NCBI GenBank assembly: GCA_020850615.1 | Contig: JADZEI010000066.1 | Location: forward strand, 1,943 to 65,942 | Length of the DNA stretch: 64,000 nt | Source of the DNA: Dehalococcoidia bacterium | GTDB lineage: Bacteria; Chloroflexota; Dehalococcoidia; Tepidiformales; Tepidiformaceae | Reading direction: 5' to 3' | Part shown: positions 1 to 64,000 of the stretch, one piece after another | Layout: each line of letters begins with the position of its first letter | How positions within the stretch are numbered: position 1 is the first letter of the stretch | Position numbers and translations under genes: made by a program | Notes under the pieces: generated by a model | Databases searched by the model: none | What the model saw: the letters and a program-made list of their open reading frames with translations, nothing else | Told to the model about the DNA's origin: nothing

Positions 1-720
1 GCTGGCCGGCCGCGCCCGCATCCCCGCGACACGCCCCGCCATCCCGGGCGAAGGCGTCCCCGCGGCCGAGCAGCGCGTCCAGCTATAGGGCGATCGGAGC
101 CGCGACCGTACGGAAGCGGAGGGCCGCACCCCGGTCCCACCGCCCCGCGCCAGCCCGCACGCCCGCCAAACCAGGTGTAGCCGGCGCCCCTTGTGGGCGC
201 GAGCGTCTAAGCCCAACGGCTGCCCCACCGCCAGGCACTGCCCCACCCCGGCACCTCCGCCACCGCGCCAGCGCGCGACACCGCCCGCCCCGGGACGCGC
301 GGCCCCACACGCACGCGGCCGGCCGGTCGCGGAGCTCCCGCCCTCGGTCGAGGCTGCCGCGGGGCATGATCCCTGGGGCCGCAGAGCCGATGCTCTGCGG
401 CTACGCCTGCGGCGCCACAGCCGGTCGCCCGCCGCGCGAGACGCCCGCCGCGCGATCAGTAGCGCGCGCGTGAGCAAGCGCTCGGTCGCACCCCGGCACC
501 TCCGCCTCGCGACCGCCCGCGACCGCCCGACCGTCCGCCCGGCGGCGCGACCGCCCACCCGGGGGCGCGGCCCCACACGCACGCGGCCGGCCGGTCGCGG
601 AGCTCCCGCCCTCGGTCACGGGCTGCCGCGGGGCATGCGTTGGGCTGGCGCCAGCGCCCACGAGGGGCGCGGCTACGCCTGCGGCGCCGTCCCACCCCCG
701 ACCGCCGTCAGGGAACTCCC
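1..720. repeat. intergenic REP cluster
   Basis: A2 REP forward 177-223. B REP reverse 364-416 (stem variant CCGCAGAGC/GCTCTGCGG). A1 REP reverse 633-676. Two copies of the A1 3' extension (…GGCCGGTCGCGGAGCTCCCGCCCTCGGTC…CTGCCGCGGGGCAT) at ~300-363 and ~575-632. Confidence 0.85.
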
Positions 721-879
721 TATGCCAATTTCGTCACAAAGGATACGGGTAAAGAAAGACCGGCCCGATTTACACTCCAGTTACGGTCCTGTAATCCAGT
801 TCTGCTTTTGGGACACGAAACCGCCATCAACCTGATACGTGCGCACAACGCGCGCCGGGGTGTATCAGTGGTGTTTGCA

Positions 880-1785
880 ATGTCCCGCAGGGTTGCGGGA
901 GGGGCGGCGCTTGCCGTCGTGATCATGAGCGCGCTCCTGGCCGGGTGGTCCCAGGCCAGGGCGGATGAGGAAGCCAGCGTCGAAGTCGAAACCGCCAGCA
1001 CGGCAGGCCTGCCGGGCTTCGACATCAGCTGGCCGCAGTGTGGCGGCTACTACCCGGAGGCCCCTGTCCCCTTCGGCATCATCGGGCTCAATGGCGGCCG
1101 CCCGTTCACGGCCAACCCGTGCTTCGTCGAGCAGTACCAGTGGGCCGGGCAGTTCGAAACCAACCCTGCCATCTACATCAACGTGGCCTATCCGCGGCTT
1201 TCGCAGACCGAGGGCGCGACCGGCCCCTACGGCACCTGCGTCGAAGGCGACGAGTGGTGCCGCGCCTACAACTTCGGCTACGCCATCGGCCGCGACACCA
1301 TGGAACGGGTCGCCGCGCTCGGCATCCGGCCGTCGCGCTACTGGCTCGATGTCGAGACCGAGAACTACTGGCTCGATTCGGACCACGCCCACTACAACGC
1401 GCAGGTGATCCGCGGGACGGTCGAGTACTTCCGCGAGCGGGCCATCCCGATCGGCATCTACAGCACGCCCTACCAGTGGGGTGTGATCGCGGGCAACGCC
1501 GCCCACGGCGTCCCGGTCTGGACGGCCGGCGCCGACGACCTGGAGGACGCGAAGACGCGCTGCGGCAACCCGCGCTACGCCTTCGCCGGCGGCCAGGTGG
1601 TCCTCGTGCAGTACATCGCCAACAACTTCGACAACAACTGGGTCTGCACGGCCGGGCACGAAGTGCCGGAGCCGGTGAAGCCCGCGTCGCCGTCGGTCCG
1701 CGAGGACCTCGCCGGCCGGGCGCTGGCCGCCTCCGCCGGGCGCCTCGGGCTCTGGCAGGTGTTCCCGATCATCGCCGGCAGGTAG
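880..1785 (+). CDS. secreted glycoside-hydrolase-like protein (DUF1906 / lysozyme-type TIM-barrel fold, tentative)
   Basis: In-frame ATG at 880 inside ORF 640..1785. Hydrophobic signal AALAVVIMSALLAGWSQARA, then GFDISWPQC, YWLDVE and IYSTPYQWG segments reminiscent of DUF1906/GH25-like hydrolases. ORF part 640-879 is repeat/leader derived. Confidence 0.6.
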   Translation: MSRRVAGGAALAVVIMSALLAGWSQARADEEASVEVETASTAGLPGFDISWPQCGGYYPEAPVPFGIIGLNGGRPFTANPCFVEQYQWAGQFETNPAIYINVAYPRLSQTEGATGPYGTCVEGDEWCRAYNFGYAIGRDTMERVAALGIRPSRYWLDVETENYWLDSDHAHYNAQVIRGTVEYFRERAIPIGIYSTPYQWGVIAGNAAHGVPVWTAGADDLEDAKTRCGNPRYAFAGGQVVLVQYIANNFDNNWVCTAGHEVPEPVKPASPSVREDLAGRALAASAGRLGLWQVFPIIAGR

Positions 1786-1795
1786 GCCGGCCGGG

Positions 1796-2608
1796 CTACC
1801 GCGCGGCGCGCTGGGTGAGCAGGCGGAAGCTCACCAGCAGCGCCAGCGCGACGCCGAGCAGCACAAGCGAAAGCGCGATGGCGCCCGCGAGCCCGAACGC
1901 CGTCCCTTCGAGGGCGCTGATGATGGCGAGCGGCATGGTCTGGGTGCGGCCCTCGATGTTGCCGGCGAAGATGAGCGTGGCGCCCAGCTCGCCCAGGGCC
2001 CGCGACCAGCAGAGGACCAGCCCCGCGGCGAGCGACGGCCACGCGAGCGGCACCGTGATCCGGAAGAACGTCCGCACGCGCGAGGCGCCGAGCGTGTAGG
2101 CGACGCGCTCGAGCTGCGGGTCGACCGCGTCGAAGGCGCTACGGGCGGCGCGGACGTAGAACGGCGCCGCGACGATGAGCTGGGCCATGATCACAGCCGT
2201 CGTCGTGAACCCGAAGGTGTACCCGGTCCACGATTCGATCGGCTCGCCGAGCAAACCGCGCCGCCCGAACGCGGTCAGCAGGGCCACGCCGGCGACCGTC
2301 GGCGGGAGCACGATCGGCAGGTCGATCAGCGCATCGACGACGGTGTGGCCGGGGAAGCGGGTGCGGGCGAGCAGGTACGCGGCCGGCGTCCCGAGCACCA
2401 CCGCGAGGACCGACGTCACCGTCGCCGTCCAGATGGAGAGCCAGAGCGCCCGGCCGGTCTGGCCGGTGCTGAGCAGCTCCCAGGTGCGCCGCTCTTCGAA
2501 CGCGCGTAGCAACAGCCCGGCGAGCGGCAGCAGGAAGAAGCACGCGAACGCCACGGTGAGGACGATCATCGCGCCAATCGCCGCCCGGTCGGCCTGGGCA
2601 CCGCGCAC
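1796..2608 (-). CDS. modB: molybdate ABC transporter permease ModB
   Basis: 270-aa multi-TM ORF of the CysTW/ModB permease type (…LERVAYTLGASRVRTFFRITVPLAWPSL… EAA-loop region). Starts 9 nt after the modA stop. Confidence 0.85.
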   Translation of the reverse strand: MRGAQADRAAIGAMIVLTVAFACFFLLPLAGLLLRAFEERRTWELLSTGQTGRALWLSIWTATVTSVLAVVLGTPAAYLLARTRFPGHTVVDALIDLPIVLPPTVAGVALLTAFGRRGLLGEPIESWTGYTFGFTTTAVIMAQLIVAAPFYVRAARSAFDAVDPQLERVAYTLGASRVRTFFRITVPLAWPSLAAGLVLCWSRALGELGATLIFAGNIEGRTQTMPLAIISALEGTAFGLAGAIALSLVLLGVALALLVSFRLLTQRAAR

Positions 2609-2616
2609 GCAGCCTC

Positions 2617-3435
2617 CTACGGTTTGCCGAACCCGTACTTCGCCAGGATCGCCTGGCCTTCGGGCGACAGGATAAACGCGACGAACGCCTTGCCGCCCGC
2701 GGCGTTCTTCCCGTGCCGCGGCTGCGCGATGGGGTAGGTCGCAACCACGTTGTAGGCGGCGTCGATCGTCACGACCGAGACCTCTCTCGCGGCGATGGCG
2801 GCGTCGGTGCTGTAGACCACGCCCGCATCCGCTTCGCCGAGCTGCACCTTTGCGAGCACGCCGCGCACGTTCGCCTCGTTGCTCTGGAGGTTGGCGAGTG
2901 CCTTGTCGCTGAAGTCGGCCGAGATGGCGCCCGGGTTCGCCGAGGCCTTCGCGAAGATCTCCCGCGCGTACTTACCGATCGGCACCTCCGGGCCCGCGAG
3001 CACGAGCTTCACGCCCGGCTTCGCGAGGTCCGCGAGCGCCACGACCTTCGAGGAGCCCTTCGGCACGACGACGAGCGGGTAGTTGGTCGCGAAGCTCACG
3101 GGTTCGCCGCTGAGGTTGCCCGCGCCGGCCACGACCTGCATCTGTGCCATGTCGGCCGAGGCGAAGACGTCCGCCGGGGCGCGCTCGTTGATCTGCGTCG
3201 CGAGGATCGACGAGGCGGCGAAGTTGAACGTCACCGTCGCGCCCGGGTGCTTCGCCTCGAAGGCTTTGCCCGCTTCCTTGAACGCCTCGGTCAGCGACGA
3301 CGCCGCAAAGACGAAGACCTCGCCCGTGACGTCGTCCTCCGCCGCATCACCGCCGCCGCCACACGCACCGGCGAGCACAGCGAACGCCACCCAGACGAGG
3401 CCGACGCCCCACAACGCCACAGACCGGCCACGCAC
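2617..3435 (-). CDS. modA: molybdate ABC transporter substrate-binding protein ModA (probable lipoprotein)
   Basis: 272-aa ORF. Signal peptide ending LAGAC. FAASSLTEAFKEAGKAFEAKHPGATVTFNFAASS and VFASAD motifs typical of ModA. Confidence 0.85.
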   Translation of the reverse strand: MRGRSVALWGVGLVWVAFAVLAGACGGGGDAAEDDVTGEVFVFAASSLTEAFKEAGKAFEAKHPGATVTFNFAASSILATQINERAPADVFASADMAQMQVVAGAGNLSGEPVSFATNYPLVVVPKGSSKVVALADLAKPGVKLVLAGPEVPIGKYAREIFAKASANPGAISADFSDKALANLQSNEANVRGVLAKVQLGEADAGVVYSTDAAIAAREVSVVTIDAAYNVVATYPIAQPRHGKNAAGGKAFVAFILSPEGQAILAKYGFGKP

Positions 3436-3835
3436 CCGCCGAGCATACGCCGCGCCCCCGGTTCATCCCATGACCGGTGTCACCTGCGTGTGGGGCGGGC
3501 TGCCCGGGCCCCTGCGCGGCGCAGCCGGTGTAGCCGGCGCCCCTTGTGGGCGCGAGCGTCTAAGCCCAACGCATGCCACACCACCAGGCCCCTCCCCCAG
3601 CCCGGCGACACGGCGGCCGCGCCAGCGCGAGCATCAGTGGCGCGACCGGCCGAGGGAGCGCTCGCCGCACCCCGGCACTACCGCCCCGCGCCAGCGCGCG
3701 AGACCCTCGCCCACGCGTCCGGCCGGTCGCTGCGCTCCCGCCCTCGGTCGAGGGCTGCCGCGGTGCATCCGTTGGGCTAACGCCAGCGCCCACGAGGGGC
3801 GCGGCTACGCCTCTACGCCTCACTCCACCCGCGCG
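3436..3835. repeat. intergenic REP cluster
   Basis: A2 forward 3530-3576, whose long form runs to ~3700 and includes CATCAGTGGCGCGACCGGCCGAGGGAGCGCTC. A1 reverse 3767-3810 with extension. Octamer module 3807-3835 abuts the Sua5 stop. Confidence 0.85.
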
Positions 3836-4920
3836 GCCGCACGCCGGAGCCGGTCGTCGATGGCGCGGGCGTAGCCGGTCATCGTCTCCGGGGCGATGGC
3901 GAAGACCGACTCGGCGCCGCGCTGGTCCAGCTCCCGGAGGGCCGCGAAGAGCCGGCGCGCCGCCGTCGTGTGGTCCCCGCGCGGCCCGAGCGACGCGGTG
4001 AGCGCGGGTGCGAGGTCCGCGAGCGCCTCCAGGTCCTCGTCGCTCAGCAGCAGCGCCGCGCGGCGGCCGGCCGCCAACTCCTCCGCGACCAGCGCCCGCA
4101 CCCGCGCGAGCGCAGCCTCCCGGGGGCCCGTCACGTAGGTCAGCCGCGCGCGCGGGGCGTAGTGCTTCGCCATCATCCCCGGCGAGACCTTCTCCCGCGC
4201 GCCGGTGCGGATCGTGGCCGCCGGGTCCGCGCGTTGTACCACCTCCGCGATGGCCTCGGTGGGGACCGCGCCCGGCCGCAACACAGAGACGCCGTCGGCG
4301 TAGACCGCCACCACAGTCGACTCGATCCCCGCCTCGGCCGGGCCACCGTCCAGGACCATGTCGATCCGCCCGCCGAGGTCTTCGAGCACGTGCGCCGCCG
4401 TGGTCGCGCTGGTGCGGGTGAACCGGTTCGCGCTGGGCGCCGCCACCGGCACGCCCGCCGTCGCGATGAGCGCGTGCGCCACCGGGTGCCGCGGCACGCG
4501 CACCGCGACCGAATCGAGCCCCGCCGTGACCGCGGCCGGCACCTCCGCCCGCTTCGGCAGCACGAGCGTGAGCGGCCCCGGCCAGAACGCCGCGGCCAGG
4601 GCCACGGCCAGCGGCGGCACCTCCCGCGCGACCGTGGCGAGCTGCCCGGCGTCGGCGAGGTGGACGATCAGCGGGTCGTCGGCCGCGCGCTCCTTCGCGG
4701 CGAAGATGCGCCCGACCGCGTCCGCATCGAGCGCGTTCGCCCCCAGGCCATAGACCGTCTCCGTCGGGAACGCGACGAGCCCGCCGCGGCGGACGACGGC
4801 CGCCGCGCGCGCGATGACCCCCGGGTCGGGCGCCGCGCTATCGATGGCAAGGACTTCCGTTTCGATGGTGTGATTAAGGCGTAAAGGCGTGGAGGCGTAA
4901 AGGCGTGGAGTGGCGTCCAC
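3820..4920 (-). CDS. tsaC: L-threonylcarbamoyladenylate synthase (Sua5/YwlC long form: YrdC + Sua5 domains)
   Basis: 366-aa ORF with VVRRGGLVAFPTETVYGLGANA…DPLIVH (YrdC signature) and a C-terminal Sua5 domain. The first ~15 codons (MDATPRLYASTPLRL) are encoded by an octamer repeat array, and no alternative in-frame start was seen. Confidence 0.85.
   Translation of the reverse strand: MDATPRLYASTPLRLNHTIETEVLAIDSAAPDPGVIARAAAVVRRGGLVAFPTETVYGLGANALDADAVGRIFAAKERAADDPLIVHLADAGQLATVAREVPPLAVALAAAFWPGPLTLVLPKRAEVPAAVTAGLDSVAVRVPRHPVAHALIATAGVPVAAPSANRFTRTSATTAAHVLEDLGGRIDMVLDGGPAEAGIESTVVAVYADGVSVLRPGAVPTEAIAEVVQRADPAATIRTGAREKVSPGMMAKHYAPRARLTYVTGPREAALARVRALVAEELAAGRRAALLLSDEDLEALADLAPALTASLGPRGDHTTAARRLFAALRELDQRGAESVFAIAPETMTGYARAIDDRLRRAAARVE
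4876..4920. repeat. GCGTRRAG octamer array
   Basis: AAGGCGTAAAGGCGTGGAGGCGTAAAGGCGTGGAGTGGCGTCC. Encodes the first codons of the Sua5 ORF on the minus strand. Confidence 0.85.
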
Positions 4921-5068
4921 CGCGAGCTTCGGCGCTCGTTACCAATGTGCGAGCCGGGCGCGCAGGGTGCTTCGGCGTCCGCAATCGCGCATCGGTGATC
5001 ATGGAATGGACGTGCGATATCCGCCCCGGCGGAACGGGGCGAGAACCGTACCGTCGAGGAGGAACGCG

Positions 5069-5374
5069 ATGCCCCGGGACCCCGGTTCCACCTACGAAAC
5101 CAGCGCAAGCACCGGCGACCTGCACGGTGCCATTGGCGTGCCCATCTACACCGCCGACGGCCGGTTCCTCGGCACGATCAAGGAGGTCCGGGACGCGTAC
5201 TTCAAGGTCGATGTCGCGTATGCCCCGGACTATTGGCTCAGCCAGGACGAGGTCGCGCTCCATGCGGGTAGCCAGGTCGTCCTGTACTCCAACCACGATG
5301 ACATCGACGCGCGAAAGCACGACGAGCCCGGTCCCGGGACCACCGGCGACGACTCCCCCGCGCACCAGGCGTAG
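5069..5374 (+). CDS. DUF2171/PRC-barrel-like small protein
   Basis: ATG 5069 preceded by GAGGAGG (5056-5062). Core IYTADGRFLGTIKEVRDAYFKVDVAYAPDYWLSQDEV. Paralog of CDS 42073..42444. Confidence 0.65.
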   Translation: MPRDPGSTYETSASTGDLHGAIGVPIYTADGRFLGTIKEVRDAYFKVDVAYAPDYWLSQDEVALHAGSQVVLYSNHDDIDARKHDEPGPGTTGDDSPAHQA

Positions 5375-5477
5375 CGGCCGGTTCACGCCACCCCACGCCT
5401 CTGCGCCTGTGAGACGAGCGTCATATAGCGATGGGGCGCCGCCGCCTACACTCACGCCCTCCCCCGCTGGAGGCGCA

Positions 5478-6410
5478 ATGGCGATCCTGCTCGTAGACGA
5501 GCTCACCAAGCGATACCGCAACGGCACCCTCGCGAACGACAACCTCTCCCTCGCGGTCGAACCGGGGGAGGTCTATGCCCTGCTCGGCCCGAACGGCGCC
5601 GGCAAGACCACGCTCGTCCGCCAGGTCCTCGGGCTGCTCAAGCCCACGAGCGGCCGCATCCACGTCGACGGCGTCGATGTCGTGGCCGACCCGAAGTACG
5701 CGCGGCGGGCGATCGGCTTCCTCCCCCAGGCACAGTTCGCGATGGAAGCGATCCAGGTCGGCGAGCTGGTCTACGGCATCGCCCGGCTGCGCGGGCTCGA
5801 TGCCGGCGAGGCCCGCCGCCGCACCGACGAGCTCCTCGACGAGCTCGACCTCGGGCCGTTCCGCGGCACGCAGCTCCGCTCCGCCTCCGGCGGCATCCGG
5901 CGGCTCGCGGCCTTCGCTACCGCCGTCGTGGGCCACGCCCGCTTCCTTGTGCTCGACGAGCCGACGAACGACGTCGACCCCGTGCGGCGGCAGCTGCTCT
6001 GGAGCCGGCTCGCCGCCTTTCGCCGCGAAGGCACCACCGTCCTCCTCGTGACCCACAACCTCGCCGAGGCCGAGCGCGTGATCGACCGGTTCGCCATCAT
6101 CGACCATGGCCGCATCCTCCGCGAAGGTACTCCCGCGGCCCTCCGCTCGCTCGTGACGGACCGGCTCCGGCTCGAAGTCACGACCACGGAGGCGTTCGGC
6201 GGCGCCCACCCCGCGCTCCAGCCCGACCCCGCGACGCCCGGCGCCTACCTGTTCGACCACAGCGACCTTGCGGCGGTGAGCGCCTGGGTGCAGGCCGCCC
6301 ACGAATCCGGCGAGCTGGTCGACTTCCGCATCGGCCCGCCGACGCTCGACGACATCTACACGGTGACGGTGGGGGACCCGCGCCGGGAAGCGGTGGGGGC
6401 CGCGAAATGA
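5478..6410 (+). CDS. ABC transporter ATP-binding protein (ABC-2/DrrA-like exporter)
   Basis: In-frame ATG 5478 within ORF 4905..6410. Walker A GPNGAGKTT, signature SASGGIRR, Walker B FLVLDEPT. Stop overlaps the permease start (ATGA). Confidence 0.9.
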   Translation: MAILLVDELTKRYRNGTLANDNLSLAVEPGEVYALLGPNGAGKTTLVRQVLGLLKPTSGRIHVDGVDVVADPKYARRAIGFLPQAQFAMEAIQVGELVYGIARLRGLDAGEARRRTDELLDELDLGPFRGTQLRSASGGIRRLAAFATAVVGHARFLVLDEPTNDVDPVRRQLLWSRLAAFRREGTTVLLVTHNLAEAERVIDRFAIIDHGRILREGTPAALRSLVTDRLRLEVTTTEAFGGAHPALQPDPATPGAYLFDHSDLAAVSAWVQAAHESGELVDFRIGPPTLDDIYTVTVGDPRREAVGAAK

Positions 6411-7144
6411 GCTTCTTCGCGCAGTACGGCATCCTCACCCGCATGCGTTTCCAGATGATGCGCAACGAGATGATGATCTTCGGAATCATCCAGGTCGCGC
6501 TCTCCGTGGGCCTCGTCCTCGGCCTCGGCTACATCGTCCCCGACGTCTCCGACACGACCGCGCTCTTCCTGACGACCGGCACGGCGACGCAGGCGATCGT
6601 GACGATCGGCCTCGTCGCGACCCCGCAGATCCTGGCGATGGAGAAGCAGGAGGGGCGGCTGGAGTACATGCTCACGCTCCCGATCAGCCGCGAGGCGTAC
6701 ATCCTCGCGCAGATCACCTACGTCGCGGCGATGGCGCTGCCGGGCGTGGTCATCGCCGTCGCGCTGGGGGCGTGGCACTACGGTTTCGGGCTCGACGTCT
6801 CGCCGCTGGTGCTGCTGGTCATCCCGCTCGCCATCCTCTCGCTCGCGGGCGTGGGCATCGCGATGGCGACGCTTTCGCCGCACCAGCAGCTCACGAACGC
6901 GCTGACGCAGCTCATCATCTTCTACGTACTCTTCTTCGCGCCGGTGATTGCCCCGAAGGAGCAGCTCCCGGAGGTGCTGCAGCGCGTCTCCGTGGTCATG
7001 CCGCCGACCTACGCCGCCGACGCCATCCGCGCGAGCCTGACCGGCCTGCCGGGCACGCACCTCGCCCGCTCCCTCATCGTCATGGCCGGCTTCGCCGCCG
7101 CCTCCACCGCCCTCGCCTCCCTCAGCCTCCGCCGGCGGGGGTAG
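6407..7144 (+). CDS. ABC-2 type transporter permease
   Basis: 245-aa ORF with six hydrophobic segments, translationally coupled to the ATPase. Confidence 0.8.
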   Translation: MSFFAQYGILTRMRFQMMRNEMMIFGIIQVALSVGLVLGLGYIVPDVSDTTALFLTTGTATQAIVTIGLVATPQILAMEKQEGRLEYMLTLPISREAYILAQITYVAAMALPGVVIAVALGAWHYGFGLDVSPLVLLVIPLAILSLAGVGIAMATLSPHQQLTNALTQLIIFYVLFFAPVIAPKEQLPEVLQRVSVVMPPTYAADAIRASLTGLPGTHLARSLIVMAGFAAASTALASLSLRRRG

Positions 7145-8357
7145 GGGCGTAGAGGCGTGAAGGAGGGGCGTAAAGGCGTAAAGGCGTAGAGTGGGCGTCC
7201 GCCGCGAATCCGAGCCGCGCGCGTGAGCGAGCGGAGGCGGACCCCCAGCACCGGCGCCCCGCGGTAGCCCGCGACCCCTTCTCCCCGCGGCCCGTACACC
7301 CAACGCGACGCGCCCACCGCGGAGCGCGCGACACGGCACCGACCGGGTGTAGCCGGCGCCCCTTGTGGGCGCGAGCGTCTAAGCCAACCGATGTGGCATC
7401 GGAGGCCGCCCCGCCCCGGCGACCCTGTCCCGGTATCGCCACGCCACCCCTCCGCGGCCGGGCTGTCGCTACGCTCCCGCCCTCGCTCTGGGCTACCGCG
7501 GTGTATCCGTTGGGCTGACGCCAGCGCCCACGAGGGGCGCGGCTACGGCTTCGCCCCGCGGCGCCGCCGGGGCCGAGGAATCGTCGCCAGGCTTCATCGA
7601 TCCACGCATCGCGGGTAGCTGCGAGATCCTGTACGGCTCGCGATACCGCGGGTCATCCTCGGGAAGCGGGCCCCTGTTGATAACGCGACCCATCGTCTGC
7701 CTCGTTCCAGTCTTCGAGCCGAAGGTCTGCGTCGGCCCGGATACTGTCCACTATATCGTCCCCGGTAACGCCCTCGGACGCCGTTCAACCACCGCTGCAA
7801 GTTCGCCCTCACGCCCGTCCCTCCGTCGCCCGGGGTAGGGGCGAATCCGAGCCGCGTGCGTGAGCGAGCGGAGGCGCACCCCCCAGCACCGGCGCCCCGC
7901 GGTAGCCCGCGACCCCTTCTCCCCCCGGCCCGTACACCCCCGCGACGCGCCCACCGCGGAGCGCGCGACACGGCACCGACCGGGTATAGCCCGCGACCCC
8001 TTCTCCCCCCGGCCCGTACACCCCCGCGACGCGCCCACCGCGGAGCGCGCGACACGGCACCGACCGGGTGTAGCCGGCGCCCCTTGTGGGCGCGAGCGTC
8101 TAAGCCAACGGATGTGGCATCGAAGATCGCCCCACCCCGGCGACCCTGCACCGCGAAAGCGCCCGGGGGCCACACCCAGCCATGCGGCCGGCCCGTCGCT
8201 ACGCTCCCGCCCTCGCGTTGGGCTACCGCTGTGCATGACACGGACAATCCCGCGGAGCAATGCTCCGCGGCTACGCCTGCGGCGCCGCGACGCCCGCCCC
8301 TTCGCGCCTTTACTTTGGAGTAGGGTGCTTCGCCCGGCCGCGCGCTACATTCGGCCT
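7144..8357. repeat. 1.2-kb non-coding repeat mosaic
   Basis: Octamer array 7144-7200. Composite unit 7205-7393 repeated at 7843-8114. A2 forward 7349-7393 and 8070-8114. A1 reverse 7503-7546. 84-bp tandem units 7903-7986 / 7987-8070. B reverse 8233-8286. A less GC-rich unique segment lies at 7560-7800. Confidence 0.85.
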
Positions 8358-10052
8358 ATGACGACGGAATGGCCGCGGACCCAGGCGGCACACGAATGGA
8401 CCGGCCGCCAGCGCCAGGTGCTGGACCTCCTCGCGAAGGGGCGTTCGAACAGCGAGATCGCCGCCGCGCTCGGCATCTCGCTCGATGGGGCGAAGTGGCA
8501 TGTGCGCGAGATCATCGGCCAGCTCGGCGTGGAGTCGCGCTACGAAGCGGCCGACTACTGGCGCGTGCGGAACGGGCTGCGCGCGCGGCTCTGGCGGGCC
8601 GGCGCGGCCGTGCTTTCGGCCCAGGCCCTGCGCTGGGTGGGCGCCGGCGCGGCCGTGGTGGTCGCGGGCATCGCCATCGCGGCCGTGGCGCTGGCCCTCC
8701 GCGGCGGTGACGGCGACGGCGAGCCAGCCGCACCAACCGAGACGGAGACGGCAACCGCAACGCCCACCCCGCCGGCCTCCACCACCACCCCTGGTGCGAC
8801 GCCCACGGCTTCGCCCACGCAACAGACCATCGCCGGCATCCCGGTGCGCGAATGGCGGGTGACCGCGCCCCAGGAGCTCCCGCAGGACGTCGTCCTCTAC
8901 ATCGAGAAGGGCTGCATCCAGTGCGACGGGCCGACCGAGGCGCTTGAGCGCGTATCGAACATCGGCAACCCCGGCGACGTCACGCTCAGCGCGCGCACGC
9001 TCTTCGCCTCGAAGGACACCGCCGCGCCGGAGGACTACATCTCCTCGTACGTCTTCGGCACCGGCGGCAGCGACCGCATCTACCTGACGGTCTGCTCGCG
9101 CGGCTACTGCGGCGGCGTGGGCCAGATGACACCAGACGCGCAGACCACGCTCTACCGCTCGACCGACCGCGGGATTACCTGGGAGGAGCGCTGGACGCGC
9201 GACGGCGCCTGGCACGTCCACGGGGCGACGAGCGAGGGCGTGCTCGTGGGGCAGACGGTCCAGGACGCCAGCGGCCAGTTCGCCATCCAGTACTACAACG
9301 ACATCTCCGGCGAGCCCATCACGGTCGTGCCGCCCGCGCCCGGCGCCGAACCGCTCCAGCACCGGGGCGACTTCTCCGGGCTCTGGCGCCTCGCCGACCG
9401 CCGGACCATCGTCCACACCAATGGCGACGTCATCTTCGCGCCGCCCGCAGACCTGGCCACGAACGACGTGGGGGTCTGGCTCGCGGGGGCGATCCACTTC
9501 ATCAACCCGAACGGCTTCCACCTGGTGTGGCAGGCGCCGGATGGCGAGCGGTACTCCGCCCTGGTGCGCGGCAACGCGGTGCAGCAGGTGTTCGCCGAGC
9601 CCGAGGGCCGGAGCGCACCGTACCTGGGCCACTGGCTCACCCCCACGACGGCGCTCGGCACGATGTGGGTGCTCGACAGCGAGCTCGGGCCCGGCGTGAG
9701 CAGCATCGGCGGTGGCCTGAACATGCCCGTGCTCGCCGACTTCGAAGCCGGGACCGTGACGCCGCTCCTGACTTATGGGCCCATCACGGACGAGAAGTAC
9801 CGTGGCCGCAACTACGTCGTGGGCTACGAAGAGGGCACGTTCTTTCGCGTCCAGGCTGGCGGCGACTGCTTGAACCTGCGCGAACAGCCGGAGAGCTCGT
9901 CCCGCAGCCTGGGCTGCTTCGCCGACGACGTCCTCCTCGTGGGCGCGGGCAAGGAGACGATCACCGACGCCGGCGGCACGACCTGGGGCGCGATGACCGC
10001 CCCGGGCCAGCTCCAGGGCTGGGCGGCGATGGACTTCCTCGTGAGGGAATAG
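8358..10052 (+). CDS. membrane-tethered LuxR/GerE-family regulator with large extracytoplasmic domain (Asp-box/BNR motif, SH3b-like C-terminus)
   Basis: ATG 8358 in ORF 7860..10052. N-terminal RQRQVLDLLAKGRSNSEIAAALGISLDGAKWHVREI (LuxR HTH), TM segment VGAGAAVVVAGIAIAAVALAL, Thr/Pro linker, STDRGITW (SxDxGxTW Asp-box), and a C-terminal CLNLREQP…GWAAMDFL SH3-like segment. Confidence 0.75.
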   Translation: MTTEWPRTQAAHEWTGRQRQVLDLLAKGRSNSEIAAALGISLDGAKWHVREIIGQLGVESRYEAADYWRVRNGLRARLWRAGAAVLSAQALRWVGAGAAVVVAGIAIAAVALALRGGDGDGEPAAPTETETATATPTPPASTTTPGATPTASPTQQTIAGIPVREWRVTAPQELPQDVVLYIEKGCIQCDGPTEALERVSNIGNPGDVTLSARTLFASKDTAAPEDYISSYVFGTGGSDRIYLTVCSRGYCGGVGQMTPDAQTTLYRSTDRGITWEERWTRDGAWHVHGATSEGVLVGQTVQDASGQFAIQYYNDISGEPITVVPPAPGAEPLQHRGDFSGLWRLADRRTIVHTNGDVIFAPPADLATNDVGVWLAGAIHFINPNGFHLVWQAPDGERYSALVRGNAVQQVFAEPEGRSAPYLGHWLTPTTALGTMWVLDSELGPGVSSIGGGLNMPVLADFEAGTVTPLLTYGPITDEKYRGRNYVVGYEEGTFFRVQAGGDCLNLREQPESSSRSLGCFADDVLLVGAGKETITDAGGTTWGAMTAPGQLQGWAAMDFLVRE

Positions 10053-10084
10053 CCCAACTTGGGGGTTGGAAAACCCGTAGGGAA

Positions 10085-10138
10085 ACCGGTTGGGGACTGT
10101 TGGGGCATTGCAGCGGGCCCAACCGGTGTTGCGTTTCC
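10085..10138 (+). terminator. stem-loop terminator candidate after the LuxR-type gene
   Basis: Perfect 10-bp stem ACCGGTTGGG…CCCAACCGGT (10085-10094 / 10118-10127) followed by GTTGCGTTTCC. Confidence 0.5.
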
Positions 10139-10319
10139 ATCGCCCAAGCCCGACCGGATATCACACGGCTCTCGCACGGGTTACCCAACCCCGCGGCGAC
10201 GCTAGATGACGCTGTTATGAATCTGCGAGCGGCGGGCTGTCCTTCGAAACCAAACTGCCCAACGGGCTCATCACCCCCATCACCTTCCTTCTCCTATGAC
10301 TCTCTGTAAGGATGGGAGG

Positions 10320-11576
10320 ATGTTGGACGCGGTTGGGATTGAAGTCAGCGGCGGCGATGGCGGGCACGGCCTGGTGAGCTACCACCGGGAGAAGTTCCGG
10401 CCCAAGGGTGGCCCCGATGGTGGCGACGGTGGCCGCGGGGGGCGCATGTTCCTCCGCGCCATCGACGACGTGTACACGCTCGAACAATACCGGGCGAAGA
10501 AGAAGTTCAAGGCAGGCAACGGCGGCAATGGCGGCCCGAACCTCCGCCACGGCGAAAACGGCACCGACCTCAAGCTCGATGTCCCCGTCGGCACGGTAGT
10601 CTTCGACGACGAAAGCGGCGAGCTCGTCGCGGACCTCTACCACCCGGGCGACGAGGTGCTCGTGGCCTTCGGCGGCCGCGGCGGCTGGGGCAACAAGCGG
10701 TTCGCCACCTCTACGAACAAGACGCCCTCGTTCTCCCAGAAGGGCCAGGTGGGCGAAGTGGTGCAGCTCCGCATGGAGATGCGGATGCTCGCGGACGTGG
10801 GCCTCCTGGGGCTGCCGAATGCCGGCAAGTCTACCCTGCTGGCCGCGGTTTCGAACGCCAAGCCGAAGATCGCGAACTACCCGTTCACCACGCTCGAACC
10901 GATGCTCGGGGTCGTCGAGGTCGGCTGGGACCGGTTCACCCTGGCGGACCTGCCGGGGCTGGTGGAAGGCGCGAGCGAGGGCTATGGGCTCGGGTTCGAA
11001 TTCCTGAAGCACGTGAAGCGCTGCCGCGTGCTCCTCCACGTCGTCGACAGCAGCTCGCCCGACCCGGTGACCGACTACGAGCTCATCGAGGGCGAGGTGC
11101 GCGCCTACGACCCGGCCCTGGAGGAGCTCCCCCGCGTGATCGCCGTGACCAAGGCCGACCTCGGCGTCGAACAGGCAGAGGAGCACCGGGCCGCGCTCTC
11201 CGCGCACGTGGGCCAGCCCGTCCACGTCGTCTCGGCCGAGGAGGGCACCGGGCTCGATGCGCTGCTCGCCGGGCTGATGGCGCTTGTCCGGGCCGAACGC
11301 GAGAAGCCGCGCGCCGAGCCGGAGGAGGAGATCGTCCTGCGGCCCGAGGGGCGGGAGCGGTTCACCGTCGAGGAGGTCGAGCTGGGCGTCTACGCGGTCG
11401 AGGGCAAGCGGATCGTGACCTTCGTGGAGATGATGGACACGGGCATGGAGGGCGCCGTCGACGAGGTGTGGCGCCGGCTCGAACGCTGGGGGGTGGCGAA
11501 GGCACTGCAGCGTGCGGGCATTCAGCCCGGCGAAACGGTCCGGATCGGCGCGGTCGAGCTCGAATGGGAGCCGTAA
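10320..11576 (+). CDS. obg: GTPase Obg/CgtA
   Basis: ATG 10320 preceded by GGGAGGA. Gly-rich Obg fold (GGDGGHG…GGPDGGDGGRGG), G1 GLPNAGKST, G3 DLPG, NKAD-like TKAD, and a C-terminal OCT domain. Confidence 0.95.
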   Translation: MLDAVGIEVSGGDGGHGLVSYHREKFRPKGGPDGGDGGRGGRMFLRAIDDVYTLEQYRAKKKFKAGNGGNGGPNLRHGENGTDLKLDVPVGTVVFDDESGELVADLYHPGDEVLVAFGGRGGWGNKRFATSTNKTPSFSQKGQVGEVVQLRMEMRMLADVGLLGLPNAGKSTLLAAVSNAKPKIANYPFTTLEPMLGVVEVGWDRFTLADLPGLVEGASEGYGLGFEFLKHVKRCRVLLHVVDSSSPDPVTDYELIEGEVRAYDPALEELPRVIAVTKADLGVEQAEEHRAALSAHVGQPVHVVSAEEGTGLDALLAGLMALVRAEREKPRAEPEEEIVLRPEGRERFTVEEVELGVYAVEGKRIVTFVEMMDTGMEGAVDEVWRRLERWGVAKALQRAGIQPGETVRIGAVELEWEP

Positions 11577-11682
11577 CGCACGTGAGTAGGCGGCCCAGGG
11601 AGTGAAAGCGCGTCATGACAAGTCGCGAACTGCGTTCGCAGGGGGCTAGGCAACGAAGTTGAGCGTGCACTAAGATGCGCGT

Positions 11683-11740
11683 GGGGAAGCTGCCCCGGGT
11701 CGTGTCCGCTCCACACTCGGGCCCTTCCCCCTTTTCTTTG
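11683..11740 (+). terminator. rho-independent terminator candidate downstream of obg
   Basis: Nested stems GGGGAAG…CTTCCCC and CCCGGGT…ACTCGGG, followed by CTTTTCTTT. Confidence 0.55.
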
Positions 11741-11784
11741 CCCATTTCACCGCCCGGAAGCAGCCCGGCCGGTGGTACCGAACG

Positions 11785-11816
11785 AAAGGCCCGCATCGCG
11801 CGGGCCTTTGTGTGTC
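11785..11816. terminator. bidirectional hairpin terminator
   Basis: AGGCCCGC-ATCGC-GCGGGCCT with TTTGTGTGT on the plus side and TTTCGTT on the minus side. Lies 23 nt downstream of the minus-strand HMA gene. Confidence 0.6.
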
Positions 11817-11838
11817 TGGGGCGAAAGGGCGGAGCTGA

Positions 11839-12081
11839 TCAGTTGAGCGCCGGCACGGATGACTCGCGTGCAACCCGGAAGCCGTAGCGCTCGATGGTGT
11901 CGACGACCTGGTCGACGGTGACGAGTGACGTGACGAAATCGACCCACATGGTGTGGTGGCCCTGGTCGAACTCGACCTTGCGGACCCCATCGATCTGGCG
12001 AACGGCGCGGCCGACGATGCTATCGCAATCGCAGTCCGGCTCGATGCCGTAGATACGCAGGTTGGCCTGTGCGGTTTTCAT
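11839..12081 (-). CDS. heavy-metal-associated (HMA/CopZ-like) domain protein with atypical CxC site
   Basis: 80-aa ORF with a ferredoxin-like HMA pattern (…LRIYGIEPDCDCDSIVGRAVRQIDGVRKVEF…VDTIERYGF). The canonical GMxCxxC is replaced by DCDCD. Confidence 0.6.
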   Translation of the reverse strand: MKTAQANLRIYGIEPDCDCDSIVGRAVRQIDGVRKVEFDQGHHTMWVDFVTSLVTVDQVVDTIERYGFRVARESSVPALN

Positions 12082-12249
12082 CGTGGCTGCCCTTCCGCCG
12101 GATTCCGGAGCCGGGGCCAGCTCGCCAGGCGCTGGCCGCGTTTCCGTAGTCGATATAGTGGGACGGCAGCAGGGGGATTACCATGAGCGTTCACCCCGAA
12201 GCCACGATGTATTGACGATCCTGATACGAGCATCGAGCGAGGCGGGCCA

Positions 12250-12534
12250 TGCCCCGCGATAGCCCGCGAGCACTCGCCCAGGGGACGCGGACCACACCTG
12301 CCCTGCCGGCCGGTCGCTGCGCTTCCGCCCTCGGGCTGCGGGCTGCCGCGAGCATCCGTTTGGCGGCGCCAGCGCCCACGAGGGGCGCGGCTACGGCTCC
12401 GCCACTCGCTGCCGCGCGGCATGGCACGGACAATCCCGCGGAGCCGGTGCTCCGCGACTACGTCTGCGGCGCTTCGGCGGACGCCCCACCCCACGCCTTT
12501 ACGCCTTTCCCCCTCCCCTGTAGCGTCCCCCGCG
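12250..12534. repeat. intergenic REP cluster
   Basis: A1 reverse 12352-12394 with extension 12300-12351. B reverse 12419-12472. Degenerate octamer module 12481-12510. Confidence 0.8.
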
Positions 12535-13395
12535 ATGGATGCCGGGGCGCGGGCGCGGGTGGGGGTGATTGGCGCGGGGCGCGTGGGTGGGGCGCTGGCC
12601 GTGGGGCTCGCGCGCGCCGGGTGGGATGTCGCCGCGGTCGCGAACCGGGACCCGGCGCCGGCACGGGCGCTTGCGGCGGCGGTGGGCGGCGGGGCGGTGC
12701 CGACCACGCCGGCGGAGCTCCTTGCCGCCGCGGACCTCGTCTTCCTCGCCGTGCCGGATGGCCAGGTGGGGCCGCTTGCGGGCGAACTGCCCTGGGTGCG
12801 GCGCCACATCGCGGTCCACTGCAGCGGCGCCCTCGGCCTGGATGTGCTCGGAACGGCGCGGGCGGCCGGCGCCGCGGTGGGGTGCCTCCACCCGCTCCAG
12901 TCGTTCCCTTCGCGCCACCCGGAGCCGGAGCGCTTCCGCGGCGTGGTCTGCGGCGTCGAAGGCGCGGGCGCGGCGGGCGAGCTGCTGGAAGCGGCGGTGG
13001 TCGCGCTCGGTGCCCGGCCACTGCGGCTGGAGGGCGTCGACCGCGCGCTCTACCACGCCGCTGCCGTCTTCGTGAGCAACGACGTCATCGCGCTGGCCGC
13101 GGCCGCGGGGCGCGCCTGGACCATGGCAGGGCTGCCCGCCGGCCTCGCCCGCGAAGCGCTCGCGTCGCTGCTGACCGCGGTCGCCGCGAACATCGCCACG
13201 CGGGAGCTCCCGGACGCGCTCACCGGGCCGGTCGCGCGGGGCGACACCGCGACGGTCGAACGCCACCTCGCGGCGCTCGCAGCGGACCCGGCGCTCCGCG
13301 AGCTCTACCGCGGGCTGGCGCAGGAGCTGCTCCGCCTGGTGGGGTCCGAAGGGCGCGAGGGGATCGCCGCCGCGCTCGAGCGCCCGGTAGAGTAG
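12535..13395 (+). CDS. Rossmann-fold NAD(P)-binding protein with DUF2520 C-terminal domain
   Basis: ATG 12535 in ORF 12421..13395. VGVIGAGRVGGALA dinucleotide-binding motif. LYHAAAVFVSN…TGPVARGD segment typical of DUF2520 proteins. Confidence 0.75.
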   Translation: MDAGARARVGVIGAGRVGGALAVGLARAGWDVAAVANRDPAPARALAAAVGGGAVPTTPAELLAAADLVFLAVPDGQVGPLAGELPWVRRHIAVHCSGALGLDVLGTARAAGAAVGCLHPLQSFPSRHPEPERFRGVVCGVEGAGAAGELLEAAVVALGARPLRLEGVDRALYHAAAVFVSNDVIALAAAAGRAWTMAGLPAGLAREALASLLTAVAANIATRELPDALTGPVARGDTATVERHLAALAADPALRELYRGLAQELLRLVGSEGREGIAAALERPVE

Positions 13396-13418
13396 CGCCC
13401 AAACGAGGAGGGACACCC

Positions 13419-14363
13419 ATGACCAAGCCGAAGATCGGCGTCCACGCGACCGCCGCCACCGTCCGCGACACCATCGCGACCATTGAACGGCTGGAAGCGG
13501 CCGGGCTCGACACGGCCTGGCTCACGAACACCGCCCAGACGCCCGACCCGCTCGGCGTCTTCGCCGCAGCCGCGATGAGCACGGGGCGGATCGAGCTCGG
13601 CACCTCGATCGTGCAGACGTATCCCCGGCACCCGCTCGCGCTCGTGCAGGAAGCACTGGTCATCGACGAGCTGGCGCCCGGACGGCTGCGGCTGGGTGTC
13701 GGCCCGAGCGGGCCGCGCGTCATCGAACCCACCTTCGGCATCCCCTACGCGAAGCCGACGACGCACCTGCGCGAATACGTCACCATCCTCCGCGGCGCCC
13801 TCCACGACGGCGCGGTCGACTTCGAGGGCGAGCTTCTCTCCGGGAAGCTGCGCCTGGCCGGGCCCACGCAGGTGCGGGTCATCGCCTCCGCGCTGCGGGC
13901 GAAGTCGTTCGCGCTCGCCGGGGAGCTCACGGACGGCGCGGTGAGCTGGATGTGCGCGCGCCAGTACATCCGTGACGTGGCCGCGCCTTCGCTCGCCTCC
14001 GGGGCCGCGGCGGCCGGCCGGGAACGCCCCCCGCTCGTGGCCCACGTGCCGCTCGTGGTGAGCACCGACGATGCGGCCGTGCGCGAGCAGGTGCCGGTGC
14101 AATTCGGGTTCTACCTGAAGGTGCAGATGTACCAGAACATGTTCCGCGACGCCGGCTACCCGGAGGCGGCCGAGGGCACCTTCTCGGACCGGCTCATCGA
14201 GAACCTCGCCATCTGGGGCGACGAGGACACGGTCCGCCAGCGCGTGCTCGACATGCGCGCCCACGGCGCCGACGAGGTGCTCGTCTCGATCATCAGCCTC
14301 CGCGACGACCCGGCGGCGCGGGAGCGGACGATCGAGGTGCTGGGGGATTTGGCCAAGGGGTAG
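13419..14363 (+). CDS. LLM-class (luciferase-like) F420-dependent oxidoreductase
   Basis: ATG 13419 preceded by GAGGAGGG, in frame with the tail of ORF 12249..14363. TIM-barrel LLM pattern (…RIELGTSIVQTYPRHPLALVQEA…RLRLGVGPS…). Confidence 0.8.
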   Translation: MTKPKIGVHATAATVRDTIATIERLEAAGLDTAWLTNTAQTPDPLGVFAAAAMSTGRIELGTSIVQTYPRHPLALVQEALVIDELAPGRLRLGVGPSGPRVIEPTFGIPYAKPTTHLREYVTILRGALHDGAVDFEGELLSGKLRLAGPTQVRVIASALRAKSFALAGELTDGAVSWMCARQYIRDVAAPSLASGAAAAGRERPPLVAHVPLVVSTDDAAVREQVPVQFGFYLKVQMYQNMFRDAGYPEAAEGTFSDRLIENLAIWGDEDTVRQRVLDMRAHGADEVLVSIISLRDDPAARERTIEVLGDLAKG

Positions 14364-14389
14364 CGGGGAGTACGGGGGCGAGGGCCCGC

Positions 14390-14810
14390 GCTCCGTTGGG
14401 GGCCGGGCGGGGTGGTGGACGGTGAGCACGTAGGCCAGCGTCGTCACCGGTCCCACGCCCGGGACGCGCCGGAGGTGGAGGGCTCGGGGTGGCTCTTCGA
14501 GCCCTGGCTATCATCTCCAGGAGGGGGTGTGGGCCGCCTCTCGCCCGGCCGGGATGACGAGGGTGGCGTGGCGGGCGAAGTTGCGGGCGTCGCAAGCTTC
14601 GACGCGCCCTCCGGCGGCTTTCAGGGTGCCGCGGACGTGGTTGATCAGCTGCGTCCGGCTCTCGATCAGGACCCTGCGCACGCGGACGAACTCGAGGTCG
14701 GCCTGGCCGGCTTCGCTGGGGTGCTCGACGGGTTGCAGCACCTCCCGCGGCAGCTGCCCCATCCAGGCGAGGGTCGGTCTTGTTGAGGCTCTTGCGGATC
14801 ACTCCCAGGC
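14390..14810 (-). pseudogene. IS110-family transposase remnant (internal fragment with frameshift and in-frame stops)
   Basis: Minus-strand translation gives IRKSLNKTDP…, then (frame change) LEFVRVRRVLIESRTQLINHVRGTLKAAG, then TGA TAG, then LRRVPGVGPVTTLAYVLTV. These match conserved IS110 blocks (KTDxxDA, RxxLvxxRtxxxNxLr, PGVGPxTA). Both ends of the gene are missing. Confidence 0.65.
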
Positions 14811-14828
14811 GCCCGCAGGCACGGTGAA

Positions 14829-14867
14829 GCCCCCAACCCGCAGGCGGAGTCGCCGCGGGTTGGGGGC
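14829..14867 (-). terminator. 13-bp stem-loop downstream of the FAD oxidase gene
   Basis: GCCCCCAACCCGC…GCGGGTTGGGGGC, 27 nt after the stop at 14894. No clear U-tract. Confidence 0.4.
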
Positions 14868-14893
14868 CTTGGGTGGTGGGCCGGTGAGCTGCG

Positions 14894-16318
14894 TCAGGCG
14901 GCCTTGCGCTGGCTGTCCGGGGTGGCCGGGCGGACGTTCTGGTTGAACCGGAAGACGTTGTCCGGGTCGTACTTCGCCTTCACCTGGGCGAGCCGCTCGT
15001 AGGCGCCCTTCGCGTAGGCTTCGCGCACACGGCCTTCGCCTTCGTCGCCGATGAAGTTGACGTAGACGCCCTCGCTCAGGTGCTTCATCCGCTCCCACGT
15101 CTCGTCCGCCCAGGCGACGTGCGGGGCTTCGTCCGTCACCGTCTCGTCCCAGAGGCCGAGCACCGAGACGAAGTACTTCTTGTCGCGGTGGACGAACGCG
15201 TTCGAATCCGCCGGGATGCGGGCGAGCTGCCCGCCGAGGCCGCGCAGGTGGATGCCGGCCATCGGCGACGGCGCGTTGTCCACCGCCGCGATCCAGCCGT
15301 CGATCGTCTCGTCCGGCACCTCGTTCGTGAACATCATCTTCACGCGCCCGCCGTGCGGGGCTTCGGCGAACTGCATGTACTGGAACATCACCGGGTAGGG
15401 GACCGTCTCGACCGTGTCGGCGATCGGCTCGGCCAGGGCGCGCAGCGGGGCCATCGCCTGCGGCCCGTCCGCGGCATCGCCAATCCAGGCGGCGAGGAGG
15501 ATGAGCACGCGCTCGCCCAGGCGCTCTTCGGGGATGAACGGCGCCGGCGGGGCGTGGGTGATCGTCGCCATCGTGGTGAGCTCGTCCGGCGCCGTCGCGC
15601 TGTATTCGAGGTAGCCGCGGACCACGTCGCGCGTCGCCGGGAGGATGATCGCGCCGCCGTAGACGTGCTTCACGGGCACGAGCTTGAATTCGAACTCGAC
15701 GATGACGCCGAAGTTGCCGCCGCCGCCGCGGATGGCCCAGAACAGGTCGCTGTTCTGGAGGGCGCTGGCCGTGACGACGCTGCCATCGGCGAGGACGAGC
15801 TTCGCGGAGAGCAGGCGGTCGGCGGCGATGCCGTACTTGCGCACGAACCAGCCGACGCCGCCGCCGGTCACCAGCCCGCCGAGCCCGACGGTGCCGGTGT
15901 CGCCGGTCGAAAGCGCGAGGCCGTGTTCGTGCGCCGGGATGGCGAGGTCGTAGCTGCGGGCGCCGCCCTGGACCTTCGCGACCTGGCGGACCGGGTCGAT
16001 CTCGACGCCCGTCATGCCGGCGAGGTCGATGAGCACGGCGCCATCGACGACGCTGAAGCCGCCGACCGAGTGGCCGCCGCAGCGGACCGAGAAGGGGATG
16101 CCGTTGGCGCGGGCGAAGGTCACCGTTTCGGCGACATCTTCGCTGCGGCTGGCGCGGACGATGACGGAGGGGAAGCGGTTGTAGAGGAGGTTGGCGCCGT
16201 GGCGCGTGGTCTCGTAGGACTCGTCGCCGGGGAGGATGACCTCGCCCTGGACGCGGGTGCGGAGCTCGTCGATGGTGCGGGCGGCGTTGCGGATGGGGGT
16301 GGTGTTCTGGGTGTTCAT
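14894..16318 (-). CDS. FAD-linked oxidase (FAD_binding_4 + berberine-bridge/BBE C-terminal domain)
   Basis: ATG 16318 with AGGAGAGG upstream. RCGGHSVGGFS FAD-binding region and C-terminal YDPDNVFRFNQNVRP BBE signature. Confidence 0.85.
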   Translation of the reverse strand: MNTQNTTPIRNAARTIDELRTRVQGEVILPGDESYETTRHGANLLYNRFPSVIVRASRSEDVAETVTFARANGIPFSVRCGGHSVGGFSVVDGAVLIDLAGMTGVEIDPVRQVAKVQGGARSYDLAIPAHEHGLALSTGDTGTVGLGGLVTGGGVGWFVRKYGIAADRLLSAKLVLADGSVVTASALQNSDLFWAIRGGGGNFGVIVEFEFKLVPVKHVYGGAIILPATRDVVRGYLEYSATAPDELTTMATITHAPPAPFIPEERLGERVLILLAAWIGDAADGPQAMAPLRALAEPIADTVETVPYPVMFQYMQFAEAPHGGRVKMMFTNEVPDETIDGWIAAVDNAPSPMAGIHLRGLGGQLARIPADSNAFVHRDKKYFVSVLGLWDETVTDEAPHVAWADETWERMKHLSEGVYVNFIGDEGEGRVREAYAKGAYERLAQVKAKYDPDNVFRFNQNVRPATPDSQRKAA

Positions 16319-16486
16319 GGCTTGGGGGACCTCTCCTGTGGTGTCGAAAACGAGCATGGCGCTCGCGGAGAGGGCGGCTCTTGGGCCCAGTTCACATTCG
16401 TTCTTAAGGGATCGCTAACGGGTGACTAAGCGTTTCCTAAATGCCCAGATAGGCGGCGCAAATGGCGGCGGCGGGGCCTCCGGATA

Positions 16487-16506
16487 CCCAGTTCCCGGTT
16501 CCCAGA
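16487..16506. repeat. heptamer mini-array (GGGAACT type)
   Basis: ACCCAGTTCCCGGTTCCCAG. Confidence 0.5.
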
Positions 16507-16534
16507 GGCGTTCGCGGCGTGGTCGCTCGCGGGC

Positions 16535-16978
16535 TCAGTCCCCGGGTGTGCGCGCTCCCCGGGCGTGGGTGAGGTCCAGCTGGCAAAGCCGGCGTTCCAC
16601 CTCTGCCAGGGCATCGTTGCGGTCGAGCAGCGTCATCACATACTGGTTGAGACTGACGCCGTCTCTTCGCGCCGACGCGACCAGGCGGCGGTGAAGCGAC
16701 TTCGGAAGGCGCACGTTGAACCGGCCGCTGTAGGTTTCGGGTTGGGACGGCTCGGGGATCGAGGCGCCGCGCTCGTACTCCGTCTCGATCCAGAGCTGCC
16801 GGATCTCCGCGGCGGCCGTGCTGACCTCATCGAGCGCCTCGACCTGGGTCATGCAGCCCGGCAGATCCGGGAAGAGGATCACGTAGCCGCCTTCGGCATC
16901 GGCGATGACGTCGAACGAGTACTCCAGTCCGAGGTAGTGACCCAGGGGTCGCCGCATGAGGGCCGTTGCTTCACTCAT
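16535..16978 (-). CDS. hicB: HicB-family antitoxin (HicB fold + C-terminal ribbon-helix-helix)
   Basis: Start ATG 16978 overlaps the hicA stop (ATGAGTGA). YVILFPDLPGCMTQVEALDE (HicB N-domain) and SGRFNVRLPKSLHRRLVASARRDGVSLNQYV (RHH). Confidence 0.8.
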   Translation of the reverse strand: MSEATALMRRPLGHYLGLEYSFDVIADAEGGYVILFPDLPGCMTQVEALDEVSTAAAEIRQLWIETEYERGASIPEPSQPETYSGRFNVRLPKSLHRRLVASARRDGVSLNQYVMTLLDRNDALAEVERRLCQLDLTHARGARTPGD

Positions 16979-17246
16979 CTTCCGGATCCAATCCGAGCCG
17001 TTCGCACAGCTCATCGAGGTAGACACGCTTGACCTTGCTGCCGTCCTTCAACGGCATGACTATCGACCGCTCGCCGGCCTTGGTGAAGCTGATGTGGCTG
17101 CCCACCTGGCGGGCCTGGGCCCAGCCGAAGGCTTCCAGCACACGGCGAACGTCGCCGAAGTCGGCTTCCGAGGGCCGGGCAACGATGCGAGCGATGGACT
17201 TATCCAGCTTCGTCACCCGGCCACTCGGGATTTCAGTACCACACAC
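16971..17246 (-). CDS. hicA: HicA-family mRNA-interferase toxin
   Basis: GTG start at 17246, or alternatively GTG at 17216. FGDVRRVLEAFGWAQARQVGSHISFTK…KVKRVYLDELCERLGL matches the YcfA/HicA pattern including GSH. Confidence 0.75.
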   Translation of the reverse strand: MCGTEIPSGRVTKLDKSIARIVARPSEADFGDVRRVLEAFGWAQARQVGSHISFTKAGERSIVMPLKDGSKVKRVYLDELCERLGLDPEDE

Positions 17247-17267
17247 AGTACCACGTTGAGTCCCCTC

Positions 17268-17792
17268 CTACCACCGCTCCCGGTGGACGTACTCCTCGAG
17301 CGGGCGGCGGGGGCGGTTCGGGCGGACCGCGTCCGTGCCGGCGGGGTAGCCGAAGGCGATCGTGTTCGCGACGGTGTAGCCCTCGGGCAGGCCGAGCACC
17401 TTCGCCGCCTCGGCCGCGTGGTGCATCGAAGCGGGGCACGAGGCGATGCCCTCCGCCCAGGCCGCGATCATCATGTTCTGCGCGGCCCGGCCGGCATCGA
17501 ACGGCCCGCGGAAATGCGTCAGCGGCGCGCCGACCACGCCCATCTCCGGTTCGAGCACGAGCGCGACCACGACCGCGGCGGTGGGCAGGTGCGGTGTGAA
17601 CCCGCCACAGCGCGCGAGCGCCTCCTTCTGCGCCTGGCTTTCGATGACCACGAAGCGCACGGGTTCGAGCGCCTTCGCGCTGCCGGCCATCCGCCCGGCC
17701 TGGACGATGCGGTGGAGCGTCTCCTCGGGGATGGGCCGCGCTTCGAACGCGCGCGTGTCGCGCTTGCCGAGGATCGCTTCGTACGGGGTCAT
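17268..17792 (-). CDS. nitroreductase family protein
   Basis: 174-aa ORF. RDTRAFEARPIPEETLHRIVQAG… and AAQNMMIAAWAEGI are typical of the NADH oxidase/nitroreductase fold. Confidence 0.8.
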   Translation of the reverse strand: MTPYEAILGKRDTRAFEARPIPEETLHRIVQAGRMAGSAKALEPVRFVVIESQAQKEALARCGGFTPHLPTAAVVVALVLEPEMGVVGAPLTHFRGPFDAGRAAQNMMIAAWAEGIASCPASMHHAAEAAKVLGLPEGYTVANTIAFGYPAGTDAVRPNRPRRPLEEYVHRERW

Positions 17793-17793
17793 G

Positions 17794-18219
17794 TCAGCCC
17801 TCCGCCGGCATCAGCGCGTCGAGGAGCTCGCCCTTCGAGGTGCCGAGCGCGCTGAAGAACATCGGGCTCACCTCGCCCGATTCGATGATGCCCGCCGCGA
17901 GCAGCCGCGCGTCGATCCGCCTGCCGCCGGCCTGGCGCACGGCGTAGGCGGTGGCGTTGATCGCCTCGCGCGCGGCCGAACCGAACATCACCTGGGTCTC
18001 GAGCGGCTCGTCGCTGCCGCCCTGGGCCAGCATGAGCGCGCCTTCGAGCGCCTCCCGCGACGGGATGGCGGGATACCGGGCGGTGCCCAGCACCAAGAGC
18101 GCCCCCGCGAGCACATGCTCGGCGGCGACGATCGCCACGTTCGCGCGCCCGCAGAAGCGCTGTGCCTCCTGCAACGCCAGCGCGCCGTCTTCGGTCAGTG
18201 ACATCTCGTCTTCGGCCAT
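17794..18219 (-). CDS. Clp R (Clp_N) domain protein
   Basis: ATG 18219 inside ORF 17794..18543. Two Clp_N-like repeats (…EAQRFCGRANVAIVAAEHVLAGALL… / …AINATAYAVRQAGGRRIDARLLAAGII…). Its stop abuts the nitroreductase start. Confidence 0.6.
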   Translation of the reverse strand: MAEDEMSLTEDGALALQEAQRFCGRANVAIVAAEHVLAGALLVLGTARYPAIPSREALEGALMLAQGGSDEPLETQVMFGSAAREAINATAYAVRQAGGRRIDARLLAAGIIESGEVSPMFFSALGTSKGELLDALMPAEG

Positions 18220-18267
18220 GGCCGCCCAGTTTGCCCCGCCGGCCAGACCTCCGCCACCGGCGCCTTC

Positions 18268-18302
18268 AATCGGCAATCGAAAATCGGCAATCGGCAATTC
18301 GC
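18268..18302. repeat. tandem heptamer array (5 units, AATCGGC type)
   Basis: AATCGGC AATCGAA AATCGGC AATCGGC AATTCGC, between divergent genes and ~40 nt upstream of the ADH start. Confidence 0.8.
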
Positions 18303-18343
18303 CGGGTGTATACTCCCGCGGTTTCCGAAGGAGGGACAGGGAC

Positions 18344-19449
18344 ATGAAGATGCAGGCCGCCGTCTTCCACGGCGCACACCAGCCACTCACGGTCGAGACC
18401 ATCGACGTCGACGAGCCCGGCCCGAACGAGGTCCTCGTGCGGACCATGGCGAGCGGCGTCTGCCACAGCGACCTCCACTTCGTCGACGGGCTGTACGCGA
18501 TGCAGCCGCCCGCGATCCTCGGCCACGAAGCCGCGGGCATCATCGAGAAGGTGGGCAGCTCGGTCAGCTACGTGAAGCCCGGCGACCACGTCATCTGCTG
18601 CCTCTCCGTCTTCTGCGGCAAGTGTTCTGCGGCAAGTGCGAACGCTGCCTCAGCGGCGAACCGTTCCTCTGCCGCAGCCCCGAAGTGCGCCGCGGCCCGG
18701 AAGACCCGCCGAAGTACACCTGGAACGGCGACCCCGTCGCCCAGTTCGCGAACCTCTCGAGCTACGCCGAGTACATGCTCGTCCACGAAAACGCCGTCGT
18801 CCGCATCTCCGACAGCGTGCCGTTCGAAGTGGCCGCGCTGATCGGCTGCGGCGTCACCACCGGCGTCGGCGCCGCGCTCAACACCGCCCAGGTCACGCCC
18901 GGCTCCACGGTCGCGGTCTGGGGCGCGGGCGGCGTGGGGCTCGCCGCGATCCAGGGCGCCCGGATCGCCGGCGCGCGCATGGTCATCGCCGTCGATGTCG
19001 TCGAGTCGAAGCTCGGCAAGGCGCGGGAGCTCGGCGCGACCCACTCCGTCGATGCCAGCAGCGGCGACCCGGTGGCGAAGATCCGGGACATGACCGGCGG
19101 GCTCGGCGTGGACTTCGCGTTCGAATGCATCGGGCTCAAGGTCGCGGCCGAGCAGGGCTTCGAGGCGATCCGCGAAGGCGGCACCGTAACCGTCGTGGGG
19201 ATGATCCCGCAGGGTCAGAAGCTCGAGCTGGACGGGCCGTCGTTCCTGCGCGCGAAGAAGATCCAGGGCTGCACGATGGGCTCGAACCGCTTCCGCGTGC
19301 ACATGCCGCAATACGTCGAGCTCTACATGCAGGGCCGCCTCAAGCTCGACGAGATGGTCAGCCGCACCGGCCGCCTCGGCGACGTGAACGAAGCCTTCCG
19401 CGCGATGAAAGCCGGCGAAGTCGCGCGCACGGTCCTCAAGTTCGACTGA
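18344..19449 (+). pseudogene. Zn-dependent alcohol dehydrogenase (MDR family) disrupted by a 14-bp tandem duplication
   Basis: ATG 18344 after GAAGGAGGGA. GHEAAGIIEKVG, then reading frame lost at TTCTGCGGCAAGTG|TTCTGCGGCAAGTG (18611-18624 / 18625-18638). Removing one copy restores CLSVFCGKCERCLSGEPFLC (structural Zn site) in frame with ORF 18622..19449 (GAGGVGLAAIQGA Rossmann). Confidence 0.85.
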
Positions 19450-19776
19450 GGGGCCGCCGGCAGCGCGAGGCGAAGCCGTAGCCGCGGAGCAATGCTCCGC
19501 GGGATTTCCGTGCCATGCCGCGCGGCAGCGTGCGAGGCACCCTCACCGCAACCCGGCGACCCGGCGGCTGCGTCAGCGCGCGACACCGCCCCACCGGGTG
19601 TAGCCGGCGCCCCTTGTGGGCGCGAGCGTCAGCCCAACGGATGCACCACCGCCAGGCACTGCCCGAACCCGGTGACACCGTCGCCACGCCAGCGGCAGGC
19701 GGAATGTCGCGAGCTGCCGCGCGGCCTGATCCTGGGGGTCGCGGAGCCAATGCTCCGCGACTACGCCTGCGGCGCC
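19450..19776. repeat. intergenic REP cluster
   Basis: B forward 19478-19529, A2 forward 19600-19644, B reverse 19713-19776. The last one overlaps the 3' end of Uma2 copy 1. Confidence 0.85.
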
Positions 19777-20384
19777 ACCGCGCGGAGGTCGCCGCGGAGC
19801 ATCGCGGCGACGTCGAGCCGGAGGCCGGGGAAGACCTCGCTGGCGATGACGCCCTCGGCGTCGGGGCGGAGCGCTTCATAGATGCCGTCGCGGAGGCGGA
19901 ACCAGTCGATCACCTCGTCGAAGACGCGCCAGGCGATGTACTCCTGGACGCCGCTGCGCCGGTAGACGTTCTTCTTCACGTGGAGGTCGTAGGACACCGA
20001 GCTCGCCGCGATTTCGACCACCAGCTCCGGCGAGCCGGCGAGCATGCGGTCATCATCGACCGCGCTCAGGCGCGAATCGACCGCTCGCAGCGCGAGGTCC
20101 GGCCGCGGCTCGTTGTCCGCGTCCAGCCGCAGGGTCGTCTCGGGCAGGAGCTCCACCCGGTCGGGGTGGTGGCCCACATAGGCACCGAGCCAGACGCTCA
20201 TCCGGCCGTGGGGGATGGAGTGATCGACGCTGACAGGTGAGGCCACGTAGACGATGCCCTCCACGAGCTCGCATTTGCGCGGGTCGCCCTCGTAGCGCCG
20301 CTCGAACTCCGCGCGCGTCATCCGGTCGCCGCTTTGGAGCGGCGGCGTGCGTGGCAGGGCAAGGCTCTGTGGCTCCGCGACCAT
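19761..20384 (-). CDS. Uma2-family (DUF820) putative endonuclease, copy 1 of tandem pair
   Basis: 207-aa ORF. [12 protein letters not shown]…PDLAL…[32 protein letters not shown] has the PD-(D/E)xK-like Uma2 pattern. The last 5 codons plus stop lie in a REP element. Confidence 0.85.
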   Translation of the reverse strand: [207 protein letters not shown]

Positions 20385-20405
20385 GCCCCCAGTGTACCGG
20401 ATGGC

Positions 20406-21032
20406 CTACCCCGTGATGCGCGCGAGCACCGCGCGGAGGTCGCCGCGGAGCATCGCGGCGACGTCGAGCCGGAGGCCGGGGAAGACCTCGCTGGCGATGA
20501 CGCCCTCGGCGTCGGGGCGGAGCTCTTCGTAGACGCCGTCGCGGAGCCGGAACCAGTCGATCACCTCGTCGAAGACGCGCCAGGCGATGTACTCCTGGAC
20601 GCCGCTGCGCCGGTAGACGTTCTTCTTCACGTGGAGGTCGTACGACACGGAGCTCGCTGCGATTTCGACGACCAGCTCCGGCGGGCCGGACGGGATGCCA
20701 TCGATGCCGACGACGCTCGACCCGGTGATGCGCCGGAGGGCGATGTCGGGCTGCGGTTCGTTGTCGCCGTCGAGGCGGAAGGTCGTGTTGTCGGCGACTT
20801 CGACCACATCCCGGTGGAGGTCGGCGTACACGGCGAGCCAGGCGACCATCCGGGCATGCGGCGTGCCGTGGTTCAAACTGACAGGTGAGGCCACGTAGAC
20901 GATGCCCTCCACGAGCTCGCATTTGCGCGGGTCGCCCTCGTAGCGCCGCTCGAACTCCGCGCGCGTCATCCGGTCGCCGCTTTGCAGCGGCGGCGTGCGT
21001 GGCAGGGCAAGGCTCTGTGGCTCCGCGACCAT
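20406..21032 (-). CDS. Uma2-family (DUF820) putative endonuclease, copy 2 of tandem pair
   Basis: ATG 21032 inside ORF 20406..21098. The N-terminal ~45 codons and the C-terminal ~90 codons are nearly identical at nucleotide level to copy 1, while the central third has diverged. Confidence 0.85.
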   Translation of the reverse strand: [208 protein letters not shown]

Positions 21033-21039
21033 GTCCCCA

Positions 21040-21369
21040 GTGTACCGGATGGCGGAAGGCCGGGGACGCGATTCTGGCTGCCGCGCAGCGCCGGGCATCA
21101 GTGGCGCGACCGGCCGAGGGAGCGCTCTGCCGTACCCCTGGCACCACGCCCCGCGCCAGCGCGCGACACTCTCACCCCCGCGGCCGGGCCGTCGCTACGC
21201 TCCTGCCCTCGGCCGTCCGGCTGCCGCGGGGCATCCGTTGGGCTGACGCCAGCGCCCACGAGGGGCGCGGCTACGGCTTCGCCGCCGGCTACCGCGAGGC
21301 ATGATCCCTGGGGCCGCGGAGCCGATGCTCCGCGACTACGGCTTCGCCCACTGGACGCGCAGCCGCTCG
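21040..21369. repeat. intergenic REP cluster
   Basis: A2 long-form tail (CATCAGTGGCGCGACCGGCCGAGGGAGCGCTC, ~21095-21130). A1 reverse 21231-21274 with extension. B reverse 21288-21347. Confidence 0.8.
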
Positions 21370-22212
21370 CTAGTGCAGCCGCAGCCCCGGGACCGGCCAC
21401 TCCATTCGCAGCACCTGGCCCGCCTCGGAGGAGGTGATGAAGAGCGTGCGGTGGTCCGGGCCGCCGAAGCAGCTGTTCGTCACGCCGTGGTCCGGGAGCT
21501 CGATGACCTCGATCGGGCGGCCGTCGGCCATGTCGAGCACGAACAGGTTGTTCGTCTGGAAGCCGGCCACGATCATCCGGCCGGCCGAATCGACACTGAA
21601 CCCGTCGGGAATGGAGCGGCGGCCGATGTTCCCGTTCGGACGCGGCCCGGAGAGCTTGCCCGGCCCTTCGATCTTGTAGGACAGCAGCATGCCGGTGTTC
21701 GATTCGCACACCACCAGGAAGCGCCCGTCGGGACTGATGCCGATGCCGTTCGGGAACAGGATCCCGGTCGCCGCTCGGACGGCCGTGCCATCGGGCGCGC
21801 GGTAGCAGATGCTGCCGGGCTTGCCGAAGCCGTCCGGGTTCGTGAACCAGAACCCGCCGTCCGCATCGAACACGCAGTCGTTCGGCGCATCCAGCGGCAC
21901 GCCCTCGACCTCGGCGATGAACGTCTCGACCGTGCCGTCGGGGAGGACGCGCTGGACGCGGCCGGGCTCGGGCTCGCGCGTGCTGCCGGGCACGACGGTG
22001 CCGCCGTTGTTGCACACGTAGACGCTGCCATCGGGCGCGAGCGCGGCGCCGTTCGGGCCGCCGCCGGTGTCCGCGAAGAGCTCCGTCGTGCCGTCCATGG
22101 CGATCTTCCTGAGCCGGCCGCCGTTGATCTCGGTCACCACCAGCTCGCCCTTCGCGGTGATGAACGGCCCCTCGGGGAATTCGAGCCCCGTCGCCAGCAC
22201 TTCCACCTTCAT
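21370..22212 (-). CDS. SMP-30/gluconolactonase/LRE-family beta-propeller protein
   Basis: ATG 22212 inside ORF 21370..22818. LEFPEGP…PNGAALAPDG…PNDCVFDADGGFWFT…FPNGIGISPDG…IPDGFSVDSAG propeller blades. Confidence 0.85.
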   Translation of the reverse strand: MKVEVLATGLEFPEGPFITAKGELVVTEINGGRLRKIAMDGTTELFADTGGGPNGAALAPDGSVYVCNNGGTVVPGSTREPEPGRVQRVLPDGTVETFIAEVEGVPLDAPNDCVFDADGGFWFTNPDGFGKPGSICYRAPDGTAVRAATGILFPNGIGISPDGRFLVVCESNTGMLLSYKIEGPGKLSGPRPNGNIGRRSIPDGFSVDSAGRMIVAGFQTNNLFVLDMADGRPIEVIELPDHGVTNSCFGGPDHRTLFITSSEAGQVLRMEWPVPGLRLH

Positions 22213-22377
22213 GTCGCGCCTCCGAACCCGGTATGGGGCGGAGTATAGGCATGCCGGCGCTGTAGGCTCCCGCCCGGCGGAACCCGCGCGGCATAACCGG
22301 TAACGGCCCGGTCGGCTAAGGTGGATGTTCGACCCGACGGCAGCCAGCCGCCGGGATCTCCTCCAAGGACATCTCCC

Positions 22378-23766
22378 GTGCCCGCACCCGACCTCGATAC
22401 CATCGTCTCGCTCGCCAAGCGCCGCGGCTTCGTGTACCCCTCCGCCGAAATCTACGGCGGCTTCGCCAACACGTACGACTACGGCCCGCTCGGCGTCGAG
22501 CTCAAGCGGAACATCCGCGACGCGTGGTGGCGCTCCATGACGCGCGAGCGCGACGACATCGTCGGTATCGATGCGGCCCTGATTTCGAACCCGAAGGTCT
22601 GGGTCGCCTCCGGGCACGTCGCGACCTTCAACGACCCGCTGGTCGATTGCAAGAAGTGCCACCAGCGCTTCCGCCTGGACCACATCGAAGAGGGCCAGTA
22701 TGGGCCGGCGCAGCGCGACGCGGCCGGCAACCTGCTCTGCCCGAACGACCAGGGCGAGCTCACCGAACCGCGCCTCTTCAACCTGATGTTCAAGACGCAG
22801 GTGGGCCCCGTGGCGCACGAAGACGCGACCGCCTACCTCCCGCCCGAGACGGCGCAGGGCATCTTCATCAACTTCGAAAACGTGCTCACTTCCACACGGC
22901 GGAAGCTGCCGTTCGGCATCGCCCAGACACGCGTGAGCTTCCGCAACGAGATCACGCCCGGCCGCTTCATCTTCCGCACGCTCGAATTCGAGCAGATGGA
23001 GATGGAGTACTTCGTCATGCCGCCGAAGGACCGCGAAAACCCGGCCGAATACCTCGCGCTCTACGAGGAGTGGGTGCAGGAACGGTTGAACTGGTACATC
23101 AATACCGTCGGCATCTCACCCGAGCGGCTGCGCATCCGCCCGCACGACCCGGCCGAGCTCTCGCACTACTCGGTCGGCACGAGCGACGTGGAGTACCTCT
23201 TCCCGTGGGGCTGGGGCGAGCTCGAAGGCATCGCCTGCCGGACGGACTTCGACCTGACCCAGCACGGCCAGCTCAGCGGCCACCCGATCACCTACTTCGA
23301 CGAAGAGACGAACACGCACGTCGTCCCCTGGGTTATCGAGCCCGCGGCCGGGCTGAACCGGACGCTCGCGGTGACGCTGCTCGAGGCCTACACCGAGGAG
23401 CCGGACGAGAAGGGTGACAAGCGCATCGTCCTCAAGTTCAAGCCGAACATCGCGCCGGTGAAGGTGGCGGTGCTGCCGCTTTCGAAGAACGAGAAGCTGC
23501 GCCCGGCCGCGCGCCGCGTGTACGACCTGCTCCGCCCGAGCTGGATGACCCAGTACGACGAGACGCAGTCGATCGGCCGCCGCTACCGCCGCCAGGACGA
23601 AATCGGCACGCCGCTCTGCGTCACGGTCGACTTCCAGACGGTGGGCGAAGACGGCCAGCCCGGCGACGACGCGGTCACGATCCGGGAGCGCGATTCCCAG
23701 GAGCAAACCCGCGTCCCCATCGCGAACCTGCTCCAGGCCCTCCGCGACAAGCTGCCGGGCTGTTAG
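22378..23766 (+). CDS. glyQS: glycine--tRNA ligase (class II, homodimeric GlyQS type)
   Basis: LAKRRGFVYPSAEIYGGFANTYDYGPLGVELKRNI…; class II motifs; anticodon-binding C-terminus. Start taken at GTG 22378; the ORF opens at GTG 22321, which is an alternative. Confidence 0.9.
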   Translation: MPAPDLDTIVSLAKRRGFVYPSAEIYGGFANTYDYGPLGVELKRNIRDAWWRSMTRERDDIVGIDAALISNPKVWVASGHVATFNDPLVDCKKCHQRFRLDHIEEGQYGPAQRDAAGNLLCPNDQGELTEPRLFNLMFKTQVGPVAHEDATAYLPPETAQGIFINFENVLTSTRRKLPFGIAQTRVSFRNEITPGRFIFRTLEFEQMEMEYFVMPPKDRENPAEYLALYEEWVQERLNWYINTVGISPERLRIRPHDPAELSHYSVGTSDVEYLFPWGWGELEGIACRTDFDLTQHGQLSGHPITYFDEETNTHVVPWVIEPAAGLNRTLAVTLLEAYTEEPDEKGDKRIVLKFKPNIAPVKVAVLPLSKNEKLRPAARRVYDLLRPSWMTQYDETQSIGRRYRRQDEIGTPLCVTVDFQTVGEDGQPGDDAVTIRERDSQEQTRVPIANLLQALRDKLPGC

Positions 23767-24201
23767 GGCCGGCGCCGCCGGAGGCGTAGTCGCGGAGCAC
23801 TGCTCCGCGGGATTGTCCGTGGCATGCCGCGCGGCAGCCCGCAACCATCGGATCGCGAACGCCGCACGTTGGCCCTCATCCCCCAACCCCTTCTCCCCTG
23901 CGGGGGAGAAGGGGAGCTCACGCGCTGACGCGGGGCACGGTGTCAGGGGTGCGTTGCCGGATGGATTGGACAATCGGTGCACCCCTCTCCCGCCGCAGCG
24001 GGAGAGGGGACGGGGGTGAGGGCTCGCGCGCTCCCCCGGACGCCCCTCGCCGGGGCGGGCCGCCACCTGCGATGCGACATCCGTCCGGCTTAGACGCGCC
24101 GCCGAGGCTGGGCTCGGCGGACTACCGCTGCGCGGCCCGAGGGGGCGAAGCCTCGCCCCCTCGCCGCGGACGTGCACTCTACGCCTCTACGCCTTCGCTC
24201 C
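23767..24201. repeat. intergenic REP cluster
   Basis: B forward 23786-23839. C hairpin 23872-23918 and inverted C hairpin 23982-24022. A3 reverse 24076-24125. Octamer module 24175-24201 abuts the nitroreductase stop. Confidence 0.85.
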
Positions 24202-24863
24202 TACCACTGCTCCCAGCGGACGACCTTCTCCAGCGGCAGGCGGTTCGCGGGCTTGAAGTCTTCGCCGGTGAAGTAGGCGACCGGGAAGAGCGCGGCCTGG
24301 GTGACGTGCGCCGGGATGCCGAGCAACTCCGCGATCTCTTTCTCGTTGTTCATATGCAGCGTCGTCCAGGCCGTGCCCAGCCCGCGCGAGCGCAGCGCCA
24401 GCATGAGCGACCACGCGGCGGGCAGGATCGAGCCCCAGAGCCCGGCCTGCTGGCCCGCGTTCAGCCCCTCCGGCCGCCCCATGATGCAGGGGATGATGTA
24501 GGCCGGCGCTTCGTGCATGTGCTCGGCCAGGTGCGTCGCCGAATCGCGGACGCGGTCCATCTGCGCCGCCCGCGGGTCCCCGGCGGGGTATTCCACCGGC
24601 GTGCGGCCACCGCCGTAGGCCTGTTCGAAGTTCGCCTTGTAGTAGTCGCGGATCGCCTTCTTCTTCGCCGGGTCGGTCACCACGAGGAAGCGCCACCCCT
24701 GCGCGTTCGAACCCGAGGGCGCCTGGAGCGCGATTTCGAGGCACTCCTCGATCACCTCGCGCGGCCCCGGCCGGGAGAAGTCGAGGCGCTTGCGCACCGA
24801 GCGCGTCGTGGTCATGTAGTGGTCGAAGGCGGCGAGGCCGTCCATGGGCATACTCCTTGGCAA
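24201..24863 (-). CDS. nitroreductase family protein
   Basis: 220-aa ORF. TTRSVRKRLDFSRPGPREVIEECLEIALQAPSGSNAQGWRFLVV and LGTAWTTLH are typical of the nitroreductase fold. Confidence 0.8.
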   Translation of the reverse strand: MPRSMPMDGLAAFDHYMTTTRSVRKRLDFSRPGPREVIEECLEIALQAPSGSNAQGWRFLVVTDPAKKKAIRDYYKANFEQAYGGGRTPVEYPAGDPRAAQMDRVRDSATHLAEHMHEAPAYIIPCIMGRPEGLNAGQQAGLWGSILPAAWSLMLALRSRGLGTAWTTLHMNNEKEIAELLGIPAHVTQAALFPVAYFTGEDFKPANRLPLEKVVRWEQW

Positions 24864-24899
24864 CGTGTGCGCGGAGTATGGACGCCCGCGGCCCGGCTG

Positions 24900-25370
24900 T
24901 CAGGCTGCCCGCGCCGTGCCGCCCTCGCCATACGAAACCCAGCGCACCATCTCGGCGGCCTGGGCGCAGCGCAGCTGGAGCAGCTCGACATCGGCCGCTT
25001 CCCGGTCGTCGCGCGGGTTCATGCGGGAGATGAGCTTCCGGAGCATGTCGAGCACTTCGCAGGCGCGTTCCGTCACCGGGTCGCGCCCCGAAAGGTCGCG
25101 GACCGAGACGCCGCCGATGGTGTGGAGCATCGTCAGGTGCGCGAGCGCATCGATCGCAGCCGCCTCGATCCGGCGGTAGAGCCGCCGCTGTTCGAGCGGG
25201 CGGCGGCTGGTGATGGCGACCGCGCCATGGTAGAGCTCCTCGCCAATGGCCATGAGCCGGCCGGCAGCATCCGGCATAGGAAACACGCCCACGAGCAATC
25301 CCTCCGCTTCCGTGACTGCAATATCGACGGTATCGGCCACGGAAAACAGGGAATCGCCCGAAGAAGGCAC
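24900..25370 (-). CDS. hypothetical protein
   Basis: 156-aa ORF with coding-like third-position GC, upstream of and co-directional with the nitroreductase. No recognisable motif. Confidence 0.45.
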   Translation of the reverse strand: MPSSGDSLFSVADTVDIAVTEAEGLLVGVFPMPDAAGRLMAIGEELYHGAVAITSRRPLEQRRLYRRIEAAAIDALAHLTMLHTIGGVSVRDLSGRDPVTERACEVLDMLRKLISRMNPRDDREAADVELLQLRCAQAAEMVRWVSYGEGGTARAA

Positions 25371-25439
25371 GCCTTCACGCCTCCCGCAACCTCACGGATC
25401 CCTTGCGATCACTGCGCGCGGAGCGCCCCGTCCGATACG

Positions 25440-26414
25440 ATGGCTCCGATGTCTCGAATCGTTGTCGCCGCCGACTTTGGCGGTACGAACCTGCGTTCCG
25501 CCCTCGTCGACGCCAACGGCGAAATCGTCGACCGCCTGGATGTGCGGACACCGGCCTCGGCCGCGCCGGCGGTCATCCTCTCCGATATCGTGAAGCTCTT
25601 CCGGGCGATCAGCGCGCGGTCGCCCGTGCCGCCGGTCGGCGCGGCGCTCGGCGTGCCAGGGCTCATCGATGCCGACGCGGGCAAGGTGATCATCGCGCCA
25701 AATGTGGCCGGGTTTCGCAACCTGGTCCTCACCGAGCCGATCGCGGCGGAGCTCGGCATCCCCGTGTTCATCGAAAACGACGCAAGCGCGGCCGCCCTCG
25801 GCGAGCACCGCTTCGGCGCAGGCCGTGGCACCCGCAACCTGCTCCACGCCACGCTCGGCACGGGCATCGGGGGCGGCATCGTCGTCGAAGGGCGGCTCTA
25901 CCGCGGCGCGAAGGGGCTCGCCGGCGAAATCGGGCACATCATCATCGACCCGGCCGGCCCGCGCTGTAACTGCGGCTCGCGCGGGTGCCTCGAATCCATG
26001 GTCAGTGGCGTCGCCTTTGCCGAACGCGCCCGCCGGATCATCGCCTCCGGGGCCTCGCCGGTGCTGCTCGAAATCGTCGGATACCGCGAACCGACGGCGG
26101 CGGACCTCCACGCCGCGGCGAAGGCGGGCGATCGCCAGTGCGAGGCGGAGATCCGGCACGGCGGCCACCTCCTCGGTCTCGGCCTGGGCAGCCTGGTGAA
26201 CGTGCTCAACCCCGAGGCGATCACCCTCAGCGGCGGCCTCCTCGCGATGGGCGACATGCTCCTCGCGCCGATGAAGGAGTCGATGTTCTCGATCGCCTAC
26301 GGCCCCGCCTCCGGGACGCTCGTGCGGCTCAGCACGCTCGGCGACGAAGCCGGCCTCCTCGGCGCCGCTGCCGTCGCATTCGAACGCGTGGAAAGCGTGG
26401 CGCCGCAGGCGTAG
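25440..26414 (+). CDS. ROK-family sugar kinase (glucokinase-like)
   Basis: ATG 25440 (or 25449) in ORF 23940..26414. ADFGGTNLR, ENDASAAALGE, LGTGIGGGIV, GEIGH, and the Zn motif CNCGSRGCLE. The last codons APQA plus TAG are supplied by a REP element. Confidence 0.9.
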   Translation: MAPMSRIVVAADFGGTNLRSALVDANGEIVDRLDVRTPASAAPAVILSDIVKLFRAISARSPVPPVGAALGVPGLIDADAGKVIIAPNVAGFRNLVLTEPIAAELGIPVFIENDASAAALGEHRFGAGRGTRNLLHATLGTGIGGGIVVEGRLYRGAKGLAGEIGHIIIDPAGPRCNCGSRGCLESMVSGVAFAERARRIIASGASPVLLEIVGYREPTAADLHAAAKAGDRQCEAEIRHGGHLLGLGLGSLVNVLNPEAITLSGGLLAMGDMLLAPMKESMFSIAYGPASGTLVRLSTLGDEAGLLGAAAVAFERVESVAPQA

Positions 26415-26657
26415 TCGCGGAGCATCGGCTCCGCGGCCCCCAGGATCAGGCGCCGCGGTAGCCCGCGACACCTTCGCCCCGGGGCGCACCCTCTCGCGAC
26501 GACGTGTCGCGCTGCTGCGTGACATGGGTGTAGGCTCCCCAGCGCCAGTGTGCGACACCTCCCGCGGGCTCTGAGGCGTGTTCGCAGGCTGCCGCCGGGC
26601 ATGGTACGGACAATCCCGCGGAGCAATGCTCCGCGGCTACGCCTGCGGCGCCGCCGC
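26399..26657. repeat. inverted doublet of B-class REPs (REPIN-like)
   Basis: B forward 26399-26469 and B reverse 26588-26652, each with the GGCGCCGCAGGC flank. They sit between two convergent genes and touch or overlap both stop codons. Confidence 0.85.
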
Positions 26658-27653
26658 TCAGCAGCGCACGACGATCTTCCCGAAGTGGCCCTGCGCTTCC
26701 ATCATCCGGTAGGCTTCGCGCGCTTCGTCGAATTCGAAGGTGCGGTCGATCACGGGGTGCAGCTCGCGCAGCTCCAGCGCCCGCATCATGTCTTCGAACA
26801 TCACCCGGCTGCCGACGTAGACCCGGGTCGCGCGGATGTTCTTCGTGACCAGCGGCGCTGTGCCCGGGTCCGCCCCTTCCGTCGCGAGCGCGCCGATGAT
26901 GACCACATCGCCGTTGAACCGCGTCGCCGAGAGCGACCGGGCGAAGGTGGCCGAGCCCGCGACTTCGAGCACGCAATCGACGCCGCGGCCACCGGTCGCT
27001 TCGAGTGCCGCGCGGTCCCAGTCCTCGCGCTCGCGGTAGTTGATCGTCACGTCCGCGCCGAGCTCCTTCGCGCGGAGGAGCTTGGCGTCGCTGCTCGAGG
27101 TGATGATCGTGCGGACCCCCGCGAGCCGGCCGAACTGGAGCCCGAAGACCGACACGCCGCCCGTGCCGAGCAGCAGCACCGACTGGCCCGGGTGGAGCCG
27201 CGCCTGCACGAACATCGCGTTCCAGGCGGTGAGCGCGGCGCAGGGCAGCGTCGCGGCCTCGTCGTAGGTCATGTACGCGGGCAGGGGCACCACCGCCTCG
27301 GCGGGGAGCGCGACCAGCTCCGCGAGCATGCCGTCGATGCCGCCGCCAAAGGCATCGCGGACGTACGCCTCGGTCGGCGCGCCGTCGACCCAGAACGGGA
27401 AGAAACAGCCGGCCACGCGGTCGCCCACGGCGACGCCGGTCACGCCTTCGCCCACCGCGACGACATCGCCGGCGCCGTCGGAGAGCGGCACCACGGGCGT
27501 CCGCGCCCACCTGGTCATGAGGTAGTCGCGATAGTTGAGCGAGGTGGCCCGCATGCGGACGACGACCTGGCCCGGGCCGGGTTCGGGGTCGGGCCGGTCG
27601 ACGAGGGTGATGCCATCGATGCCCTGGCCGGGGGTGAGCTGGTACGCCTTCAT
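26658..27653 (-). CDS. NADPH:quinone oxidoreductase / MDR-family zinc-type dehydrogenase
   Basis: 331-aa ORF. VRMRATSLNYRD, and the LLLGTGGVSVFGLQFGRLAG nucleotide-binding motif. Confidence 0.85.
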   Translation of the reverse strand: MKAYQLTPGQGIDGITLVDRPDPEPGPGQVVVRMRATSLNYRDYLMTRWARTPVVPLSDGAGDVVAVGEGVTGVAVGDRVAGCFFPFWVDGAPTEAYVRDAFGGGIDGMLAELVALPAEAVVPLPAYMTYDEAATLPCAALTAWNAMFVQARLHPGQSVLLLGTGGVSVFGLQFGRLAGVRTIITSSSDAKLLRAKELGADVTINYREREDWDRAALEATGGRGVDCVLEVAGSATFARSLSATRFNGDVVIIGALATEGADPGTAPLVTKNIRATRVYVGSRVMFEDMMRALELRELHPVIDRTFEFDEAREAYRMMEAQGHFGKIVVRC

Positions 27654-28251
27654 GGGTTGCCGTCCTTGTGCGAACTGGGGCGCCGAAAACGCGGCCCCGG
27701 CGCGATTTTACGGCGGCGGATGGCTGCCGGCTTTCGGCTGTCGGCCGTCGGCTCTCGGCTCTCGGCTGTCGGCTGCTGCCTATCGGCTCTTGGGTGTCGG
27801 CCCGGCGACCGCACCAGCGCGGAGCGCGGGCCCTCACCCCCGTCCCCTCTCCCGTGCGCGGGAGAGGGGCGCCCCCGGATGCGGGACGCCCCGCAGCGAG
27901 GTGTAGCCGGTGCCCCTTGTGGGCACGAGCGCCAGCCCAACGGATGTGGCACCGAAGGCACCGTCCCACCCCGGCGCGCGCGGCGCCATCAGTGGCGCGA
28001 CCGGCCGAGGGAGCGCTCCCGCGCCCTCGGCGACCACGCCCCGGCGCCGCCCCGAAACCCCGCGCCCAGAGCTGACAGCCGATAGCCGACAGCTGACAGC
28101 CAAACGCCAACAGCCGAGCGCCATTCGGCGACGGCCGAACGGCCCAACGATTCCGGTACATCCGGCCTTGGCCCGCCGTGGCGGGCGGTGGCACCTTCCG
28201 GCACCATAGGGGTCTCCGTGGACCCATACATTCATCAATAGGCAGGGATAG
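27654..28251. repeat. composite element with inverted heptamer-array arms
   Basis: Heptamer array 27722-27801 (GGCTGTC type, ~11 units). C hairpin 27830-27870. A2 forward 27903-27946 (stem variant GTGCCC/GGGCAC), long form to ~28060. Inverted heptamer array 28071-28122 (GACAGCC type, ~7 units). Confidence 0.85.
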
Positions 28252-29745
28252 ATGACAGCAACCCAGGCACGGCCGCGGCCGGACTCCCCGAAGACCGAGC
28301 ACTTCGACGTCCTCATCGTCGGGGCGGGCATCTCCGGCGTCGGCGCCGCGTATCACCTCACCAAGCAGCGCCCGGGCACGAGCTTCGTCGTGCTCGAAGG
28401 GCTCGACAGCTTCGGCGGCACATGGTGGATGCACCGCTACCCGGGCATCCGCTCCGATAGCGACCTCTACACCTTCGGCTACCGCTTCAAGCCGTGGGTC
28501 GGCGCGCCCATTGCATCCGCCGAAGAGATCCTCAAGTACATGGGCGAGGTCATCGAAGAGAACGACCTCGGCAAGCACATCCGCTATAACCACCGGATCG
28601 CCAGCGCCACCTGGTCCAGCCGCGACAACACCTGGACGATCGAGGCCACCGTGAACGGCGAAACCCGCCGCTTCACCGCCAACTTCCTCTGGATGTGCCA
28701 GGGCTACTACCGCCATTCCGAAGGCTACACGCCCGAATGGCCCGGCATGGACACGTTCAAGGGCGAGATCGTCCACCCGCAGACCTGGCCGGAGGACCTC
28801 GACCTCAAGGGCAAGAAGGTCATCTGCATCGGCTCCGGCGCCACCACCGCGACCGTCGTCCCGGCCATCGCCGCCGACGTCGAGCACGTCACCGTGCTGC
28901 AGCGGTCGCCCACCTACTTCATCCCGGGCCGGAACGTGAACGACCTGGCCGAGCAGCTCCGCGAGCTCGAGATCCCGGAGATGTGGATCCACGAGATCGT
29001 CCGGCGGCGCATCCTCAAGGACCAGGACCTCTTCACCAAGCGCTCCTTCGAAGAGCCGGAGGTCGTGAAGCAGGAGCTCCTCGGCGCGGTCAAGATGTAC
29101 CTCGGCGAAGACGCGGACATGACGGACTGGACGCCGACCTACCGCCCGTGGCGCCAGCGCATCGCCTTCGTCCCCGATGGCGACATCTTCGAAGGCGTGA
29201 AGGCGGGCAAGGCCTCCGTCGTCACCGACGAGATCGAGTCCTTCACGGAAAAGGGCATCTGCCTGAAGTCCGGCCGGGAGCTCGAAGCCGACGTCATCAT
29301 CACCGCGACCGGGTTCAACCTGAGCGTCCTTGGCGACATCAAGTTCACCATCGACGAGAAGCCGCTGAACTTCGCCGACACGGTGACCTACCGCGGGATG
29401 ATGTTCACGGGCATCCCGAACATGCTCTGGATCTTCGGGTACTTCCGCGCGAGCTGGACGCTCCGCGTGGACCTGCTCTCCGACTTCGTCTGCCGGCTGC
29501 TCGCGCACATGGAGGCGAAGGGCGCCAAGCGGGTCGACGTGCAGCTCCGGCCGGAGGACAAGGGCATGGAGCTCCTGTCCTGGATGGACACGGAGAACTT
29601 CAACCCCGGCTACCTCCTCCGCTCGATGCACCTGTTGCCGAAGCGGGGCACGAAGCCGGAGTGGCAGCACACCCAGGACTACTGGCGCGAAAAGGACTGG
29701 ATCCCCGCGATCGACCTCGACGGCCCGGAGTTCGCCTACAGCTAA
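28252..29745 (+). CDS. flavin-dependent Baeyer-Villiger-type monooxygenase (EthA-like)
   Basis: FDVLIVGAGISGVGAAY (FAD Rossmann), FGGTWWMHRYPGIRSDS, FKGEIVHPQTWP (the FxGxxxHxxxW[P/D] BVMO fingerprint), and a second Rossmann ICIGSGATTAT. Confidence 0.9.
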   Translation: MTATQARPRPDSPKTEHFDVLIVGAGISGVGAAYHLTKQRPGTSFVVLEGLDSFGGTWWMHRYPGIRSDSDLYTFGYRFKPWVGAPIASAEEILKYMGEVIEENDLGKHIRYNHRIASATWSSRDNTWTIEATVNGETRRFTANFLWMCQGYYRHSEGYTPEWPGMDTFKGEIVHPQTWPEDLDLKGKKVICIGSGATTATVVPAIAADVEHVTVLQRSPTYFIPGRNVNDLAEQLRELEIPEMWIHEIVRRRILKDQDLFTKRSFEEPEVVKQELLGAVKMYLGEDADMTDWTPTYRPWRQRIAFVPDGDIFEGVKAGKASVVTDEIESFTEKGICLKSGRELEADVIITATGFNLSVLGDIKFTIDEKPLNFADTVTYRGMMFTGIPNMLWIFGYFRASWTLRVDLLSDFVCRLLAHMEAKGAKRVDVQLRPEDKGMELLSWMDTENFNPGYLLRSMHLLPKRGTKPEWQHTQDYWREKDWIPAIDLDGPEFAYS

Positions 29746-29777
29746 CCCACCCGCTCCACAGCCGGGTTCTCGCACGA

Positions 29778-29822
29778 ACGCCCGGGCCGCACGGCCCGGG
29801 CGTTTGTGTGTGTGTGTGTGGC
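29778..29822 (+). terminator. rho-independent terminator with (TG)n tail after the BVMO gene
   Basis: ACGCCCGGGCC-GCAC-GGCCCGGGCGT followed by TTGTGTGTGTGTGTGTGTG. Confidence 0.7.
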
Positions 29823-30165
29823 GTGCGGGCGACAGCGCCGCAGGCGTAGCCGCGCCCCTCGTGGGCGCTGGCGTCAGCCAAACGGATGCCTCGCGGTAGC
29901 CCACAACCGAGGGCGGGAGCCCCGCGACCGCCCGGCCGCAGGGGCGTGGGGCGTCGCGGACGGTGTCGCGGGCTGCGCGCGGCGGCGGTGCAGCGTCTCG
30001 GCCGAGCGCTCCCTATTGGTCGCGCCACCGATGGCGCCGCGCGCTCCGCGGTGTCCCCATCGCCGGGGTGCACGTCCCGGGGCGTGGCGCGGTCGCGGGC
30101 TACCGCGCGGCATGATCCTGGGGGCCGCGGAGCCGATGCTCCGCGACTACGCCTGCGGCGCTGTG
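29823..30165. repeat. intergenic REP cluster
   Basis: A1 forward 29846-29889 with extension to ~29935. A2-tail-like segment ~29995-30045. B reverse 30092-30161. Confidence 0.8.
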
Positions 30166-30212
30166 CGACCTGGTTCGCACACCCGACCGGCGATGTGTGC
30201 TATGAAGAGCGG

Positions 30213-30644
30213 GTGAGCCGCGCCAGCGAAGAGTCCAACCTCCTCATGCTCCGCGCGCGGGATGCGATGGACCGCACCTATGCCGAGCCGCTCGACATCC
30301 CGGAGCTGGCCCGGATCGCCTGCGTCTCCGAGGCCCACTTCATCCGGACCTTCCGCGCGACCTTCGGCGAGACGCCCCACCGCTACCTCCAGCGCCGCCG
30401 CGTCGAGCGCTCGATGTTCCTCCTTCGCACCACCAGCCGCAGTGTCACCGACGTCTGTTTCGATGTCGGGTTCACCAGCCTCGGCACCTTCTGCCGCACC
30501 TTCCGCGACATCGTCGGCGAGACCCCGGGCGCGTTCCGCAAGCGCGGCCCGATCAGCGCGCCCGTCCCGAGCTGTTTCATCATGGCGTGGACGCGGCCGA
30601 GCAGTTTTGGAGAAGATCGCGCGGCCCCCGCGCCCCTAGAGTGA
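30213..30644 (+). CDS. AraC-family transcriptional regulator (HTH-only short form)
   Basis: GTG 30213 (or ATG 30246) in ORF 29886..30644. IPELARIACVSEAHFIRTFRATFGETPHRYLQRRRVERSMFLL…SVTDVCFDVGFTSLGTFCRTFR (two AraC HTH units). Confidence 0.8.
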   Translation: MSRASEESNLLMLRARDAMDRTYAEPLDIPELARIACVSEAHFIRTFRATFGETPHRYLQRRRVERSMFLLRTTSRSVTDVCFDVGFTSLGTFCRTFRDIVGETPGAFRKRGPISAPVPSCFIMAWTRPSSFGEDRAAPAPLE

Positions 30645-30648
30645 CGCC

Positions 30649-31095
30649 ATGCTTACTTCAATCAACCTCTCCCAGATTTACGTCCTCGACCAGCAGCAGG
30701 CGCTCGACTTCTACGTCGGCAAGCTCGGCCTCGAAGTCAAAACCGACTTCGACCTCGGGTTCATGCGCTGGCTCACCGTTGGCGTGCCCGGCGACGACGG
30801 CCGCCAGGTCCTGCTCGAGCTGCCCGGCCCGCCCGCGCGCGACGAGGCGACCGCCGCACAGGTCCGCGACCTGGTCACGAAGGGCGCCGGCGGCGGCTGG
30901 GTCGGGTTCTATACCGACGACTGCCGCAAGACCTACGAGGACCTGGAGGCGAAGGGCGTCGAGCTCACCTCCGAGCCGATCGAGCACTTCTACGGGACCG
31001 ACTTCGGGCTGCGCGACCCCTTCGGCAACAACATCCGCGTCGTTCAGCCGAAGGAGATCCCGGCGGGCTTCAAGCCGGACCCGGAGAACTTCTAG
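30649..31095 (+). CDS. VOC-family (glyoxalase/bleomycin-resistance fold) protein
   Basis: 148-aa ORF. VLDQQQALDFYVGKLGLEV… and YGTDFGLRDPFGNNIRV fit the VOC pattern. Typical partner of short AraC regulators. Confidence 0.8.
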   Translation: MLTSINLSQIYVLDQQQALDFYVGKLGLEVKTDFDLGFMRWLTVGVPGDDGRQVLLELPGPPARDEATAAQVRDLVTKGAGGGWVGFYTDDCRKTYEDLEAKGVELTSEPIEHFYGTDFGLRDPFGNNIRVVQPKEIPAGFKPDPENF

Positions 31096-31097
31096 TC

Positions 31098-31538
31098 ATG
31101 GCGTTCCGCACCACGCTCTTCCTCGGCGGCAAGACCGCGACCGGCATGGAGGTGCCAGCGGAAACGGTGGAAGCGCTCGGTGCGGGCAAGCGCCCCGCCG
31201 TGACCGTCACCATCAACGGCTACACCTATCGCAGCACGGTGGCGGTCATGGGCGGCAAGTACTACCTCCCGGTCAGCGCCGAAAACCGCGCCGGCGCCGG
31301 CATCGAAGCGGGCGACGACGTCGAAGTCGACCTCGCCCTCGACACCGCCCCCCGCGAGGTCGCCGTCCCGGATGACTTCGCCGCCGCGCTCGCCGCGGAC
31401 CCCGCCGCGAAAGCCGCCTTCGAAGCGATGAACTACAGCAACCGCCGCCGCCTCGTCCTCGCCATCGAAGGCGCGAAAGCCGCCGAAACCCGCCGGCGCC
31501 GCATCGCGAAGACGGTGGCGGAGTTGCGAGAGGCGTAG
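31098..31538 (+). CDS. DUF1905 + YdeI/OmpD-associated family protein
   Basis: 146-aa ORF. TVTINGYTYRSTVAVMGGKYYLPVSAENR (DUF1905) and a C-terminal FEAMNYSNRRRLVLAIEGAKAAETRRRRI segment. Confidence 0.75.
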   Translation: MAFRTTLFLGGKTATGMEVPAETVEALGAGKRPAVTVTINGYTYRSTVAVMGGKYYLPVSAENRAGAGIEAGDDVEVDLALDTAPREVAVPDDFAAALAADPAAKAAFEAMNYSNRRRLVLAIEGAKAAETRRRRIAKTVAELREA

Positions 31539-31780
31539 AGGCCGCGCAGCGGTAGTCCGCCGAGCGCGGCCTCGGCGGCGCGTCAGCCCAACGGATGCCG
31601 CACCGAAGGCACCGCCGCAACCCGGCGACACCCCCCGCGCCAGCGCGGGAGCTCCCTCTCCCGCCGCGGCGGGAGAGGGTTGGGGTGAGGGTTGCGCCGC
31701 GCCCTCAGCGAGGCCGGGGCGCCGGGATTCGCGGCGGACGCCCACTCTACGCCTCTACGCCTTTACGCCTCCACGCCTTA
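31539..31780. repeat. intergenic REP cluster
   Basis: A3 forward 31551-31597. Inverted C hairpin 31653-31692. Octamer module 31741-31780, which contains the ACAD stop codon. Confidence 0.85.
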
Positions 31781-33010
31781 GAGCAGCTCGCCGCCGGCCA
31801 TGGAGGCGGTGGTGCCGTCGCGCTTGAACGCCTTGATGACGTTGCGGCCGACCGTCCAGCGGTGCACTTCGTCCGGGCCGTCCACGAGGCGCTGCGAGCG
31901 GATCGAGGTGTACCAGCGGGCGAGCGGCGTGTCCTGGCTGAACCCGAGCGCGCCGTGCAGCTGGATCGCCGTGTCGACGACGCGGTGCACCATGTTCGCA
32001 AGGTAGACCTTGGCGATGGAGTTTTCCTGGCGGAGGTCCATCCCCTTTTCGGCCTTGTAGGCGATGTGCATGAGCATCAGCCGCGCGATGTAGAGGTCGG
32101 TCGCGCAGTCCGCGAGCATCCACTGCACGCCCTGGCGCTCTTCGAGCAGCTTGCCGAAGGTCGACCGCTCGGTGACGCGCTTCGTCGCCATGTCGAGCGC
32201 GCGCTGGGCCATGGCGACGTTGTGCATGCCGTGGCGAAGGCGGCCGTAGGCGAGCCGGTGCTGGCCCATGTTGAAGCCGTTGCCTTCGCCGCCGAGCAGG
32301 TTCTCGTTCGGGACGAGGAGGTCCTTGATGTGCACTTCGGCGTGGCCGCCGCCGAGGATGTGCGAAAGCGGTGTCTCCATCGCCATCGTCGGCACGTCGC
32401 GGATGATGTCGTAGCCGGGGTTCGGCAGCTCGACGATGAAGGTGCTGAACTGCGAGTGGCGCGGCGCGTCCGGGTTCGTCTTCGCCATCACGACGGCGAT
32501 GTCGGCGACGGTGGCGGCGCTGCTGAACCACTTCTCGCCGTTGATCACCCAGTTGTCACCATCGCGGACGGCGCGGGTCTGCATGCCGGTGGCGTCGGCG
32601 CCGGCGGCGCGCTCGGTCATCGAGTAGCAGATGCGCTTTTCGCCGGCGAGGAGCGGCTTGAGATACTTCTCCTTCTGGAAGTCCGTGCCGTGGATGGCGA
32701 GGGTGAGCATGGTGGCGTCGTCGGGGCCCTGGGTGTTGAGGGCGAGGGCGCCGAGGTAGCTTTCGCCGAGCTCCATCTGGACGAGGGCGTTGGCGAGGGG
32801 GCCGAGGCCCATGCCGCCGTATTCCTTCGAGATGAAGGGCGTCCAGAGCCCCTGCGCCTTGGCCTTGGCGCGCAGCTCGCCGAGCACCTCCTTGTAGGGC
32901 CGCCCGGCGATGAGCTCCTGCTCGGCGGGGATGCAGTGGTCCTGGACGAACTTGCGGACCGTCTCGCGGACCTGCTTCGTTTCCTCTGGAATCTCGAAAT
33001 CGACTGCCAT
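31778..33010 (-). CDS. acyl-CoA dehydrogenase family protein
   Basis: 410-aa ORF. Pattern across N/M/C domains (…CYSMTERAAGADATGMQTRA…, …GGEGNGFNMGQHRLAYGRL…, …LHGALGFSQDTPLARWY…). Confidence 0.9.
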   Translation of the reverse strand: MAVDFEIPEETKQVRETVRKFVQDHCIPAEQELIAGRPYKEVLGELRAKAKAQGLWTPFISKEYGGMGLGPLANALVQMELGESYLGALALNTQGPDDATMLTLAIHGTDFQKEKYLKPLLAGEKRICYSMTERAAGADATGMQTRAVRDGDNWVINGEKWFSSAATVADIAVVMAKTNPDAPRHSQFSTFIVELPNPGYDIIRDVPTMAMETPLSHILGGGHAEVHIKDLLVPNENLLGGEGNGFNMGQHRLAYGRLRHGMHNVAMAQRALDMATKRVTERSTFGKLLEERQGVQWMLADCATDLYIARLMLMHIAYKAEKGMDLRQENSIAKVYLANMVHRVVDTAIQLHGALGFSQDTPLARWYTSIRSQRLVDGPDEVHRWTVGRNVIKAFKRDGTTASMAGGELL

Positions 33011-33121
33011 GGCTGAGTCTCCGTTGTGGGAATGGGCCCGCGGGGAAAACGCGGGCGCGGCGGGGGGAATGCTACGCGGCCGGGGGGCGGTTGTCGCCCC
33101 GCCCCCTCCCCGCGTCCCCCC

Positions 33122-33267
33122 GTTCCCAGTTCCCAGTTCCAGGAGGCGAGCGCACGGTGTGGCGCCCAGGCCGCTGCCGTCTCGCTCGCAGCTGGCCGCC
33201 CTGGCTCACCCGACACCCGGGGCGGGCGATTGTGGTTGCGACGCCTCTGGGAACTGGGAACTGGGAA
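33122..33267. repeat. inverted heptamer arms (GTTCCCA x3 / TGGGAAC x3) around a ~105-nt core
   Basis: GTTCCCAGTTCCCAGTTCCAG at 33122-33142 and CTGGGAACTGGGAACTGGGAA at 33247-33267. Confidence 0.8.
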
Positions 33268-33344
33268 CCCGCGCGCACGGCGCGCGCAGCGCGCTCCGCG
33301 CTACAATGGGCGTCCAGGCTCCGCGCGCCGGGGCCGCCCCCTCT

Positions 33345-34601
33345 ATGTACAACACGCACACCCTGTCCAACGGCCTCCGCATCGTCACCGCCGAACTCCC
33401 GCACACGCGCTCCGCCACTGTCAGCGTCTACGTTGGCGCCGGCAGCCGCTACGAACGCGACGAAGAGGCCGGTCTCTCCCACTTCCTCGAACACATGCTC
33501 TTCAAGGGCGCCTCCCGCCGGCCCACCGCCCGCGAGATCGCCGAGGCGATCGAGGGCGTCGGCGGGTCGCACAACGCCGCCACCGACCGCGAGGTGACGG
33601 TCTACTACGCGAAGGTGCCGGACAGCGCCGCCTACGAGACGATCGACATCCTCGCCGACATGGTGCGGGACCCGGTGATGGACGCGGCCGAGCTCGAGAA
33701 GGAGCGCTACGTCATCCTCGAAGAGCTCGCCGGCATCGAAGACAACCCCGCCGAGATGGCGGGCATCCTCATCGACGAGACGATCTGGCCCACCCAGCCG
33801 CTCGGCCGCAACGTCGGCGGCACGCCCGAAAGCGTGAAGGCGCTGCCGCTGAGCGCGGTGAACCGCTACCTCAAGGCGCAGTACGTGCCCGAGAACATGG
33901 TCCTCGTGGTCGCGGGGAACATCGAGACGGCGCGTGTGGTCGATACGGCCGCGCGCTACCTCGGCGACATGCCGGCGGCGCGGCCGGGCGCCTGGTACCC
34001 GGTCGAAGAGCGGCCCGGTGCGGCCCGCATCGCCGTCCGCGAAAAGGCGACCGAGCAGGCCCACCTCTGCATCGCCTACCCGTCGGTCGCGCTGGACCAC
34101 CCGGACCGGTACGCGGTGGACCTGCTGAGCACGGTGCTCGGCGAGGGCATGTCGAGCCGGCTCTTCCTGGAGCTGCGCGAAGAGCGCGCCCTCGTGTACG
34201 ACGTGCACACCTACCCGACCGAGTACCGCGATGCGGGCGTCTTCACCGTCTACGCCGGCTGCGACCCCGAGAACACGCGCGTCACCGGCGAGCTCATCTT
34301 CGAAGAGACGGCGAAGCTGCTGGAGCACCTGCCGGAGGAGGAGCTCGCCAAGGGGAAGATGATGGCCCGCGGCCGCATCCAGCTGCGGATGGAGGACACC
34401 CGCTCCGTGGCCGGCTGGATCGGCTCGCAGCAGCTCCTCCTCGACGAGATCCTGACGGTCGACGAGGCGGTCGCGCGGATCGAAGCGGTGACGATGGACG
34501 ACGTCCTCCGCGTCGGCCGCGAGCTGCTGCGCCCGCAGCGCGCCTCGATCGCCGCGGTCGGCCCGTTCGAAGACGACGCGCTCTTCGCGGGGCTGCTGTA
34601 G
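33345..34601 (+). CDS. M16-family (pitrilysin/insulinase-like) zinc peptidase
   Basis: ATG 33345 (alternative 33306) in ORF 32910..34601. TLSNGLRIVT, and the inverted zinc motif HFLEH followed by MLFKG. Confidence 0.9.
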   Translation: MYNTHTLSNGLRIVTAELPHTRSATVSVYVGAGSRYERDEEAGLSHFLEHMLFKGASRRPTAREIAEAIEGVGGSHNAATDREVTVYYAKVPDSAAYETIDILADMVRDPVMDAAELEKERYVILEELAGIEDNPAEMAGILIDETIWPTQPLGRNVGGTPESVKALPLSAVNRYLKAQYVPENMVLVVAGNIETARVVDTAARYLGDMPAARPGAWYPVEERPGAARIAVREKATEQAHLCIAYPSVALDHPDRYAVDLLSTVLGEGMSSRLFLELREERALVYDVHTYPTEYRDAGVFTVYAGCDPENTRVTGELIFEETAKLLEHLPEEELAKGKMMARGRIQLRMEDTRSVAGWIGSQQLLLDEILTVDEAVARIEAVTMDDVLRVGRELLRPQRASIAAVGPFEDDALFAGLL

Positions 34602-35040
34602 GGCGACGGCCGCGGCCGTGTCTCGCCGTGGCAATTCACGATTCACGCGGGTTCGAGACGGTGTGGAGCGCTGGCGCGGCGCCGGGGCGAAGCCGTAGTC
34701 GCGGAGCATCGGCTCCGCGGCCCCCAGGATCATGTCCCGCGGTAGCCCGCGACGCGCGTGCGCGTGGTGCGCGGCGCCCTCACCCCGACCCTCTCCCGCT
34801 GCGGCGGGAGAGGGAGTTCGCGCTCCCCACACGCGTCGGTACCGCGTCAGCGGGGGGCGAAGCCGTAGTCGCGGAGCATCGGCTCCGCGGCCCCCAGGAT
34901 CATGTCCCACGGTAGCCCGCGACGCGCGTGCGCGTGGTGCGCGGCGCACGCCTCGGAGCCGCGACGACCGTGAGGACGCAGGCGAACGCACCCCGGCTGC
35001 ACGGGATTCGCGGCGGATGCCAACTCAACGCCTTCACACC
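34602..35040. repeat. intergenic REP cluster with 170-bp tandem
   Basis: Heptamers AATTCAC GATTCAC 34633-34647. B forward 34695-34752. C hairpin 34777-34816. B forward 34865-34922, i.e. the same unit repeated at a 170-bp period. Confidence 0.85.
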
Positions 35041-35066
35041 TTGACTCGATCCGCGAGAATGGGGGC

Positions 35067-35675
35067 ATGACGCAATTGAGCGAGCCACCGGCCACCGGCG
35101 CGCGCCGGGTGACCTACGAGGAGTTCCTCTGCGGCGACTTCCCCGCCCATAGCGAGTGGGTGGACGGCGAGGTTGTTCCCATGGTGGGTGTTAGTGGGCT
35201 TCACAACGAGATGGGAGCATTCCTGATCGAGCTGCTCCGGGGCTTTCTCCAGGCGACGAACATCGGTCGCCTCAGGTACGAACCCTTCCAGATGAAACCT
35301 GCCCCCGACCAGCCCGGCCGCTCGCCCGACCTGATGGTCATCCTCAACGAGCACCTGCACCGCCTGCACGACCTCTACCTCGAGGGCGCGGCTGACGTCG
35401 TGGTAGAAATCGTCTCGCCCGGCACGGAGGCGGTGGACCGCGGCACGAAGTTCTACGAGTACGAGGCGGGTGGCGTGCCCGAGTACTGGCTCATCGACCC
35501 CCACCGCGAGACGGCGGAGTTCTTCGTCCGGGACGACGCGGGGCACTACCGTCCCACGACCCTGGAGGGCACGGTCTTCCGCAGCACCGTGCTGCCCGGG
35601 TTCTGGCTCCGGACGGAGTGGCTCTGGCAGCGCCCGGCGACGGCGGGGCTGCTCGGTGGTGATGCCAGCGCCTGA
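35067..35675 (+). CDS. Uma2-family (DUF820) putative endonuclease, third copy
   Basis: 202-aa ORF. EWVDGEVVPM…PDLMVIL…ADVVVEIVSPGTEAVDRGTKFYEYEAGGVPEYWLIDP. Confidence 0.85.
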   Translation: MTQLSEPPATGARRVTYEEFLCGDFPAHSEWVDGEVVPMVGVSGLHNEMGAFLIELLRGFLQATNIGRLRYEPFQMKPAPDQPGRSPDLMVILNEHLHRLHDLYLEGAADVVVEIVSPGTEAVDRGTKFYEYEAGGVPEYWLIDPHRETAEFFVRDDAGHYRPTTLEGTVFRSTVLPGFWLRTEWLWQRPATAGLLGGDASA

Positions 35676-36000
35676 GGGCGGGCGAATTCACGGTCCACGA
35701 TTCACGATTCAAGCAGGTTTGAGACGGTGTGGAGCGCTGGCGCGGGGCCCTCACCCGGGCCCTCTCCCGCTGCGGCGGGCGAGGGAGCTCGCGCCTCCCG
35801 CACTCGTCGGTGCCGCATCAGCGCGGGGCGAAGCCGTAGTCGCGGAGCATCGGCTCCGCGGCCCCGAGGACCATGTCTCGCGGTAGCCCTCGACCGGCGC
35901 GGTCGTGCCGGGTTGGGGCGACCTTCGATGCCGCATCCGTTGGGCTTAGACGCACCGCCGAGGCTGGGCTCGGCGGACTACCGCTGCGCGGCCGGGCGCG
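35676..36000. repeat. intergenic REP cluster
   Basis: Heptamers 35685-35712 (ATTCACG type, 4 units), followed as at 34648 by GGTTTGAGACGGTGTGGAGCGCTGGCGCGG. C hairpin 35749-35787. B forward 35836-35893. A3 reverse 35933-35981. Confidence 0.85.
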
Positions 36001-36020
36001 GGGCCGGGTACACTGGGGGG

Positions 36021-36422
36021 ATGGAACCCGAGGGGACGCCCCCGCCCGCGGCCGAGACGATCGGCCGGTCCGCTGCGAAGCTGGCGCGCGCAGCCCGCAA
36101 AGCCGCGCGCGATGCCGAGCCGCACGTCCGCAAGGCCGCGGACGACGCCCTCCGCGCGGCACGGCCCGCCGCGGAACGGACGAAGCAGTTCATCGAAGCG
36201 CACGAGACGGAGCTCCGCCAGGCCGCGACCATGGGCACCCGGGTGGTCGCATCGCGGGTAGCGCCGCCGGGGCTCGCACCGGTCGTGTCCGCGTTCGCGG
36301 AGGGGATCGTGCAGGGCGCCCGCAGCGAGCCGCCCGCACCCGCGGGCGAGCCCGAACAGCCAGCTGCGGCGGAATCGCCGGCAGCGCCCGCGAGCGAGGA
36401 CCCTGGCCCGCTCATCTTCTGA
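36021..36422 (+). CDS. hypothetical Ala/Pro-rich protein
   Basis: ATG 36021 in ORF 35727..36422 with strong third-position GC bias. No recognisable domain. The upstream part of the ORF is repeat-derived. Confidence 0.45.
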   Translation: MEPEGTPPPAAETIGRSAAKLARAARKAARDAEPHVRKAADDALRAARPAAERTKQFIEAHETELRQAATMGTRVVASRVAPPGLAPVVSAFAEGIVQGARSEPPAPAGEPEQPAAAESPAAPASEDPGPLIF

Positions 36423-36431
36423 GCCGCGGAG

Positions 36432-37346
36432 TTACCGGGCGGCGAGGTGGTCGTCGCGGGTCTGGCGGAGGTCCCACATGATGTAGGGGTTGGCCATGTC
36501 CGTGATCCGGGCCCAGTTCGCGCGCACCCATTCGGTGTCGTGCTCGACGCCCGGTTCGGCGGCGACGCCGTGCCCGCGCATGACCGCCACGCGGTAGAAG
36601 TTGCCGCCCTGGGCGTGGATCACCAGCCCGCTATCGGTGCATTCGCGCGAGGACATGTACACCACCGCGGGCGAGACCTGCTCCGGGTGCATCGGCGGGC
36701 GCTCGGGGTCGATCGCGTTGCTCCGGGTGGGGACGGTGCCGCTCATCCGCGTGCCGCCCGCGGGCGAGATGATGTTCACCGTCACGTTGTACTTCTCGCC
36801 TTCGAGCTTGAGCGTGTTCATGAGCCCGACCATGCCGGCCTTGGCGGCGGCGTAGTTCGCCTGCCCGAAGTTGCCGTAGAGCCCCGAGACCGACGTCGTC
36901 ATGACCACGCGGCCGTAGGCCTGCTGGCGAAACACGGGCCAGGCCGCGCGCAGGACCGTGAAGCAGCCCTTGAGGTGCGCGCCGAGGGAGCTGTCCCAGT
37001 CGTCTTCGCTCATGTTGTGGAAGGCGAGGTCGCGCAGGATGCCGGCGTTGCAGACGACCGCGTCGAGCCGCCCGGTGCCGTCCATCGCCGCCTTGACCAC
37101 GTTGTAGCCGCCTTCGTACTGGGCGACGTCTTCGTAGCTGGCGATGGCCCTGCCGCCGGCCGCCCGGATCTCCTCGCAGACGGCGTCAGCGACGCTCGTG
37201 TCGCTGCCGCGGCCGTTCACGTCGCAGCCGTTGTCGTTGACGACGACGGTGGCGCCGCGGCGGGCGAATTCGAGCGCGTGGGCGCGGCCGAGCCCCCGCC
37301 CGGCGCCGGTGACGATGACGGTCTGGCCTTCGAACGAAAGATCCAT
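36432..37346 (-). CDS. SDR-family oxidoreductase (MFE-2-type 3-hydroxyacyl-CoA dehydrogenase-like)
   Basis: VIVTGAGRGLGRAHALEFARRGATVVVND and the YAAAK catalytic motif. Confidence 0.85.
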   Translation of the reverse strand: MDLSFEGQTVIVTGAGRGLGRAHALEFARRGATVVVNDNGCDVNGRGSDTSVADAVCEEIRAAGGRAIASYEDVAQYEGGYNVVKAAMDGTGRLDAVVCNAGILRDLAFHNMSEDDWDSSLGAHLKGCFTVLRAAWPVFRQQAYGRVVMTTSVSGLYGNFGQANYAAAKAGMVGLMNTLKLEGEKYNVTVNIISPAGGTRMSGTVPTRSNAIDPERPPMHPEQVSPAVVYMSSRECTDSGLVIHAQGGNFYRVAVMRGHGVAAEPGVEHDTEWVRANWARITDMANPYIMWDLRQTRDDHLAAR

Positions 37347-37374
37347 ACGGGGTGCTCCTTTATCCGTGGTGGCG

Positions 37375-38589
37375 TCAGCGGATGGCGCCGTTGGCGACGA
37401 GCTCGCTGAACCGCTCGGGGTCCATGCCGAGCCAGTCCACGAAGATCTCCCAGTTGTGCTCGCCGAGGAGCGGCGCGTGGGCGGGGTTGCGGCCGGTCAC
37501 GCCCTCGATCGCCCAGGGCAGGGCGGCGTGCGTCATCGTGCCGACGGTCGGGTGCTCCATCTGCACGTAGAAGCCGCGTTCGTGCAGGTAGGGGTCGGCG
37601 ATGAGCTCGTCGCAGTTCGAGACGTTGCCCGCGGAGATGCCGGCCGCCTGCAGCCGCGCGGCCAGCTCAAACGGGTCCTGGGGGCCCGTCCAGGCGGCGA
37701 TGGCGGCGTCGATCTCGGGCTGGGCGGCGAGCCGCGCCGCGAGCTGGCGCAACTCCGGCCGGGCCAGCTGGGCCGGGCTGCCCATCAGCAGCACGAGCGC
37801 GTCCCACTCGGCCTCGCTCTGCACGACGATCGCGATCCAGCGGTCCAAGCCGGCCGCGGGGTAGATGCCGTGCGGGCAGAGGGAGCGGTCGCGGTTGCCG
37901 ATCGGGCCGGGCACCACGCCGGTGCAGCCGTATTCGATGAACGCCTCGGGGATTTGGCCGGCCACCGTCTCGGCCATCGAGTATTCGACGACCTGGCCCT
38001 CACCCGTGCGGTCGCGGTGTTCGAGCGCGAGGAGCACGCCGCAGAGCGAGGTGAGCCCCGAGACGTGGTCGCTCCAGATGCCCGCGATCGCGCGGTCGGG
38101 CGCGCCGCCGTCCTGGCCGGTGACCGACGCGAGGCCGGTGTAGGCGGTGAGCGGCGGTCCGAAGGTGGCGAACTCGCGGTACGGGCCGGTCCGCCCGAGC
38201 CCGGCCGAGCGCACCATGATGATGTCCGGCTTCGCCTCCTTGAACCGTTCGTACGAAAGGTTGAAGTGTTCGAACACGCCGTAGGCGAAGTTCTCGATGG
38301 CGATGTCGCAGCTCCGGACGATTTCGACGGCGAGGTCCTGGGCGTCGGGCTGGCTGAGGTCCAGGGTGACGCTCTTCTTGCCGAGATTGAGCATGTGCCA
38401 CACGCCCGAGCCGTCGACGCTCGGGTCGAGCTTGTGGGCAGGCGGCAGGCGGCGCATCAGGTCCGTGTGGACGCCGCTTTCGATCTTGATCACCTCGGCG
38501 CCGAGCAGGGCCAGGCCCATCGTGCAGTACGGCCCGGCGACCACCCAGGAGAAATCGGCGACGCGGATGCCCTCAAGCGGGAGCGGCAT
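37375..38589 (-). CDS. family III CoA-transferase (CaiB/BaiF)
   Basis: 404-aa ORF. PLEGIRVADFSWVVAGPYCTMGLALLGAEVIKIE is a typical N-terminus for this family. Confidence 0.85.
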   Translation of the reverse strand: MPLPLEGIRVADFSWVVAGPYCTMGLALLGAEVIKIESGVHTDLMRRLPPAHKLDPSVDGSGVWHMLNLGKKSVTLDLSQPDAQDLAVEIVRSCDIAIENFAYGVFEHFNLSYERFKEAKPDIIMVRSAGLGRTGPYREFATFGPPLTAYTGLASVTGQDGGAPDRAIAGIWSDHVSGLTSLCGVLLALEHRDRTGEGQVVEYSMAETVAGQIPEAFIEYGCTGVVPGPIGNRDRSLCPHGIYPAAGLDRWIAIVVQSEAEWDALVLLMGSPAQLARPELRQLAARLAAQPEIDAAIAAWTGPQDPFELAARLQAAGISAGNVSNCDELIADPYLHERGFYVQMEHPTVGTMTHAALPWAIEGVTGRNPAHAPLLGEHNWEIFVDWLGMDPERFSELVANGAIR

Positions 38590-39787
38590 GGCCCACCTCC
38601 GTGATTTCGGCGAAGACTTCGGCCGTGTGCTGGCCGGGGGCCGGCGGTTCGTTGTCGTGGATCCAGGGCGTCTTGTCCAGGTGGAGCACGGCGCCGGGCA
38701 CCTTCACCAGGTGGCCATCGACCGGCAGGTCGACGAAGTAGGCGCGCGCCTGCTGCTGCTCGTCGGCGATGAGCTCGGCCACGTCGTAGCAGGGGAACAC
38801 GGGCACGTGGCGGGCCTGCGCCTCGTGGAAGATCTCCTTCTTCGTGTGTTCGAGGCACCAGCCGACGAAGTGCGGCTCGATCTCGGCCCAGCGGATGGTG
38901 CGGTCGATGGGGAGCTCGAACTCGGGCGCCTTCGCCCACTCGGGGTCGCCCATCATGTCCATCAGGCCGTCCCACTGCCACTGTTCCGAAGCCTGGAAGG
39001 CGAAGTAGCCGTCCTTGCAGGGCACCATGCCCCAGAGCGTCGAGCGCTTCCCCGTGGGCGCGAGCCGGTCGAAGATGCCGAGCCCCATCACGTCGGCGCC
39101 TTCGTAGAGGCGGTAGGCGACGGTCATCCGCATGAACGAGGCGAGGCTCGCCTGCAGCGAGGTATCGACGAGCGAGCCACGGCCGGAGCGGCGGCGGAGC
39201 TGCAGCCCGACGAGCGCGCCGGTGGCGGCCGCGAGCCCCGCGGTGTACTCGGCCTGGTAGCCGCCCGGCCGCAGCGGCGGGTTGTCTTCGAGCGTGGGCA
39301 CCGTCGCGCCCGTATAGAAGGCGAGGCCGCTCATCGCCGTCGCCACGAGGTCGGACGAGCGCAGGCTGCGCCCCGAGCCGAGCCCGGCGAGCGTGATCGG
39401 CACCACGACGAGCGCGGGGAAGCGCTCGCTGAGCGATTCGGGCGAAAGGCCGAGCGCGTCGAGCTCGGCGATGTTGCCTTCGAGCAGGAGGACATCGGCG
39501 CGGCCGAAGAGGGCGAGGAGCTGCTCGCGCTGGGCCGGGTCGCGTGGGTCGCAGGTGGCCGAACGCTTGCCGCCGTGGAGCCAGCGGACGCGCGCCTCGA
39601 GCTCGCAGTCGTGGGAGGCGCCGGGCGGCGGGGCGATGGGAGCGGTGCGGGAGGCGGCGTCGCGCTCGATGAGGACGACACCGGCGCCGTGGTCGGCCAG
39701 CTGGCGGCCCGCATAGGCGAGCGCCCGACCGCTGCCCCATTCGACCACGCGGGTACCGTCGAGCGCGCGGCGGGCGGGTGCGCTCAT
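38573..39787 (-). CDS. family III CoA-transferase (CaiB/BaiF), second paralog
   Basis: ATG 39787 inside ORF 38573..39853. LDGTRVVEWGSGRALAYAGRQLADHGAGVVLIE. Overlaps the downstream paralog by 17 nt. Confidence 0.8.
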   Translation of the reverse strand: MSAPARRALDGTRVVEWGSGRALAYAGRQLADHGAGVVLIERDAASRTAPIAPPPGASHDCELEARVRWLHGGKRSATCDPRDPAQREQLLALFGRADVLLLEGNIAELDALGLSPESLSERFPALVVVPITLAGLGSGRSLRSSDLVATAMSGLAFYTGATVPTLEDNPPLRPGGYQAEYTAGLAAATGALVGLQLRRRSGRGSLVDTSLQASLASFMRMTVAYRLYEGADVMGLGIFDRLAPTGKRSTLWGMVPCKDGYFAFQASEQWQWDGLMDMMGDPEWAKAPEFELPIDRTIRWAEIEPHFVGWCLEHTKKEIFHEAQARHVPVFPCYDVAELIADEQQQARAYFVDLPVDGHLVKVPGAVLHLDKTPWIHDNEPPAPGQHTAEVFAEITEVGHAAPA

Positions 39788-40053
39788 GGCTGCGCGTCCC
39801 TCGCGTGGGGTTCGAGCATGGCGAAGGCACCTCCGGGTTCGCGGGTTCCGCATCGTGCGACGGGCGGGAAAACGTTGTCAACGCGGGGTGGCACAGGGAC
39901 CGTGAGACTGTGATGCGAAGCAGGCAGGTGCCCGGATACGGCGGCTTATACGTCTTTGTTTCGAACAGTGCCACGCGGGTCTTGCAGTCACCACGCGGGA
40001 TGTGTCTCACTATCGCCCCCGCCGCCCGGCGGCATCCCCCGGAGGTTTCCCCC

Positions 40054-40515
40054 ATGCCAAACGTGAACCCTACGCCCCCCGAGTACCCCGGCGTGCTGGC
40101 GTACCTGTACGTGCACGACGGCGCGGCCGCCCTCGACTTCTACACCCGCGCGTTTGGCGCGACCGAACGGATGCGCATGCCGATGCCGAACGGCAAGCTC
40201 GGCCACGCGGAGCTGGACCTCGCGGGCGGCGTCGTCATGCTCGCCGACGAGATGCCGGAGATGGACATCAAGAGCCCGAAGACGCTCGGCGGCGCCGGCC
40301 TGAGCCTCATGTTCTACGTGGACGATGTCGACGCCGCCTTCGACCGCGCGGTCAAGGCGGGCGGGACGGTGCTCCGGCCGGTCGAGGACCAGTTCTACGG
40401 CGACCGCTCCGGGCAGCTGCTCGACCCCTTCGGCCACACCTGGACGCTCGCCACGCACGTCCGCGACGTCTCGGAGGAGGAGATGGCGCAGGCAATGGAG
40501 CAGATGAACGGGTAG
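40054..40515 (+). CDS. VOC-family protein (PhnB-like glyoxalase fold)
   Basis: ATG 40054 after GGAGG. YLYVHDGAAALDFYTRAFGA…GKLGHAELDLAGGVVMLADE…EDQFYGDRSGQLLDPFGHTWTL. Confidence 0.8.
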   Translation: MPNVNPTPPEYPGVLAYLYVHDGAAALDFYTRAFGATERMRMPMPNGKLGHAELDLAGGVVMLADEMPEMDIKSPKTLGGAGLSLMFYVDDVDAAFDRAVKAGGTVLRPVEDQFYGDRSGQLLDPFGHTWTLATHVRDVSEEEMAQAMEQMNG

Positions 40516-41240
40516 CGCAGCCGGCGCGCGGAACGGCGCCGCAGGCGTAGCCGCGGAGCATTGCTCCGCGGGATTGTCCGAGCCATGCCGCGCGGCAGCC
40601 GGGAGTAACGTAGCCGCGCCCCTTGTGGGCGCTGGTGTCAGCCCAACGGATGCCCCGCGGCAGCCGTGCGCCCGAGGGCGGGAGCGCAGCGACCGGCCGG
40701 CCGCCTGGGGAGGCACCCTCATTCCCCGACCCCTTCTCCCCCTGCGGCGGGAGAAGGGGAGCTGCGCAGTGACGGGTCGTGGTGCCCTGGGTGCGGCGGA
40801 GCGCTCCCCCGGCCGGTCGCGCCACTGATGCGCGCTCCGCGGGCGCCGCGTGACCGGGATGGGGCGGTGCCTGGCGGTGTGGCATCCGTTGGGCTTAGAC
40901 GCTCGCGCCCACAAGGGGCGCCGGCTACACGCGGTTGGGGCGGCGTCGCGCGCTGACGCGGGGCGTGGTGCCAGGGGTGCCGGCGGAGCGCTCCCTCGGC
41001 CGGTCGCGCCACTGATGCGCGCTCCGCTGGCGCCGCGTGACCGGGTTGGGGCGGTGCCTGGCGGTGGGGCATCCGTTGGGCTTAGACGCTCGCGCCCACA
41101 AGGGGCGCCGGATACACCCGGTTGGGGACGGCGTCGCGCGCTGACGCGGGGCGGGGTGCCAGGGGTGGGGCGGAGCCCTCCCTCGGCAGGTCGCGCCACT
41201 GATTGCGCCGCGCCCGCCATGGCGGGCTGCGCTAGCATGG
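40516..41240. repeat. intergenic REP cluster with ~190-bp tandem array
   Basis: B forward 40535-40600. A1 forward 40610-40653 plus extension. C hairpin 40726-40761. A2 long form in reverse orientation repeated about 2.3 times at ~40775-41215 (cores 40882-40928 and 41069-41115). Confidence 0.85.
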
Positions 41241-41286
41241 CTGAATGCACCCCGCCGCAGCCCAGCCCGCCCGGACGACGAACCCG

Positions 41287-41673
41287 ATGACGCGCGCCCT
41301 CGCGGCCGCGGCGGTGATGTATGTGGGTGCGCTCGGCGCGCAGTTCATCTTCCCGGGGCTGGTGCTGCTGGTGGTCTATGGCGCGGGGCCGCTCGTGCTC
41401 GGCGTGCTCTTCGCCTCGCCCGGCGGGACGCGCGAGACGATCAGCGCGAACGGCTACACGGCGGCGAGCGCGGGCGGGCTCGCGGGGGTCACCTGGATCG
41501 CGACGCACCCGGGCGACATGAGCATCGGCTCGGTGATCGTGAGCTGCATCGCGACCTTCCTGGTGCTGACGATCGGGTCGGGCGTGGTGGTGTCGCTGGT
41601 GTCGCGCCGGTTCCGGGGCGAGGGCGACCCGCCGCGCGTCCGGGCCCGGGACGAAGACGACGAGGACGAATAG
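41287..41673 (+). CDS. hypothetical integral membrane protein (4 TM) with acidic tail
   Basis: ATG 41287 in ORF 41245..41673. Four hydrophobic segments and a C-terminal RARDEDDEDE. Confidence 0.55.
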   Translation: MTRALAAAAVMYVGALGAQFIFPGLVLLVVYGAGPLVLGVLFASPGGTRETISANGYTAASAGGLAGVTWIATHPGDMSIGSVIVSCIATFLVLTIGSGVVVSLVSRRFRGEGDPPRVRARDEDDEDE

Positions 41674-42072
41674 CGCACCGCAGGCGTATCCGCGGAGCAT
41701 TGCTCCGCGGGACTGTCCGTGCCATGCCGCGCGGTAGCTGGAGGCGAAGCCGTAGCCGCGCCCCTCGTGGGCGCTGGCGCCAGCCCAACGGACGCACCGC
41801 GGCAGCCCGTGACCCGAGGGCGGGAGCGGAGCGACCGGCCGGACCGGGTGGTGCGGCAATCCACGGAGCAGAATCGCGCGCTGCCGCGGCGGCGGTGTGG
41901 TTCGGGGTGGGGCGGTGCCTGGCGGTGGGGCATCCGTTGGGCTTAGACGCTCGCGCCCGCAAGGGGCGCCGGCTACATCCCGGTGCCGGCGTTGCGGCGT
42001 TCCCGGGGGCCGGGTGTGCCGCGGGAGCCGGGCACCAACAGCCAACAGCTAAGAGCCAACCGCCCGCGCCGC
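41674..42072. repeat. intergenic REP cluster
   Basis: B forward 41686-41738 (head GTAT). A1 forward 41752-41795 plus extension. A2 reverse 41930-41976. Heptamers 42034-42062 (AGCCAAC type). Confidence 0.85.
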
Positions 42073-42444
42073 TTACTCCCCGCTCAGCCCCCTTGGCCCA
42101 TCGTGCATCTGGGACTGGCGGCGGGCTTCCTTCTCCTCTTCGCTGGCGAAGGTGTCCTGCGCGGCGTCGAGGATGGGGGACTCGGAGGCGTGGCCGCCGG
42201 GCTCGTCGAGCTGGAACGCGGGGAGCTGCTCTTCGTCGAAGTCCATGCTCACGCCGCGGGCGTCGAGCGACAGCACGGAGCCGATGCTCAGCCAATAGTC
42301 GCGCTTCATCGGCGCGTCGACCTTGAACGCGTCGCTGGCGCACTCCTTGACGGTGCCGAGCTCCCGGCCCTCGCGCGTGAAAACGGACTGGCCGACTTCG
42401 GGGCGCATCCCGAACGCGGACTCCATGGGATGGGGTGACGTCAT
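42073..42444 (-). CDS. DUF2171/PRC-barrel-like small protein (paralog of 5069..5374)
   Basis: ATG 42444 preceded by AGGAGG. VFTREGRELGTVKECASDAFKVDAPMKRDYWLSIGSV parallels the 5069 protein. Confidence 0.65.
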   Translation of the reverse strand: MTSPHPMESAFGMRPEVGQSVFTREGRELGTVKECASDAFKVDAPMKRDYWLSIGSVLSLDARGVSMDFDEEQLPAFQLDEPGGHASESPILDAAQDTFASEEEKEARRQSQMHDGPRGLSGE

Positions 42445-42575
42445 GGCGAACCTCCTGGCCATCGTGGCCGGTTCGAGCATCCGGCACGGGGCGTCGAGGA
42501 CGGCATGCCAGGCCTCGCACGGCCATCGCGCTTTCGTATCGCACGCGGTTGACGCGCCCGGTGGCTCGGCGCAGG

Positions 42576-43472
42576 ATGCCGCGCATGGCACGCGCAACTG
42601 CAAACGGGATCGAGCTCGAATACGACACCTTCGGCGAACCGGGGGCCGCGCCGTTGCTCCTCGTGATGGGGCTCGGCGCCCAGATGCTGGCCTGGGACGA
42701 GGAATTCTGCCGGCAGCTCGCCGGCCGCGGGCACCACGTCATCCGGTTCGACAACCGCGACGTGGGCCTTTCGACGAAGTTCGAAGCGGCCGGGGCGCCC
42801 GACGTCGTCGCCGCGCTGACGGCCGCGCAATCGGGCCAGCCGGTGGATGCGCCCTACACGCTGCGGGACATGGCGGACGACGCGGTGGGCCTGCTCGACG
42901 CGCTCGGCATCCCGGCCGCGCACATTGTCGGGGCGTCGATGGGCGGGATGATCGTACAGCAGATGGCGATCGACCACCCGTCGCGCGTGCTCACGATGAC
43001 GTCGATCATGTCGTCGACGGGCGAGCCCGGCCTGCCGCCCTCGAGCCCGGAGGCGAACGCCGCGCTCCTGACGCCCGCGCCCACGGACCGCGAGGGGAAC
43101 ATCGAGTTCAGCGTCTCGATGCGCGACGTCATCGGCAGCAAGGGCGTGCCGTTCGACGAAGCGAAGGCGCGGCGGATGGCGGCGACGATGTACGACCGGT
43201 CGTTCTACCCGGTGGGCATGGCGCGGCAGCTCGTCGGCATCGTGGCGAGCGGGTCGCGCAAGGAAGGGCTCGCGGGCGTGACGTGCCCCACGCTGGTCAT
43301 CCACGGCGACATCGACCCGCTGGTGCGCGTCGAAGCCGGGCAGGCGACGGCGGCAGCAGTGCCCGGCGCCAAACTGCTGATCATCGAAGGCATGGGCCAC
43401 GACCTCCCCGAGCCCTACTGGCCGCGGATCATCGACGCCATCGCGGGACTTACGGGAGGCGTGAAGGCGTAG
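42576..43472 (+). CDS. alpha/beta-fold hydrolase
   Basis: ATG 42576 or 42585 in ORF 42435..43472. LLLVMGLG, nucleophile elbow GASMGG, and a late HD. The last codons GGVKA plus TAG lie in an octamer repeat array. Confidence 0.85.
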   Translation: MPRMARATANGIELEYDTFGEPGAAPLLLVMGLGAQMLAWDEEFCRQLAGRGHHVIRFDNRDVGLSTKFEAAGAPDVVAALTAAQSGQPVDAPYTLRDMADDAVGLLDALGIPAAHIVGASMGGMIVQQMAIDHPSRVLTMTSIMSSTGEPGLPPSSPEANAALLTPAPTDREGNIEFSVSMRDVIGSKGVPFDEAKARRMAATMYDRSFYPVGMARQLVGIVASGSRKEGLAGVTCPTLVIHGDIDPLVRVEAGQATAAAVPGAKLLIIEGMGHDLPEPYWPRIIDAIAGLTGGVKA

Positions 43473-43500
43473 AAGCGTGAAGGCGTAGAGTGGCGTCCGC
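43457..43500. repeat. GCGTRRAG octamer array
   Basis: GGCGTGAAGGCGTAGAAGCGTGAAGGCGTAGAGTGGCGTCCGC. Supplies the last codons and the TAG of the hydrolase gene. Confidence 0.85.
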
Positions 43501-43638
43501 CGCGGACCTCGGAGCCGTGCCCGTAAGGAAGCGGGGCGAGCGTGACCCCGGCACTCACGCACCGCGGCAGCCTGCGAAGTGTGCTCCCGCCCGCGCCCGA
43601 TATCGACATCCGGGCATGGCGCGGCCACAATCCGCGCC

Positions 43639-44406
43639 ATGACGAACACCGTGCTGTACGAACGCATCGGTCACATCGCCACCGTGACCTACAACCGCCC
43701 GGAGGCGCTGAACGCGATCAACGCGGAGCTCCGCGAGGACCTCGATGCCGCGTGGGTCCGGTTTCGGGACGACGACGAGGCGTGGGTGGCGATCGTCACC
43801 GGCGCCGGGCGGGCGTTCAGCGCGGGCGCGGACCTCCGGGGTGGCGGTGCCGCGCTCCCGCACAGCTTCTGGGAGGTGCCGAGCCTCACCTCGCTGGAGA
43901 ATGGGCTGGAAGTGTGGAAGCCGACGATCGCGGCGGTGAACGGGTACTGTCTCGGGTTCGCGCTGACCCTCGCCGCGTCGTGCGACTTCGTCATCGCCAG
44001 CGATCGCGCGGAGTTCGGCTTCCCGGAGGTGCGGCTCGGCGTGCCGACCATCCAGGGCGCGGTTCGCATGCCCGGCCGGGTCGGCTGGTCGAACGCGATG
44101 GAGCTGCTCCTCATCGGCGAACGGGTCGACGCAGCGCGGGCGAAGGAGATGGGGCTCTGCTGGAAGGTGGTCCCGCACGAATCGCTGATGGACGAAGCGC
44201 AGGCCCTTGCAGAGCGGCTCTGTGCCTCCGCGCCGCTCGCCGTGCGGGCGACGAAGGAGGTGGCGTGGCGAGGACAGCGGGGCGCCTGGGTGGAGGCGAT
44301 CCGGTTCGGCGAAACCATGCGCCGGGTCGCCAACGCGACGGAGGACGCAGGCGAGGGCATGGCCGCCGCCCGGGAACGGCGCGCCCCGGTGTGGCGGGGA
44401 AGGTAG
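43639..44406 (+). CDS. enoyl-CoA hydratase/isomerase (crotonase) family protein
   Basis: ATG 43639 in ORF 43579..44406. ATVTYNRPEALNAIN…VTGAGRAFSAGADL…AAVNGYCLGFALTLA. Confidence 0.9.
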   Translation: MTNTVLYERIGHIATVTYNRPEALNAINAELREDLDAAWVRFRDDDEAWVAIVTGAGRAFSAGADLRGGGAALPHSFWEVPSLTSLENGLEVWKPTIAAVNGYCLGFALTLAASCDFVIASDRAEFGFPEVRLGVPTIQGAVRMPGRVGWSNAMELLLIGERVDAARAKEMGLCWKVVPHESLMDEAQALAERLCASAPLAVRATKEVAWRGQRGAWVEAIRFGETMRRVANATEDAGEGMAAARERRAPVWRGR

Positions 44407-44411
44407 CGCGA

Positions 44412-44438
44412 GGATTTCGATTCTCGCTTTTCGATTCC
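44412..44438. repeat. heptamer mini-array (GATTTTC type, degenerate)
   Basis: GATTTC GATTCTC GCTTTTC GATTCC, directly after the crotonase stop. Confidence 0.6.
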
Positions 44439-44604
44439 GCTGAGGTGGACGGGTCGCCTGCGATGCCCCGACGCGGGCCGCCAGCCCGGGCGTGGGACGG
44501 TGGCCGTTGCTTCGATGGTCGTGGGCTACTGCTGGGCGACGGGTGCCAGGGGCACGCTCGCCCGCTTCCTCACGGGCGCGGCTCCGCTTTGTGGGGCCGG
44601 ACAC

Positions 44605-44623
44605 GTTGTGACGTGGTTGTGAC
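44605..44623 (+). promoter_or_regulatory. direct repeat GTTGTGAC-N3-GTTGTGAC (possible operator)
   Basis: Two identical octamers 11 bp apart, about 100 nt upstream of the MMPL start codon. Confidence 0.25.
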
Positions 44624-44724
44624 AATTGCCATGGGGGCGTGACCGGGGCGCCGAACCTGTGCGATGGGACGGGGGCAGTGTGGGAGGTGCCGGCACACGA
44701 CAGGCTGCCGGCGGAGGAACCCCC

Positions 44725-46926
44725 ATGTTGCAGTCGTTCACCCCGGCCGCCCTTGCCCGGCGGAGCGCCCGCCACCCGTGGCTCGTCCTCGCCGCCTGGG
44801 TGGCCATCGTCGCGGGCGGCGTGTTCGCGGCGACGACCATGCGCCTCGATAACGATGGCGAGTTCAAGGGCACGGACTCCTACCGTGCCGACCAGCTCAT
44901 CGAAAAGCACCTCACCGGCAGCGAACCGGCGACTGAGACCATCATCGTCCGGTCGCAGCAGCACACCATCGTGGACCCCGCGTTCGCGGAGTTCGTGGCC
45001 GGCCTCCTGGGCCGCGTCCGCGCGACGGAGGGCGTGGCGGCCGCGACCGCCTACACCGAGGGCGACCCCGGCCTCGTTTCGGCCGATGGGCACAGCACGA
45101 TCCTCCCGGTGACGCTGACCGGCCTGCCCGACGACGCGGACGAGACGGTGGCGCCGCTGGTCGAGCTCGTTGGCGCGAGCGACGCGGCCGGGTTCGAGGT
45201 GTTCACGGTCGGCAACGGTTCGATCGGCCGCGAGCTTTCGGACGCGTTCGGGGAGGACCTGGCGATGGCGGAGCGGATCGGCATCCCGGCGGCGCTGCTG
45301 GTGCTGTTCCTGGTCTTCGGCGCGGCCGTGGCGGCGGGCGTGCCGGTGGTGCTCGGGCTGCTCGGCATCGTGCTGTCGGTCGGGCTCACGGCGCTGGCGA
45401 GCCAGTTCCTCGGCATGGACGAGGTCGTCATCAACGTGATCACGATGATCGGCCTCGCGGTCGGCATCGACTATTCGCTGTTCATCATCGAGCGGTTCCG
45501 CGAGGAGCGGGCGAAGGGCCTGCCGAAGCACGCCGCCATCGCCCGGGCGGGCGAGACGTCGAGCCGGGCGGTGCTGTTCTCCGGCGTGACCGTCATCATC
45601 GCGCTCATGAGCCTCTTCATCATCCCCGAAGCGACCTTCCGCGGGATGGCGGTCGGCGCGGTCACGGCCGTGGTCAGCGCGGTGCTGATCGCGCTCACGC
45701 TGCTGCCGGCGCTGCTCAGCCTGCTCGACGGGAAGATCAACTGGGTGCGCCTGCCCGGGCTCGGGCGGGTGGGCCGCCACGAAGAGCACAAGGGCTTCTT
45801 CGGCCACACGACCGACCTCGTCATCCGCCACCCGGTGGTGAGCGCGGCGGCGGCCTCGGGCGTGCTCATCGCGCTCACGCTGCCCGTCTTCGCCATCCGG
45901 CTGGGCGAACCGGGGCTGGCCGAATTCCCCGAGCACCTCGAGTCCGTGCGCGCCTACCACATCCTCAACCAGGAGTTTTCGGCCGGCGTCATCGCCCCCG
46001 CGGAGGTGGTCATCGACGGCGACGTGCGCGGCCCGCGGGTGACCGCCGCGATCGAGCGTCTCCGGACCGACCTGCTCGCCGATGGCCGCTTCGATGCCGT
46101 GGAGGAGCTGGTTGCGAACGAGGCGGGGACGGTCGGACTGGTGAACGTCATCGTCGACGGCGACCCCGACAGCATCCCGGCACGCGAGGCGATCCAGGAC
46201 CTTCGCAGCGACTACATCCCGGCGGCGTTCGCGGGCACGGGCGCGGAGGTGTTCGTGACCGGGCACACCGCCGGCACCGTGGATTATGTCGACACGATGG
46301 TGCAGTACCTGCCGATCATCATCGCCTTCGTCCTGCTGCTCAGCTTCGTCCTGCTGATGATGGTGTTCCGCTCCCTCGTCATCCCGCTGAAGGCGATCGC
46401 GATGAACCTGCTGAGCGTCGGCGCGGCGTATGGGCTGCTCGTGCTGGTGTTCCAGGAGGGCGTGGGCGCGGAGCTCCTCGGCTTCCAGCAGACGGACAGC
46501 ATCACGGCGTTCCTGCCGGTGTTCCTGTTCGCCATCCTCTTCGGGCTCTCGATGGACTACCACGTCTTCCTGCTCAGCCGCGTGCAGGAGCGCTACCTGC
46601 AGACGCACGACAACCGCGGCGCGGTGGCCTACGGGCTGCGGTCGACCGCGCACATCATCACCGGCGCGGCGGCGATCATGATGGTCGTGTTCGCGGGATT
46701 CGCGATGGGCGACATGGTCATGCTGCAGCAGATGGGCTTCGGGCTCGCGGTCGCGGTGTTCCTGGACGCGACGATCGTGCGGTCGGTGCTGGTGCCGGCG
46801 AGCATGGAGCTGCTCGGTTCGGCGAACTGGTACCTGCCCTCGTGGCTCGGCTGGCTGCCGCGGGTGACCGTGGAGGGCGGGGACCGGCCGCGCACCGCAG
46901 CGGGGGAGCTCGCGCGGATGTCCTGA
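44725..46926 (+). CDS. MMPL-family (RND superfamily) membrane transporter
   Basis: ATG 44725 after GGAGGA in ORF 44626..46926. Two 6-TM bundles with the duplicated MMPL motif (…GIDYSLFIIERFREE… / …GLSMDYHVFLLSRVQE…). Confidence 0.9.
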   Translation: MLQSFTPAALARRSARHPWLVLAAWVAIVAGGVFAATTMRLDNDGEFKGTDSYRADQLIEKHLTGSEPATETIIVRSQQHTIVDPAFAEFVAGLLGRVRATEGVAAATAYTEGDPGLVSADGHSTILPVTLTGLPDDADETVAPLVELVGASDAAGFEVFTVGNGSIGRELSDAFGEDLAMAERIGIPAALLVLFLVFGAAVAAGVPVVLGLLGIVLSVGLTALASQFLGMDEVVINVITMIGLAVGIDYSLFIIERFREERAKGLPKHAAIARAGETSSRAVLFSGVTVIIALMSLFIIPEATFRGMAVGAVTAVVSAVLIALTLLPALLSLLDGKINWVRLPGLGRVGRHEEHKGFFGHTTDLVIRHPVVSAAAASGVLIALTLPVFAIRLGEPGLAEFPEHLESVRAYHILNQEFSAGVIAPAEVVIDGDVRGPRVTAAIERLRTDLLADGRFDAVEELVANEAGTVGLVNVIVDGDPDSIPAREAIQDLRSDYIPAAFAGTGAEVFVTGHTAGTVDYVDTMVQYLPIIIAFVLLLSFVLLMMVFRSLVIPLKAIAMNLLSVGAAYGLLVLVFQEGVGAELLGFQQTDSITAFLPVFLFAILFGLSMDYHVFLLSRVQERYLQTHDNRGAVAYGLRSTAHIITGAAAIMMVVFAGFAMGDMVMLQQMGFGLAVAVFLDATIVRSVLVPASMELLGSANWYLPSWLGWLPRVTVEGGDRPRTAAGELARMS

Positions 46927-46949
46927 CCTGCGGCGGTGTGGCTTCGAAC

Positions 46950-46980
46950 GCGGGCGCTCCCGGTGCCGGGGGGCGCCCGC
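46950..46980 (+). terminator. GC-rich hairpin after the MMPL gene
   Basis: GCGGGCGCTCCCGG-TG-CCGGGGGGCGCCCGC, 24 nt after the stop. No U-tract. Confidence 0.3.
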
Positions 46981-47828
46981 GTGTCCGTGGGGGTGGGTTG
47001 GTAGCGCGTGGGAACGGTGTTGTGTCTCGAATGGGAATGCGGATCCCGCGTGGGGAGCGGCGGGCGTCCCGGGCGGGAAGACGCGCGTGTCCCGGGTGGG
47101 AGTTTGTGTGGTGGCGCGCGGGCGTGGGGAGGTGGGGGCGAAAGCGTTCCGAGCGAGCCGGGCGGGCGCTCCGCTGCCGCCCTCGCAGCCCCCGACGCTG
47201 GTGGCCTATCGGTGTCGCATCCGTGGGCTTCCGCTCAGGGCCCACGAGGGGCCCGGGCTACGGCGCGGCGGCGCGCCGTTGGCGTGGGCGGGGCGGGAGT
47301 GGGGCAGCGGAAGCGAAAGGCGTTCCAGGCGAGCCGGGCGGGCGCTCCGCTGCCGCCCTCGCAGCCCCCGACGCTGGTGGCCTGTCGGTGTGGCATCCGT
47401 GGGCTTCCGCTCAGGGCCCACCAGGGGCCCGGGCTACGGCGCCGGGGCGCGCCGCCGGCGTGGGCGCGGCGGGAGTCGAGCGCGGCAAAGGGGCGGGCGG
47501 CGCCGTTCGGGTTTGAGGGTGGTGTCCCGGCCGGGAAGGGGTGTGCGTCCATGGTTGGGAGAGGTTCCCCTCTCCCTCTGGGAGAGGTTCCCCTCTCCCT
47601 CTGGGAGAGGGGTTAGGGGTGAGGGTGCGGTGCTCTGGGTGGCGTGTTGGCCCTCACCCCAGCCCTCTCCCAAAGAGAGAGGGAGCCCGGCCTCGTTGTT
47701 GCGGCGAACGGGCGTCCGGACCCCCATGTTGAGGGCAGTGTGAGCGGCGTTACGTCGACCGGGGCGCGAGGGGAACGGCACGGGGCCGGGTGACGTTGGA
47801 ACGGTGGAACCGTCCCCGGGAGGCTACT
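46981..47828. repeat. 0.85-kb non-coding repeat mosaic
   Basis: ~176-bp tandem (47141-47266 / 47316-47442), each unit carrying an A-type REP variant with a GGGCCC/GGGCCC stem (47217-47261, 47393-47437). 23-bp tandem hairpin GGGAGAGGTTCCCCTCTCCCTCT x2 at ~47566-47611. C hairpins up to ~47690. Confidence 0.8.
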
Positions 47829-48848
47829 ATGACTCGCATGTCGCGGTTTTGGATCACTATTGGCGTTGCCGCCGTGGTCGGCCTGGCCGTTGTGGCGGCC
47901 GCGGTGGCGATGCGCGACGGCGGTGACACGCCGGTTTCGAGCACGCCGGGCGGCAACGAGCCCGTGCCCGCGAACGCGGCGCCGCTGCACGAGGCGCGGC
48001 TCGACCTGGCGCAGCGGCTGGGGGTGCCGGCGAAGGATGCAGCGCTGCTGCACGCCCGCCACGCCGGGTTCGATGGCTGCCTCGGCGTGTACCACCCGGA
48101 TACGGCCTGCACGGAACAGTTCCTCGGCGGCTACATCGCGGTCTACAAGGCGGGTAGCGCCGAGTACCGCTACCACTTCGGCGGCGGCCGGTTCGTGGCG
48201 GCGAGCTTCGCCAGCAGCGCCCGTATCGACGACGGGATGCCGGTCGAGGCGGCGCTGCGGGCGGACTTCGGGGCGTTGTTCGCGGGCTACGCGCGCCACG
48301 ATGCGGCGCTGCGCACGGGCACGCCGGTCGAGCAGCTCGTCGTGACGGCGATCGTGCCGGTGGTCTTCCCGGACGGCTGCCTGGGGTTCTACCGCCCGGA
48401 CGTGATGTGCGACATGGCCATCTCGCCCGGGGTCATCGTGCTGCTGGCGGGGCCGGGCGGCGAGGAGTACCGCTACCACGCTGGCGGCGCCAGCGACCAG
48501 TGGACGCTCGTCGCGGTCAGCTTCGAGACCGGCACCGTGCAGACCCAGCCGGACGCCGGCCTCGTGGCACGGCAGCTCGCGGTGCGCGAGGACCTGGCCG
48601 GACGTCTCGGCGTGCACGTGGGCACGGTCTCGGTGACCCAGTACCGCGAGGTGACCTGGCCGGACGGCTGCCTGGGCATCGTCGAAGAAGGGCGCGTCTG
48701 CACGGCGGCGCTGGTCGATGGCTGGCTGATGCGGGTGGCCGCCGGCGGCACGGAGTACCGCTACCACGGCGGCTCCGGCGACGCGTTCCGCGCCGCCTCG
48801 TTCGTCCCCGGCGCCGAGCTCCGCGACCCCCTCCCGCGGGAGGAGTAG
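47829..48848 (+). CDS. secreted/membrane-anchored protein built of three ~95-aa repeats of an unrecognised two-Cys module
   Basis: ATG 47829 after GGGAGG. N-terminal TM FWITIGVAAVVGLAVVAAAVA. Three repeats each contain (F/W)xDGCLG…C…G…EYRYH(x)GG…SF. Confidence 0.7.
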   Translation: MTRMSRFWITIGVAAVVGLAVVAAAVAMRDGGDTPVSSTPGGNEPVPANAAPLHEARLDLAQRLGVPAKDAALLHARHAGFDGCLGVYHPDTACTEQFLGGYIAVYKAGSAEYRYHFGGGRFVAASFASSARIDDGMPVEAALRADFGALFAGYARHDAALRTGTPVEQLVVTAIVPVVFPDGCLGFYRPDVMCDMAISPGVIVLLAGPGGEEYRYHAGGASDQWTLVAVSFETGTVQTQPDAGLVARQLAVREDLAGRLGVHVGTVSVTQYREVTWPDGCLGIVEEGRVCTAALVDGWLMRVAAGGTEYRYHGGSGDAFRAASFVPGAELRDPLPREE

Positions 48849-48876
48849 GGGGCCGCGCCTCTGCTACACTGCGGCC

Positions 48877-49182
48877 ATGCGGCGGTATACGGTCATCCTT
48901 TCGCCGGACCCGGAGCGGGGCGGGTTCACCGTGAGCGTGCCGGCAATGCCCGGCGCGGTGAGCCAGGGCGACACGCGCGACGAAACGCTCGCGAACATCC
49001 GCGAGGCGATGGAGGGCTGGCTCGCGGTCGCGCGAGACCACGGGGAGGACGCGCTCCACGAGACGCCCCAGCTCGTCGCGAAAGAAATCGCGTGGGAGCT
49101 GGCGGCCCGGGCCGAAGAGGGCTGGGACCTCCTCGTGGAGACGGCGGTGGTCGAGCTGCAGGCCGCAGCGGCGGCGGCGTAG
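48877..49182 (+). CDS. hicB: HicB-like antitoxin (UPF0150 fold)
   Basis: YTVILSPDPERGGFTVSVPAMPGAVSQGDTRDETLANIREAMEGWL matches the HicB N-domain pattern. Followed 4 nt later by hicA. Confidence 0.75.
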   Translation: MRRYTVILSPDPERGGFTVSVPAMPGAVSQGDTRDETLANIREAMEGWLAVARDHGEDALHETPQLVAKEIAWELAARAEEGWDLLVETAVVELQAAAAAA

Positions 49183-49186
49183 GCGC

Positions 49187-49414
49187 GTGAGCCGGCTCGC
49201 GGGATTCTCGGGGCGGGAGGTCATGCGCGTCGCGGAACGCCTGGGATGGGTGCACGAACGGACCGCGGGCGACCATTGGGTGTTTCGCCTGGAAGGGAAC
49301 CCCGAGAACCTCGCGATCGCCGACCACCGGGAATTGAAGCCGGGAATGGTGCGGCGTCACATCCGGACCATGGGCATCACCGTCGACGAGTTCCTGCGGC
49401 GCGCCCGGAAATAG
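49187..49414 (+). CDS. hicA: HicA-family toxin
   Basis: GTG start. SGREVMRVAERLGWVHERTAGDHWVFR…ELKPGMVRRHIRTMGITVDEF matches the HicA/YcfA pattern. Confidence 0.75.
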   Translation: MSRLAGFSGREVMRVAERLGWVHERTAGDHWVFRLEGNPENLAIADHRELKPGMVRRHIRTMGITVDEFLRRARK

Positions 49415-49506
49415 CGCGACAAAAACCGTCGCGGGAGGTCAAGTGGTGCTGACCGCGCGGGGGCGCCCTTACCGCGCCCGTACGGCCGGCGCGGGACGAT
49501 GGGGGC

Positions 49507-49680
49507 ATGGACAAACCGATGCGCCGCGGCTATCTCTCCCGCCCCACGGTGATCTGCGCCTGGTGCGACCGCGTGCTCGTGACGGGCAGCTCGCAGGTGT
49601 CCCACGGCGTCTGCGAACCGTGCGCCGACGCCTTCGCGCGCACGGTCGACGAGTTGCCGCGGCACCCCTCGGCGGCGTAG
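49507..49680 (+). CDS. small (57 aa) putative zinc-ribbon protein
   Basis: Not in the ORF track because it is under 60 aa. MDKPMRRGYLSRPTVICAWCDRVLVTGSSQVSHGVCEPCADAF… has CxxC…HGxCxxC spacing and strong third-position GC. The SD is poor. Confidence 0.4.
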   Translation: MDKPMRRGYLSRPTVICAWCDRVLVTGSSQVSHGVCEPCADAFARTVDELPRHPSAA

Positions 49681-49719
49681 CGCGTTCCGTCAACCGCGCC
49701 CACCGGCTACGCTGGATGC

Positions 49720-50824
49720 ATGAACGAACTGCTGAACCGGGCGACGGCCCTTTCCTCGCGCATCTCTGACATCCTGGTGCGCCTTTGACCTCGCTGACGA
49801 TGAAGCGAAGGTAGCCAAACTCGAAGCAAAGTCGACCGAAAGCAGCCTCTGGGACGACCCGGAGGCCGCGCGCGCCGTGATGCAGCAGCTCAGCACGCTG
49901 CGCGGCAAGGTGGAGCTCTGGCGCGGGCTGGAGCGCCGTGCCCGCGACGCCGCGGAGCTCATCGAGCTCTCCATGGAAGAGGGCGACGCCTCGACCGAGG
50001 CGGAGCTCACGGCCGAGCTCGACGCGCTCGACAAGGACCTGGGCAAGCTCGAGTTCCAGCTCCAGCTTTCAGGGCCCTACGACAACCGCGCGGCCATCCT
50101 CGCGGTGCACCAGGGCCTCGGCGGCAACGACGCGGCCGACTTCGCCGACATGCTCTTCCGCATGTACCTGCGCTGGGCCGAAAAGCGCGACTTCAGCGTC
50201 GAAGTGCTGGACGTGACCGAGGGCGAAGAGGCGGGCATCAAGAGCGCGACCATCGAGATCACCGGGCCCTACGCCTACGGCTACCTCAAGGGCGAGCGGG
50301 GCACGCACCGGCTCGTCCGGCAGTCGCCGTTCAACGCCGGCGCCGCGCGGCAGACGAGCTTCGCGAAGGTCGAAGTGATGCCCGAGGTCGAGGACGCGGC
50401 GGAGATCGAGGTCAGCCCCGACGACGTGCGGATCGACGTCTTCCGTTCGAGCGGCGCGGGCGGGCAGAACGTGCAGAAGAACTCGACGGCCGTGCGGATC
50501 ACGCACATCCCGACCGGGATCGTGGTCACCTGCCAGAACGAGCGCTCCCAGGGGCGGAACAGGGAGAGCGCGATGAAGGTGCTCGAATCGCGCCTGCTCC
50601 AGCTCGAAGTGGCCCGCCAGGAAGAGGAAAAGGCGCGGTTAAAGGGCGAGAACTTCGACGCCTCGTTCGGCAACCAGATCCGCAACTACGTTTTGCACCC
50701 CTATAAGATGGTCAAGGACCTGCGCACCAGCTTCGAGACCAGCGACACCACTGCTGTCCTCGATGGCGAACTCGACCCCTTCATGGAGGCGTATCTCAAG
50801 TCGCAGGTGGGTTCGAATACATGA
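49720..50824 (+). CDS. prfB: peptide chain release factor 2, needs programmed +1 frameshift at 49786
   Basis: Frame 0: ATG 49720…CTT TGA C (TGA at 49786-49788). Frame +1 from 49787 reads DLADDEAKVAKLE…LWDDPEAA and continues into ORF 49877..50824, which carries SPF (QSPFN) and GGQ (SGAGGQNVQK). Product = join(49720..49785,49787..50824). Confidence 0.95.
49783..49789 (+). other. RF2 autoregulatory +1 frameshift site CTT TGA C
   Basis: Exact CUU UGA C heptamer at the position expected after about 22 codons. Only a weak SD-like GGTG lies upstream. Confidence 0.9.
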
Positions 50825-52200
50825 CGCGCCTGCTGCTGCCCTTCCTGGCGGCCGTGGTCCTTTTCACCGCCGCCGGGCTCGGCGTCAGCACGGCCCGCGC
50901 CGATGCCACGGTCGAATCCTCCACGGTCGAGTCCCAGTACCCCCAGAAGGTCGTGTTCAAGCTCACGGCCAGCGCGCCCGCGGAGATCACGGACGTGACG
51001 CTGATCTACGAGCTCGCCGGGCGCGGCGCTTCGGGCCTGCAGAAGCCGGAGACGCTGACCCCCGCGCGCAGCCTCTCGGTGCAGGTGCCGATCGACGTGA
51101 ACGTGGGCAACGCGTTCGTGCCCGTGGGCAGCGAATTCGTCTACCACTGGGAGATCACGAGCGCCGACGGTGTGGTCACGAAGAGCCCCGAGCAGCGCTA
51201 CCTCCACCTCCCGACCGGGAAGAACTGGCAGACAGTGGAGAACGAGATCATGCGCGTGTACTACCACGGCGACCGCAAGAGCACGGCCGAGGGCTACCTC
51301 AAGGCCGGCACGGAGACGTACGAGCGCATCGGCAAGCTGCTCCTGCGGACCGAGCTGGAGCAGGTCCCGGTGAAGGTGATCCTCTTCGCGAACGAAGCGG
51401 AGATGCAGGAAGCGCAGCAGGGCCGGGGCAGCACCTACGACGCCGCGACCGTCACCTGTGGCACCAAGCACACCAACGACATCGTCTACGTCATCCCCGT
51501 GAACTGCGGCTCTTCGGACCCGACGGACACGCTGCGGCACGAATTCGGGCACATCCTGAACCAGACGGCGGGCGAAGGCACGCTGACGAAGCTGCCCTCG
51601 TGGCTCGATGAGGGCACGGCCGTGTGGGCGCAGTCCGGCCCCGGCGGCTACGAGACGGCGTTCCGCTCGGCGGCGCGTTCGAACCGGCTGATCGCGTTCG
51701 ACCGCCTGGGCACGCCCTCGAACGACCCGGCGCTGGTGGGCGTGTTTTACGGCCAGTCCTGGGCGATGGTGGACTACCTGATCAAGAAGGGCGGCGAAGA
51801 GCAGTTCGCCACCTTCTACGCGACGATCAAGGGCGGCAAGCGGTTCGACCAGGCGCTCCAGCAGGTGTACGGGTTCGACCTCGCGGGGTTCGAAGAAGAG
51901 TTCCTCGCCTCGGTCCAGGGCGGCTCGCAGGCCACGGCGACGGCAACACCCCGTCAGCAGGCCACCGCCGTGCCGACGGAACGGACGGCGACGCGCACCG
52001 CCACCCGCACGCCCACCCCGGCCGCGCCCGCCAGCGGCGACAGCAGCTCCGGCGACGGCGGCAGCGACGTGAGCACGGCGACGATCGCGATCATCGGGAC
52101 GGCGGTGCTGCTCGCGCTCCTCGGGCTACTCGGGTTCCTGGTGGTGCTGATGATGCAGAACAACCGCACCCGCGGCGGCGCCCCGCCGGGCCCGGCATAG
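50821..52200 (+). CDS. peptidase-MA-like zinc metalloprotease, secreted with C-terminal TM anchor
   Basis: ATG overlaps the prfB stop (ATGA). Signal peptide, HEFGH (HExxH), Thr/Ala-rich linker and a C-terminal TM IAIIGTAVLLALLGLLGFLVVLMM. Confidence 0.8.
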   Translation: MTRLLLPFLAAVVLFTAAGLGVSTARADATVESSTVESQYPQKVVFKLTASAPAEITDVTLIYELAGRGASGLQKPETLTPARSLSVQVPIDVNVGNAFVPVGSEFVYHWEITSADGVVTKSPEQRYLHLPTGKNWQTVENEIMRVYYHGDRKSTAEGYLKAGTETYERIGKLLLRTELEQVPVKVILFANEAEMQEAQQGRGSTYDAATVTCGTKHTNDIVYVIPVNCGSSDPTDTLRHEFGHILNQTAGEGTLTKLPSWLDEGTAVWAQSGPGGYETAFRSAARSNRLIAFDRLGTPSNDPALVGVFYGQSWAMVDYLIKKGGEEQFATFYATIKGGKRFDQALQQVYGFDLAGFEEEFLASVQGGSQATATATPRQQATAVPTERTATRTATRTPTPAAPASGDSSSGDGGSDVSTATIAIIGTAVLLALLGLLGFLVVLMMQNNRTRGGAPPGPA

Positions 52201-52926
52201 CGCACGGGGGCGAGGCGAAGCCGTAGTCGCGGAGCATCGGCTCCGCGGGATTGTCCGTGCCATGCCCCGCGGTAGCCCGCGACACGCCGCCCGGGGGACG
52301 CGCGCACCCTCACCCCATCCCTCTCCCGCAGCGGCGGGAGAGGGAGCTGCGTCATAGCACCCACGTCACGCGTCAGCCTGCGGCGAAGCCGTAGTCGCGG
52401 AGCATCGGCTCCGCGGCCCCGAGTGCCCTGCCGCGCGGTAGCCCGCGACGATCGCCGCGCCGGGGCGCGTACCCCCACCCTCGGCCCTCTCCCGCTGCGG
52501 CGGGAGACGATGGCAAACGGCCAGGATGGCGGATGAAGATCCACGTTCGTCCGGGAGAGTCGGCGATTAGAGGGTGTGGGATATTCGGCACTGCGCGGCC
52601 ATTTTTCAGAGCAGAGGGAGCCAGCCCGCGCCATGAATCGGAGCCGCGCCGGTGAGGAAGCGGGCGACCGTGACCCGGTACTCCCGCCCCGCGGCAGCGC
52701 GAAGTCGCCCGCACTCGGTGCGCCCCGGGGCAAAGGTGTCGCGGGCTACCGCGTGGCATGATCCTCGGGGCCGCGGAGCCGATGCTCCGCGACTACGGGC
52801 TTCGCCCCCTGTCGGGCGGACTGATCCTGCGGGTTACGAAGGAGCTCGCGTTTGAACTCCTTCCACTCATCCCGCTCTTTCATTCGCGACCTCGTTCCTG
52901 CATGCCGGTTCAGGCGCGGCGTCGCC
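52201..52926. repeat. intergenic REP cluster with ~168-bp tandem
   Basis: B forward 52223-52282 plus C hairpin 52308-52346, repeated as B forward 52391-52449 plus degenerate C 52475-52507. B reverse 52738-52806. Confidence 0.85.
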
Positions 52927-53448
52927 TCAGCCGAGCGGGACGATGCGGAAGACCGGGTGGCGTTCGAGCACCGGGAGGAAGTCCGCCGCGGGGGCGTCGG
53001 GGCCGGCCGGGAAGAAGGGCCGCGCGCCGGAGGCCAGCCGGAGGTACTCCCGCAGCACCGGGATCTTCGCCTCGTCCTCGGCCGGGAGCTCGTCGAGCAG
53101 CACGTCCTCGCGGCGGCGGTGGCGGAGCACGGCCACGCCCGCCTCGCGCGCGTTCGCGACCCACGCCGTGCCCGGCCCGAGCATCGCGACCAGGTAACGG
53201 TCGCCGTCCACGGTCGCGACGACGACGGGCACGGAGCGGGGCTTGCCGGTCTTGCGGCCGCGCACTTCGAGCACCTGCTGGCGGTGGGGCGGCAGCCCGG
53301 AGCCGGACCAGAGGACCATCACCCGATTGGTCGCCCGCCCGAGGACGGTCGGTCCCGTGGGCCCATAGAACGACCGCCGCGGTATCCGCACCCAGGCGAA
53401 CAGCAGGCCGCCCACGACGGCAGCGACAATGACGATTCGTTTCAACAC
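52927..53448 (-). CDS. deazaflavin (F420H2)-dependent nitroreductase-family oxidoreductase (DUF385)
   Basis: GTG 53448 (or TTG 53445) in ORF 52927..53676. LEVRGRKTGKPRSVPVVVATVDGDRYLVAMLGPGTAWVANAREAG matches the DUF385/Ddn-like pattern. Confidence 0.75.
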   Translation of the reverse strand: MLKRIVIVAAVVGGLLFAWVRIPRRSFYGPTGPTVLGRATNRVMVLWSGSGLPPHRQQVLEVRGRKTGKPRSVPVVVATVDGDRYLVAMLGPGTAWVANAREAGVAVLRHRRREDVLLDELPAEDEAKIPVLREYLRLASGARPFFPAGPDAPAADFLPVLERHPVFRIVPLG

Positions 53449-53457
53449 GGGTGTATT

Positions 53458-53756
53458 AAGGCGTAAAGGGGTGGAGGCGTAAAGGCGCCCACCCCCCGCC
53501 GCCGTAGCCCCCGGATTTTCGATTTTCGATTTTCGATTTTCGCCAGCACGGACGGGGTCGGCTGCGATGGCGCCGGAGACGGACGCGCACGCCGTCGAGC
53601 ATGGAGACGAGCGGTGGTTCGCATCAGCTCCGGGGCAGGCGACCATGTCGCTCTCACCGGAAATCGAAAATCGCAAATCAGGAGGGGCGGGGCTCGGCGG
53701 GGAGGGGCCCCACTCTACGCCTCTACGCCTTTACGCCTCACGCCTTCCCCGACACC
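53458..53756. repeat. ~300-bp nested imperfect palindrome (octamer arms outside, heptamer arms inside)
   Basis: Octamers 53458-53487. Heptamers GATTTTC x4-5 at 53513-53543. ~115-nt core. Inverted heptamers GAAAATC type at 53659-53680. Inverted octamers 53710-53756. Confidence 0.8.
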
Positions 53757-53802
53757 TGCCGACGTTTTCACACTTCGAGACGGAAAACGGATTGATCGGA
53801 TC

Positions 53803-53816
53803 AGAACGTATGTTCT
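53803..53816. promoter_or_regulatory. LexA-type SOS box (AGAAC-GTAT-GTTCT)
   Basis: Perfect 14-nt palindrome matching the Gram-positive/Cheo-box core GAAC-N4-GTTC (CGAACRNRYGTTYC), 49 nt upstream of ATG 53865, in a locally AT-richer stretch. It is the only such site I found in the window. Confidence 0.6.
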
Positions 53817-53864
53817 ACTCTGCGGATCCCCCACCACGGTGGAGGTCCGTCGAGAGGTGAATCA

Positions 53865-54185
53865 ATGTCCGCAATCCTTGAAGCACCCGTCCGGCGGCCG
53901 CGCATCGACGCTTTGCCGGAATACACCGAATACCAGGACGGCGGCTGCGACCTCTACCCGTCGTGCCTGACCTGCCCCCTGCCCCGCTGCCGCTACGACG
54001 ACCCGGGCGGCGCCGCGGCCATGCTCCGCACCGGGCGCGACGCCAGCATCGTCCGCCTCGCATCGCGCGATGGTTCGACTGTGGACGAGCTCGCGGCGAT
54101 GTTCGGCGTCTCCCGCCGGACCGTCTTCCGCGTCCTCCGCGCGGCCCGCGCGAACGGCGACTTCCTCCTCCGGCAGTCGGCGTGA
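53865..54185 (+). CDS. small 4-Cys + helix-turn-helix protein (putative redox/metal-sensing regulator)
   Basis: 106-aa ORF with a Cys cluster CDLYPSCLTCPLPRC (C-x6-C-x2-C-x4-C) followed by STVDELAAMFGVSRRTVFRVLR (HTH). Confidence 0.7.
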   Translation: MSAILEAPVRRPRIDALPEYTEYQDGGCDLYPSCLTCPLPRCRYDDPGGAAAMLRTGRDASIVRLASRDGSTVDELAAMFGVSRRTVFRVLRAARANGDFLLRQSA

Positions 54186-54257
54186 GTAAAGGCCCGTGGT
54201 TCTAACGAAGAACCTTCACCCCTGCGCGCCGCCCGGCCGGGTGCCGAACATCCGATC

Positions 54258-55352
54258 GTGAGAAATGATCTGCCGGGCTGGCGCGACGAGATGCTGTACG
54301 ACGAGTACGGCCGCTCGAAGTCGCGGGTTTCGACCGCGAAGATGCGCGGTCTCCTCGTCGCGGCGGTGGTCGGCATCGCCGGGATCGCGCTTGTTGGCTT
54401 CGCGATCTTCTCCGGCGGCGGCGGCGAATCCACCCCCGCGGACAGCTCGGGAGACGGCGCCGGCACGGCCCCGGACGGCAGCTCCGGCGGCCCCGCAAAC
54501 AGCGGCGGTCCCGTCAACAGCAGCAGCGCCACCGGCTCGGCGACCAGCCCGCGCACCGCGACCGCAGTCCCCACCACCGGCGGGGACGACAACCCTGAAT
54601 CGTACGAAGGCGCGGTCGATGTGCCGCCGACGGGCCTCGAATACGGGCTCGATCGCGAGCTCTTCCGCCTGCCGCTCAAGGAGTGGACCGCGCTCGGCGA
54701 CCGCTTCGGCGCGCGCCGCAACGGCGACCGCGTGCACGGCGGCCTCGACTTCCTCCTCACGAAGCACCGCTCGTCCGACATCCTCGCGGCCTGCAGCGGC
54801 ACGGTCACCGGCGGCGGCCACTCGGACCAGCTCGCCACCTTCCTCGTCGTCGATTGCGGCGGCGGCTGGACCACGGTCTACGCGTTCATCGGCGATGTGA
54901 AGGTGCAGCAGCGCGACCAGGTGGAGGCCGGCGTCACCGTCATCGCGAAGTCGGACCCGGCCGAGTCGCCCTTCGGCGAACACCTTCACTTCGAGATCCG
55001 CTGGCGCACGGTGCCGGTGGACCCGGAGCTGCTGCTCGACCTGACCGGCCAGCTCTACCTGCCGACGCCCACGCCAACGCCGGAACCATCGCCATCGCCA
55101 GAACCGTCGCCGACTCCATCGGCCACGCCGCGCGGCGGGTCGGAGGTGGGCACGGACACGCCGGGCAGCGATGAGCCAGGCACGGGCACGCCGGACAACC
55201 CGGGCACGCCCGTCCCGACGGCGCCGCCGCCCACGCCGACGAACCCGCCCACGGCGACGCCGACCCCGACGAACACCCCGGTCCCCACGCCGACGCCGAC
55301 CAGGACGCCGAAGCCGCCCACCCCCACGCCCACCCCGCGCCCGCGCCTGTAG
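54258..55352 (+). CDS. membrane-anchored M23-family peptidoglycan metalloendopeptidase with Pro/Thr-rich tail
   Basis: GTG 54258 (alternative ATG 54291). TM LLVAAVVGIAGIALVGFAIF. HGGLDF (HxxxD) and GEHLHFEI (HxH) M23 motifs. C-terminal PTPTPEPSPSP… region. Confidence 0.85.
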   Translation: MRNDLPGWRDEMLYDEYGRSKSRVSTAKMRGLLVAAVVGIAGIALVGFAIFSGGGGESTPADSSGDGAGTAPDGSSGGPANSGGPVNSSSATGSATSPRTATAVPTTGGDDNPESYEGAVDVPPTGLEYGLDRELFRLPLKEWTALGDRFGARRNGDRVHGGLDFLLTKHRSSDILAACSGTVTGGGHSDQLATFLVVDCGGGWTTVYAFIGDVKVQQRDQVEAGVTVIAKSDPAESPFGEHLHFEIRWRTVPVDPELLLDLTGQLYLPTPTPTPEPSPSPEPSPTPSATPRGGSEVGTDTPGSDEPGTGTPDNPGTPVPTAPPPTPTNPPTATPTPTNTPVPTPTPTRTPKPPTPTPTPRPRL

Positions 55353-55412
55353 GGGGCGACTGCGAGGCACGAGGCGAGCGGGCATCCGTCCCCTGCGCTC
55401 TATACTGGACGC

Positions 55413-55721
55413 ATGCGCCGGTACCAGTCGGTCCGCCGAATCGAAGCCGGGAGCGTCGCGCTCCCGGAGGAAGCTCTCGAAGCGCTCGGTGTTACCGACG
55501 GCGGCGAAGTGACGGTCGTCGTGGAAGACGGCGAGGTCCGCCTCTGCCACGCGTCGCCGGGCACCTACACCGACCCGGAAGACGGCTTCGTTTTCGGCCC
55601 CGGGCACGAGGAGCGGCTGCGCCAGGCCCTGGCCGACTACGAAAGCGGGCGGGTGGTCACGCTGACGAGCGACCGCCTGCGCCAGCTGCTCGGGGTAGCG
55701 GACGACAGCGAGGATGCCTGA
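55413..55721 (+). CDS. AbrB/SpoVT-fold antitoxin-like protein
   Basis: RRIEAGSVALPEEALEALGVTDGGEVTVVVEDGEVRL fits the swapped-hairpin AbrB pattern. Overlaps the downstream toxin gene by 8 nt. Confidence 0.65.
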   Translation: MRRYQSVRRIEAGSVALPEEALEALGVTDGGEVTVVVEDGEVRLCHASPGTYTDPEDGFVFGPGHEERLRQALADYESGRVVTLTSDRLRQLLGVADDSEDA

Positions 55722-55983
55722 TTATCCGTCGCTCATCCTGACCGACACCTTCCTTCGGAGTCTGCTCTCCCTTCGCCTCACCGCGGCCGAACAGCGACAG
55801 GTGCTCAAGTCGTTGGCGCTGCTCGAAGCGGACGAACGGCACCCCTCGCTACGCGTGCATCTGCTCCAGGGGACGATGGCAGGCACCTGGTCTGCTTCGG
55901 CTTCGGACGTGCTCCGGATCAGGTTCACGCGGGATGGGAATCGGAAAGTGCTGCTGGACGTTTCCCGGCACTACGACACCTGA
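55714..55983 (+). CDS. RelE/ParE-superfamily toxin-like protein
   Basis: 89 aa. …LLEADERHPSLRVHLLQGTMAGTWSASASDVLRIRFTRDGNRKVLLDVSRH fits the RelE/ParE pattern (L.G…WS.r…RI.f…i.LL.v..H). Confidence 0.6.
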   Translation: MPDYPSLILTDTFLRSLLSLRLTAAEQRQVLKSLALLEADERHPSLRVHLLQGTMAGTWSASASDVLRIRFTRDGNRKVLLDVSRHYDT

Positions 55984-55990
55984 GCCGCCC

Positions 55991-56782
55991 TCATGCCGGC
56001 TTCACCGCACGCGTGGCGAAGTAGCCGGGCATGTATTTTGCCGTCGCTTCGAGGCTGTGGTGCGGTGTTTCGTCGAAGGCAGTGATGACGAACCCGGCGG
56101 CGAGCTGCCCGCCGATCTGTTCGCCCAGGGTATGGCTGTACTCCACCGGCGCCGCGGGGCCCCACCGCCGCTGCACCTCCTCCAACCCGAGCGCCTCGAG
56201 GTCCGAATACGGCAGCGGGTGGCGGACGATGAGCTCGCCCCGGGCGTCCATCGCCTCGGCGTCGAAGATGTAGAGGTCCGGGTTCATGAAGCCGCAGAGC
56301 AGCGCCCCGCCCGGCCGCAACACCCGGTAGCACTCCCGCCAGACGGGCGCGAGCTCGGGGCAGAACAGGTTCGAGACCGGGTTGAAGACGAGGTCGAAGC
56401 TCGCATCGGCGAAGGCCGAGAGGTCGCGCATGTCGCCAAGCACGGTGCGCAGGACGAGCCCCTCGCGTTCGGCGACCTCCGTGTCGCGGGCGAGCTGCCG
56501 CGGCGAGTTATCGAAGACGGTCACGTTCGCACCGGCCGCGGCGAGCACCGGGCCCTGCTGCCCGCCGCCGGAGGCCAGCGCGAGCACATCGGCGCCGCGC
56601 AGCTCCGCCGGGAACCAGTCGCGCGGCACGGGCTGGTAGCCGATGAGGACGACCGACCAGTCGCCCTCCCGCGCGCGGGCGATGACACCCGGCCCGACGG
56701 GCTGCGTCCACTCGTTGCCGCCCTCGACCTGGGCATCCCAGGCGGCGCGGTTGTGGGCGACGGGATCGACGGGGCTGGTCAT
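55991..56782 (-). CDS. class I SAM-dependent methyltransferase
   Basis: VLALASGGGQQGPVLAAAGANVTVFDNS (motif I/II) and FDLVFNPVS. Confidence 0.8.
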   Translation of the reverse strand: MTSPVDPVAHNRAAWDAQVEGGNEWTQPVGPGVIARAREGDWSVVLIGYQPVPRDWFPAELRGADVLALASGGGQQGPVLAAAGANVTVFDNSPRQLARDTEVAEREGLVLRTVLGDMRDLSAFADASFDLVFNPVSNLFCPELAPVWRECYRVLRPGGALLCGFMNPDLYIFDAEAMDARGELIVRHPLPYSDLEALGLEEVQRRWGPAAPVEYSHTLGEQIGGQLAAGFVITAFDETPHHSLEATAKYMPGYFATRAVKPA

Positions 56783-56831
56783 GACGGCTCATCGTTGCTC
56801 GCGGCGAGCTGCACGTCGAGTGCTGACAGGA

Positions 56832-57446
56832 TCAGGGCTTCCATGCGCTGACATCGATCTGCTCCTCCAGCGGGAGCGTAGCGGGACTTGTCTTCCAGAA
56901 ACGGTCGGCGGCTTCGAGCGCGGCATAGTACGGCTTTTTGTCCTGGGCGATGATCTCCGGGATGGCGCGCTCGCCGGGAAGCAGAAACCCGAGTTTGGCG
57001 CAGAACACGAGGTACGAGACCGCCCGCGATGTCCGGCCGTTGCCGTTCGCAAACGGGTGAATCCAGTTGAGCCGCCACATGACGTATGCCGACAGGTGCT
57101 CCGGCGTCGCCACACCCCAGCGGTCGTTGACGTAGTCGCACATCTGCTGGAGGTAGCGCTCCACATCAATCGACGCAGGCGGCACATGGCTGGACCCGCC
57201 GATTGAGACGGCCTCACGCCGTAACTGGCCCGCATCGGGCTCCAGGCCCTGCACGGCAAGGCGCTGCAGTTCGCAGACGATCGCGGGAGTGAGATTCAGC
57301 CGGCCCGCAGAAATGGCCTCCTCGATCAGCTCGACCAGGCGATCGAACTGGAGGAGGCCGTTGTCCGCTTCGAGCGCATCGATCTCCGCATCGGACAGGG
57401 CGGGCAAGCCCTCGGGGTCGCTGCCGGTTCTAGTGGGACGCGGCAT
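56832..57446 (-). CDS. Fic/DOC-family protein (Fido domain)
   Basis: Fic motif HPFANGNGRTSR (HxFx[D/E]GNGRxxR with N at the D/E position). Its start overlaps the upstream small gene by 17 nt. Confidence 0.85.
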   Translation of the reverse strand: MPRPTRTGSDPEGLPALSDAEIDALEADNGLLQFDRLVELIEEAISAGRLNLTPAIVCELQRLAVQGLEPDAGQLRREAVSIGGSSHVPPASIDVERYLQQMCDYVNDRWGVATPEHLSAYVMWRLNWIHPFANGNGRTSRAVSYLVFCAKLGFLLPGERAIPEIIAQDKKPYYAALEAADRFWKTSPATLPLEEQIDVSAWKP

Positions 57447-57624
57447 CCCTGGTGGCGTGCGAGCTCAGGCGTTCGGCGGCCTCATCGATCGTGGCCTTCG
57501 TGATGCGCTCGTTTTCGATGTGCGTGTTGCCGTAGGCGAAGCTTCTCCGCTGCCGTTCCTTCGCGTCCTGGCTCATGCGCACGTGCCGGGCGGCGTCTAT
57601 TCGCGCTTGCAAGTCTTGATCCAC
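57430..57624 (-). CDS. VbhA-like Fic inhibitor/antitoxin (variant inhibitory motif)
   Basis: GTG 57624, 8 nt after GAGGAGG (alternatives GTG 57660, ATG 57576). ERQRRSFAYGNTHIENERIT aligns with the VbhA RR…ASQRLEG region. The motif is N-x3-E-N rather than [S/T]-x3-E-[G/N]. Confidence 0.5.
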   Translation of the reverse strand: MDQDLQARIDAARHVRMSQDAKERQRRSFAYGNTHIENERITKATIDEAAERLSSHATRDAASH

Positions 57625-57863
57625 GCTCGTTGCCTCCTCGTACCGGTTCGCCCTGTCCACCAACCTTGCGCCAACGGGCAGGGTTTGACAACCGATGACC
57701 TGGCGCACCCGATGCCCCCCACGCCTCCTGACACGGCGCTGGCAGGAGCGTAGGTTCACCCCGCGGGGCTCCTGACAGTATGGTGTCACCACGGGGATGG
57801 GAACATGGCCGCGCCGCGGCAAGAGGTGTCGCGGACATTCCCCCAACAGCGAGGACGACCACC

Positions 57864-58265
57864 ATGAACATCTCCGCGTTCACCCTCAACCTGACCAGCG
57901 ACCAGCCGGGGGCGATGATCGCCTTCTACCGTGACGTCGTGGGCCTCCCGATGCTCGCCGACATGGGCGAGGGCGCGTTCAACGCCGGCCCCGCCGTGCT
58001 CATCATCGACGGCCATTCCGAGACGCACGGCCGGGCGAAGGAGCCGCAGCGCGCGCTCATCGACCTCTTCGTCGACGACATTGATGCCGCCGAAGAGGAG
58101 CTCCGCGGCCGCGGCGTCACGTTCCTTCGCAGCAAGGGCCGCGAGTTCTGGGGCGGCATCATCTCCACCTTCGAAGACCCGGACGGGAACTACCTGCAGC
58201 TCATCCAGTACGACCCGGCGGCAGCGATGCCCGAACCAGAATTCGAGGCGGCCGCGACCGCTTGA
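57864..58265 (+). CDS. VOC-family (glyoxalase fold) protein
   Basis: ATG 57864 in ORF 57780..58265. FYRDVVGLPM… and ISTFEDPDGNYLQLIQ. Confidence 0.8.
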   Translation: MNISAFTLNLTSDQPGAMIAFYRDVVGLPMLADMGEGAFNAGPAVLIIDGHSETHGRAKEPQRALIDLFVDDIDAAEEELRGRGVTFLRSKGREFWGGIISTFEDPDGNYLQLIQYDPAAAMPEPEFEAAATA

Positions 58266-58416
58266 CCCGCATGGAGGCCACCATGCCCGCATCCGAACCC
58301 GTCTGGGCGGTCCGCCTGCCACCCGCCGAACCGTGCGAGCGCGCGGCGCCGGAGCCCGCGCCCGCGCCCCCACCGGGCCGGCCGGCGCCGCCGCCCTGGC
58401 CCCCGCGGGACCGGCG

Positions 58417-59103
58417 GTGAGGCGCGCGGACCGCCTCTTCCAGGTCATCCAGCTCCTGCGGCGAAAGCACGTCGTCACGGCGGCGTACATCGCCCGGGAG
58501 CCGGAGGTCTCCGAGCGCACCGTCTACCGCGACATTCGCGACCTCGTGCTTTCGGGCGTGCCCATCGACGGCGAAGCGGGCGTCGGCTACATGCTCCGGC
58601 GCGGGTTCGACCTGCCACCGCTGATGTTTACCGCACCCGAAATCGAAGCCATGGTCCTCGGCGCGCGCGTCGTCCAGAGCTGGGGCGACGCCCAGCTCGC
58701 GAAAGCGGCGACGGACGCGCTCGCCCGCATCGAAGCCGCCCTGCCGGACAAGCTCAAGCAGAAGATGCAGGCGACGCCGCTCTACGCGCCCGGGTTCCAC
58801 GTCCGCCCCGAGATGATGCAGCGCCTTTCGGACCTGCGCGGCGCGATCGACGGCCGCAACCGCACCTGGATGGCGTACACCGACGCCGACGGCAGCGCCA
58901 CCGAGCGCACGGTCCGCCCGCTGGGGCTGTTCTTCTGGGGGCGCACCTGGTCGCTGGCGGCCTGGTGCGAACTGCGCACAGACTTCCGGGACTTCCGCCT
59001 GGACCGCATCCGCGAGCTGCGCGTGCTCGAAGAGCGCTACGAACTCGAATCCGGCCAATCCCTCGACGACTTCTTCCGCCGCATGGACGAAGACCACGAG
59101 TAG
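58417..59103 (+). CDS. YafY-family transcriptional regulator (DeoR-type HTH + WYL domain)
   Basis: GTG 58417 in ORF 57931..59103. RADRLFQVIQLLRRKHVVTAAYIAREPEVSERTVYRDIRDL (HTH) and ERTVRPLGLFFWGRTWSLAAWCELRTDFRDFRLDRI (WYL). Confidence 0.85.
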   Translation: MRRADRLFQVIQLLRRKHVVTAAYIAREPEVSERTVYRDIRDLVLSGVPIDGEAGVGYMLRRGFDLPPLMFTAPEIEAMVLGARVVQSWGDAQLAKAATDALARIEAALPDKLKQKMQATPLYAPGFHVRPEMMQRLSDLRGAIDGRNRTWMAYTDADGSATERTVRPLGLFFWGRTWSLAAWCELRTDFRDFRLDRIRELRVLEERYELESGQSLDDFFRRMDEDHE

Positions 59104-59150
59104 CGCCACCCGGTGCCCCAAAGCACGATCCGTGCAAGAACCGGCGGAGC

Positions 59151-59885
59151 GTAGCCGCGCCCCTCGTGGGCGCTGGCGCCAGCCAAACGGATGCCGCCGC
59201 GTCAGCCAGCGCCGCCCCCACCGGCGTGTACACACGCGTCGCACAGACACGTACCATGCTCAACGTGCATTACCGGAGACCCATCCGGCTGCCCCCAGAG
59301 GTCTACGGCAACCCGGCGAACGTCTTTCACGTCGTCATCCGTGCGTTCCCCGGCCAATCGCCGTTCGAGCGGCCCGAGGTTGCTGGTGCCACCTGGGGAC
59401 TGCTGGACGAAGAGGCACGTCGCGATAGTGTGGTAATGGCGGCGGCGTGCCTGATGCCGGACCATCTGCACCTGCTGCTTCGTCCCAATCGAGGCAGCCT
59501 CGTCAGCTGGGTTGGCGCGTTCAAATCGGTTTCGACGCGCCGGGTATGGCAGACCGGCTATCGCGGCCGGCTCTGGCAACCCTCCTTCTGGGACCGTTGC
59601 CTCCGCGAGAACGAGTTCGACACGGCGAGGGCATACATCATCAACAACCCGGTTTCGGCGGGGCTGGTCGACGAGCCCGGTGACTGGCCCTGGACTGCGT
59701 GGTGGGATGACCCGGCGGATTGAGCGCGGCAGGCCCCGCCCGGGTGTGACCGTCACCGTGCCGTCCCGGGGGGTCACCGCCCTCGCTGAGCGAGCCGGGC
59801 GGTCGCGGAGCTCCCGGCCCTCGATCGAAGGCTGCCGCGGGGCATGGGTTGGGCTGACGCCAGCGCCCACGAGGGGCGCGGCTAC
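59151..59885 (+). mobile_element. REPtron: RAYT gene bracketed by inverted GTAG-hairpin REP copies
   Basis: REP class A1 forward at 59151-59194 (GTAGCCGCGCCCCTCGTGGGCGCTGGCGCCAGCCAAACGGATGC) and its reverse complement at 59842-59885, with GTAG/CTAC on the outside. Confidence 0.75.
59256..59723 (+). CDS. REP-associated tyrosine transposase (RAYT; IS200/IS605-like Y1 HUH enzyme)
   Basis: ATG 59256 in ORF 58965..59723. HUH motif in MPDHLHLLL. The catalytic-Tyr block ARAYIINNPVSAGLVDEPGDWPW matches the RAYT signature Y-x3-NPV-x-AGLV…WPW. The gene is flanked by inverted REP copies. Confidence 0.85.
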   Translation: MLNVHYRRPIRLPPEVYGNPANVFHVVIRAFPGQSPFERPEVAGATWGLLDEEARRDSVVMAAACLMPDHLHLLLRPNRGSLVSWVGAFKSVSTRRVWQTGYRGRLWQPSFWDRCLRENEFDTARAYIINNPVSAGLVDEPGDWPWTAWWDDPAD

Positions 59886-59984
59886 GCTCCGCCTGGTGGG
59901 GCGCGAGTGCCCCGCTCGCGGCGCGCCACCCTCAGGCGGGCGGGCCGGCGGGCGGATGGGCGCGGGGTCTCGTACACTCCGGGG

Positions 59985-61418
59985 ATGACGCGCTGCACGA
60001 AGATCGTGTGCACCCTGGGGCCGGCGTCTTCGGCGCCCGAGACGATCGCGGCGATGATCCGGGCGGGGATGGACGTCGTCCGGCTGAATACGAGCCACGG
60101 GGAGATCGCCGCGCACATGGCGACGCTGCGCCTGGTGCGCGAGGTCGCGCGCGCGGAAGGCCGCCACATCGCCGTCCTCGTGGACCTCGGCGGGCCGAAG
60201 CTGCGCACCGGGCGGACGAAGGGCCTCGGGCCGATCCCGCTGCTCGCCGGCGCGACGGTGACGCTGACGACGGAGCCGCTCGAAGGCACGACCGCCGCGA
60301 TCACGGTCGAATACCCGCGCCTCCAGGAGGACGTGCACACCGGCGCGCGCGTGCTCCTGGACGACGGCAAGATCGAGCTGCGCGTGGAGCAGGAGGTGCA
60401 GGGCGGGCTCGCCTGCCGCGTGGTCGTGGGCGGCGAACTGCTGCCCCGCAAGGGCGTCGCCTTCCCCGATTCGCACCTCACCCTGCCCGTGCTCACGGAC
60501 CGCGACCGCGAGGCCATCGCCGCCGGTGTCGCCGCCGGGGCTGACCTCTTCGCCCTCAGCTTCGTGCGCGATGCCGGCGACATCCAGGAGGCGCGCGCGG
60601 CCATCCGTGCGGCCGGCGGCGACACGCCCATCGTCGCGAAGATCGAGCTCCGCGAGGGCGTCGAGAACCTCGACGCGATCCTATCGGTGGCCGATGGCGC
60701 GATGGTGGCGCGCGGCGACCTCGGCGTGGAGCTCCCCCCGGAGGACGTGCCCCTGCAGCAGCGCCGGATCATCCGCGCGGCCGCGCGGCACCGCATCCCC
60801 GTGATCACGGCGACGCAGATGCTCGAGTCGATGATCGACGCCCCCCGCCCGACCCGCGCCGAGAGCAGCGACGTCGCCAACGCCGTCTGGGACCTTTCGG
60901 ACGCCCTGATGCTGAGCGGCGAGACGGCCGTCGGGCACTACGTGGTCGAAACGGTGGCGATGATGGACCGCATCATCCGGCGGGCCGAATCGGCGACGAA
61001 CGAGAACGCGCCCCCGCTTGCGCCCGCGACCGACGACCATTCCTACGTGGTGGCGCTCGCGGCCCGGCGGATCGTGGAGTCGGACGCGAACATGCGCGGC
61101 ATCGCCTGCTTCACGCGGAGCGGCTACACGGCGCGGCTCATGAGCAAGGTGCACCCGCCCGTGCCCATCTTCGCGATCACGCCCGACGAGGCGGTGGCCC
61201 GGCGCCTCTCGCTCGCCCGGAGCGTGGTCCCGCTGCTCGGCCCGGAGGTCGAGACCTCGGGCGCGATGCTGCGGATGGTGGACCAGCTGCTCGTCGAGCA
61301 CGCCTGCGCCAGCGATGGCGACGAGGTCGTGGTGGTCGCGAGCATGCCGGTGCAAACGCATGGCACGACGAACTTCCTCAAGCTGCACACGGTCGGCGAA
61401 TCGAGCCAGTACGGATGA
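59985..61418 (+). CDS. pyk: pyruvate kinase
   Basis: ATG 59985 in ORF 59844..61418. TKIVCTLGPAS…MDVVRLNTSHG…VDLGGPKLRTG…IVAKIE…MVARGDLGVE…TQMLESM. Confidence 0.95.
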   Translation: MTRCTKIVCTLGPASSAPETIAAMIRAGMDVVRLNTSHGEIAAHMATLRLVREVARAEGRHIAVLVDLGGPKLRTGRTKGLGPIPLLAGATVTLTTEPLEGTTAAITVEYPRLQEDVHTGARVLLDDGKIELRVEQEVQGGLACRVVVGGELLPRKGVAFPDSHLTLPVLTDRDREAIAAGVAAGADLFALSFVRDAGDIQEARAAIRAAGGDTPIVAKIELREGVENLDAILSVADGAMVARGDLGVELPPEDVPLQQRRIIRAAARHRIPVITATQMLESMIDAPRPTRAESSDVANAVWDLSDALMLSGETAVGHYVVETVAMMDRIIRRAESATNENAPPLAPATDDHSYVVALAARRIVESDANMRGIACFTRSGYTARLMSKVHPPVPIFAITPDEAVARRLSLARSVVPLLGPEVETSGAMLRMVDQLLVEHACASDGDEVVVVASMPVQTHGTTNFLKLHTVGESSQYG

Positions 61419-61783
61419 GCCGGCCAGCGGAAGCGGACGACGGCGGCACCACGGTCGTGGCCATCGCGCGCGACGCTGTCGAGGCGGCGATCTGGACGGA
61501 CGCGCTGCGCGATGCCGGGATCGAGGCGGCGGCCTTCGAACGCGGGCCGGGCGCGGCGCTCGGCGGGGCGGCGCCGCCATGGTCGTCCTATCCCGTGGTC
61601 GTGCCGGCGGGGCGGCTCGCGGCCGCGCGCAACGTGATCGCGGAGCTCGCCGGCGGCGCCGTGCTCGCGCCCTACCGCGACATCGCCGAGGAACGGGCCC
61701 GGCGGGCGCGCGTGCTCTGGGTGGCCGGCGGGGCCGCGGCGGTGGTGCTCGGCTTCCTCGTCGTGGCGCTGCTGGTGGGCTGA
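61415..61783 (+). CDS. DUF2007-like small protein with C-terminal TM anchor
   Basis: ATG overlaps the pyk stop (ATGA). VVAIARDAVEAAIWTDALRDAGIEA… and a C-terminal VLWVAGGAAAVVLGFLVVALLVG. Confidence 0.55.
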   Translation: MSRPAEADDGGTTVVAIARDAVEAAIWTDALRDAGIEAAAFERGPGAALGGAAPPWSSYPVVVPAGRLAAARNVIAELAGGAVLAPYRDIAEERARRARVLWVAGGAAAVVLGFLVVALLVG

Positions 61784-61867
61784 GTTTGCCGCCACGCTAC
61801 CTTCTGATAACCGCGCGGTAACTTTTTCGCGGACTGATGCGTTTCTCCTGTTTGGGAACCCGCGGTA

Positions 61868-61896
61868 TTGACCGAACCGGGCTCCTCGACGATAAC
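61868..61896 (+). promoter_or_regulatory. candidate sigma-70-type promoter TTGACC-N17-GATAAC
   Basis: Lies in the locally AT-richer 250-nt gap upstream of the surface-protein gene (ATG 62032). 5/6 match at -35, 4/6 at -10, 17-nt spacer. Confidence 0.35.
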
Positions 61897-62031
61897 CAAA
61901 CTCGCACGCGAGCGTCCCGCCCGGGAAGTCGAGAGCCCGGCGGAACCAGGTGTTCGTGGTGCGTCCCGGCAGCGGCGCCCGGCGGGGTGCGCCCAACGGG
62001 TCCCTTATGGAGGGGCGTGTTGGCGGCACCT

Positions 62032-63702
62032 ATGGCGAATCTACCCTTCCGGCTCGCGCGTGGAGCCGGCATTTTGTTCCTTGCGGGCGCGTTGCTCGCC
62101 GGGGGCATCCCCCGGGCGGCATCCGTGCCGCGCGTCCAGGCAGCTGGTTGCCCCGTGGTCAGCGGCTTCGTCTACCACGACGTGAACAACAACGGCCTGC
62201 GCGATGAGGGCGAACCCCCGATCGCGGGCAGCTCGATCGAGCTCCGCACGCCCGCGGGCGCCGTGGTCGGCCGCGCGACGACGGACGCGAACGGCTACTA
62301 CCAGTTCCTCACGGACGAATCCGCGAACGCGCCGCTCCAGACGCAGACGCACTCCGTCACGTTCCCGACCGAGACGACGGACTGGACGGCGACGAAGGAG
62401 CTCCCGCAGTTCGACCCCGGCCTGGGCACGCTCAAGTCGCTCACGATCACGAACAGCGGCAGCATCACCAGCGCGATCAAGGCCGAAAGCCTCGACAGCG
62501 TCGCCTCCACCGTCTCCGCGACGGTGAGCGGCACGCTGACCGTGACCGCGCCCGGCGACCGCGACATCGCGACGGTCCCGACGGTGAACGCGGGTTCGTT
62601 CGAAGCCGCCGCCTACGACGGCGTGGCCGACTTCGAAGGCGACAGCGGGCACGACTTCGGCTCGCACACGGCCTCGGACTCGAACACCGTGACCCTGACG
62701 GACCCTGCCTCGCTCGCGCCCTACGTGGGCACCGGCGCGGCGACGTTCACGGCGAGCGTGATCGCGAGCTCTCGCACCAGCGGCAGCGGCAACGTGCTCA
62801 ACCAGATCAACACGACGGCGGGCGCCCAGCTCATGGTCGTCTACCAGTACCAGCCGCTCGTCTGCCTCACGCCCGGGCGCTACAACATCGTCCAGACGGT
62901 GCAGCCGCCGACCTACACCGACGGCCGCGAGACCGCGGGCAACGTCTCGCCGATCCCCGGCAGCGACCGCAGCGACACCATCCCGGTGGACCTTTCGACG
63001 GGCGACAAGCCGAACAACAACTTCGGCGAGCTGCGCGCCAGCCTCTCGGGCTACGTCTACGTCGACGATGACAACGACGGCAACCGCGACCAGGGCGAGG
63101 CGCCCATCCCGGGCGTTTCTATCCGCCTGACCGGCACGGATTCGAGCGGCGCCACGATCGACAAGACGGCGACGACGGACGGCAGCGGCTTCTACGCGTT
63201 CCGCAGCCTCCTCGCCGGCGACTACGTCATCGACGAGACGCAGCCGGCGGCCTACATCGACGGCAAGGACACGATCGGCTCGCAGGGCGGCAAGACGTCG
63301 AACGATCGGCACTACGACATCGACCTGCCCGCGGGCGTCGACGGCGTGAACAACAACTTCGGCGAGCGCTATGCCCCCACGCCGACGCCGACCGGCACCA
63401 GCACGCCCCCGAGCGGGACGCCGGGCACGGGCACGGCGACGGGAACGCCCCCGGGCGGCGGCACCGGCACCCCTCCGGGTGGCGGCACCGGCACCCCGGG
63501 CGGCACGACCAACCCGAACACGGGGGGCAACACACCCGGCGGCACGGTCGCCGGCGCGCGCACGCCGGGCGTGCCAGGCGCGGGTTCCGGCCTCTTCGAG
63601 ACGGCGAAGAGCCCGAGCGTGATCGTGGTCGGGCTCGTCATCTTCGCGGCATCCGGGTGGCTGGCGTTCCTGGCCCTGAACCGGAAGCGGCCTGAGGCGT
63701 AG
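62032..63702 (+). CDS. cell-surface protein with two SdrD B-like (Cna-B type) domains and C-terminal membrane anchor
   Basis: ATG 62032 in ORF 61837..63702. Signal peptide. SGFVYHDVNNNGLRDEGEPPIAGSSIEL…DANGYYQF and SGYVYVDDDNDGNRDQGEAPIPGVSIRL…DGSGFYAF (SdrD B-like). Pro/Gly/Thr linker and a TM + RKRPEA tail. Confidence 0.8.
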   Translation: MANLPFRLARGAGILFLAGALLAGGIPRAASVPRVQAAGCPVVSGFVYHDVNNNGLRDEGEPPIAGSSIELRTPAGAVVGRATTDANGYYQFLTDESANAPLQTQTHSVTFPTETTDWTATKELPQFDPGLGTLKSLTITNSGSITSAIKAESLDSVASTVSATVSGTLTVTAPGDRDIATVPTVNAGSFEAAAYDGVADFEGDSGHDFGSHTASDSNTVTLTDPASLAPYVGTGAATFTASVIASSRTSGSGNVLNQINTTAGAQLMVVYQYQPLVCLTPGRYNIVQTVQPPTYTDGRETAGNVSPIPGSDRSDTIPVDLSTGDKPNNNFGELRASLSGYVYVDDDNDGNRDQGEAPIPGVSIRLTGTDSSGATIDKTATTDGSGFYAFRSLLAGDYVIDETQPAAYIDGKDTIGSQGGKTSNDRHYDIDLPAGVDGVNNNFGERYAPTPTPTGTSTPPSGTPGTGTATGTPPGGGTGTPPGGGTGTPGGTTNPNTGGNTPGGTVAGARTPGVPGAGSGLFETAKSPSVIVVGLVIFAASGWLAFLALNRKRPEA

Positions 63703-63784
63703 GGCCGGGCAGCGGCGGGCGGGGTCAACCCCGTTGCAGCGGGCCCCCAGGTCACCCGGCCCGCCGCCCCGGCCCCACGGGACA

Positions 63785-63925
63785 ATTGCCGATTGTCGAT
63801 TGTCGATTGCCCCGGCCATCCAGGGGCGAAGCCGTAGCCGCGCCCCTCGTGGGCGCTCGCGCCAGCCCAACCCATGCCCCGCGGCAGCCATCGCCCGAGG
63901 GCAGGAGCGCAGCGACGGCCCGGCC
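63785..63925. repeat. heptamer array + A1 REP after the surface-protein gene
   Basis: GATTGTC-type heptamers 63785-63811. A1 forward 63834-63877 with the usual 3' extension to ~63925. Confidence 0.8.
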
Positions 63926-64000
63926 TCGGAGGCGAGGGGCGTGCCCCCGGGTGGCGGACCTGGCGCGCTGGTGCGAGGCGGTAGTACCAGGTCGCGGCCC

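Follow-up and report, generated by a model that had tools for sequence, protein, structure and literature searches.

Probable GTAG REP elements around a RAYT gene in the genome of an uncultured wastewater Chloroflexota

The window (the whole 64-kb stretch of DNA that was analysed) contains 43 GTAG REPs, comprising 25 A-type elements (A1 to A4) and 18 of a further class, B, together with a single gene for a REP-associated tyrosine transposase (RAYT), which has no adjoining tnpB. The A-type elements are very probably repetitive extragenic palindromes (REPs) of the GTAG super-family that belong to a REP-RAYT system.

The RAYT gene and its flanking repeats

Neither the RAYT gene nor its flanking by two A1 copies had been noticed in the first-pass annotation.

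59151-59885, no strand: REPtron, consisting of A1 REP (+), 61 nt, RAYT, 118 nt, A1 REP (-)
59151-59194, plus: A1 REP, left flank of RAYT
59256-59723, plus: RAYT gene, 155 aa, recognised by homology, profiles and predicted fold
59842-59885, minus: A1 REP, right flank of RAYT

The encoded protein has an HUH motif (PDHLHLLL), a catalytic tyrosine within ARAYIINNPV, and a WQPSFWDR motif. With E. coli RayT as query, tblastn matched positions 59436-59717 (E = 1.8e-6), and the protein scored 41.1 bits against Pfam Y1_Tnp (PF01797; cut-off 23) and 79.8 bits (E = 1.7e-22) against NCBIfam NF047646 REP_Tyr_transpos, which is 0.2 bits under the curated cut-off of 80. An alignment with E. coli RayT among its members shows H70, H72 and Y127 conserved and no variation in HUH, Tyr, WQP or NP; the gene is apparently intact. 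The top sequence match in the PDB was 4ER8, and the top Foldseek match of the AF2 model (pLDDT 94.1) was 4er8_A (E = 9.7e-9, TM 0.63, rmsd 3.2); by predicted fold, the protein comes nearest to the RAYT-REP complex of E. coli. The flanking copies, which are of class A1 only, are inverted relative to each other with their GTAG heads outward, and this A1-RAYT-A1 layout is the classic REPtron arrangement.

Repeat classes and their arrangement

The GTAG head and shared 3' tail described in the first-pass annotation are real, and all of the copies that it cited are present with the stems ascribed to them. In the 64-kb window, the tail AGCCCAACGGATGC has 20 matches with at most two mismatches, against 0.65 expected and a frequency of 0/100 in shuffles, and 46 of the 379 GTAG sites have a perfect hairpin of at least 6 bp within 6 nt on their 3' side, compared with 1-15 such sites apiece for ten control tetramers. 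All 25 A-type copies were recruited by their tail or flanks, never by their stem, and the GC-rich hairpin is perfectly paired in every one. These fall into subclasses A1 (11 copies), A2 (9), A3 (3) and A4 (2), and their conservation, which starts about 8-12 nt 5' of GTAG, extends beyond the 44-47 nt originally assigned to a unit, to a total of about 85-100 nt. GTAT replaces GTAG in two REPs (41115, A2; 41686, B). The remaining A-type copies are:

633-676, minus: A1
3765-3808, minus: A1
7503-7546, minus: A1
12352-12394, minus: A1, tail with 1-nt deletion
21231-21274, minus: A1
29846-29889, plus: A1, stem GCGCCC/GGGCGC
40610-40653, plus: A1, loop CTTGT
41752-41795, plus: A1
63834-63877, plus: A1
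177-223, plus: A2
3530-3576, plus: A2, stem GCGCCC/GGGCGC
7349-7394, plus: A2, variant tail AGCCAACCGATGT
8070-8115, plus: A2, variant tail
19600-19644, plus: A2, without TA
27903-27947, plus: A2, compensated stem GTGCCC/GGGCAC
40882-40928, minus: A2
41069-41115, minus: A2, head GTAT
41930-41976, minus: A2, loop CTTGC
24077-24125, minus: A3, GTAGT-CCGCCGAG-N6-CTCGGCGG with A2-like tail
31552-31598, plus: A3, stem CCGCCGAG/CTCGGCGG
35933-35981, minus: A3, stem CCGCCGAG/CTCGGCGG
47217-47261, minus: A4, stem GGGCCC/GGGCCC, unit of a 176-bp tandem duplication
47393-47437, minus: A4, stem GGGCCC/GGGCCC, second unit of the duplication

Class B, which was absent from the earlier description, has the form GTAG[T/C]C-GCGGAGC-loop-GCTCCGC, and its 18 cores in the window are:

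380-404, minus: compensated stem CCGCAGAGC/GCTCTGCGG
8251-8274, minus
12437-12461, minus
19478-19501, plus
19740-19764, minus: its TAG is the stop codon of a Uma2 gene
21315-21339, minus
23786-23809, plus: GlyRS stop 20 nt before
26411-26435, plus: its TAG is the stop codon of a ROK gene
26617-26640, minus
30126-30150, minus
34695-34719, plus
34865-34889, plus
35836-35860, plus
40547-40570, plus
41686-41709, plus: head GTAT
52223-52247, plus
52391-52415, plus
52772-52796, minus

The 41 REPs beyond the two that flank RAYT are intergenic, and most occur either in clusters of three REPs or as inverted pairs with GTAG outside, whether A2-> <-A1 or in combination with B or A3. Neighbouring REPs among the 43 form 13 GTAG-outside pairs, 9 tandem arrangements and 2 distant divergent ones. 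Examples are:

3530-3808: GTAG-outside inverted pair A2-> <-A1, one long hairpin when folded (z -5.67)
7349-7546: GTAG-outside inverted pair A2-> <-A1 (z -3.04)
19478-19764: mixed-class cluster B-> A2-> ... <-B
35836-35981: mixed GTAG-outside pair B-> <-A3
40547-40928: cluster B-> A1-> ... <-A2, spacer containing a C-type hairpin
41686-41976: cluster B-> A1-> ... <-A2 (z -3.20)

Each arm of a pair is conserved over about 85-100 nt, and the centres of the spacers vary; what had been called the tail therefore belongs to an arm, of which it forms the inner part. The A2/A1 pairs fold as long hairpins with z-scores of -3.0 to -5.7; the folding energy of single units is no better than that of shuffles (z -2.0 to +0.25; the DNA has 71% G+C).

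Stem variation, conservation and homologous RAYTs

Paired stem changes were found in the copy at 27903 (C:G to T:A), in those at 47261 and 47437 (C:G to G:C) and in the class B copy at 404 (G:C to A:T), and none of the 43 copies in the window has a broken stem. The proposal that paired changes preserve the hairpin is supported, but covariation is confined to one of six stem pairs: the second pair (CG in 7, UA in 5, GC in 2, unpaired in 0) has a covariation score matched by 0 of 500 shuffles, a result that concerns a single base pair and few independent events. The view that the folded form is selected beyond the primary sequence is overstated: GTAG, the spacer, the loop and the other five stem pairs hardly vary, so that conservation is as strong in the primary sequence as in the structure. 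Changes affect 1 of 253 core sites in A1 and 4 of 216 in A2, compared with 16 of 277 tail sites (5.8%) and 17-32% of sites in the outer flanks. The near-invariance of the core could result from recent amplification instead of purifying selection.

Compensatory substitution does not account for A3, as had been supposed, in that its 5' module differs in its flank, its 8-bp stem and its 6-nt loop. Read by eye, the 3' arm of A3 resembles the A2-variant arm for at least 55 nt, and A3 is the product of joining a different REP module to a 3' arm of A2-like type.

RAYT homologues with 48-54% identity occur in three other metagenomic contigs, each flanked by GTAG REPs: GTAGCC-G[C/T]GCCC-CTYGT-GGGC[G/A]C in L139, GTAGCC-GCGGCCC-ACCG-GGGCCGC in L141, and GTAGTC-G[T/C]GCCG...CGGC[A/G]C in L143. 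The core GTAGCC-GCGCCC-CTYGT-GGGCGC is common to the window and L139, and the stem pair that varies in the window also toggles in the REPs beside the homologous RAYTs of two of these contigs.

Probable selection on the folded form and relation to known systems

The design had been thought more elaborate than that of classical REPs, which it is not: complementary stem changes, mosaic clusters, heterodimers with GTAG outside and conserved spacers, and a hairpin after GTAG are all known from REP, BIME and REPIN families (PMC3733652, PMC3116915), and its modularity matches that of REP dimers, BIMEs and REPINs. The elements resemble the GTAG REP super-family (Nunvar 2010, PMC2817692; Di Nocera 2013, PMC3733652) in their unpaired 5' GTAG, perfect GC-rich stem (6-9 bp) and loop of 3-6 nt, in their many extragenic copies in several classes per genome, in the predominance of GTAG-outside dimers with conserved spacers (alongside heterodimers and clusters), in the inverted REPs flanking a RAYT gene, as in REPtrons, and in complementary stem changes within families. 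Their exact sequences are new here and their conserved arms are long (85-100 nt), and, unlike proteobacterial GTAG REPs, they reside in an uncultured wastewater Tepidiformia/Dehalococcoidia-like Chloroflexota; the super-family has a Chloroflexi precedent in GTAG-23 of Thermomicrobium roseum, a likeness drawn from its description.

As in REPINs (Bertels and Rainey 2011, PMC3116915), inverted A2 and A1 REPs with their spacer fold into one long hairpin, a single-copy RAYT is nearby and compensatory changes occur; but the cores here are separated by longer spacers of variable length (about 100-230 nt), often with other repeat modules, and many pairs are mixed (A2/B, A3/B), with arms unable to pair. 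E. coli BIMEs, in which Y and Z REPs form mosaics with linker motifs (Ton-Hoang 2012, PMC3333891), share with the window two REP types with slight differences in spacer, loop and linker, alternating orientation, conserved motifs outside the REPs and clusters of at least three, although the stems here, unlike those of E. coli REPs, are perfect and without a bulge. Group-3 TnpA-REP substrates of S. maltophilia (Corneloup 2021, PMC8266576) also have GTAG followed by a perfect palindrome, and their in vitro determinants, a conserved loop and intolerance of stem mismatches, are similar; however, their stem is 8 bp and their loop 3 nt, against 6 bp and 5 nt here, and the RAYT protein is distant. With IS200/IS605 the system shares a Y1 HUH transposase fold and hairpins recognised as single-stranded DNA, but RAYT has no adjoining tnpB and is present once in the window, its closest structure is a RAYT and not an IS transposase, and, unlike in these elements and their miniature derivatives, the flanking hairpin units are mutually inverted and highly repeated elsewhere.

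Because the RAYT gene lies between two A1 copies, the selective agent is most simply a transposase acting on single-stranded DNA, and the pattern is best read as selection for folded single strands that RAYT can recognise. From biochemical work on TnpA-REP of E. coli and S. maltophilia we infer that RAYT would bind a REP as a folded single strand exposed transiently in replication, would require an unpaired GTAG, an intact stem and specific loop bases for cleavage, and, by cleaving and rejoining nearby, would cause REPs to be copied, excised or recombined; copies that cannot pair would cease to be substrates and decay. On this mechanism one would expect GTAG, spacer, stem and loop to vary hardly at all, stem changes to be tolerated only when paired, and the tail and outer flanks to drift, as is seen. 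No excision product, empty site or strain polymorphism came to light in unitigs that were short and of low depth. Cleavage by TnpA-REP needs GTAG and one critical loop base, and in vitro is weakened or abolished by a stem mismatch, with complementary swaps tolerated (PMC8266576); REPtrons, GTAG-outside heterodimers with conserved spacers and complementary stem changes have all been described (PMC3733652), and compensatory changes are common in REPINs (PMC3116915). The occurrence of the tail under different hairpins (A3 vs. A2, B vs. A1) may reflect common descent of the arms with exchange of head-hairpin modules, which we prefer to step-wise compensatory substitution.

It is unlikely that the hairpins are instead kept for a role in RNA, as co-transcribed 3'-UTR stem-loops that stabilise upstream mRNA, pause or terminate transcription, or tune expression, with only a historical association to RAYT. 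In 11 cases the nearest REP is 0-32 nt past a stop codon, two GTAG heads themselves provide a stop codon, and the genes on either side of a REP spacer are mostly co-directional or convergent, in agreement with the published distribution (PMC3733652); a REP core from another locus is present in a metatranscriptome contig, although the RNA evidence is sparse, unstranded and possibly DNA-contaminated. However, the unpaired GTAG, spacer and loop vary no more than the stem does, a constraint needed in RAYT substrates but not in an element that stabilises RNA; divergent spacers also carry REPs (12352-12461, 27903); and a separate hairpin followed by TTTGTGTG, uncalled by a simple terminator scan, stands between the monooxygenase stop codon and the REP at 29846. 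Given the many REPs just past stop codons, some are probably co-transcribed, but under selection for RAYT recognition any effect on RNA would be a secondary consequence.

Paired changes might also arise without selection on single copies, when strand-switch repair or gene conversion uses one arm of a quasi-palindrome as template for the other, or when a few variant master copies are amplified, a scenario that we regard as improbable. Imperfect palindromes are known to mutate by template switching, and there are few independent events: both A4 copies belong to one tandem duplication, the C:G and T:A forms in L139 are two subfamilies with different tails and so of single origin, and the copy at 27903, which has its subgroup's variant tail, may represent a subfamily elsewhere in the genome. 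Yet three unrelated contigs show toggling of the same pair, and uncompensated intermediates number 0/43 in the window and are missing from 14 of the 15 listed L139, L141 and L143 copies, the lone exception being a degenerate L139 copy at 7987. The weakening or loss of TnpA-REP cleavage upon stem mismatch in vitro supplies a direct selective reason (PMC8266576), and master-copy amplification is in itself selection, acting on the transposition substrate, and hence is no true alternative.

That the tail GCGTC(TA)AGCCCAACGGATGC is a functional site of its own, for a host protein (as IHF or gyrase bind E. coli BIMEs) or for cleavage or joining by RAYT, and is conserved for that reason and not by descent, seems very doubtful. 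The tail is common to four head-hairpin types, the TA indel falls exactly 3' of GCGTC, and L139 REP hairpins precede a related GGATG(G/C)CAC motif, whose ATG, read by eye, comes after the same variable dinucleotide. But its rate of change is about ten times that of the core (5.8% vs. about 1%), class B and the REPs of L141 and L143 are without it, the tails of paired arms do not covary by eye, and neither 185,579 species genomes nor JGI metagenome contigs contained a true match to its exact sequence, only chance single matches being found. We prefer recognition of the folded strand by RAYT as the property under selection; REP-RAYT is a known kind of bacterial mobile DNA, here in the genome of an uncultured wastewater Chloroflexota.

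GTAG repeats and their transposase gene

The repeats and the REP-associated tyrosine transposase (RAYT) gene in this window constitute a REP–RAYT system organised in pairs and clusters. All of the copies cited in the first-pass annotation were found, with the stems assigned to them, and their tail, AGCCCAACGGATGC, has 20 matches in the window at two or fewer mismatches, where 0.65 would be expected. Perfect hairpins of at least 6 bp follow 46 of the 379 GTAG sites in the window, as against 1–15 sites for each of ten control tetramers. Collecting A-type copies (i.e., those with a GTAG head, a hairpin and the common tail) by tail or flanks, not by stem, yielded 25 in the window (A1, 11; A2, 9; A3, 3; A4, 2), and the stem is perfect in every one. 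A second class, B, which the annotation had missed, has 18 copies of the form GTAG[T/C]C-GCGGAGC-loop-GCTCCGC, and REP-like units total 43 in 64 kb.

These units begin with GTAG (41 of 43) or GTAT (two), and their perfect stems, 6–9 bp long, start 0–3 nt past the head tetranucleotide. As such, they have the structure that defines the GTAG super-family: an unpaired GTAG (GT[AG]G) and then a short stem-loop palindrome. All 43 are extragenic, lying between ORFs supported by Pfam or GC3 or touching stop codons, and Rfam returned no match at gathering thresholds across the whole window. In four metagenomes the word depth of the REP cores is 42–237, compared with a bin depth mostly below 20 (first 20 kb of the window), and the metagenome contigs aligned to one REP show multi-copy depth. 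The DNA runs (X1–X4) gave unitigs of only 200–650 nt at about 3–5x depth, together with spurious joints.

The first-pass annotation described the repeats with no transposase, yet a RAYT gene lies between two inverted A1 copies with GTAG outward (i.e., in the arrangement termed a REPtron), both of which share the flank GGCGGAGC:

59151-59194, + strand, A1 REP
59256-59723, + strand, RAYT gene (155 aa)
59842-59885, - strand, A1 REP

A composition (GC3)-based gene caller overlooked this gene and several others, and the RAYT was recovered only when E. coli RayT (NC_000913.3) served as a tblastn query, which gave a single match in the window (59436-59717, E = 1.8e-6). Such a gene is easily overlooked, its G+C content being 65% (GC3 0.78) in a window of 69–73%. 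Its protein scores 41.1 bits against Pfam Y1_Tnp (PF01797; cut-off 23), 79.8 bits against NCBIfam REP_Tyr_transpos (NF047646; E = 1.7e-22, 0.2 under the cut-off of 80) and 25.7 bits against the IS200 model (cut-off 55), and among PDB sequences its top match is 4ER8, the complex of E. coli RAYT with a REP hairpin. An alignment of eight sequences, E. coli RayT among them, shows conservation of the HUH motif (H70-L-H72), Y127, WQP and NP. In a Foldseek search with the AlphaFold model (pLDDT 94.1), the top match was again 4er8_A (E = 9.7e-9, TM 0.63, rmsd 3.2 over 136 columns), followed by IS200/IS605 transposases (E of 1.1e-6 or higher, rmsd 5.5–12), and the predicted fold is thus nearer to a RAYT than to those enzymes. 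The gene, present once in the window, adjoins a WYL/HTH regulator and a pyruvate kinase and has no tnpB partner.

Close relatives of this RAYT are few (38 matches, the best at 48–54% identity, several of them labelled RayT by JGI). Three homologous genes, on the metagenomic contigs L139, L141 and L143, were examined with their flanks, and all three lie between GTAG REPs in the same REPtron arrangement. On L139, GTAGCC-GCGCCC-CTYGT-GGGCGC and GTAG[C/T]C-GTGCCC-CTCGT-GGGCAC occur as GTAG-outside heterodimers, with ten copies within 20 kb; this is the A-type core of the window, and the C:G/T:A alternative is that of window copy 27903. The flanking REPs of L143 are one compensated pair apart (GTGCCG/CGGCAC and GCGCCG/CGGCGC), and the REP of L141 is GCGGCCC-ACCG-GGGCCGC. 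Tails differ among the contigs; judging by sequence, the L139 motif GGATGGCAC is possibly related to the tail in the window.

Some REPs have a loop that is reverse-complemented relative to the GTAG head, as if the interior of the palindrome had been flipped. The B loop is ATT at 8251-8274 and AAT at 19478-19501, and a copy on L139 (about 7964-7987, - strand) has ACGA in place of CTCGT.

Paired arms and mixed composites

Conserved sequence extends on both sides beyond the 44–47 nt delimited in the first-pass annotation, continuing as GGATGC-CCCGCGGCAGCC-N6-CGAGGGCGGGAGCGCAGCGACCGGCCGG in A1 and as GGATGC-CCCACCGCCAGGCAC-N-GCCCCACCCCGG in A2. Of the pairs made up of adjacent REPs, 13 are convergent (GTAG on the outside), nine are tandem and only two, both distant, are divergent. 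Four of the pairs join A2 to A1, with conserved arms of about 85–100 nt and variable centres that sometimes contain other repeat modules:

3530-3808, A2→ ←A1 pair
7349-7546, A2→ ←A1 pair
40610-40928, A2→ ←A1 pair
41752-41976, A2→ ←A1 pair

Folded as single strands, 3522-3816 (z -5.67), 7340-7556 (z -3.04) and 41744-41984 (z -3.20) each form one long hairpin, A2 arm to A1 arm. Hairpins are predicted for single units too, but in DNA this rich in G+C their z-scores run only from -2.0 to +0.25. Because the A2→ ←A1 pairs fold arm to arm, A1 and A2 belong to a single composite as its two arms, which differ slightly, and what was called the "tail" forms the inner portion of an arm. These pairs resemble REPINs, in that inverted REPs and their spacer form one long hairpin; and with two REP types in alternating orientation and conserved linkers, they and the B→ A1→ ←A2 clusters also found here correspond to BIMEs. 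Mixed A2/B and A3/B composites are present as well, and since the arm sequences differ, pairing along these arms would not be expected.

That the elements could be miniature derivatives of IS200/IS605 elements was considered and rejected on account of the inverted arms, the single gene copy in the window, the lack of tnpB and the RAYT-like fold.

Another family of intergenic repeats, the third in the window, lacks GTAG and consists of the hairpin CCTCTCCCGC-N4-GCGGGAGAGG, usually beside GGGGTGAGGG/CCCTCACCCC, and its eight copies often lie within or beside REP composites. The octamer GGCGTARA, each unit of which contains GTAG or GTAA and no hairpin, forms short tandem arrays of 3–5 units, several of them followed by GTGG(G)CGTCCRCCGCGA.

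Other intergenic repeats in the window
GTAG-less hairpin, copies 1–4: 23984-24007, 27844-27867, 31655-31678, 34790-34813
GTAG-less hairpin, copies 5–8: 35761-35784, 40733-40756, 52320-52343, 52486-52509
GGCGTARA arrays: 4878-4925, 7150-7200, 12490-12520, 24175-24200
GGCGTARA arrays: 31740-31790, 43457-43500, 53450-53487, 53709-53746

Conservation of the hairpin and its possible agent

The first-pass annotation held that the classes differ by paired changes that keep the stem. Among 14 distinct REP cores from the window and L139, five pairs of the 6-bp stem are invariant and the second pair from the base varies (CG in seven cores, UA in five, GC in two), being unpaired in none of the 14; the covariation score of 0.185, compared with 0.077 in shuffles, was equalled by 0 of 500 shuffles. 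The claim therefore stands for one pair, and one further compensated pair occurs in B copy 404, but the independent paired events are few. Within the window, regions of the element differ in how many of their sites have changed.

Changed sites by region in A1 and A2 copies
GTAG, spacer, stem, loop and stem: A1, 1/253; A2, 4/216 (paired change included)
Linker: A1, 10%; A2, 1%
14-nt tail: A1, 6.5%; A2, 4.8%
Outer flanks: A1, 17–32%; A2, 19–22%

If stems changed at the tail rate (16/277), we would expect about 14 changed sites in 240; there are two, and they are complementary. Because stem changes fall so far below this expectation, and those seen preserve pairing, the hairpin is protected, but the loop and the unpaired GTAG are equally so.

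Compensatory substitution does not account for A3. This class bears no relation to A2 in the 5' flank, the spacer, the stem (8 bp) or the loop (6 nt), whereas at least 55 nt past the hairpin resemble, by eye, the variant A2 arm; A3 is a chimera of modules, with an unrelated 5' module on an A2-like arm. B has its 5' flanks and the distal ATGCCSCGCGGYAGCC in common with A1, and differs in hairpin and proximal tail. It is conceivable, and in our judgment improbable, that GCGTC(TA)AGCCC just 3' of the hairpin is a junction for RAYT cleavage and strand transfer at which head-hairpin modules are swapped between arms. Such a junction would account for one tail under several hairpins and for the TA indel at that point, and the REP classes (A2/A3, A1/B) would be interconvertible by recombination, not lineages each with its own RAYT.

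As to what conserves the core, published biochemistry indicates that TnpA-REP binds REPs as folded single strands. With the S. maltophilia enzyme, whose REPs are perfect palindromes, cleavage is lost when GTAG is mutated and depends critically on one base of the loop; mismatches in the stem reduce or abolish it, and complementary block swaps affect it mildly (PMC8266576). Dimers and arrays have been proposed to be products of RAYT-mediated cleavage and recombination (PMC3733652). Because this biochemistry fits the conservation profile here, we infer that the RAYT, acting on single-stranded DNA, would be the agent keeping GTAG, stem and loop intact.

Gene neighbourhood, host lineage and significance

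The REP closest to a gene end is often found 0–32 nt downstream of the stop codon, and in two cases the head itself supplies the stop codon:

26411-26414, + strand, REP GTAG; TAG at 26412-26414 is the stop codon of a ROK-family gene
19761-19764, - strand, REP GTAG; TAG at 19761-19763 is the stop codon of a Uma2-family gene

Since REPs lie so close behind stop codons, their co-transcription, with side effects at the RNA level, is plausible. Contigs from the metatranscriptomes (X7, X15 and X20) are sparse, unstranded and from a strain 95–99% identical.

Several other features of the window deserve mention. Directly after a monooxygenase gene and ahead of the A1 REP at 29846, a GC-rich hairpin at 29773-29825 (CGCCCGGGCC-GCAC-GGCCCGGGCG, then TTT and a (GT)6 run) looks like a terminator, at which a simple terminator scan made no call. 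Three genes of the Uma2 family (PF05685, putative restriction endonuclease-like) occur in the 64 kb (19761-20405, 20406-21194 and 34974-35675), two of them adjacent paralogues, and REP clusters adjoin all three. Toxin-antitoxin-like genes at 16535-17267, 48962-49414, 55353-55721 and 56832-57464 comprise a HicB/HicA pair, a second HicA, a weak MazE-like match and a Fic/DOC-domain gene. A depth spike of 450–690 at 5337-6003 in four wastewater metagenomes covers an ABC-transporter ATPase motif region; its likeliest cause is that conserved Walker-motif sequence of many organisms cross-maps there.

For the glycyl-tRNA synthetase (GlyRS) of the window, the best named relatives (78–82% identity) come from Dehalococcoidia MAGs, Tepidiformaceae and Candidatus Amarobacter glycogenicus, Chloroflexota placed by NCBI taxonomy in the class Tepidiformia, and the window sequence is present in wastewater and activated-sludge runs. 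A source in Xanthomonadaceae or elsewhere among the proteobacteria, which G+C content and the style of the REPs had suggested, was rejected on the strength of these GlyRS homologues. The GlyRS loci on three relatives' contigs (L135–L137; 79–82% nucleotide identity over the gene) have no A or B elements and, judged by gene lists, no conserved neighbouring genes. One of them, L137, carries at 16283-16738 (- strand) a 151-aa Y1_Tnp-like gene with an HVHIV motif. On either side of this gene, inverted copies of GTAAACCC(C)TCCCTCACGGTC take the place of GTAG REPs, and it may be related to RAYTs but bounded by TIRs. A scan of species-representative genomes and JGI metagenome contigs for CGTCN{0,2}AGCCCAACGGATGC gave 134 loci, all single chance matches in unrelated taxa and none with head plus hairpin.

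The organisation had been called more elaborate than that of classical REPs, a view that earlier work does not bear out. Already described are GTAG-tagged REPs, including one Chloroflexi case (T. roseum GTAG-23), GTAG-outside dimers with conserved spacers, heterodimers, hybrid dimers, clusters, REPtrons and complementary stem changes (PMC3733652), as well as compensatory changes in REPINs (PMC3116915). The novelty lies in the host lineage and in the particular sequences; for the exact tail, there is no true match in the species-representative genomes and JGI contigs scanned.

Nothing here overturns current understanding. To our knowledge, studies of REPs have been almost confined to Proteobacteria, and the present case extends richly populated REP–RAYT systems to uncultured activated-sludge Chloroflexota (Tepidiformia/Dehalococcoidia-like), at about 0.7 REP per kb of the window. 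For annotation, such repeats fragment assemblies made from short reads and give rise to spurious ORFs. The REP core is kept beside RAYTs of only 54% identity, and it is the same stem pair that toggles across contigs; these elements thus offer a compact natural data set for learning which positions of the REP are read by the enzyme as structure and which are read as sequence.

Follow-up and report, generated by a model that had tools for sequence, protein, structure and literature searches.

The 64,000-nt window analysed here comes from a wastewater Tepidiformales-like Chloroflexota bacterium, and thus not from a cyanobacterium. We show that its heptanucleotide arrays occur far in excess of chance, lie in intergenic DNA with a defined polarity, form complementary arms, are linked to larger modules and are stable between close strains. 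They are STRR-like heptanucleotide simple-sequence repeats (SSRs), a known yet still unexplained class of repeats in bacteria; rather than standing alone, they form the gene-proximal edge of dispersed REP/MITE-like intergenic modules. The Obg protein of the host is 72-75% identical to Tepidiformaceae/Dehalococcoidia proteins, which bears out the non-cyanobacterial, 'Chloroflexota-like' host proposed in a first-pass annotation of this DNA.

Heptamer and octamer arrays in the window

Direct reading of the sequence found the expected units at all 13 positions where heptamer arrays had been annotated, and Tandem Repeats Finder (TRF) called period 7 for 11 of them: 16487-16505, 18267-18298, 27722-27801 (11.4 copies), 28070-28117, 33118-33140, 33247-33268 (100% match), 35686-35711, 42035-42064, 53514-53542 (4.1 copies, 100%), 53661-53679 and 63785-63809. 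At 44415-44441 TRF reported a period of 14 with 7% indels owing to a single unit of 6 nt; the strict 7-nt period claimed earlier does not hold for this array. The array at 34633-34647 has two units only, under the TRF threshold, and was read from the sequence.

16487..16506, minus strand: GGGAAC(T/C), ~2.9 units, 29 nt past the stop of a HicB-like gene and 130 nt ahead of the BBE oxidase start
18268..18302, minus strand: GATTNNC, 5 units (plus strand AATCGGC/AATCGAA), within 124 nt of intergenic DNA between divergent genes, 49 nt to a minus-strand gene start and 42 nt to the Zn-ADH start codon
27722..27801, plus strand: GGCTNTC, 11.4 units, left arm of an inverted pair, adjoining the start (27653) of a minus-strand Zn-ADH gene
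28071..28122, minus strand: GGCTGTC, ~7 units, right arm of that pair (75% complementary), 130 nt ahead of an FMO-like gene start
33122..33142, minus strand: 3 units, GTTCCCA on the plus strand, forming the left arm of an inverted pair that lies between the divergent genes for an acyl-CoA dehydrogenase and an M16 peptidase
33247..33267, plus strand: CTGGGAA, 3 perfect units, right arm of that pair (19 bp paired, complementarity extending inward), 78 nt ahead of the M16 start codon (33345), ending ~35 nt before a TACAAT box shared with relatives
34633..34647, plus strand: (A/G)ATTCAC, two units, heading a D1 module, 32 nt past the M16 stop codon
35685..35712, plus strand: GATTCAC, 4 units, head of a second D1 module, 10 nt past the Uma2 gene stop, in direct orientation relative to 34633
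42034..42062, minus strand: ~4 units (plus CCAACAG = minus GGCTGTT), 10 nt past the stop of an ORF on the minus strand (42073)
44412..44438, plus strand: irregular GATTYYC, ~3.7 units, one of 6 nt, 6 nt past the enoyl-CoA hydratase stop codon and followed by inner motif GGTCGCCTGC
53513..53543, plus strand: GATTTTC, 4 perfect units, forming the left arm of an inverted pair located between divergent genes
53659..53680, minus strand: GATTTNC, 3 units, right arm of that pair (86% complementary)
63785..63811, plus strand: GATTG(T/C)C, 3.7 units, 83 nt past the SdrD-like gene stop and 22 nt ahead of a GTAG-headed REP-like module

The period-7 excess was confirmed to lie far over chance. A uniform lag-scan counted 7 strong period-7 arrays, where 60 Markov-3 simulations averaged 0.32 and never exceeded 2, and 4 strong period-8 arrays against 0.2, with the remaining periods giving at most 2. 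Under a lenient threshold, the ~15.7 kb of intergenic DNA held 15 period-7 arrays (1.4 expected) and 7 period-8 arrays (~1.15 expected), and periods 5, 6, 9 and 10 were without excess there (0-1 against about 1-1.4 expected). In the window the excess is thus particular to periods 7 and 8 and limited to non-coding DNA. Coding DNA (48 kb) yielded one period-7 array, compared with 25 for period 6 and 6 for period 9, and a codon-position GC signal was absent from every array-bearing segment, in agreement with the intergenic placement described earlier. The arrays are scattered through 10 distinct intergenic regions across 47 kb, with at least 4 unit families among them, and therefore do not represent one duplicated segment. 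Taken singly, the weakest arrays (16487, 34633 and 53659) are indistinguishable from chance; we credit them because they share their unit family and flanking module with stronger arrays.

A parallel octamer family and the membership of the arrays in larger modules had both escaped the first-pass annotation. The octamer arrays, called by TRF, have a common inner flank, GGCGGACGCCCACTCTACGCC:

4876..4906, plus strand: (GGCGTARA)n array abutting a gene boundary
7141..7191, plus strand: array with inner flank GTGGGCGTCCGCCGCG, its first unit containing the stop codon of the ABC-2 gene that precedes it
12493..12508, minus strand: 2 units (plus strand ACGCCTTT)
24177..24194, minus strand: array reading CTCTACGC on the plus strand, with the stop codon of the nitroreductase gene 6 nt away
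31745..31778, minus strand: 4.2 units, abutting the acyl-CoA dehydrogenase gene stop codon
43457..43489, plus strand: array with the hydrolase gene stop codon (TGA) within its first unit
53458..53487, plus strand: array outside the left heptamer arm, adjoining a minus-strand gene start (53448)
53713..53745, minus strand: array outside the right heptamer arm, mirroring 53458

Modules, polarity and pairing

The arrays sit at the gene-facing edge of the modules, and the inner flank is specific to each unit family. The motif GGTCGSCTGC has three copies in the window, all three 13-14 nt inside GATTTYC arrays, and a D1 repeat is headed by GATTCAC arrays on either side of the Uma2 gene. Neither a transposase nor a RAYT gene was detected within the scanned part of the window.

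34599..34936, plus strand: two tandem D1 modules, 168 nt each, the first headed by GATTCAC units
35740..35907, plus strand: D1 module with 87% identity to the reference copy, immediately inside array 35685
44452..44461, plus strand: GGTCGSCTGC, 13-14 nt inside a GATTTYC array
53556..53565, plus strand: inner-flank motif GGTCGGCTGC, adjoining array 53513
53635..53644, minus strand: inner-flank motif GGTCGCCTGC, adjoining array 53659

The polarity seen in all six unambiguous window arrays recurred at cross-phylum loci (at least 120, picked by the GATTNNC pattern), for which we used home-made gene calls with the arrays masked. Among the matches listed, the gene boundary was nearer the 5′ side in 82 and the 3′ side in 39 of 121 intergenic GATTNNC arrays (p = 1e-4), and the median distance to it was 59 nt on the 5′ side against 129 nt on the 3′ side, pointing to extra non-coding partner DNA 3′ of the array. 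Gene direction showed no bias in this set (co-directional 26 and 27, convergent 36, divergent 32), and no flanking motif common across phyla was found for these listed GATTNNC arrays. A gap of at most 15 nt between stop codon and array occurred in 25 of the 62 listed GATTNNC arrays that follow a same-sense gene, against 9/63 in the opposite orientation.

Adjacent same-family arrays were inverted in 22 of 31 pairs among the matches listed; the true arms there had a median complementarity of 0.89-0.90, against 0.79 for arms taken from different pairs, and 8/30 pairs were perfectly complementary. The three window pairs are inverted arms able to close a structured insert of 100-270 nt, and predicted folds were more stable than shuffled sequence for 53513/53659 (MFE z = -4.1) and 33122/33247 (MFE z = -5.6).

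Relatives and known heptamer repeats

Array 18268 was identical in sequence and copy number in strains X3, X5 and X20, which are 2.7% apart; in this one array, assessed at low depth, no copy-number polymorphism was seen. Independent metagenome contigs reproduced arrays 18268, 27722 and 28071 exactly. The presence of arrays is lineage-specific, as we show here: they are absent from the orthologous site in closer relatives, with a ~80% identical M16 peptidase, and the relative L203/L204 (Obg 76% identical) carries the GGCYGTC, GGGAACN and CCAACAG families at non-orthologous loci. L203 and L204 differ by a 1,156-bp indel between direct 118-bp modules, each ending in a GGGAAC array. GATTNNC-type arrays, with many other heptamer arrays alongside, were found in many phyla and in IMG/VR contigs, and heptamer arrays were almost absent from an unseeded 882-kb control.

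The view that such repeats are not described in GC-rich non-cyanobacteria was overstated. According to the summaries of Mrazek et al. (2007) in PMC4679880 and PMC4692102, heptanucleotides are the most abundant long-SSR class, and the richest genomes include Burkholderia, Xanthomonas and three Actinobacteria. Rehm (2015) counted 186 GGGAATC arrays in Xanthomonas, some as inverted pairs, and Subirana & Messeguer (2019; PMC6749651) found 22 scattered (GATAGRA)n heptamer satellites in Chloroflexus aurantiacus, considered 'probably transposed'. Long SSRs of 5-11 nt are characteristic of non-pathogens (PMC4679880), and slippage has been put forward earlier as the origin of heptamers (PMC4679880, PMC4692102). 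The comparison with cyanobacterial STRRs stands at the level of repeat class; at the level of unit sequence, one-mismatch matches to STRR1-3 numbered 4, 3 and 5 against 1.6, 2.6 and 2.7 expected (126 non-GATT arrays among the matches listed), suggesting a weak likeness to STRR1 and STRR3.

Proposed origin and role of the arrays

Our leading explanation, held tentatively, is that the arrays are born by slippage, that structured intergenic modules carry and disperse them, and that their role is structural rather than gene-specific. Omega-type ribbon-helix-helix repressors polymerise on WATCACW heptads, and tandem units of 7 and 8 bp, the two periods found in the window, are bound by omega and MetJ. 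A role as protein-binding heptads is possible but unlikely: contiguous 7-bp units, direct or inverted, would be coated by a polymerising DNA-binding protein or bound by a nucleoid-associated protein, and nearby promoters or local DNA organisation would be modulated as a result. Such binding would fit the conserved core with 1-2 degenerate positions (GATT-NN-C, GGCT-N-TC), the direct and inverted arrangements, the promoter-sized divergent regions of some arrays (18268 in its 124 nt, 33247 near the TACAAT box), the constant copy number of 18268 and the altered reporter expression in Nostoc upon deletion of heptamer repeats. However, the coexisting unrelated unit families would call for several proteins, convergent-gene arrays are as frequent as divergent-gene ones among the matches listed, orthologous promoters in relatives are without arrays, flanking genes are unrelated in function, and no candidate binding protein was identified. 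We consider quite improbable an action on RNA in 5′ or 3′ UTRs, in which translation, termination or the stability of the mRNA would be governed by stems or by a single-strand binder with a ~7-nt footprint (cold-shock protein, S1 or similar). The proximity to same-sense stop codons, including 6-32 nt for window arrays 44412, 35685 and 34633, the strong predicted stems of inverted arms and the binding of Csp, S1 or CsrA suggested by MacGregor for TAACTGA repeats all speak for it, but orientation relative to transcription is otherwise even (26 vs 27 among the matches listed), no U-runs follow the stems, and module geometry at the DNA level accounts equally well for the polarity.

There is a distinctly small chance that a mobile element or recombinase whose stagger is fixed at 7 bp (or 8 bp) left the arrays behind as footprints, a preferred target being duplicated once, and the array lengthened by one unit, in every cycle of insertion and excision; the templated addition raised earlier would be a variant of this and was left without support. 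Although the 7- or 8-nt period, the target-like consensus of core and N positions, the Uma2 cassette and the L203/L204 indel between direct arrays, and the IMG/VR arrays are consistent with such cycles, that indel is bordered by 118-bp homologous modules rather than single units, paired arrays are mostly inverted rather than direct, and no transposase or reverse transcriptase was found nearby. Excision that leaves footprints is also unusual in bacteria. Phase variation, with hypermutable copy number toggling neighbouring genes, is very remote: a 7-nt unit does shift the frame or the spacing within a promoter, and there are arrays that overlap with promoter regions, but the arrays lie outside ORFs beside housekeeping or metabolic genes, 18268 has equal length in diverged strains, and the host is free-living, in keeping with the non-pathogen association of long SSRs. 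Chance or an assembly artefact is practically nil and was rejected: arrays of 2-3 units are singly close to chance level, but the simulations, the intergenic count, the agreement of strains and independent contigs, and the same unit families in relatives all stand against it.

Slippage, among the mechanisms proposed at the outset, is the most plausible origin of the arrays, although slippage alone does not explain the preference for 7 nt, the CGATT core recurring in many phyla or the concentration of variation at 1-2 unit positions. The absence of a transposase or RAYT gene from the scanned part of the window, of a flanking motif common to the listed cross-phylum GATTNNC arrays and of copy-number change in array 18268 also weighs against the leading explanation. 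Under the module-borne slippage explanation, an array and its family-specific inner flank would constitute the gene-facing 'head' of a dispersed REP/MITE-like module, and two heads would often serve as inverted arms whose long stem closes the structured insert of 100-270 nt. Beside structure-forming modules, strand slippage would add and remove units in a 7-nt register (8 nt in the octamer family), and arrays would spread through duplication, mobilisation or recombination of these modules. Gene-specific regulation and phase variation would form no part of the effect, which may instead be structural: the arrays would form hairpins or cruciforms, insulate or stabilise neighbouring transcripts, and offer a substrate for recombination.

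Period and location of the arrays

The heptamer arrays are a real feature of the window. Inspection of the sequence found the expected units at all 13 coordinates named by the first-pass annotation, and Tandem Repeats Finder recovered 11 of the 13 arrays as period 7. The strict 7-nt period claimed there fails at 44415-44441, which was called as period 14 with indels because one unit there is 6 nt long; the array at 34633, with 2 units, was missed by the program. A uniform lag-scan of the window for periods 4-14, set against 60 Markov-3 simulations, gave seven strong period-7 arrays against 0.32 in the simulations and four period-8 arrays against 0.2, with the remaining periods at or near chance. 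In non-coding DNA (15.7 kb) and at a lenient threshold, there were 15 arrays of period 7 (1.4 expected), 7 of period 8 (1.15 expected), and 0-1 for periods 5, 6, 9, and 10, while in coding DNA (48 kb) a single period-7 array stood against 25 arrays with a period of 6 nt and 6 with a period of 9 nt. Array-bearing segments have no codon-position GC signal, and the arrays, which belong to at least four unit families, are spread over 10 different intergenic regions, 6-130 nt away from gene starts or stops. Within this one window, the period-7 excess and the dispersal therefore argue against heptamers being no commoner than other periods and against a single duplicated segment, the two alternatives that the first-pass annotation had named.

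A parallel octamer family, (GGCGTARA)n or CTNTACGC on the other strand, had been overlooked at eight sites by the first-pass annotation.

Octamer arrays of the (GGCGTARA)n family
4876-4906, octamer array
7141-7191, octamer array
12493-12508, octamer array
24177-24194, octamer array
31745-31778, octamer array
43457-43489, octamer array
53458-53487, octamer array
53713-53745, octamer array

The octamer arrays always have the same polarity, facing a gene boundary, and on the side away from the gene they share a conserved inner flank, GGCGGACGCCCACTCTACGCC, also given as GTGG(G)CGTCCGCCGCG. The GGCGTARA strand carries stop codons in all three frames, and for two upstream genes the stop codon is supplied by the array. 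At 4797-4920, the Sua5/TsaC gene lacks a canonical start codon in frame over the stretch from the octamer array to its conserved N-terminus, and use of the sole upstream GTG (4920) would mean translating the array.

Inverted arms, polarity, and dispersed modules

The heptamer arrays are not free-standing. Three inverted pairs were found in the window, with an arm complementarity of 75-100%.

Inverted pairs of heptamer arrays
27722/28071, GGCTGTC-type pair between divergently transcribed genes
33122/33247, pair between divergently transcribed genes
53513/53659, pair between divergently transcribed genes

Predicted folding is much stronger than for shuffled sequence, with z = -4.1 for 53513/53659 and z = -5.6 for 33122/33247, and in the latter the complementarity extends inward past the arrays. 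The sequence on the inner side is specific to the unit family; GGTCGSCTGC is present in 3 copies in the window, each 13-14 nt inside a GATTTYC array, and both GATTCAC arrays head copies of D1, a 168-nt dispersed intergenic module, flanking a Uma2 gene on either side. When the arrays are read away from the closest gene boundary, towards the interior of the intergenic region, the units are GATTNNC in all six unambiguous GATT-type arrays of the window and GGCTGTY in all three GGCTGTY arrays.

Hairpin-forming, GTAG-headed REP-like modules pack the whole window and adjoin several arrays. They fall into several families, occur in both orientations, and are often chained into blocks of 0.5-1.3 kb; large non-coding stretches made of these modules also contain four long-period tandem repeats.

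Examples of GTAG-headed modules, and long-period tandem repeats
155-228, GTAG-headed REP-like module
3508-3581, GTAG-headed REP-like module
19578-19651, GTAG-headed REP-like module
27881-27954, GTAG-headed REP-like module
29823-29896, GTAG-headed REP-like module
40587-40660, GTAG-headed REP-like module
41729-41802, GTAG-headed REP-like module
59128-59201, GTAG-headed REP-like module
63833-63924, GTAG-headed REP-like module
7903-8085, tandem repeat, 84 nt x2.2
40773-41208, tandem repeat, 187 nt x2.3
47113-47476, tandem repeat, 176 nt x2.1
47556-47610, tandem repeat, 23 nt x2.4

The GTAG-headed hairpins fill the intergenic regions in the manner of REP, BIME, and REPIN elements, which are dense, structured, and dispersed intergenic palindromes. 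Such elements are not short-period tandem arrays, however, and the arrays themselves are tandem repeats instead of palindromic 20-40-nt GTAG-headed units; a scan of roughly 40 window proteins turned up neither a RAYT (Y1 transposase) nor any other transposase. With regard to MITEs, structured cores lie between inverted arms made of arrays, and neither a target-site duplication nor a complete element in several copies could be delimited. CRISPR arrays, with repeats of 23-50 nt and unique spacers, are different, since the heptamer units directly adjoin one another and measure 7 nt. An Rfam scan of the whole window returned no matches.

The window has three Uma2 genes (PF05685, putative restriction endonuclease), of which the first two are a tandem pair with 83-92% DNA identity and the third has direct GATTCAC arrays and D1 modules on both sides. 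A general association of the arrays with Uma2 was considered and dropped, since an HMM made from the three copies in the window detected no Uma2 in 200 comparison loci.

Uma2 genes in the window
19761-20384, Uma2 gene
20406-21098, Uma2 gene
35109-35675, Uma2 gene

In addition, a Zn-dependent alcohol dehydrogenase gene starting at 18344 is thrown out of frame in its Cys-rich zinc motif by a perfect 14-nt tandem duplication at 18611-18638 (TTCTGCGGCAAGTG x2), and a strain with 2.7% divergence (X5) has one TTCTGCGGCAAGTG copy fewer, which restores the frame. The duplication may be a sequence error; otherwise it is a recent mutation of the slippage type or marks a pseudogene.

Host lineage and distribution of the arrays

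The window has a GC content of 69-73% and ordinary chromosomal gene content. Its Obg (418 aa, 157-kb contig) is 72-75% identical to proteins of Tepidiformaceae, Tepidiforma, Dehalococcoidia, or Chloroflexota, the M16 peptidase agrees (best named matches in Tepidiformaceae, Dehalococcoidia, and Chloroflexota), and metagenomes from wastewater and activated sludge contain near-identical DNA. This places the host in the Chloroflexota and outside the cyanobacteria, as had been guessed from the sequence alone. Candidatus Amarobacter and Candidatus Amarobacillus are wastewater genera within Tepidiformaceae; no exact matches are on record for the window Obg and FMO-like proteins with the start codons chosen.

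A relative with two assemblies, L203 and L204 (Obg 76% identical), carries GGCYGTC, GGGAACN, and CCAACAG arrays at non-orthologous loci. No arrays were found in about 20 kb each of a closer relative (Obg 84% identical) and of cultured Tepidiforma, nor at the orthologous site upstream of M16 in three relatives (M16 about 80% identical), and the comparison is limited to this one orthologous site because synteny around Obg and M16 is not kept in relatives. The two assemblies differ by a 1,156-bp segment (L203 12945-14218 against L204 12945-13062) that has direct 118-bp modules on both sides, ending in a GGGAAC heptamer array, and contains two small ORFs without a Pfam match; this arrangement of sequence suggests a module-mediated insertion or deletion.

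The sequence and copy number of the GATTNNC-family array at 18268 are identical in X3 (the identical strain) and in X5 and X20 (2.7% diverged), with the diverged strains spanning this array only, as strain contigs are short and of low depth at the others. A 14-nt gap in a contig spanning this array was considered as a change of array length and rejected, since it maps to the coding duplication at 18611. Read depth spikes over the array in the strain metagenomes, which shows that such arrays are common elsewhere in those communities. Contigs from the metatranscriptomes X4, X15, and X17 span fragments of relatives' coding regions only and carry no information on the arrays.

A database-wide scan for (GATTNNC)3GATT returned at least 120 loci, against about 4 expected by chance in our own estimate (19 specified bases, 596 Gb). 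Among the matches listed are Acidobacteriota (many Pyrinomonadaceae), Bacteroidota, Verrucomicrobiota, Planctomycetota, Chloroflexota, Cyanobacteria, Gemmatimonadota, Nitrospirota, Desulfobacterota, Armatimonadota, and CPR lineages, with few classical Proteobacteria, Actinomycetota, or Firmicutes. Period 7 accounts for 267 arrays in 835 kb of these matches (at most 25 for any other period) and for 322 in 1.04 Mb of IMG/VR viral contigs (other periods, at most 53), compared with 2 weak arrays in 882 kb of environmental contigs from varied sources that served as an unseeded control. The control consists of 80 FMO-like loci; the FMO-like protein had been considered for locating syntenic relatives, but because widely differing bacteria conserve it at about 75%, its loci are usable only as a control. 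The matches listed and the window together hold 148 GATTNNC arrays and 126 of other units, and in the matches listed and the IMG/VR contigs GATTNNC-core arrays are usually accompanied by other heptamer families.

The 121 intergenic GATTNNC arrays among the matches listed lie between co-directional (26 and 27), convergent (36), and divergent (32) genes without a directional bias, but in 82 of them, against 39, the 5′ side is the one closer to a gene boundary (p = 1e-4); the median distance is 59 nt for the 5′ side and 129 nt for the 3′ side. Also among these matches, a same-sense stop codon precedes the array start by 15 nt or less in 25 of 62 arrays, adjacent same-family pairs are inverted in 22 of 31 cases, many with loops of 7-60 nt, and true arms mirror one another better than arms taken from different pairs. 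Close inverted GATTNNC pairs in the genome and viral contigs listed have stems of 24-37 bp. No cross-phylum flanking motif was found among the matches listed, and the searchable literature gave no relevant description of GATTNNC-type units.

Known heptamer repeats and possible origins

The cyanobacterial heptamers STRR1 (CCCCAGT), STRR2 (TTGGTCA), and STRR3 (CAACAGT) of Calothrix, Nostoc, and Anabaena belong to the STRR, known since 1990. The window arrays are similar in consisting of tandem heptamers, with several unit families in one genome (at least four, in 10 regions), in being dispersed in intergenic DNA, and in having no established function. They differ in their host, whose best named Obg and M16 matches are Chloroflexota and whose GC content is about 70%, in their shortness (2-11 units), in their tie to REP-like modules, and in units that are not identical to STRR1-3, two families differing by a single base from STRR1 and STRR3 (TCCCAGT and CAACAGC), a similarity close to chance. 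Kinship by unit sequence to STRR1-3, or to the TAACTGA and GGGAATC repeats of other bacteria, was rejected as not clearly above chance.

As presented in later papers (PMC4679880, PMC4692102), the survey by Mrazek, Guo & Shah (2007) found heptanucleotides to be the most abundant class of long SSR, counted Burkholderia, Xanthomonas, Actinobacteria, and cyanobacteria among the richest genomes, and proposed polymerase slippage as the origin. The first-pass interpretation was right in part, but its suggestion that such repeats are undescribed in GC-rich Actinomycetota or Chloroflexota-like genomes was overstated. Like the LSSR 5-11 of that survey, which on this account are intergenic and found in large free-living, also high-GC, genomes, the window arrays have a unit of 5-11 nt above chance (7 against 0.32, 15 against 1.4) and a non-triplet period in non-coding DNA with heptamers dominant (15 intergenic against 1 coding); polarity, module association, and a cross-phylum GATTNNC core are not described in the survey as the citing papers present it.

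Rehm et al. (2015, PMC4692102) reported 186 GGGAATC arrays in Xanthomonas, inverted pairs among them, that are intergenic, mostly of about 4 units, and built of a conserved core with degenerate positions, and treated the Nostoc repeat GGGGA(C/T)T alongside. These arrays differ between species yet keep their positions, most lying between the same genes in two species (PMC4692102). Xanthomonas is likewise a high-GC, non-cyanobacterial host with hundreds of heptamer arrays, but at the window's one orthologous site compared the relatives have none, and the dominant GATTNNC family is not G-rich like the Xanthomonas and Nostoc units. G-quadruplex formation requires at least four consecutive G3 tracts with short loops (Rehm 2015, PMC4692102), and the GGGAACT arrays of the window have at most 3 units and G3 tracts. 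Within the same phylum, Chloroflexus aurantiacus has 22 (GATAGRA)n satellites that were judged probably transposed (Subirana & Messeguer 2019, PMC6749651); they are also heptamer-derived and scattered genome-wide, but form one family of another unit, described as 14-nt satellites in a genome of 57% GC (PMC6749651). TAACTGA arrays of 2-6 units in Beggiatoaceae, Cyanobacteria, and Bacteroidetes (MacGregor 2015, PMC4679880) resemble ours as intergenic heptamers common to distant phyla and mixed with other heptamers, although most of them precede a start codon by a few nt and have sense orientation, whereas window-type arrays have no transcription-direction bias. In Nostoc, a preprint reports an effect of heptamers on recF and recO reporters.

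The analysis directly shows the period and location of the arrays, their polarity, the mirroring of arms, the linkage to modules, and the lineage specificity; slippage, mobility, and a structural role are inferred. In the best-supported reading, slippage in a 7- or 8-nt register would create the arrays at the outer edges of REP/MITE-like modules that form structures, and the arrays would spread through duplication or recombination of these modules and act structurally, as stems and recombination substrates. A promoter reading, with octamers as -35/-10 and heptamers as UP-like elements, was rejected, since the 3′ ends of genes and the regions between convergent genes have arrays just as often. 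Phase variation is unlikely, as the arrays are intergenic, with metabolic or housekeeping neighbours instead of a setting within an ORF or in the promoter spacer of a surface or virulence gene, and the array at 18268 is unchanged in X3, X5, and X20 (divergence up to 2.7%, depth at other arrays being too low); an artefact is likewise unlikely.

The slippage reading leaves unexplained the preference for 7 nt, the CGATT core across phyla, and the variation at 1-2 unit positions, and these three gaps keep alive a model in which the arrays are heptads bound by a protein, although we consider it unlikely. Ribbon-helix-helix proteins bind tandem 7- or 8-bp units in the omega (pSM19035) heptad operators and the MetJ met-boxes. 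By analogy only, the arrays resemble such operators, with contiguous 7- or 8-bp units, direct and inverted, that have a conserved core and degenerate edges. The omega operators, however, pair one protein with one unit on a plasmid, while the window has many families at many chromosomal loci; the units also differ from the heptad consensus WATCACW, and no cognate omega/MetJ-type protein was identified for the arrays. The only antitoxin-type gene nearby is a HicB-family antitoxin-like gene (16535-17026), with an array 29 nt past its stop codon, not in its promoter, and no obvious adjacent HicA partner called. We find it improbable that the arrays work at the RNA level as UTR elements, and still more so that they are fixed-stagger footprints. 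GATTNNC-core arrays could also be one coherent cross-bacterial element, made or used by a conserved factor such as a protein that binds heptads or a system for mobility or recombination that keeps a 7-bp register. Their span from Acidobacteriota to Nitrospirota and viral contigs in company with other heptamer families, their fixed polarity to gene boundaries, their mirrored inverted arms, and their lineage-specific partner sequence speak for this, but we hold it to be improbable as well.

Heptamer arrays are the commonest long SSR class in many prokaryotes according to the 2007 survey as cited, yet their origin and function are unsettled, and this work adds a case from Tepidiformales (Chloroflexota) to a kind of repeat already known but unexplained. 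Any mechanism has to account for an excess restricted to periods 7 and 8, arrays with fixed polarity at the gene-facing edge of structured dispersed modules, inverted arms that are mirrored down to their variable positions, and a CGATT core shared by many phyla even though typical genomes are almost devoid of it. Should a heptad-binding or heptad-generating factor exist, these regularities offer a way to seek it; if not, the arrays would be ordinary slippage products riding on REP-like elements.

Follow-up and report, generated by a model that had tools for sequence, protein, structure and literature searches.

The window analyzed here, a 64-kb stretch of DNA from a Tepidiformaceae-like genome (Chloroflexota, Dehalococcoidia), contains a palindromic site in front of two genes on the same strand. 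The first gene encodes a small protein with four cysteines and a helix-turn-helix (HTH) domain, termed HTH4C here, and the second encodes an M23 peptidase. The features of this locus are as follows.

53792 to 53797, + strand: -35-like hexamer TTGATC, read from the sequence
53803 to 53816, no strand assigned: LexA-type (Cheo-type) operator AGAACGTATGTTCT, assigned from its perfect palindrome, conservation, and matrix score
53816 to 53821, + strand: -10-like hexamer TACTCT, its first base being the last of the box, read from the sequence
53851 to 53858, + strand: Shine-Dalgarno sequence GAGAGGTG, 6 nt before ATG 53865, read from the sequence
53865 to 54185, + strand: HTH4C gene encoding a 106-aa protein (GC3 0.89; HTH_23, E 9e-8; invariant Cys)
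54198 to 54214, + strand: inverted repeat GGTTCT-N5-AGAACC lacking a T-tract, read from the sequence
54245 to 54257, no strand assigned: relic of a ruvB-type box, CGAACATCCGATC (GAAC-N4-GATC, one arm mutated), sharing 12 of 13 bases with CGAACATCCGTTC
54258 to 55352, + strand: gene for a membrane-anchored M23 (LytM-type) peptidase of 364 aa (Peptidase_M23, E 6.7e-15)

The site at 53803 to 53816 is a perfect 14-nt palindrome with the core GAAC-N4-GTTC, and reading of the sequence confirmed the original prediction that 49 nt separate it from ATG 53865. Across the window, GAAC-N4-GTTC was found 3 times compared to 0.70 times expected from shuffles, and at least 3 matches were reached in 3 of 100 shuffles of the window. 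The other two matches, at 25487 and 62586, are both intracoding, leaving the site at 53803 as the only intergenic one. A weight matrix built from the orthologous sites assigned 25.8 bits to this site and 12.8 bits to the runner-up in the window. The box is located inside the 18-nt spacer between TTGATC and TACTCT and has one base in common with the latter. While this hexamer pair remained below the threshold of a simple consensus promoter scan, the predicted HTH4C promoter is supported by conservation across orthologues. In 17 orthologous promoters, the aligned -35 position reads TTGAC, GTGAC, or TTGAT, with nearly invariant columns, and the aligned -10 is TAnnnT in all orthologues (TATTCT, TACTCT, TATGGT, TAATCT), as it is in recA promoters. 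The proposed overlap of the box with a TTGATC-N18-TACTCT promoter therefore stands, since the positions of both hexamers have been kept across these promoters. A GGAGG-like block occurs at the equivalent Shine-Dalgarno position in orthologues. In the alignment of orthologous promoters, the -35, box, and -10 blocks form the conserved islands of the HTH4C intergenic region, with the box arms as well as the -10 TA being invariant compared to a mean column identity of 48%.

The box precedes the orthologous 106-aa HTH4C gene in all 21 close loci (16 species and 5 metagenome loci), 18 times as a perfect match and 3 times with one mismatch. At the species level, this corresponds to a perfect box in 13 of 16 loci and one mismatch in the remaining 3, at -38 to -72 relative to the match start. 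A perfect box was also found in the loci L177 and L180 to L184, although their downstream genes differ. We assign the site to the LexA-type operators based on the presence of the GAAC-N4-GTTC palindrome, its location over the predicted core promoter, and its retention upstream of orthologues. A chance match without any regulatory role could be argued from the 3 of 100 shuffles that reach the observed count and from the silence of the consensus promoter scan, but all 21 close orthologous loci retain the site in the equivalent position while their flanks have diverged. This already refutes the explanation, which we regard as having next to no probability. Furthermore, a single contig of an independent activated-sludge assembly (run X5) spans 53710 to 54353, and thus the junction of box, HTH4C, and M23 gene is not an assembly artifact. 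Public runs also included two weak runs labeled as RNA with short contigs; the contig over the site begins upstream of the -35 and may represent DNA.

To our knowledge, hardly any work has addressed the SOS response of Chloroflexota; we know of one paper from 2002 on Dehalococcoides and of nothing further in the literature searched. In Dehalococcoides, GAAC-N4-GTTC has been defined experimentally as the LexA site, the LexA of D. ethenogenes reportedly binding this sequence. It is likewise the LexA motif in Firmicutes (B. subtilis) and Actinobacteria (M. tuberculosis) (PMC3323433). The promoters described here have a common layout, TTGAC, N5-6, TAGAAC-N4-GTTCTA, nnnT. No SOS gene was found inside the 64-kb window. 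A scan of the genome collection for TGAC-N4-6-TAGAAC-N4-GTTCTA-NNNT returned 120 loci, mostly from Chloroflexota, and the genes downstream include 7 Y-family polymerases, 2 RecA, 1 SRAP, and 7 glyoxalase/bleomycin-resistance-like proteins. A scan targeted to recA identified the box upstream of this gene, within the frame TTGAC...TAnnnT, in five Dehalococcoidia, one of them a D. mccartyi MAG, as well as in five other Chloroflexi and two Thermomicrobiales, none of these loci being labeled Tepidiformaceae. The distance from TTGAC to the box in the Chloroflexota recA promoters equals that at the HTH4C promoter. HTH4C homologues are encoded in only 6 of the 120 promoter-scan loci, which do not include the recA-bearing locus L113 or the Y-family polymerase and SRAP loci; this search covered the 120 loci, to which the later recA loci (L154 to L176) do not belong. 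Since the same layout precedes recA in L113, Y-family polymerases, and SRAP without HTH4C, it represents the SOS-type operator of the phylum and not a site private to HTH4C.

Alternatively, the palindrome could be an autoregulatory operator of HTH4C, or HTH4C could read GAAC-N4-GTTC in this clade in place of LexA. HTH4C carries a DNA-binding HTH, and the boxes seen in Tepidiformaceae are nearly all located by HTH4C, by an adjacent ruvB, or by a phage-like module with an HTH4C homologue, L109 being the sole exception. Moreover, tblastn with E. coli and B. subtilis LexA queries found no lexA in the window and all fetched loci. However, the identical box and frame occur before Y-family polymerase, SRAP, and recA (L113) genes with no HTH4C within 8 kb, and the recA-targeted scan placed this frame ahead of recA in further loci, outside the 120 searched for HTH4C. 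In addition, the box of L109, itself a Tepidiformaceae locus, precedes an unrelated 230-aa gene, and the motif is identical to the LexA sites known from Dehalococcoides, B. subtilis, and M. tuberculosis. Recognition by HTH4C is therefore considered very unlikely, and we infer that LexA is the binding protein.

The description of the site as a Gram-positive/Chloroflexi-type SOS operator is supported by its conservation at every orthologous locus examined and by the recurrence of this operator and promoter design ahead of recA, Y-family polymerase, and SRAP genes in Chloroflexota, Dehalococcoidia among them. The likeness to the Cheo-box operators of LexA (DinR) in B. subtilis, M. tuberculosis, and D. 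ethenogenes consists of the GAAC-N4-GTTC palindrome over the core promoter and of the genes that it accompanies, which encode RecA, Y-family polymerases, and a Holliday-junction helicase. In contrast to these operators, the consensus is extended to (T/C)AGAAC-N4-GTTCTA, with the final TA being the start of the -10; furthermore, the target gene is new, and LexA is the predicted binding protein in this clade. Together, the locus and the scans define a promoter/operator design that extends across the phylum (TTGAC, N5-6, TAGAAC-N4-GTTCTA, nnnT).

The conserved product of this promoter, HTH4C, is a member of a large, unnamed, and uncharacterized Cys4-HTH family. Its cysteines (Cys28, Cys34, Cys37, and Cys42) are arranged as C-x5-C-x2-C-x4-C and are followed by a C-terminal HTH_23 domain, resulting in the signature DALPE...GC-x5-C-x2-C-x4-CRYDDPGG plus a sigma-region-4-like HTH. 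Among 22 homologues, 25 columns are invariant, including all four Cys. At 90% identity, the family falls into at least 554 clusters, and at 50% identity (E<=1e-10) into 1,777, so that the predicted regulon gains a very large family. The AlphaFold model of HTH4C has an overall pLDDT of 68 and is confident only for residues 50 to 105, which form a three-helix HTH, with the Cys region being of low confidence. Foldseek searches against PDB and BFVD yielded no match at E<=0.001, and only generic HTH or sigma-region-4 structures were retrieved at E above 0.02. A WhiB-like Fe-S factor was considered and rejected, as the Cys spacing differs (C-x(14-27)-C-x2-C-x5-C in WhiB) and Whib is not among the Pfam matches. 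The C-terminal HTH is similar to those of phage Mor/C late activators and stand-alone sigma-region-4 proteins (PHROG 836, E 3e-5, HTH part only; Sigma70_r4, HTH_23, and Foldseek), but these matches are all weak and none reaches beyond the HTH, and the invariant Cys4 module (DALPE...CRYDDPGG) is without counterpart there. With regard to a terminase small subunit, the matches were likewise limited to the HTH. The gene adjoins that of the large terminase (TerL) in phage-like modules, a neighborhood that is only suggestive of a Mor/C-type or small-terminase identity.

Indeed, more distant members of the HTH4C family are encoded in phage-like modules, flanked by the genes for the large terminase and the portal protein. 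The gene order c19-c12-TerL-HTH4C-portal was found in L017, L018, L019, L030, L043, and L073, while L099 contains c12, TerL, and HTH4C with no match for c19 or portal, and the content of L063 is limited to a TerL-like gene with HTH4C behind it. The box stands at the head of the phage-like module in L017, L018, and L043. In L073, it is located between c19 and c12, in L099 it precedes the first genes, and in L063 it immediately precedes the TerL-like gene. The Cys4-HTH family is thus tied to phage-like packaging modules directly under an SOS operator. In this respect, the modules resemble the LexA-controlled prophage switches of coliphage 186 (tum), CTXphi, and the Bacillus phage GIL01, in which phage-like genes likewise lie immediately behind a host SOS operator. 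They differ in that the box heads packaging genes (terminase, portal) instead of an antirepressor or replication gene, and in that the chromosomal HTH4C copy is not surrounded by phage genes. HTH4C is most likely of phage origin and would represent a stand-alone SOS target with variable neighbors. Judged from its sequence context, it is most likely a damage-induced, domesticated second-tier regulator or site-recognition protein.

Among these neighbors, ruvB is of particular relevance. The commonest layout in the closest relatives (L001 to L016) is htpX-HTH4C-ruvB, which we take as ancestral, with ruvB having its own conserved box. In 9 loci, the ruvB box reads CTCGAACATCCGTTCCC and is followed by a TAGACT -10, whatever gene is located upstream (RuvB identity was assigned by Pfam). 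The operator CGAACATCCGTTC precedes ruvB in 9 relatives, and the sequence at 54245 to 54257 is one mismatch away from it. This relic abuts the start of the M23 gene, as does the relic CGAACTTCCGATC of the metagenomic lineage L177. Its matrix score is only 2.0 bits, and it is therefore probably a weak or dead operator. We also considered whether the M23 N-terminus had been built on ruvB codons, which was rejected: beyond the 13-mer CGAACATCCG(A/T)TC, local alignment to the ruvB promoter and 5' coding region did not exceed the level of shuffles. The conserved SOS-type box over the promoter of the Tepidiformaceae ruvB recalls the SOS-controlled ruvAB of E. coli and ruvC-ruvA-ruvB of M. tuberculosis. 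In contrast to these operons, there is no ruvA before the Tepidiformaceae ruvB, which instead has HTH4C upstream, and the locus in the window is devoid of ruvB, with the box relic alone remaining.

The M23 gene starts at GTG 54258 without a Shine-Dalgarno sequence, 72 nt downstream of HTH4C. Its product contains one hydrophobic segment (residues 32 to 51) and a 94-residue tail consisting of 63% Pro and Thr. Membership in the M23 family is evident from PF01551 (residues 159 to 256) with the zinc ligands in HGGLD (H160-x3-D164) and HLH (H242-x-H244). Scans of the spacer between both genes revealed no promoter and no terminator-like site; the inverted repeat at 54198 to 54214 is probably not a terminator, and folding gave no indication of structured RNA in the spacer beyond shuffles (z -0.17 and z -0.53). 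Since neither a promoter nor a terminator was detected in the 72-nt spacer, the SOS promoter probably drives the M23 gene as well, which would make this gene a lineage-specific passenger. This linkage is not conserved across the clade. The M23 gene was absent beside HTH4C in 19 of 19 species-level relatives as well as in three further near relatives, and the pairing was seen only in the window genome and in L177, whose HTH4C is 81% identical. No close M23 orthologue was found in the species-representative genome collection, where the best match shares 39% identity across the domain and the corresponding loci are without the box. Among 5.8 billion proteins, orthologues were limited to 2 other clusters (357 aa, about 55-56% identical). 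The M23 peptidase is thus a recent passenger in two lineages only, a narrow addition that should not be generalized.

These results bear on the original prediction that both genes form a dedicated SOS cell-wall/division-arrest module, an M23-based analogue of YneA and ChiZ preceded by its own small regulator. In favor of this idea, both genes have the same orientation, and the 72 nt between them showed neither a terminator nor a promoter. Moreover, the pair and its junction have been kept in a second lineage while the M23 sequence diverged to about 55-56% identity, and the peptidase is membrane-anchored, with its catalytic motifs intact. However, the M23 gene is not a conserved partner (0 of 19 species-level relatives, in addition to its absence from three other near relatives), its orthologues are as scarce as described above, and the box of HTH4C is kept whichever gene comes next. 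A role of HTH4C as the regulator of the M23 gene was not borne out either, given its stand-alone status, phage ancestry, and changing neighbors. With regard to the known SOS division inhibitors YneA (Bacillus), ChiZ/Rv2719c (Mycobacterium), SosA, and DivS, the locus has in common a single-pass membrane protein with a cell wall-directed domain behind an SOS-type promoter. Instead of being catalytic M23 enzymes, the known inhibitors are small peptides of the LysM or transmembrane type. The protein described here, in contrast, has a catalytic M23 domain and 364 residues, and its gene comes second, after that of an unrelated regulator-like protein, a linkage limited to two lineages. A dedicated division-arrest module is therefore regarded as quite unlikely.

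Another possibility is that the pair is a remnant of prophage regulation and lysis, with the M23 protein acting as an SOS-switched, membrane-tethered endolysin-like enzyme that releases phage-like particles. This would fit the fixed position of HTH4C homologues in packaging modules headed by an SOS box, the fact that N-terminally anchored M23 peptidases can be lysins, and the abundance of accessory genes in the surrounding 6 kb, which include those for an AbrB/MazE-like protein, a Fic protein, and a WYL-type regulator. On the other hand, no terminase, portal, or capsid gene was found near the pair in the window, and both the Pro/Thr-rich tail and the divergence of M23 with kept synteny resemble a resident envelope protein; the PHROGs scan was performed on a set of proteins that did not include M23. 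We consider a prophage remnant extremely unlikely.

Taken together, the explanation that we favor, and consider likely, is a conserved SOS-type (LexA-type) operator on the promoter of a phage-derived HTH4C, with the M23 gene as a lineage-specific passenger. The operator would be of the kind bound by LexA in Gram-positive bacteria and Dehalococcoides, placed in the spacer and on the first -10 base of a sigma-70-type promoter, and owing to this position, a bound repressor dimer would block RNA polymerase at the HTH4C promoter. DNA damage would lead to RecA-stimulated self-cleavage of the repressor and thereby free the promoter, whose conserved product is a protein of about 100 residues with a putative four-cysteine metal site and a sigma-region-4-like HTH. 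The chromosomal HTH4C may accordingly be pictured as a domesticated phage-module protein that serves as a damage-induced DNA-binding factor. In the lineage of the window, the membrane-anchored M23 gene would have replaced ruvB, leaving the one-mismatch relic of the ruvB box at the junction. A more far-reaching version, in which HTH4C was once the partner of TerL in Dehalococcoidia packaging modules under an SOS box and is now a metal-dependent, DNA-binding second-tier SOS effector in Tepidiformaceae, and in which the capture of M23 in place of ruvB created a damage-inducible operon for wall remodeling, lysis, or division arrest, appears unlikely. Finally, the activated-sludge assembly X5 revealed a strain variant inside the box, a single change of T>G at 53809, which is located within the N4 spacer.

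The palindromic LexA-type (Cheo-type) box was confirmed, by reading of the sequence, to lie between TTGATC and TACTCT ahead of the ATG at 53865, and the two ORFs behind it are as originally predicted: a 106-aa protein with four cysteines and an HTH_23 domain (HTH4C) and, 72 nt further on, an M23 peptidase. The following promoter features and genes were assigned:

53792-53797, -35-like TTGATC
53803-53816, palindromic box AGAACGTATGTTCT with GAAC-N4-GTTC core, inside the 18-nt spacer of TTGATC/TACTCT
53816-53821, -10-like TACTCT
3' of TACTCT, Shine-Dalgarno sequence GAGAGGTG, followed by ATG 53865
53865-54185, plus strand, HTH4C gene
54258-55352, plus strand, M23 peptidase gene

At a window G+C of 70.8%, GAAC-N4-GTTC occurs 3 times compared to 0.70 expected, the other two copies being intragenic (start of a ROK kinase gene; large ORF 61837-63702). 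A weight matrix derived from the orthologous sites gives the box 25.8 bits, compared to 12.8 for the next-best site in the window. Furthermore, positions 53710-54353 are covered by one contig of an independent activated-sludge run, and the sole difference within the box falls in the N4 spacer.

Searching species-representative genomes for HTH4C yielded 19 loci, labeled nearly all as Tepidiformaceae, Dehalococcoidia, or Chloroflexi. Of the 16 closest loci, with protein identities of 68-77%, 13 have a perfect (T/C)AGAAC-N4-GTTCTA box 38-72 nt ahead of the match, and the remaining 3 carry it with one mismatch. While mean column identity in an alignment of 17 promoters was 48%, the box arms, the TA following the box, and a (T/G)TGA(C/T) block 5-6 nt upstream show no or almost no variation. 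The box is a member of the Cheo-box class with a clade-specific extension, and its last two bases start the -10 element. The perfect box is also kept in five further loci reached via metagenome proteins (L177, L180-L184) despite unrelated neighboring genes, which argues that the conserved unit comprises promoter, box, and HTH4C.

The same operator was found at other genes. In 10 loci, ruvB (Pfam RuvB_N, E 5e-77) lies downstream of HTH4C, and in 9 of these a separate box, the strictly conserved CTCGAACATCCGTTCCC, stands before ruvB together with a TAGACT -10 element, regardless of the upstream sequence; ruvB is a known SOS target in E. coli and M. tuberculosis. A scan of genome collections for TGAC-N4-6-TAGAAC-N4-GTTCTA-NNNT returned at least 120 loci, the listed ones mostly from Chloroflexota. 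Among the matches listed, genes behind the sites include 7 Y-family polymerases, 2 RecA, 1 SRAP, 7 chloroflexotal glyoxalase/bleomycin-resistance-like (VOC) genes with operator and promoter (L038, L042, L092, L097, L144, L150, and others), and a recurrent Anaerolineae membrane protein without Pfam match. In a separate, recA-targeted search, AGAAC-N4-GTTCT was found before recA, in exactly the same TTGAC...TAnnnT frame, in 5 Dehalococcoidia (including a D. mccartyi MAG), 5 other Chloroflexi, and 2 Thermomicrobiales. HTH4C homologues, looked for in the 120 promoter-scan loci listed, were present in only 6 of them; the listed loci with RecA, Y-family polymerase, or SRAP genes have none.

These three lines (ruvB boxes, promoter-scan genes, and recA-targeted matches) indicate that the motif is not restricted to HTH4C, and we conclude that the site is the SOS-type operator of the phylum. 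The LexA of D. ethenogenes reportedly binds GAAC-N4-GTTC, as described in 2002 in J Bacteriol. For HTH4C, the box is very probably a functional SOS-type operator, and LexA is likely to be the protein that binds it; the latter is inferred, since no lexA gene was found in the window or the fetched loci. The GAAC-N4-GTTC motif has been confirmed for B. subtilis and M. tuberculosis (PMC3323433). Of the proposed SOS-induced cell-wall/division module, the SOS-type operator is supported by the ruvB, recA, and Y-family polymerase sites, while M23 as a conserved partner is not.

The promoter scan also listed 14 TetR genes from Proteobacteria, which have an operator of their own, TAGAACGATCGTTCTA, and were set aside as unrelated. 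This palindrome, located on the genes' own promoters in Enterobacterales and Xanthomonadales (L060, L070, L084, L091, L098, L133, and others), resembles the Cheo box and may cause false positives in SOS-box scans. Separately, several betaproteobacterial MAGs, from Gallionellaceae and other Betaproteobacteria, carry AAGAACGATCGTTCTGT before recA (L154, L161, L162, L165, L167, L169, L173), which is unexpected given that Betaproteobacteria are said to use CTGT-N8-ACAG.

HTH4C belongs to a large family of at least 554 clusters at 90% identity and 1,777 clusters at 50% identity (E<=1e-10), mostly of 95-190 residues and matching over the whole length. Across 22 homologues, all four cysteines (Cys28, Cys34, Cys37, and Cys42) and the DALPE...GC-x5-C-x2-C-x4-CRYDDPGG block do not vary. 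Matches to Pfam, NCBIfam, and PHROG families do not extend past the HTH, and the AlphaFold model is confident only for a three-helix HTH (residues 50-105). Foldseek returned only generic HTH proteins of the sigma-region-4, DeoR, KorA, or Mor-like type, and no hit reached E<=0.001. A WhiB-like identity was ruled out, since cysteine spacing and the Pfam result both fail.

Distant homologues (40-60% identity) are always located directly 3' of a large-terminase gene (TerL), and in six loci a portal gene (PHROG 64, E 6e-30) follows. These six (L017, L018, L019, L043, L073, and the viral contig L030) have the full order of small protein, small membrane protein, TerL, HTH4C, and portal. L099 is partial, with small membrane protein, TerL, and HTH4C present and the small protein and portal without match, and L063 is reduced to a TerL-like gene with HTH4C behind it. 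In L017, L018, L043, L063, L073, and L099, a perfect TAGAAC-N4-GTTCTA with the same promoter frame stands at the module head or close to it, apparently placing the packaging and structural genes directly under SOS control; in L122 the box directly precedes a distant homologue. The chromosomal HTH4C of Tepidiformaceae, with no phage genes around it and syntenic across many species, is regarded on these grounds as a domesticated, predicted damage-induced DNA-binding protein. Its role may be regulatory, or it may recognize sites as the partner of a terminase-like enzyme. The kind of regulation at the box is already known, and the large uncharacterized HTH4C family and the unusual SOS-headed phage-like packaging modules are additions to the predicted SOS regulon.

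In the M23 protein (364 aa), one hydrophobic segment and a tail rich in Pro and Thr accompany an M23 domain that bears the motifs HGGLD and HLH. Its gene was found beside HTH4C in 0 of 19 species-level relatives, in which the commonest layout is htpX (M48), HTH4C, ruvB, and an M16 peptidase; in other relatives, CorA, a GmrSD/Excalibur nuclease, or convergent unrelated genes lie downstream. Within the entire 64-kb window ruvB is absent, and the M16 orthologue is displaced:

33095-33270, nested palindromic MITE-like element with GTTCCCA/TGGGAAC repeats, immediately upstream of the M16 gene
33345-34598, M16 orthologue, 20 kb from the HTH4C locus, behind the repeat-flanked element
53458-53756, nested palindromic MITE-like element with GATTTTC/GAAAATC heptamers, immediately upstream of the HTH4C promoter

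Both elements are built from short tandem repeats and mark breakpoints of the relatives' htpX-HTH4C-ruvB-M16 synteny.

In species genomes, the closest matches to M23 share 39% identity, over the domain only, and whole-length resemblance was limited to 2 other clusters in 5.8 billion proteins (56% identity, 357 aa). One of these lineages, L177, also holds the closest HTH4C relative (81% identity) in the same order as the window: perfect box, HTH4C, a 126-nt spacer, and the M23 orthologue. In both, CGAAC(A/T)TCCGATC abuts the GTG of M23 and agrees with the ruvB operator CGAACATCCGTTC at 12 of 13 bases. We read this as a putative relic of the ruvB box that stayed behind at the junction of the rearrangement; its score with the site matrix is only 2.0 bits, and similarity to the ruvB region outside the 13-mer is not significant. 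The HTH4C-M23 spacer folds unremarkably and lacks any promoter-like or terminator-like site, so M23 transcription would most simply arise by read-through from the SOS promoter, at roughly even odds, and co-induction of M23 is about equally balanced. A division-inhibitor role for M23 is improbable; linkage to the SOS promoter, as expected of an SOS division inhibitor, is not conserved for M23, whose gene is absent beside HTH4C in all 19 relatives.

Further genes behind the SOS-type promoter were observed. The Anaerolineae membrane protein (approximately 240-280 aa, motif ...RGAAWGMMIIGALLAFEVFNFSTT...) lies directly behind the same SOS-type promoter in L034, L037, L041, L046, L047, L049, and L053, and in more than 25 further promoter-scan loci among the matches listed; the L037 member, the only one scanned singly, had no NCBIfam match. 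In Anaerolineae, this protein is a candidate for a membrane effector or division inhibitor induced by the SOS response. On a Tepidiformaceae chromosome (OZ244727.1; L109, 6148-6886), operator and promoter precede an unrelated 230-aa protein without NCBIfam match, a candidate for another SOS gene of Tepidiformaceae. In a 31% G+C genome (L138, 1264-2419), the same promoter design (TGAC...TAGAACATATGTTCTA) stands ahead of a gene of the Tubulin/FtsZ family.

Downstream of M23, 55413-59103 is rich in accessory genes, including a methyltransferase-like and a glyoxalase-like ORF as well as:

55413-55983, AbrB/MazE-like antitoxin overlapping an 89-aa ORF
56832-57446, Fic/'mobile mystery protein B' gene
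57931-59103, WYL-like HTH regulator ORF

In L177, a pyrimidine-dimer glycosylase gene (Pyr_excise; 7536-8102, minus strand) is convergent to the M23 orthologue, representing another DNA-damage gene at the HTH4C-M23 locus.
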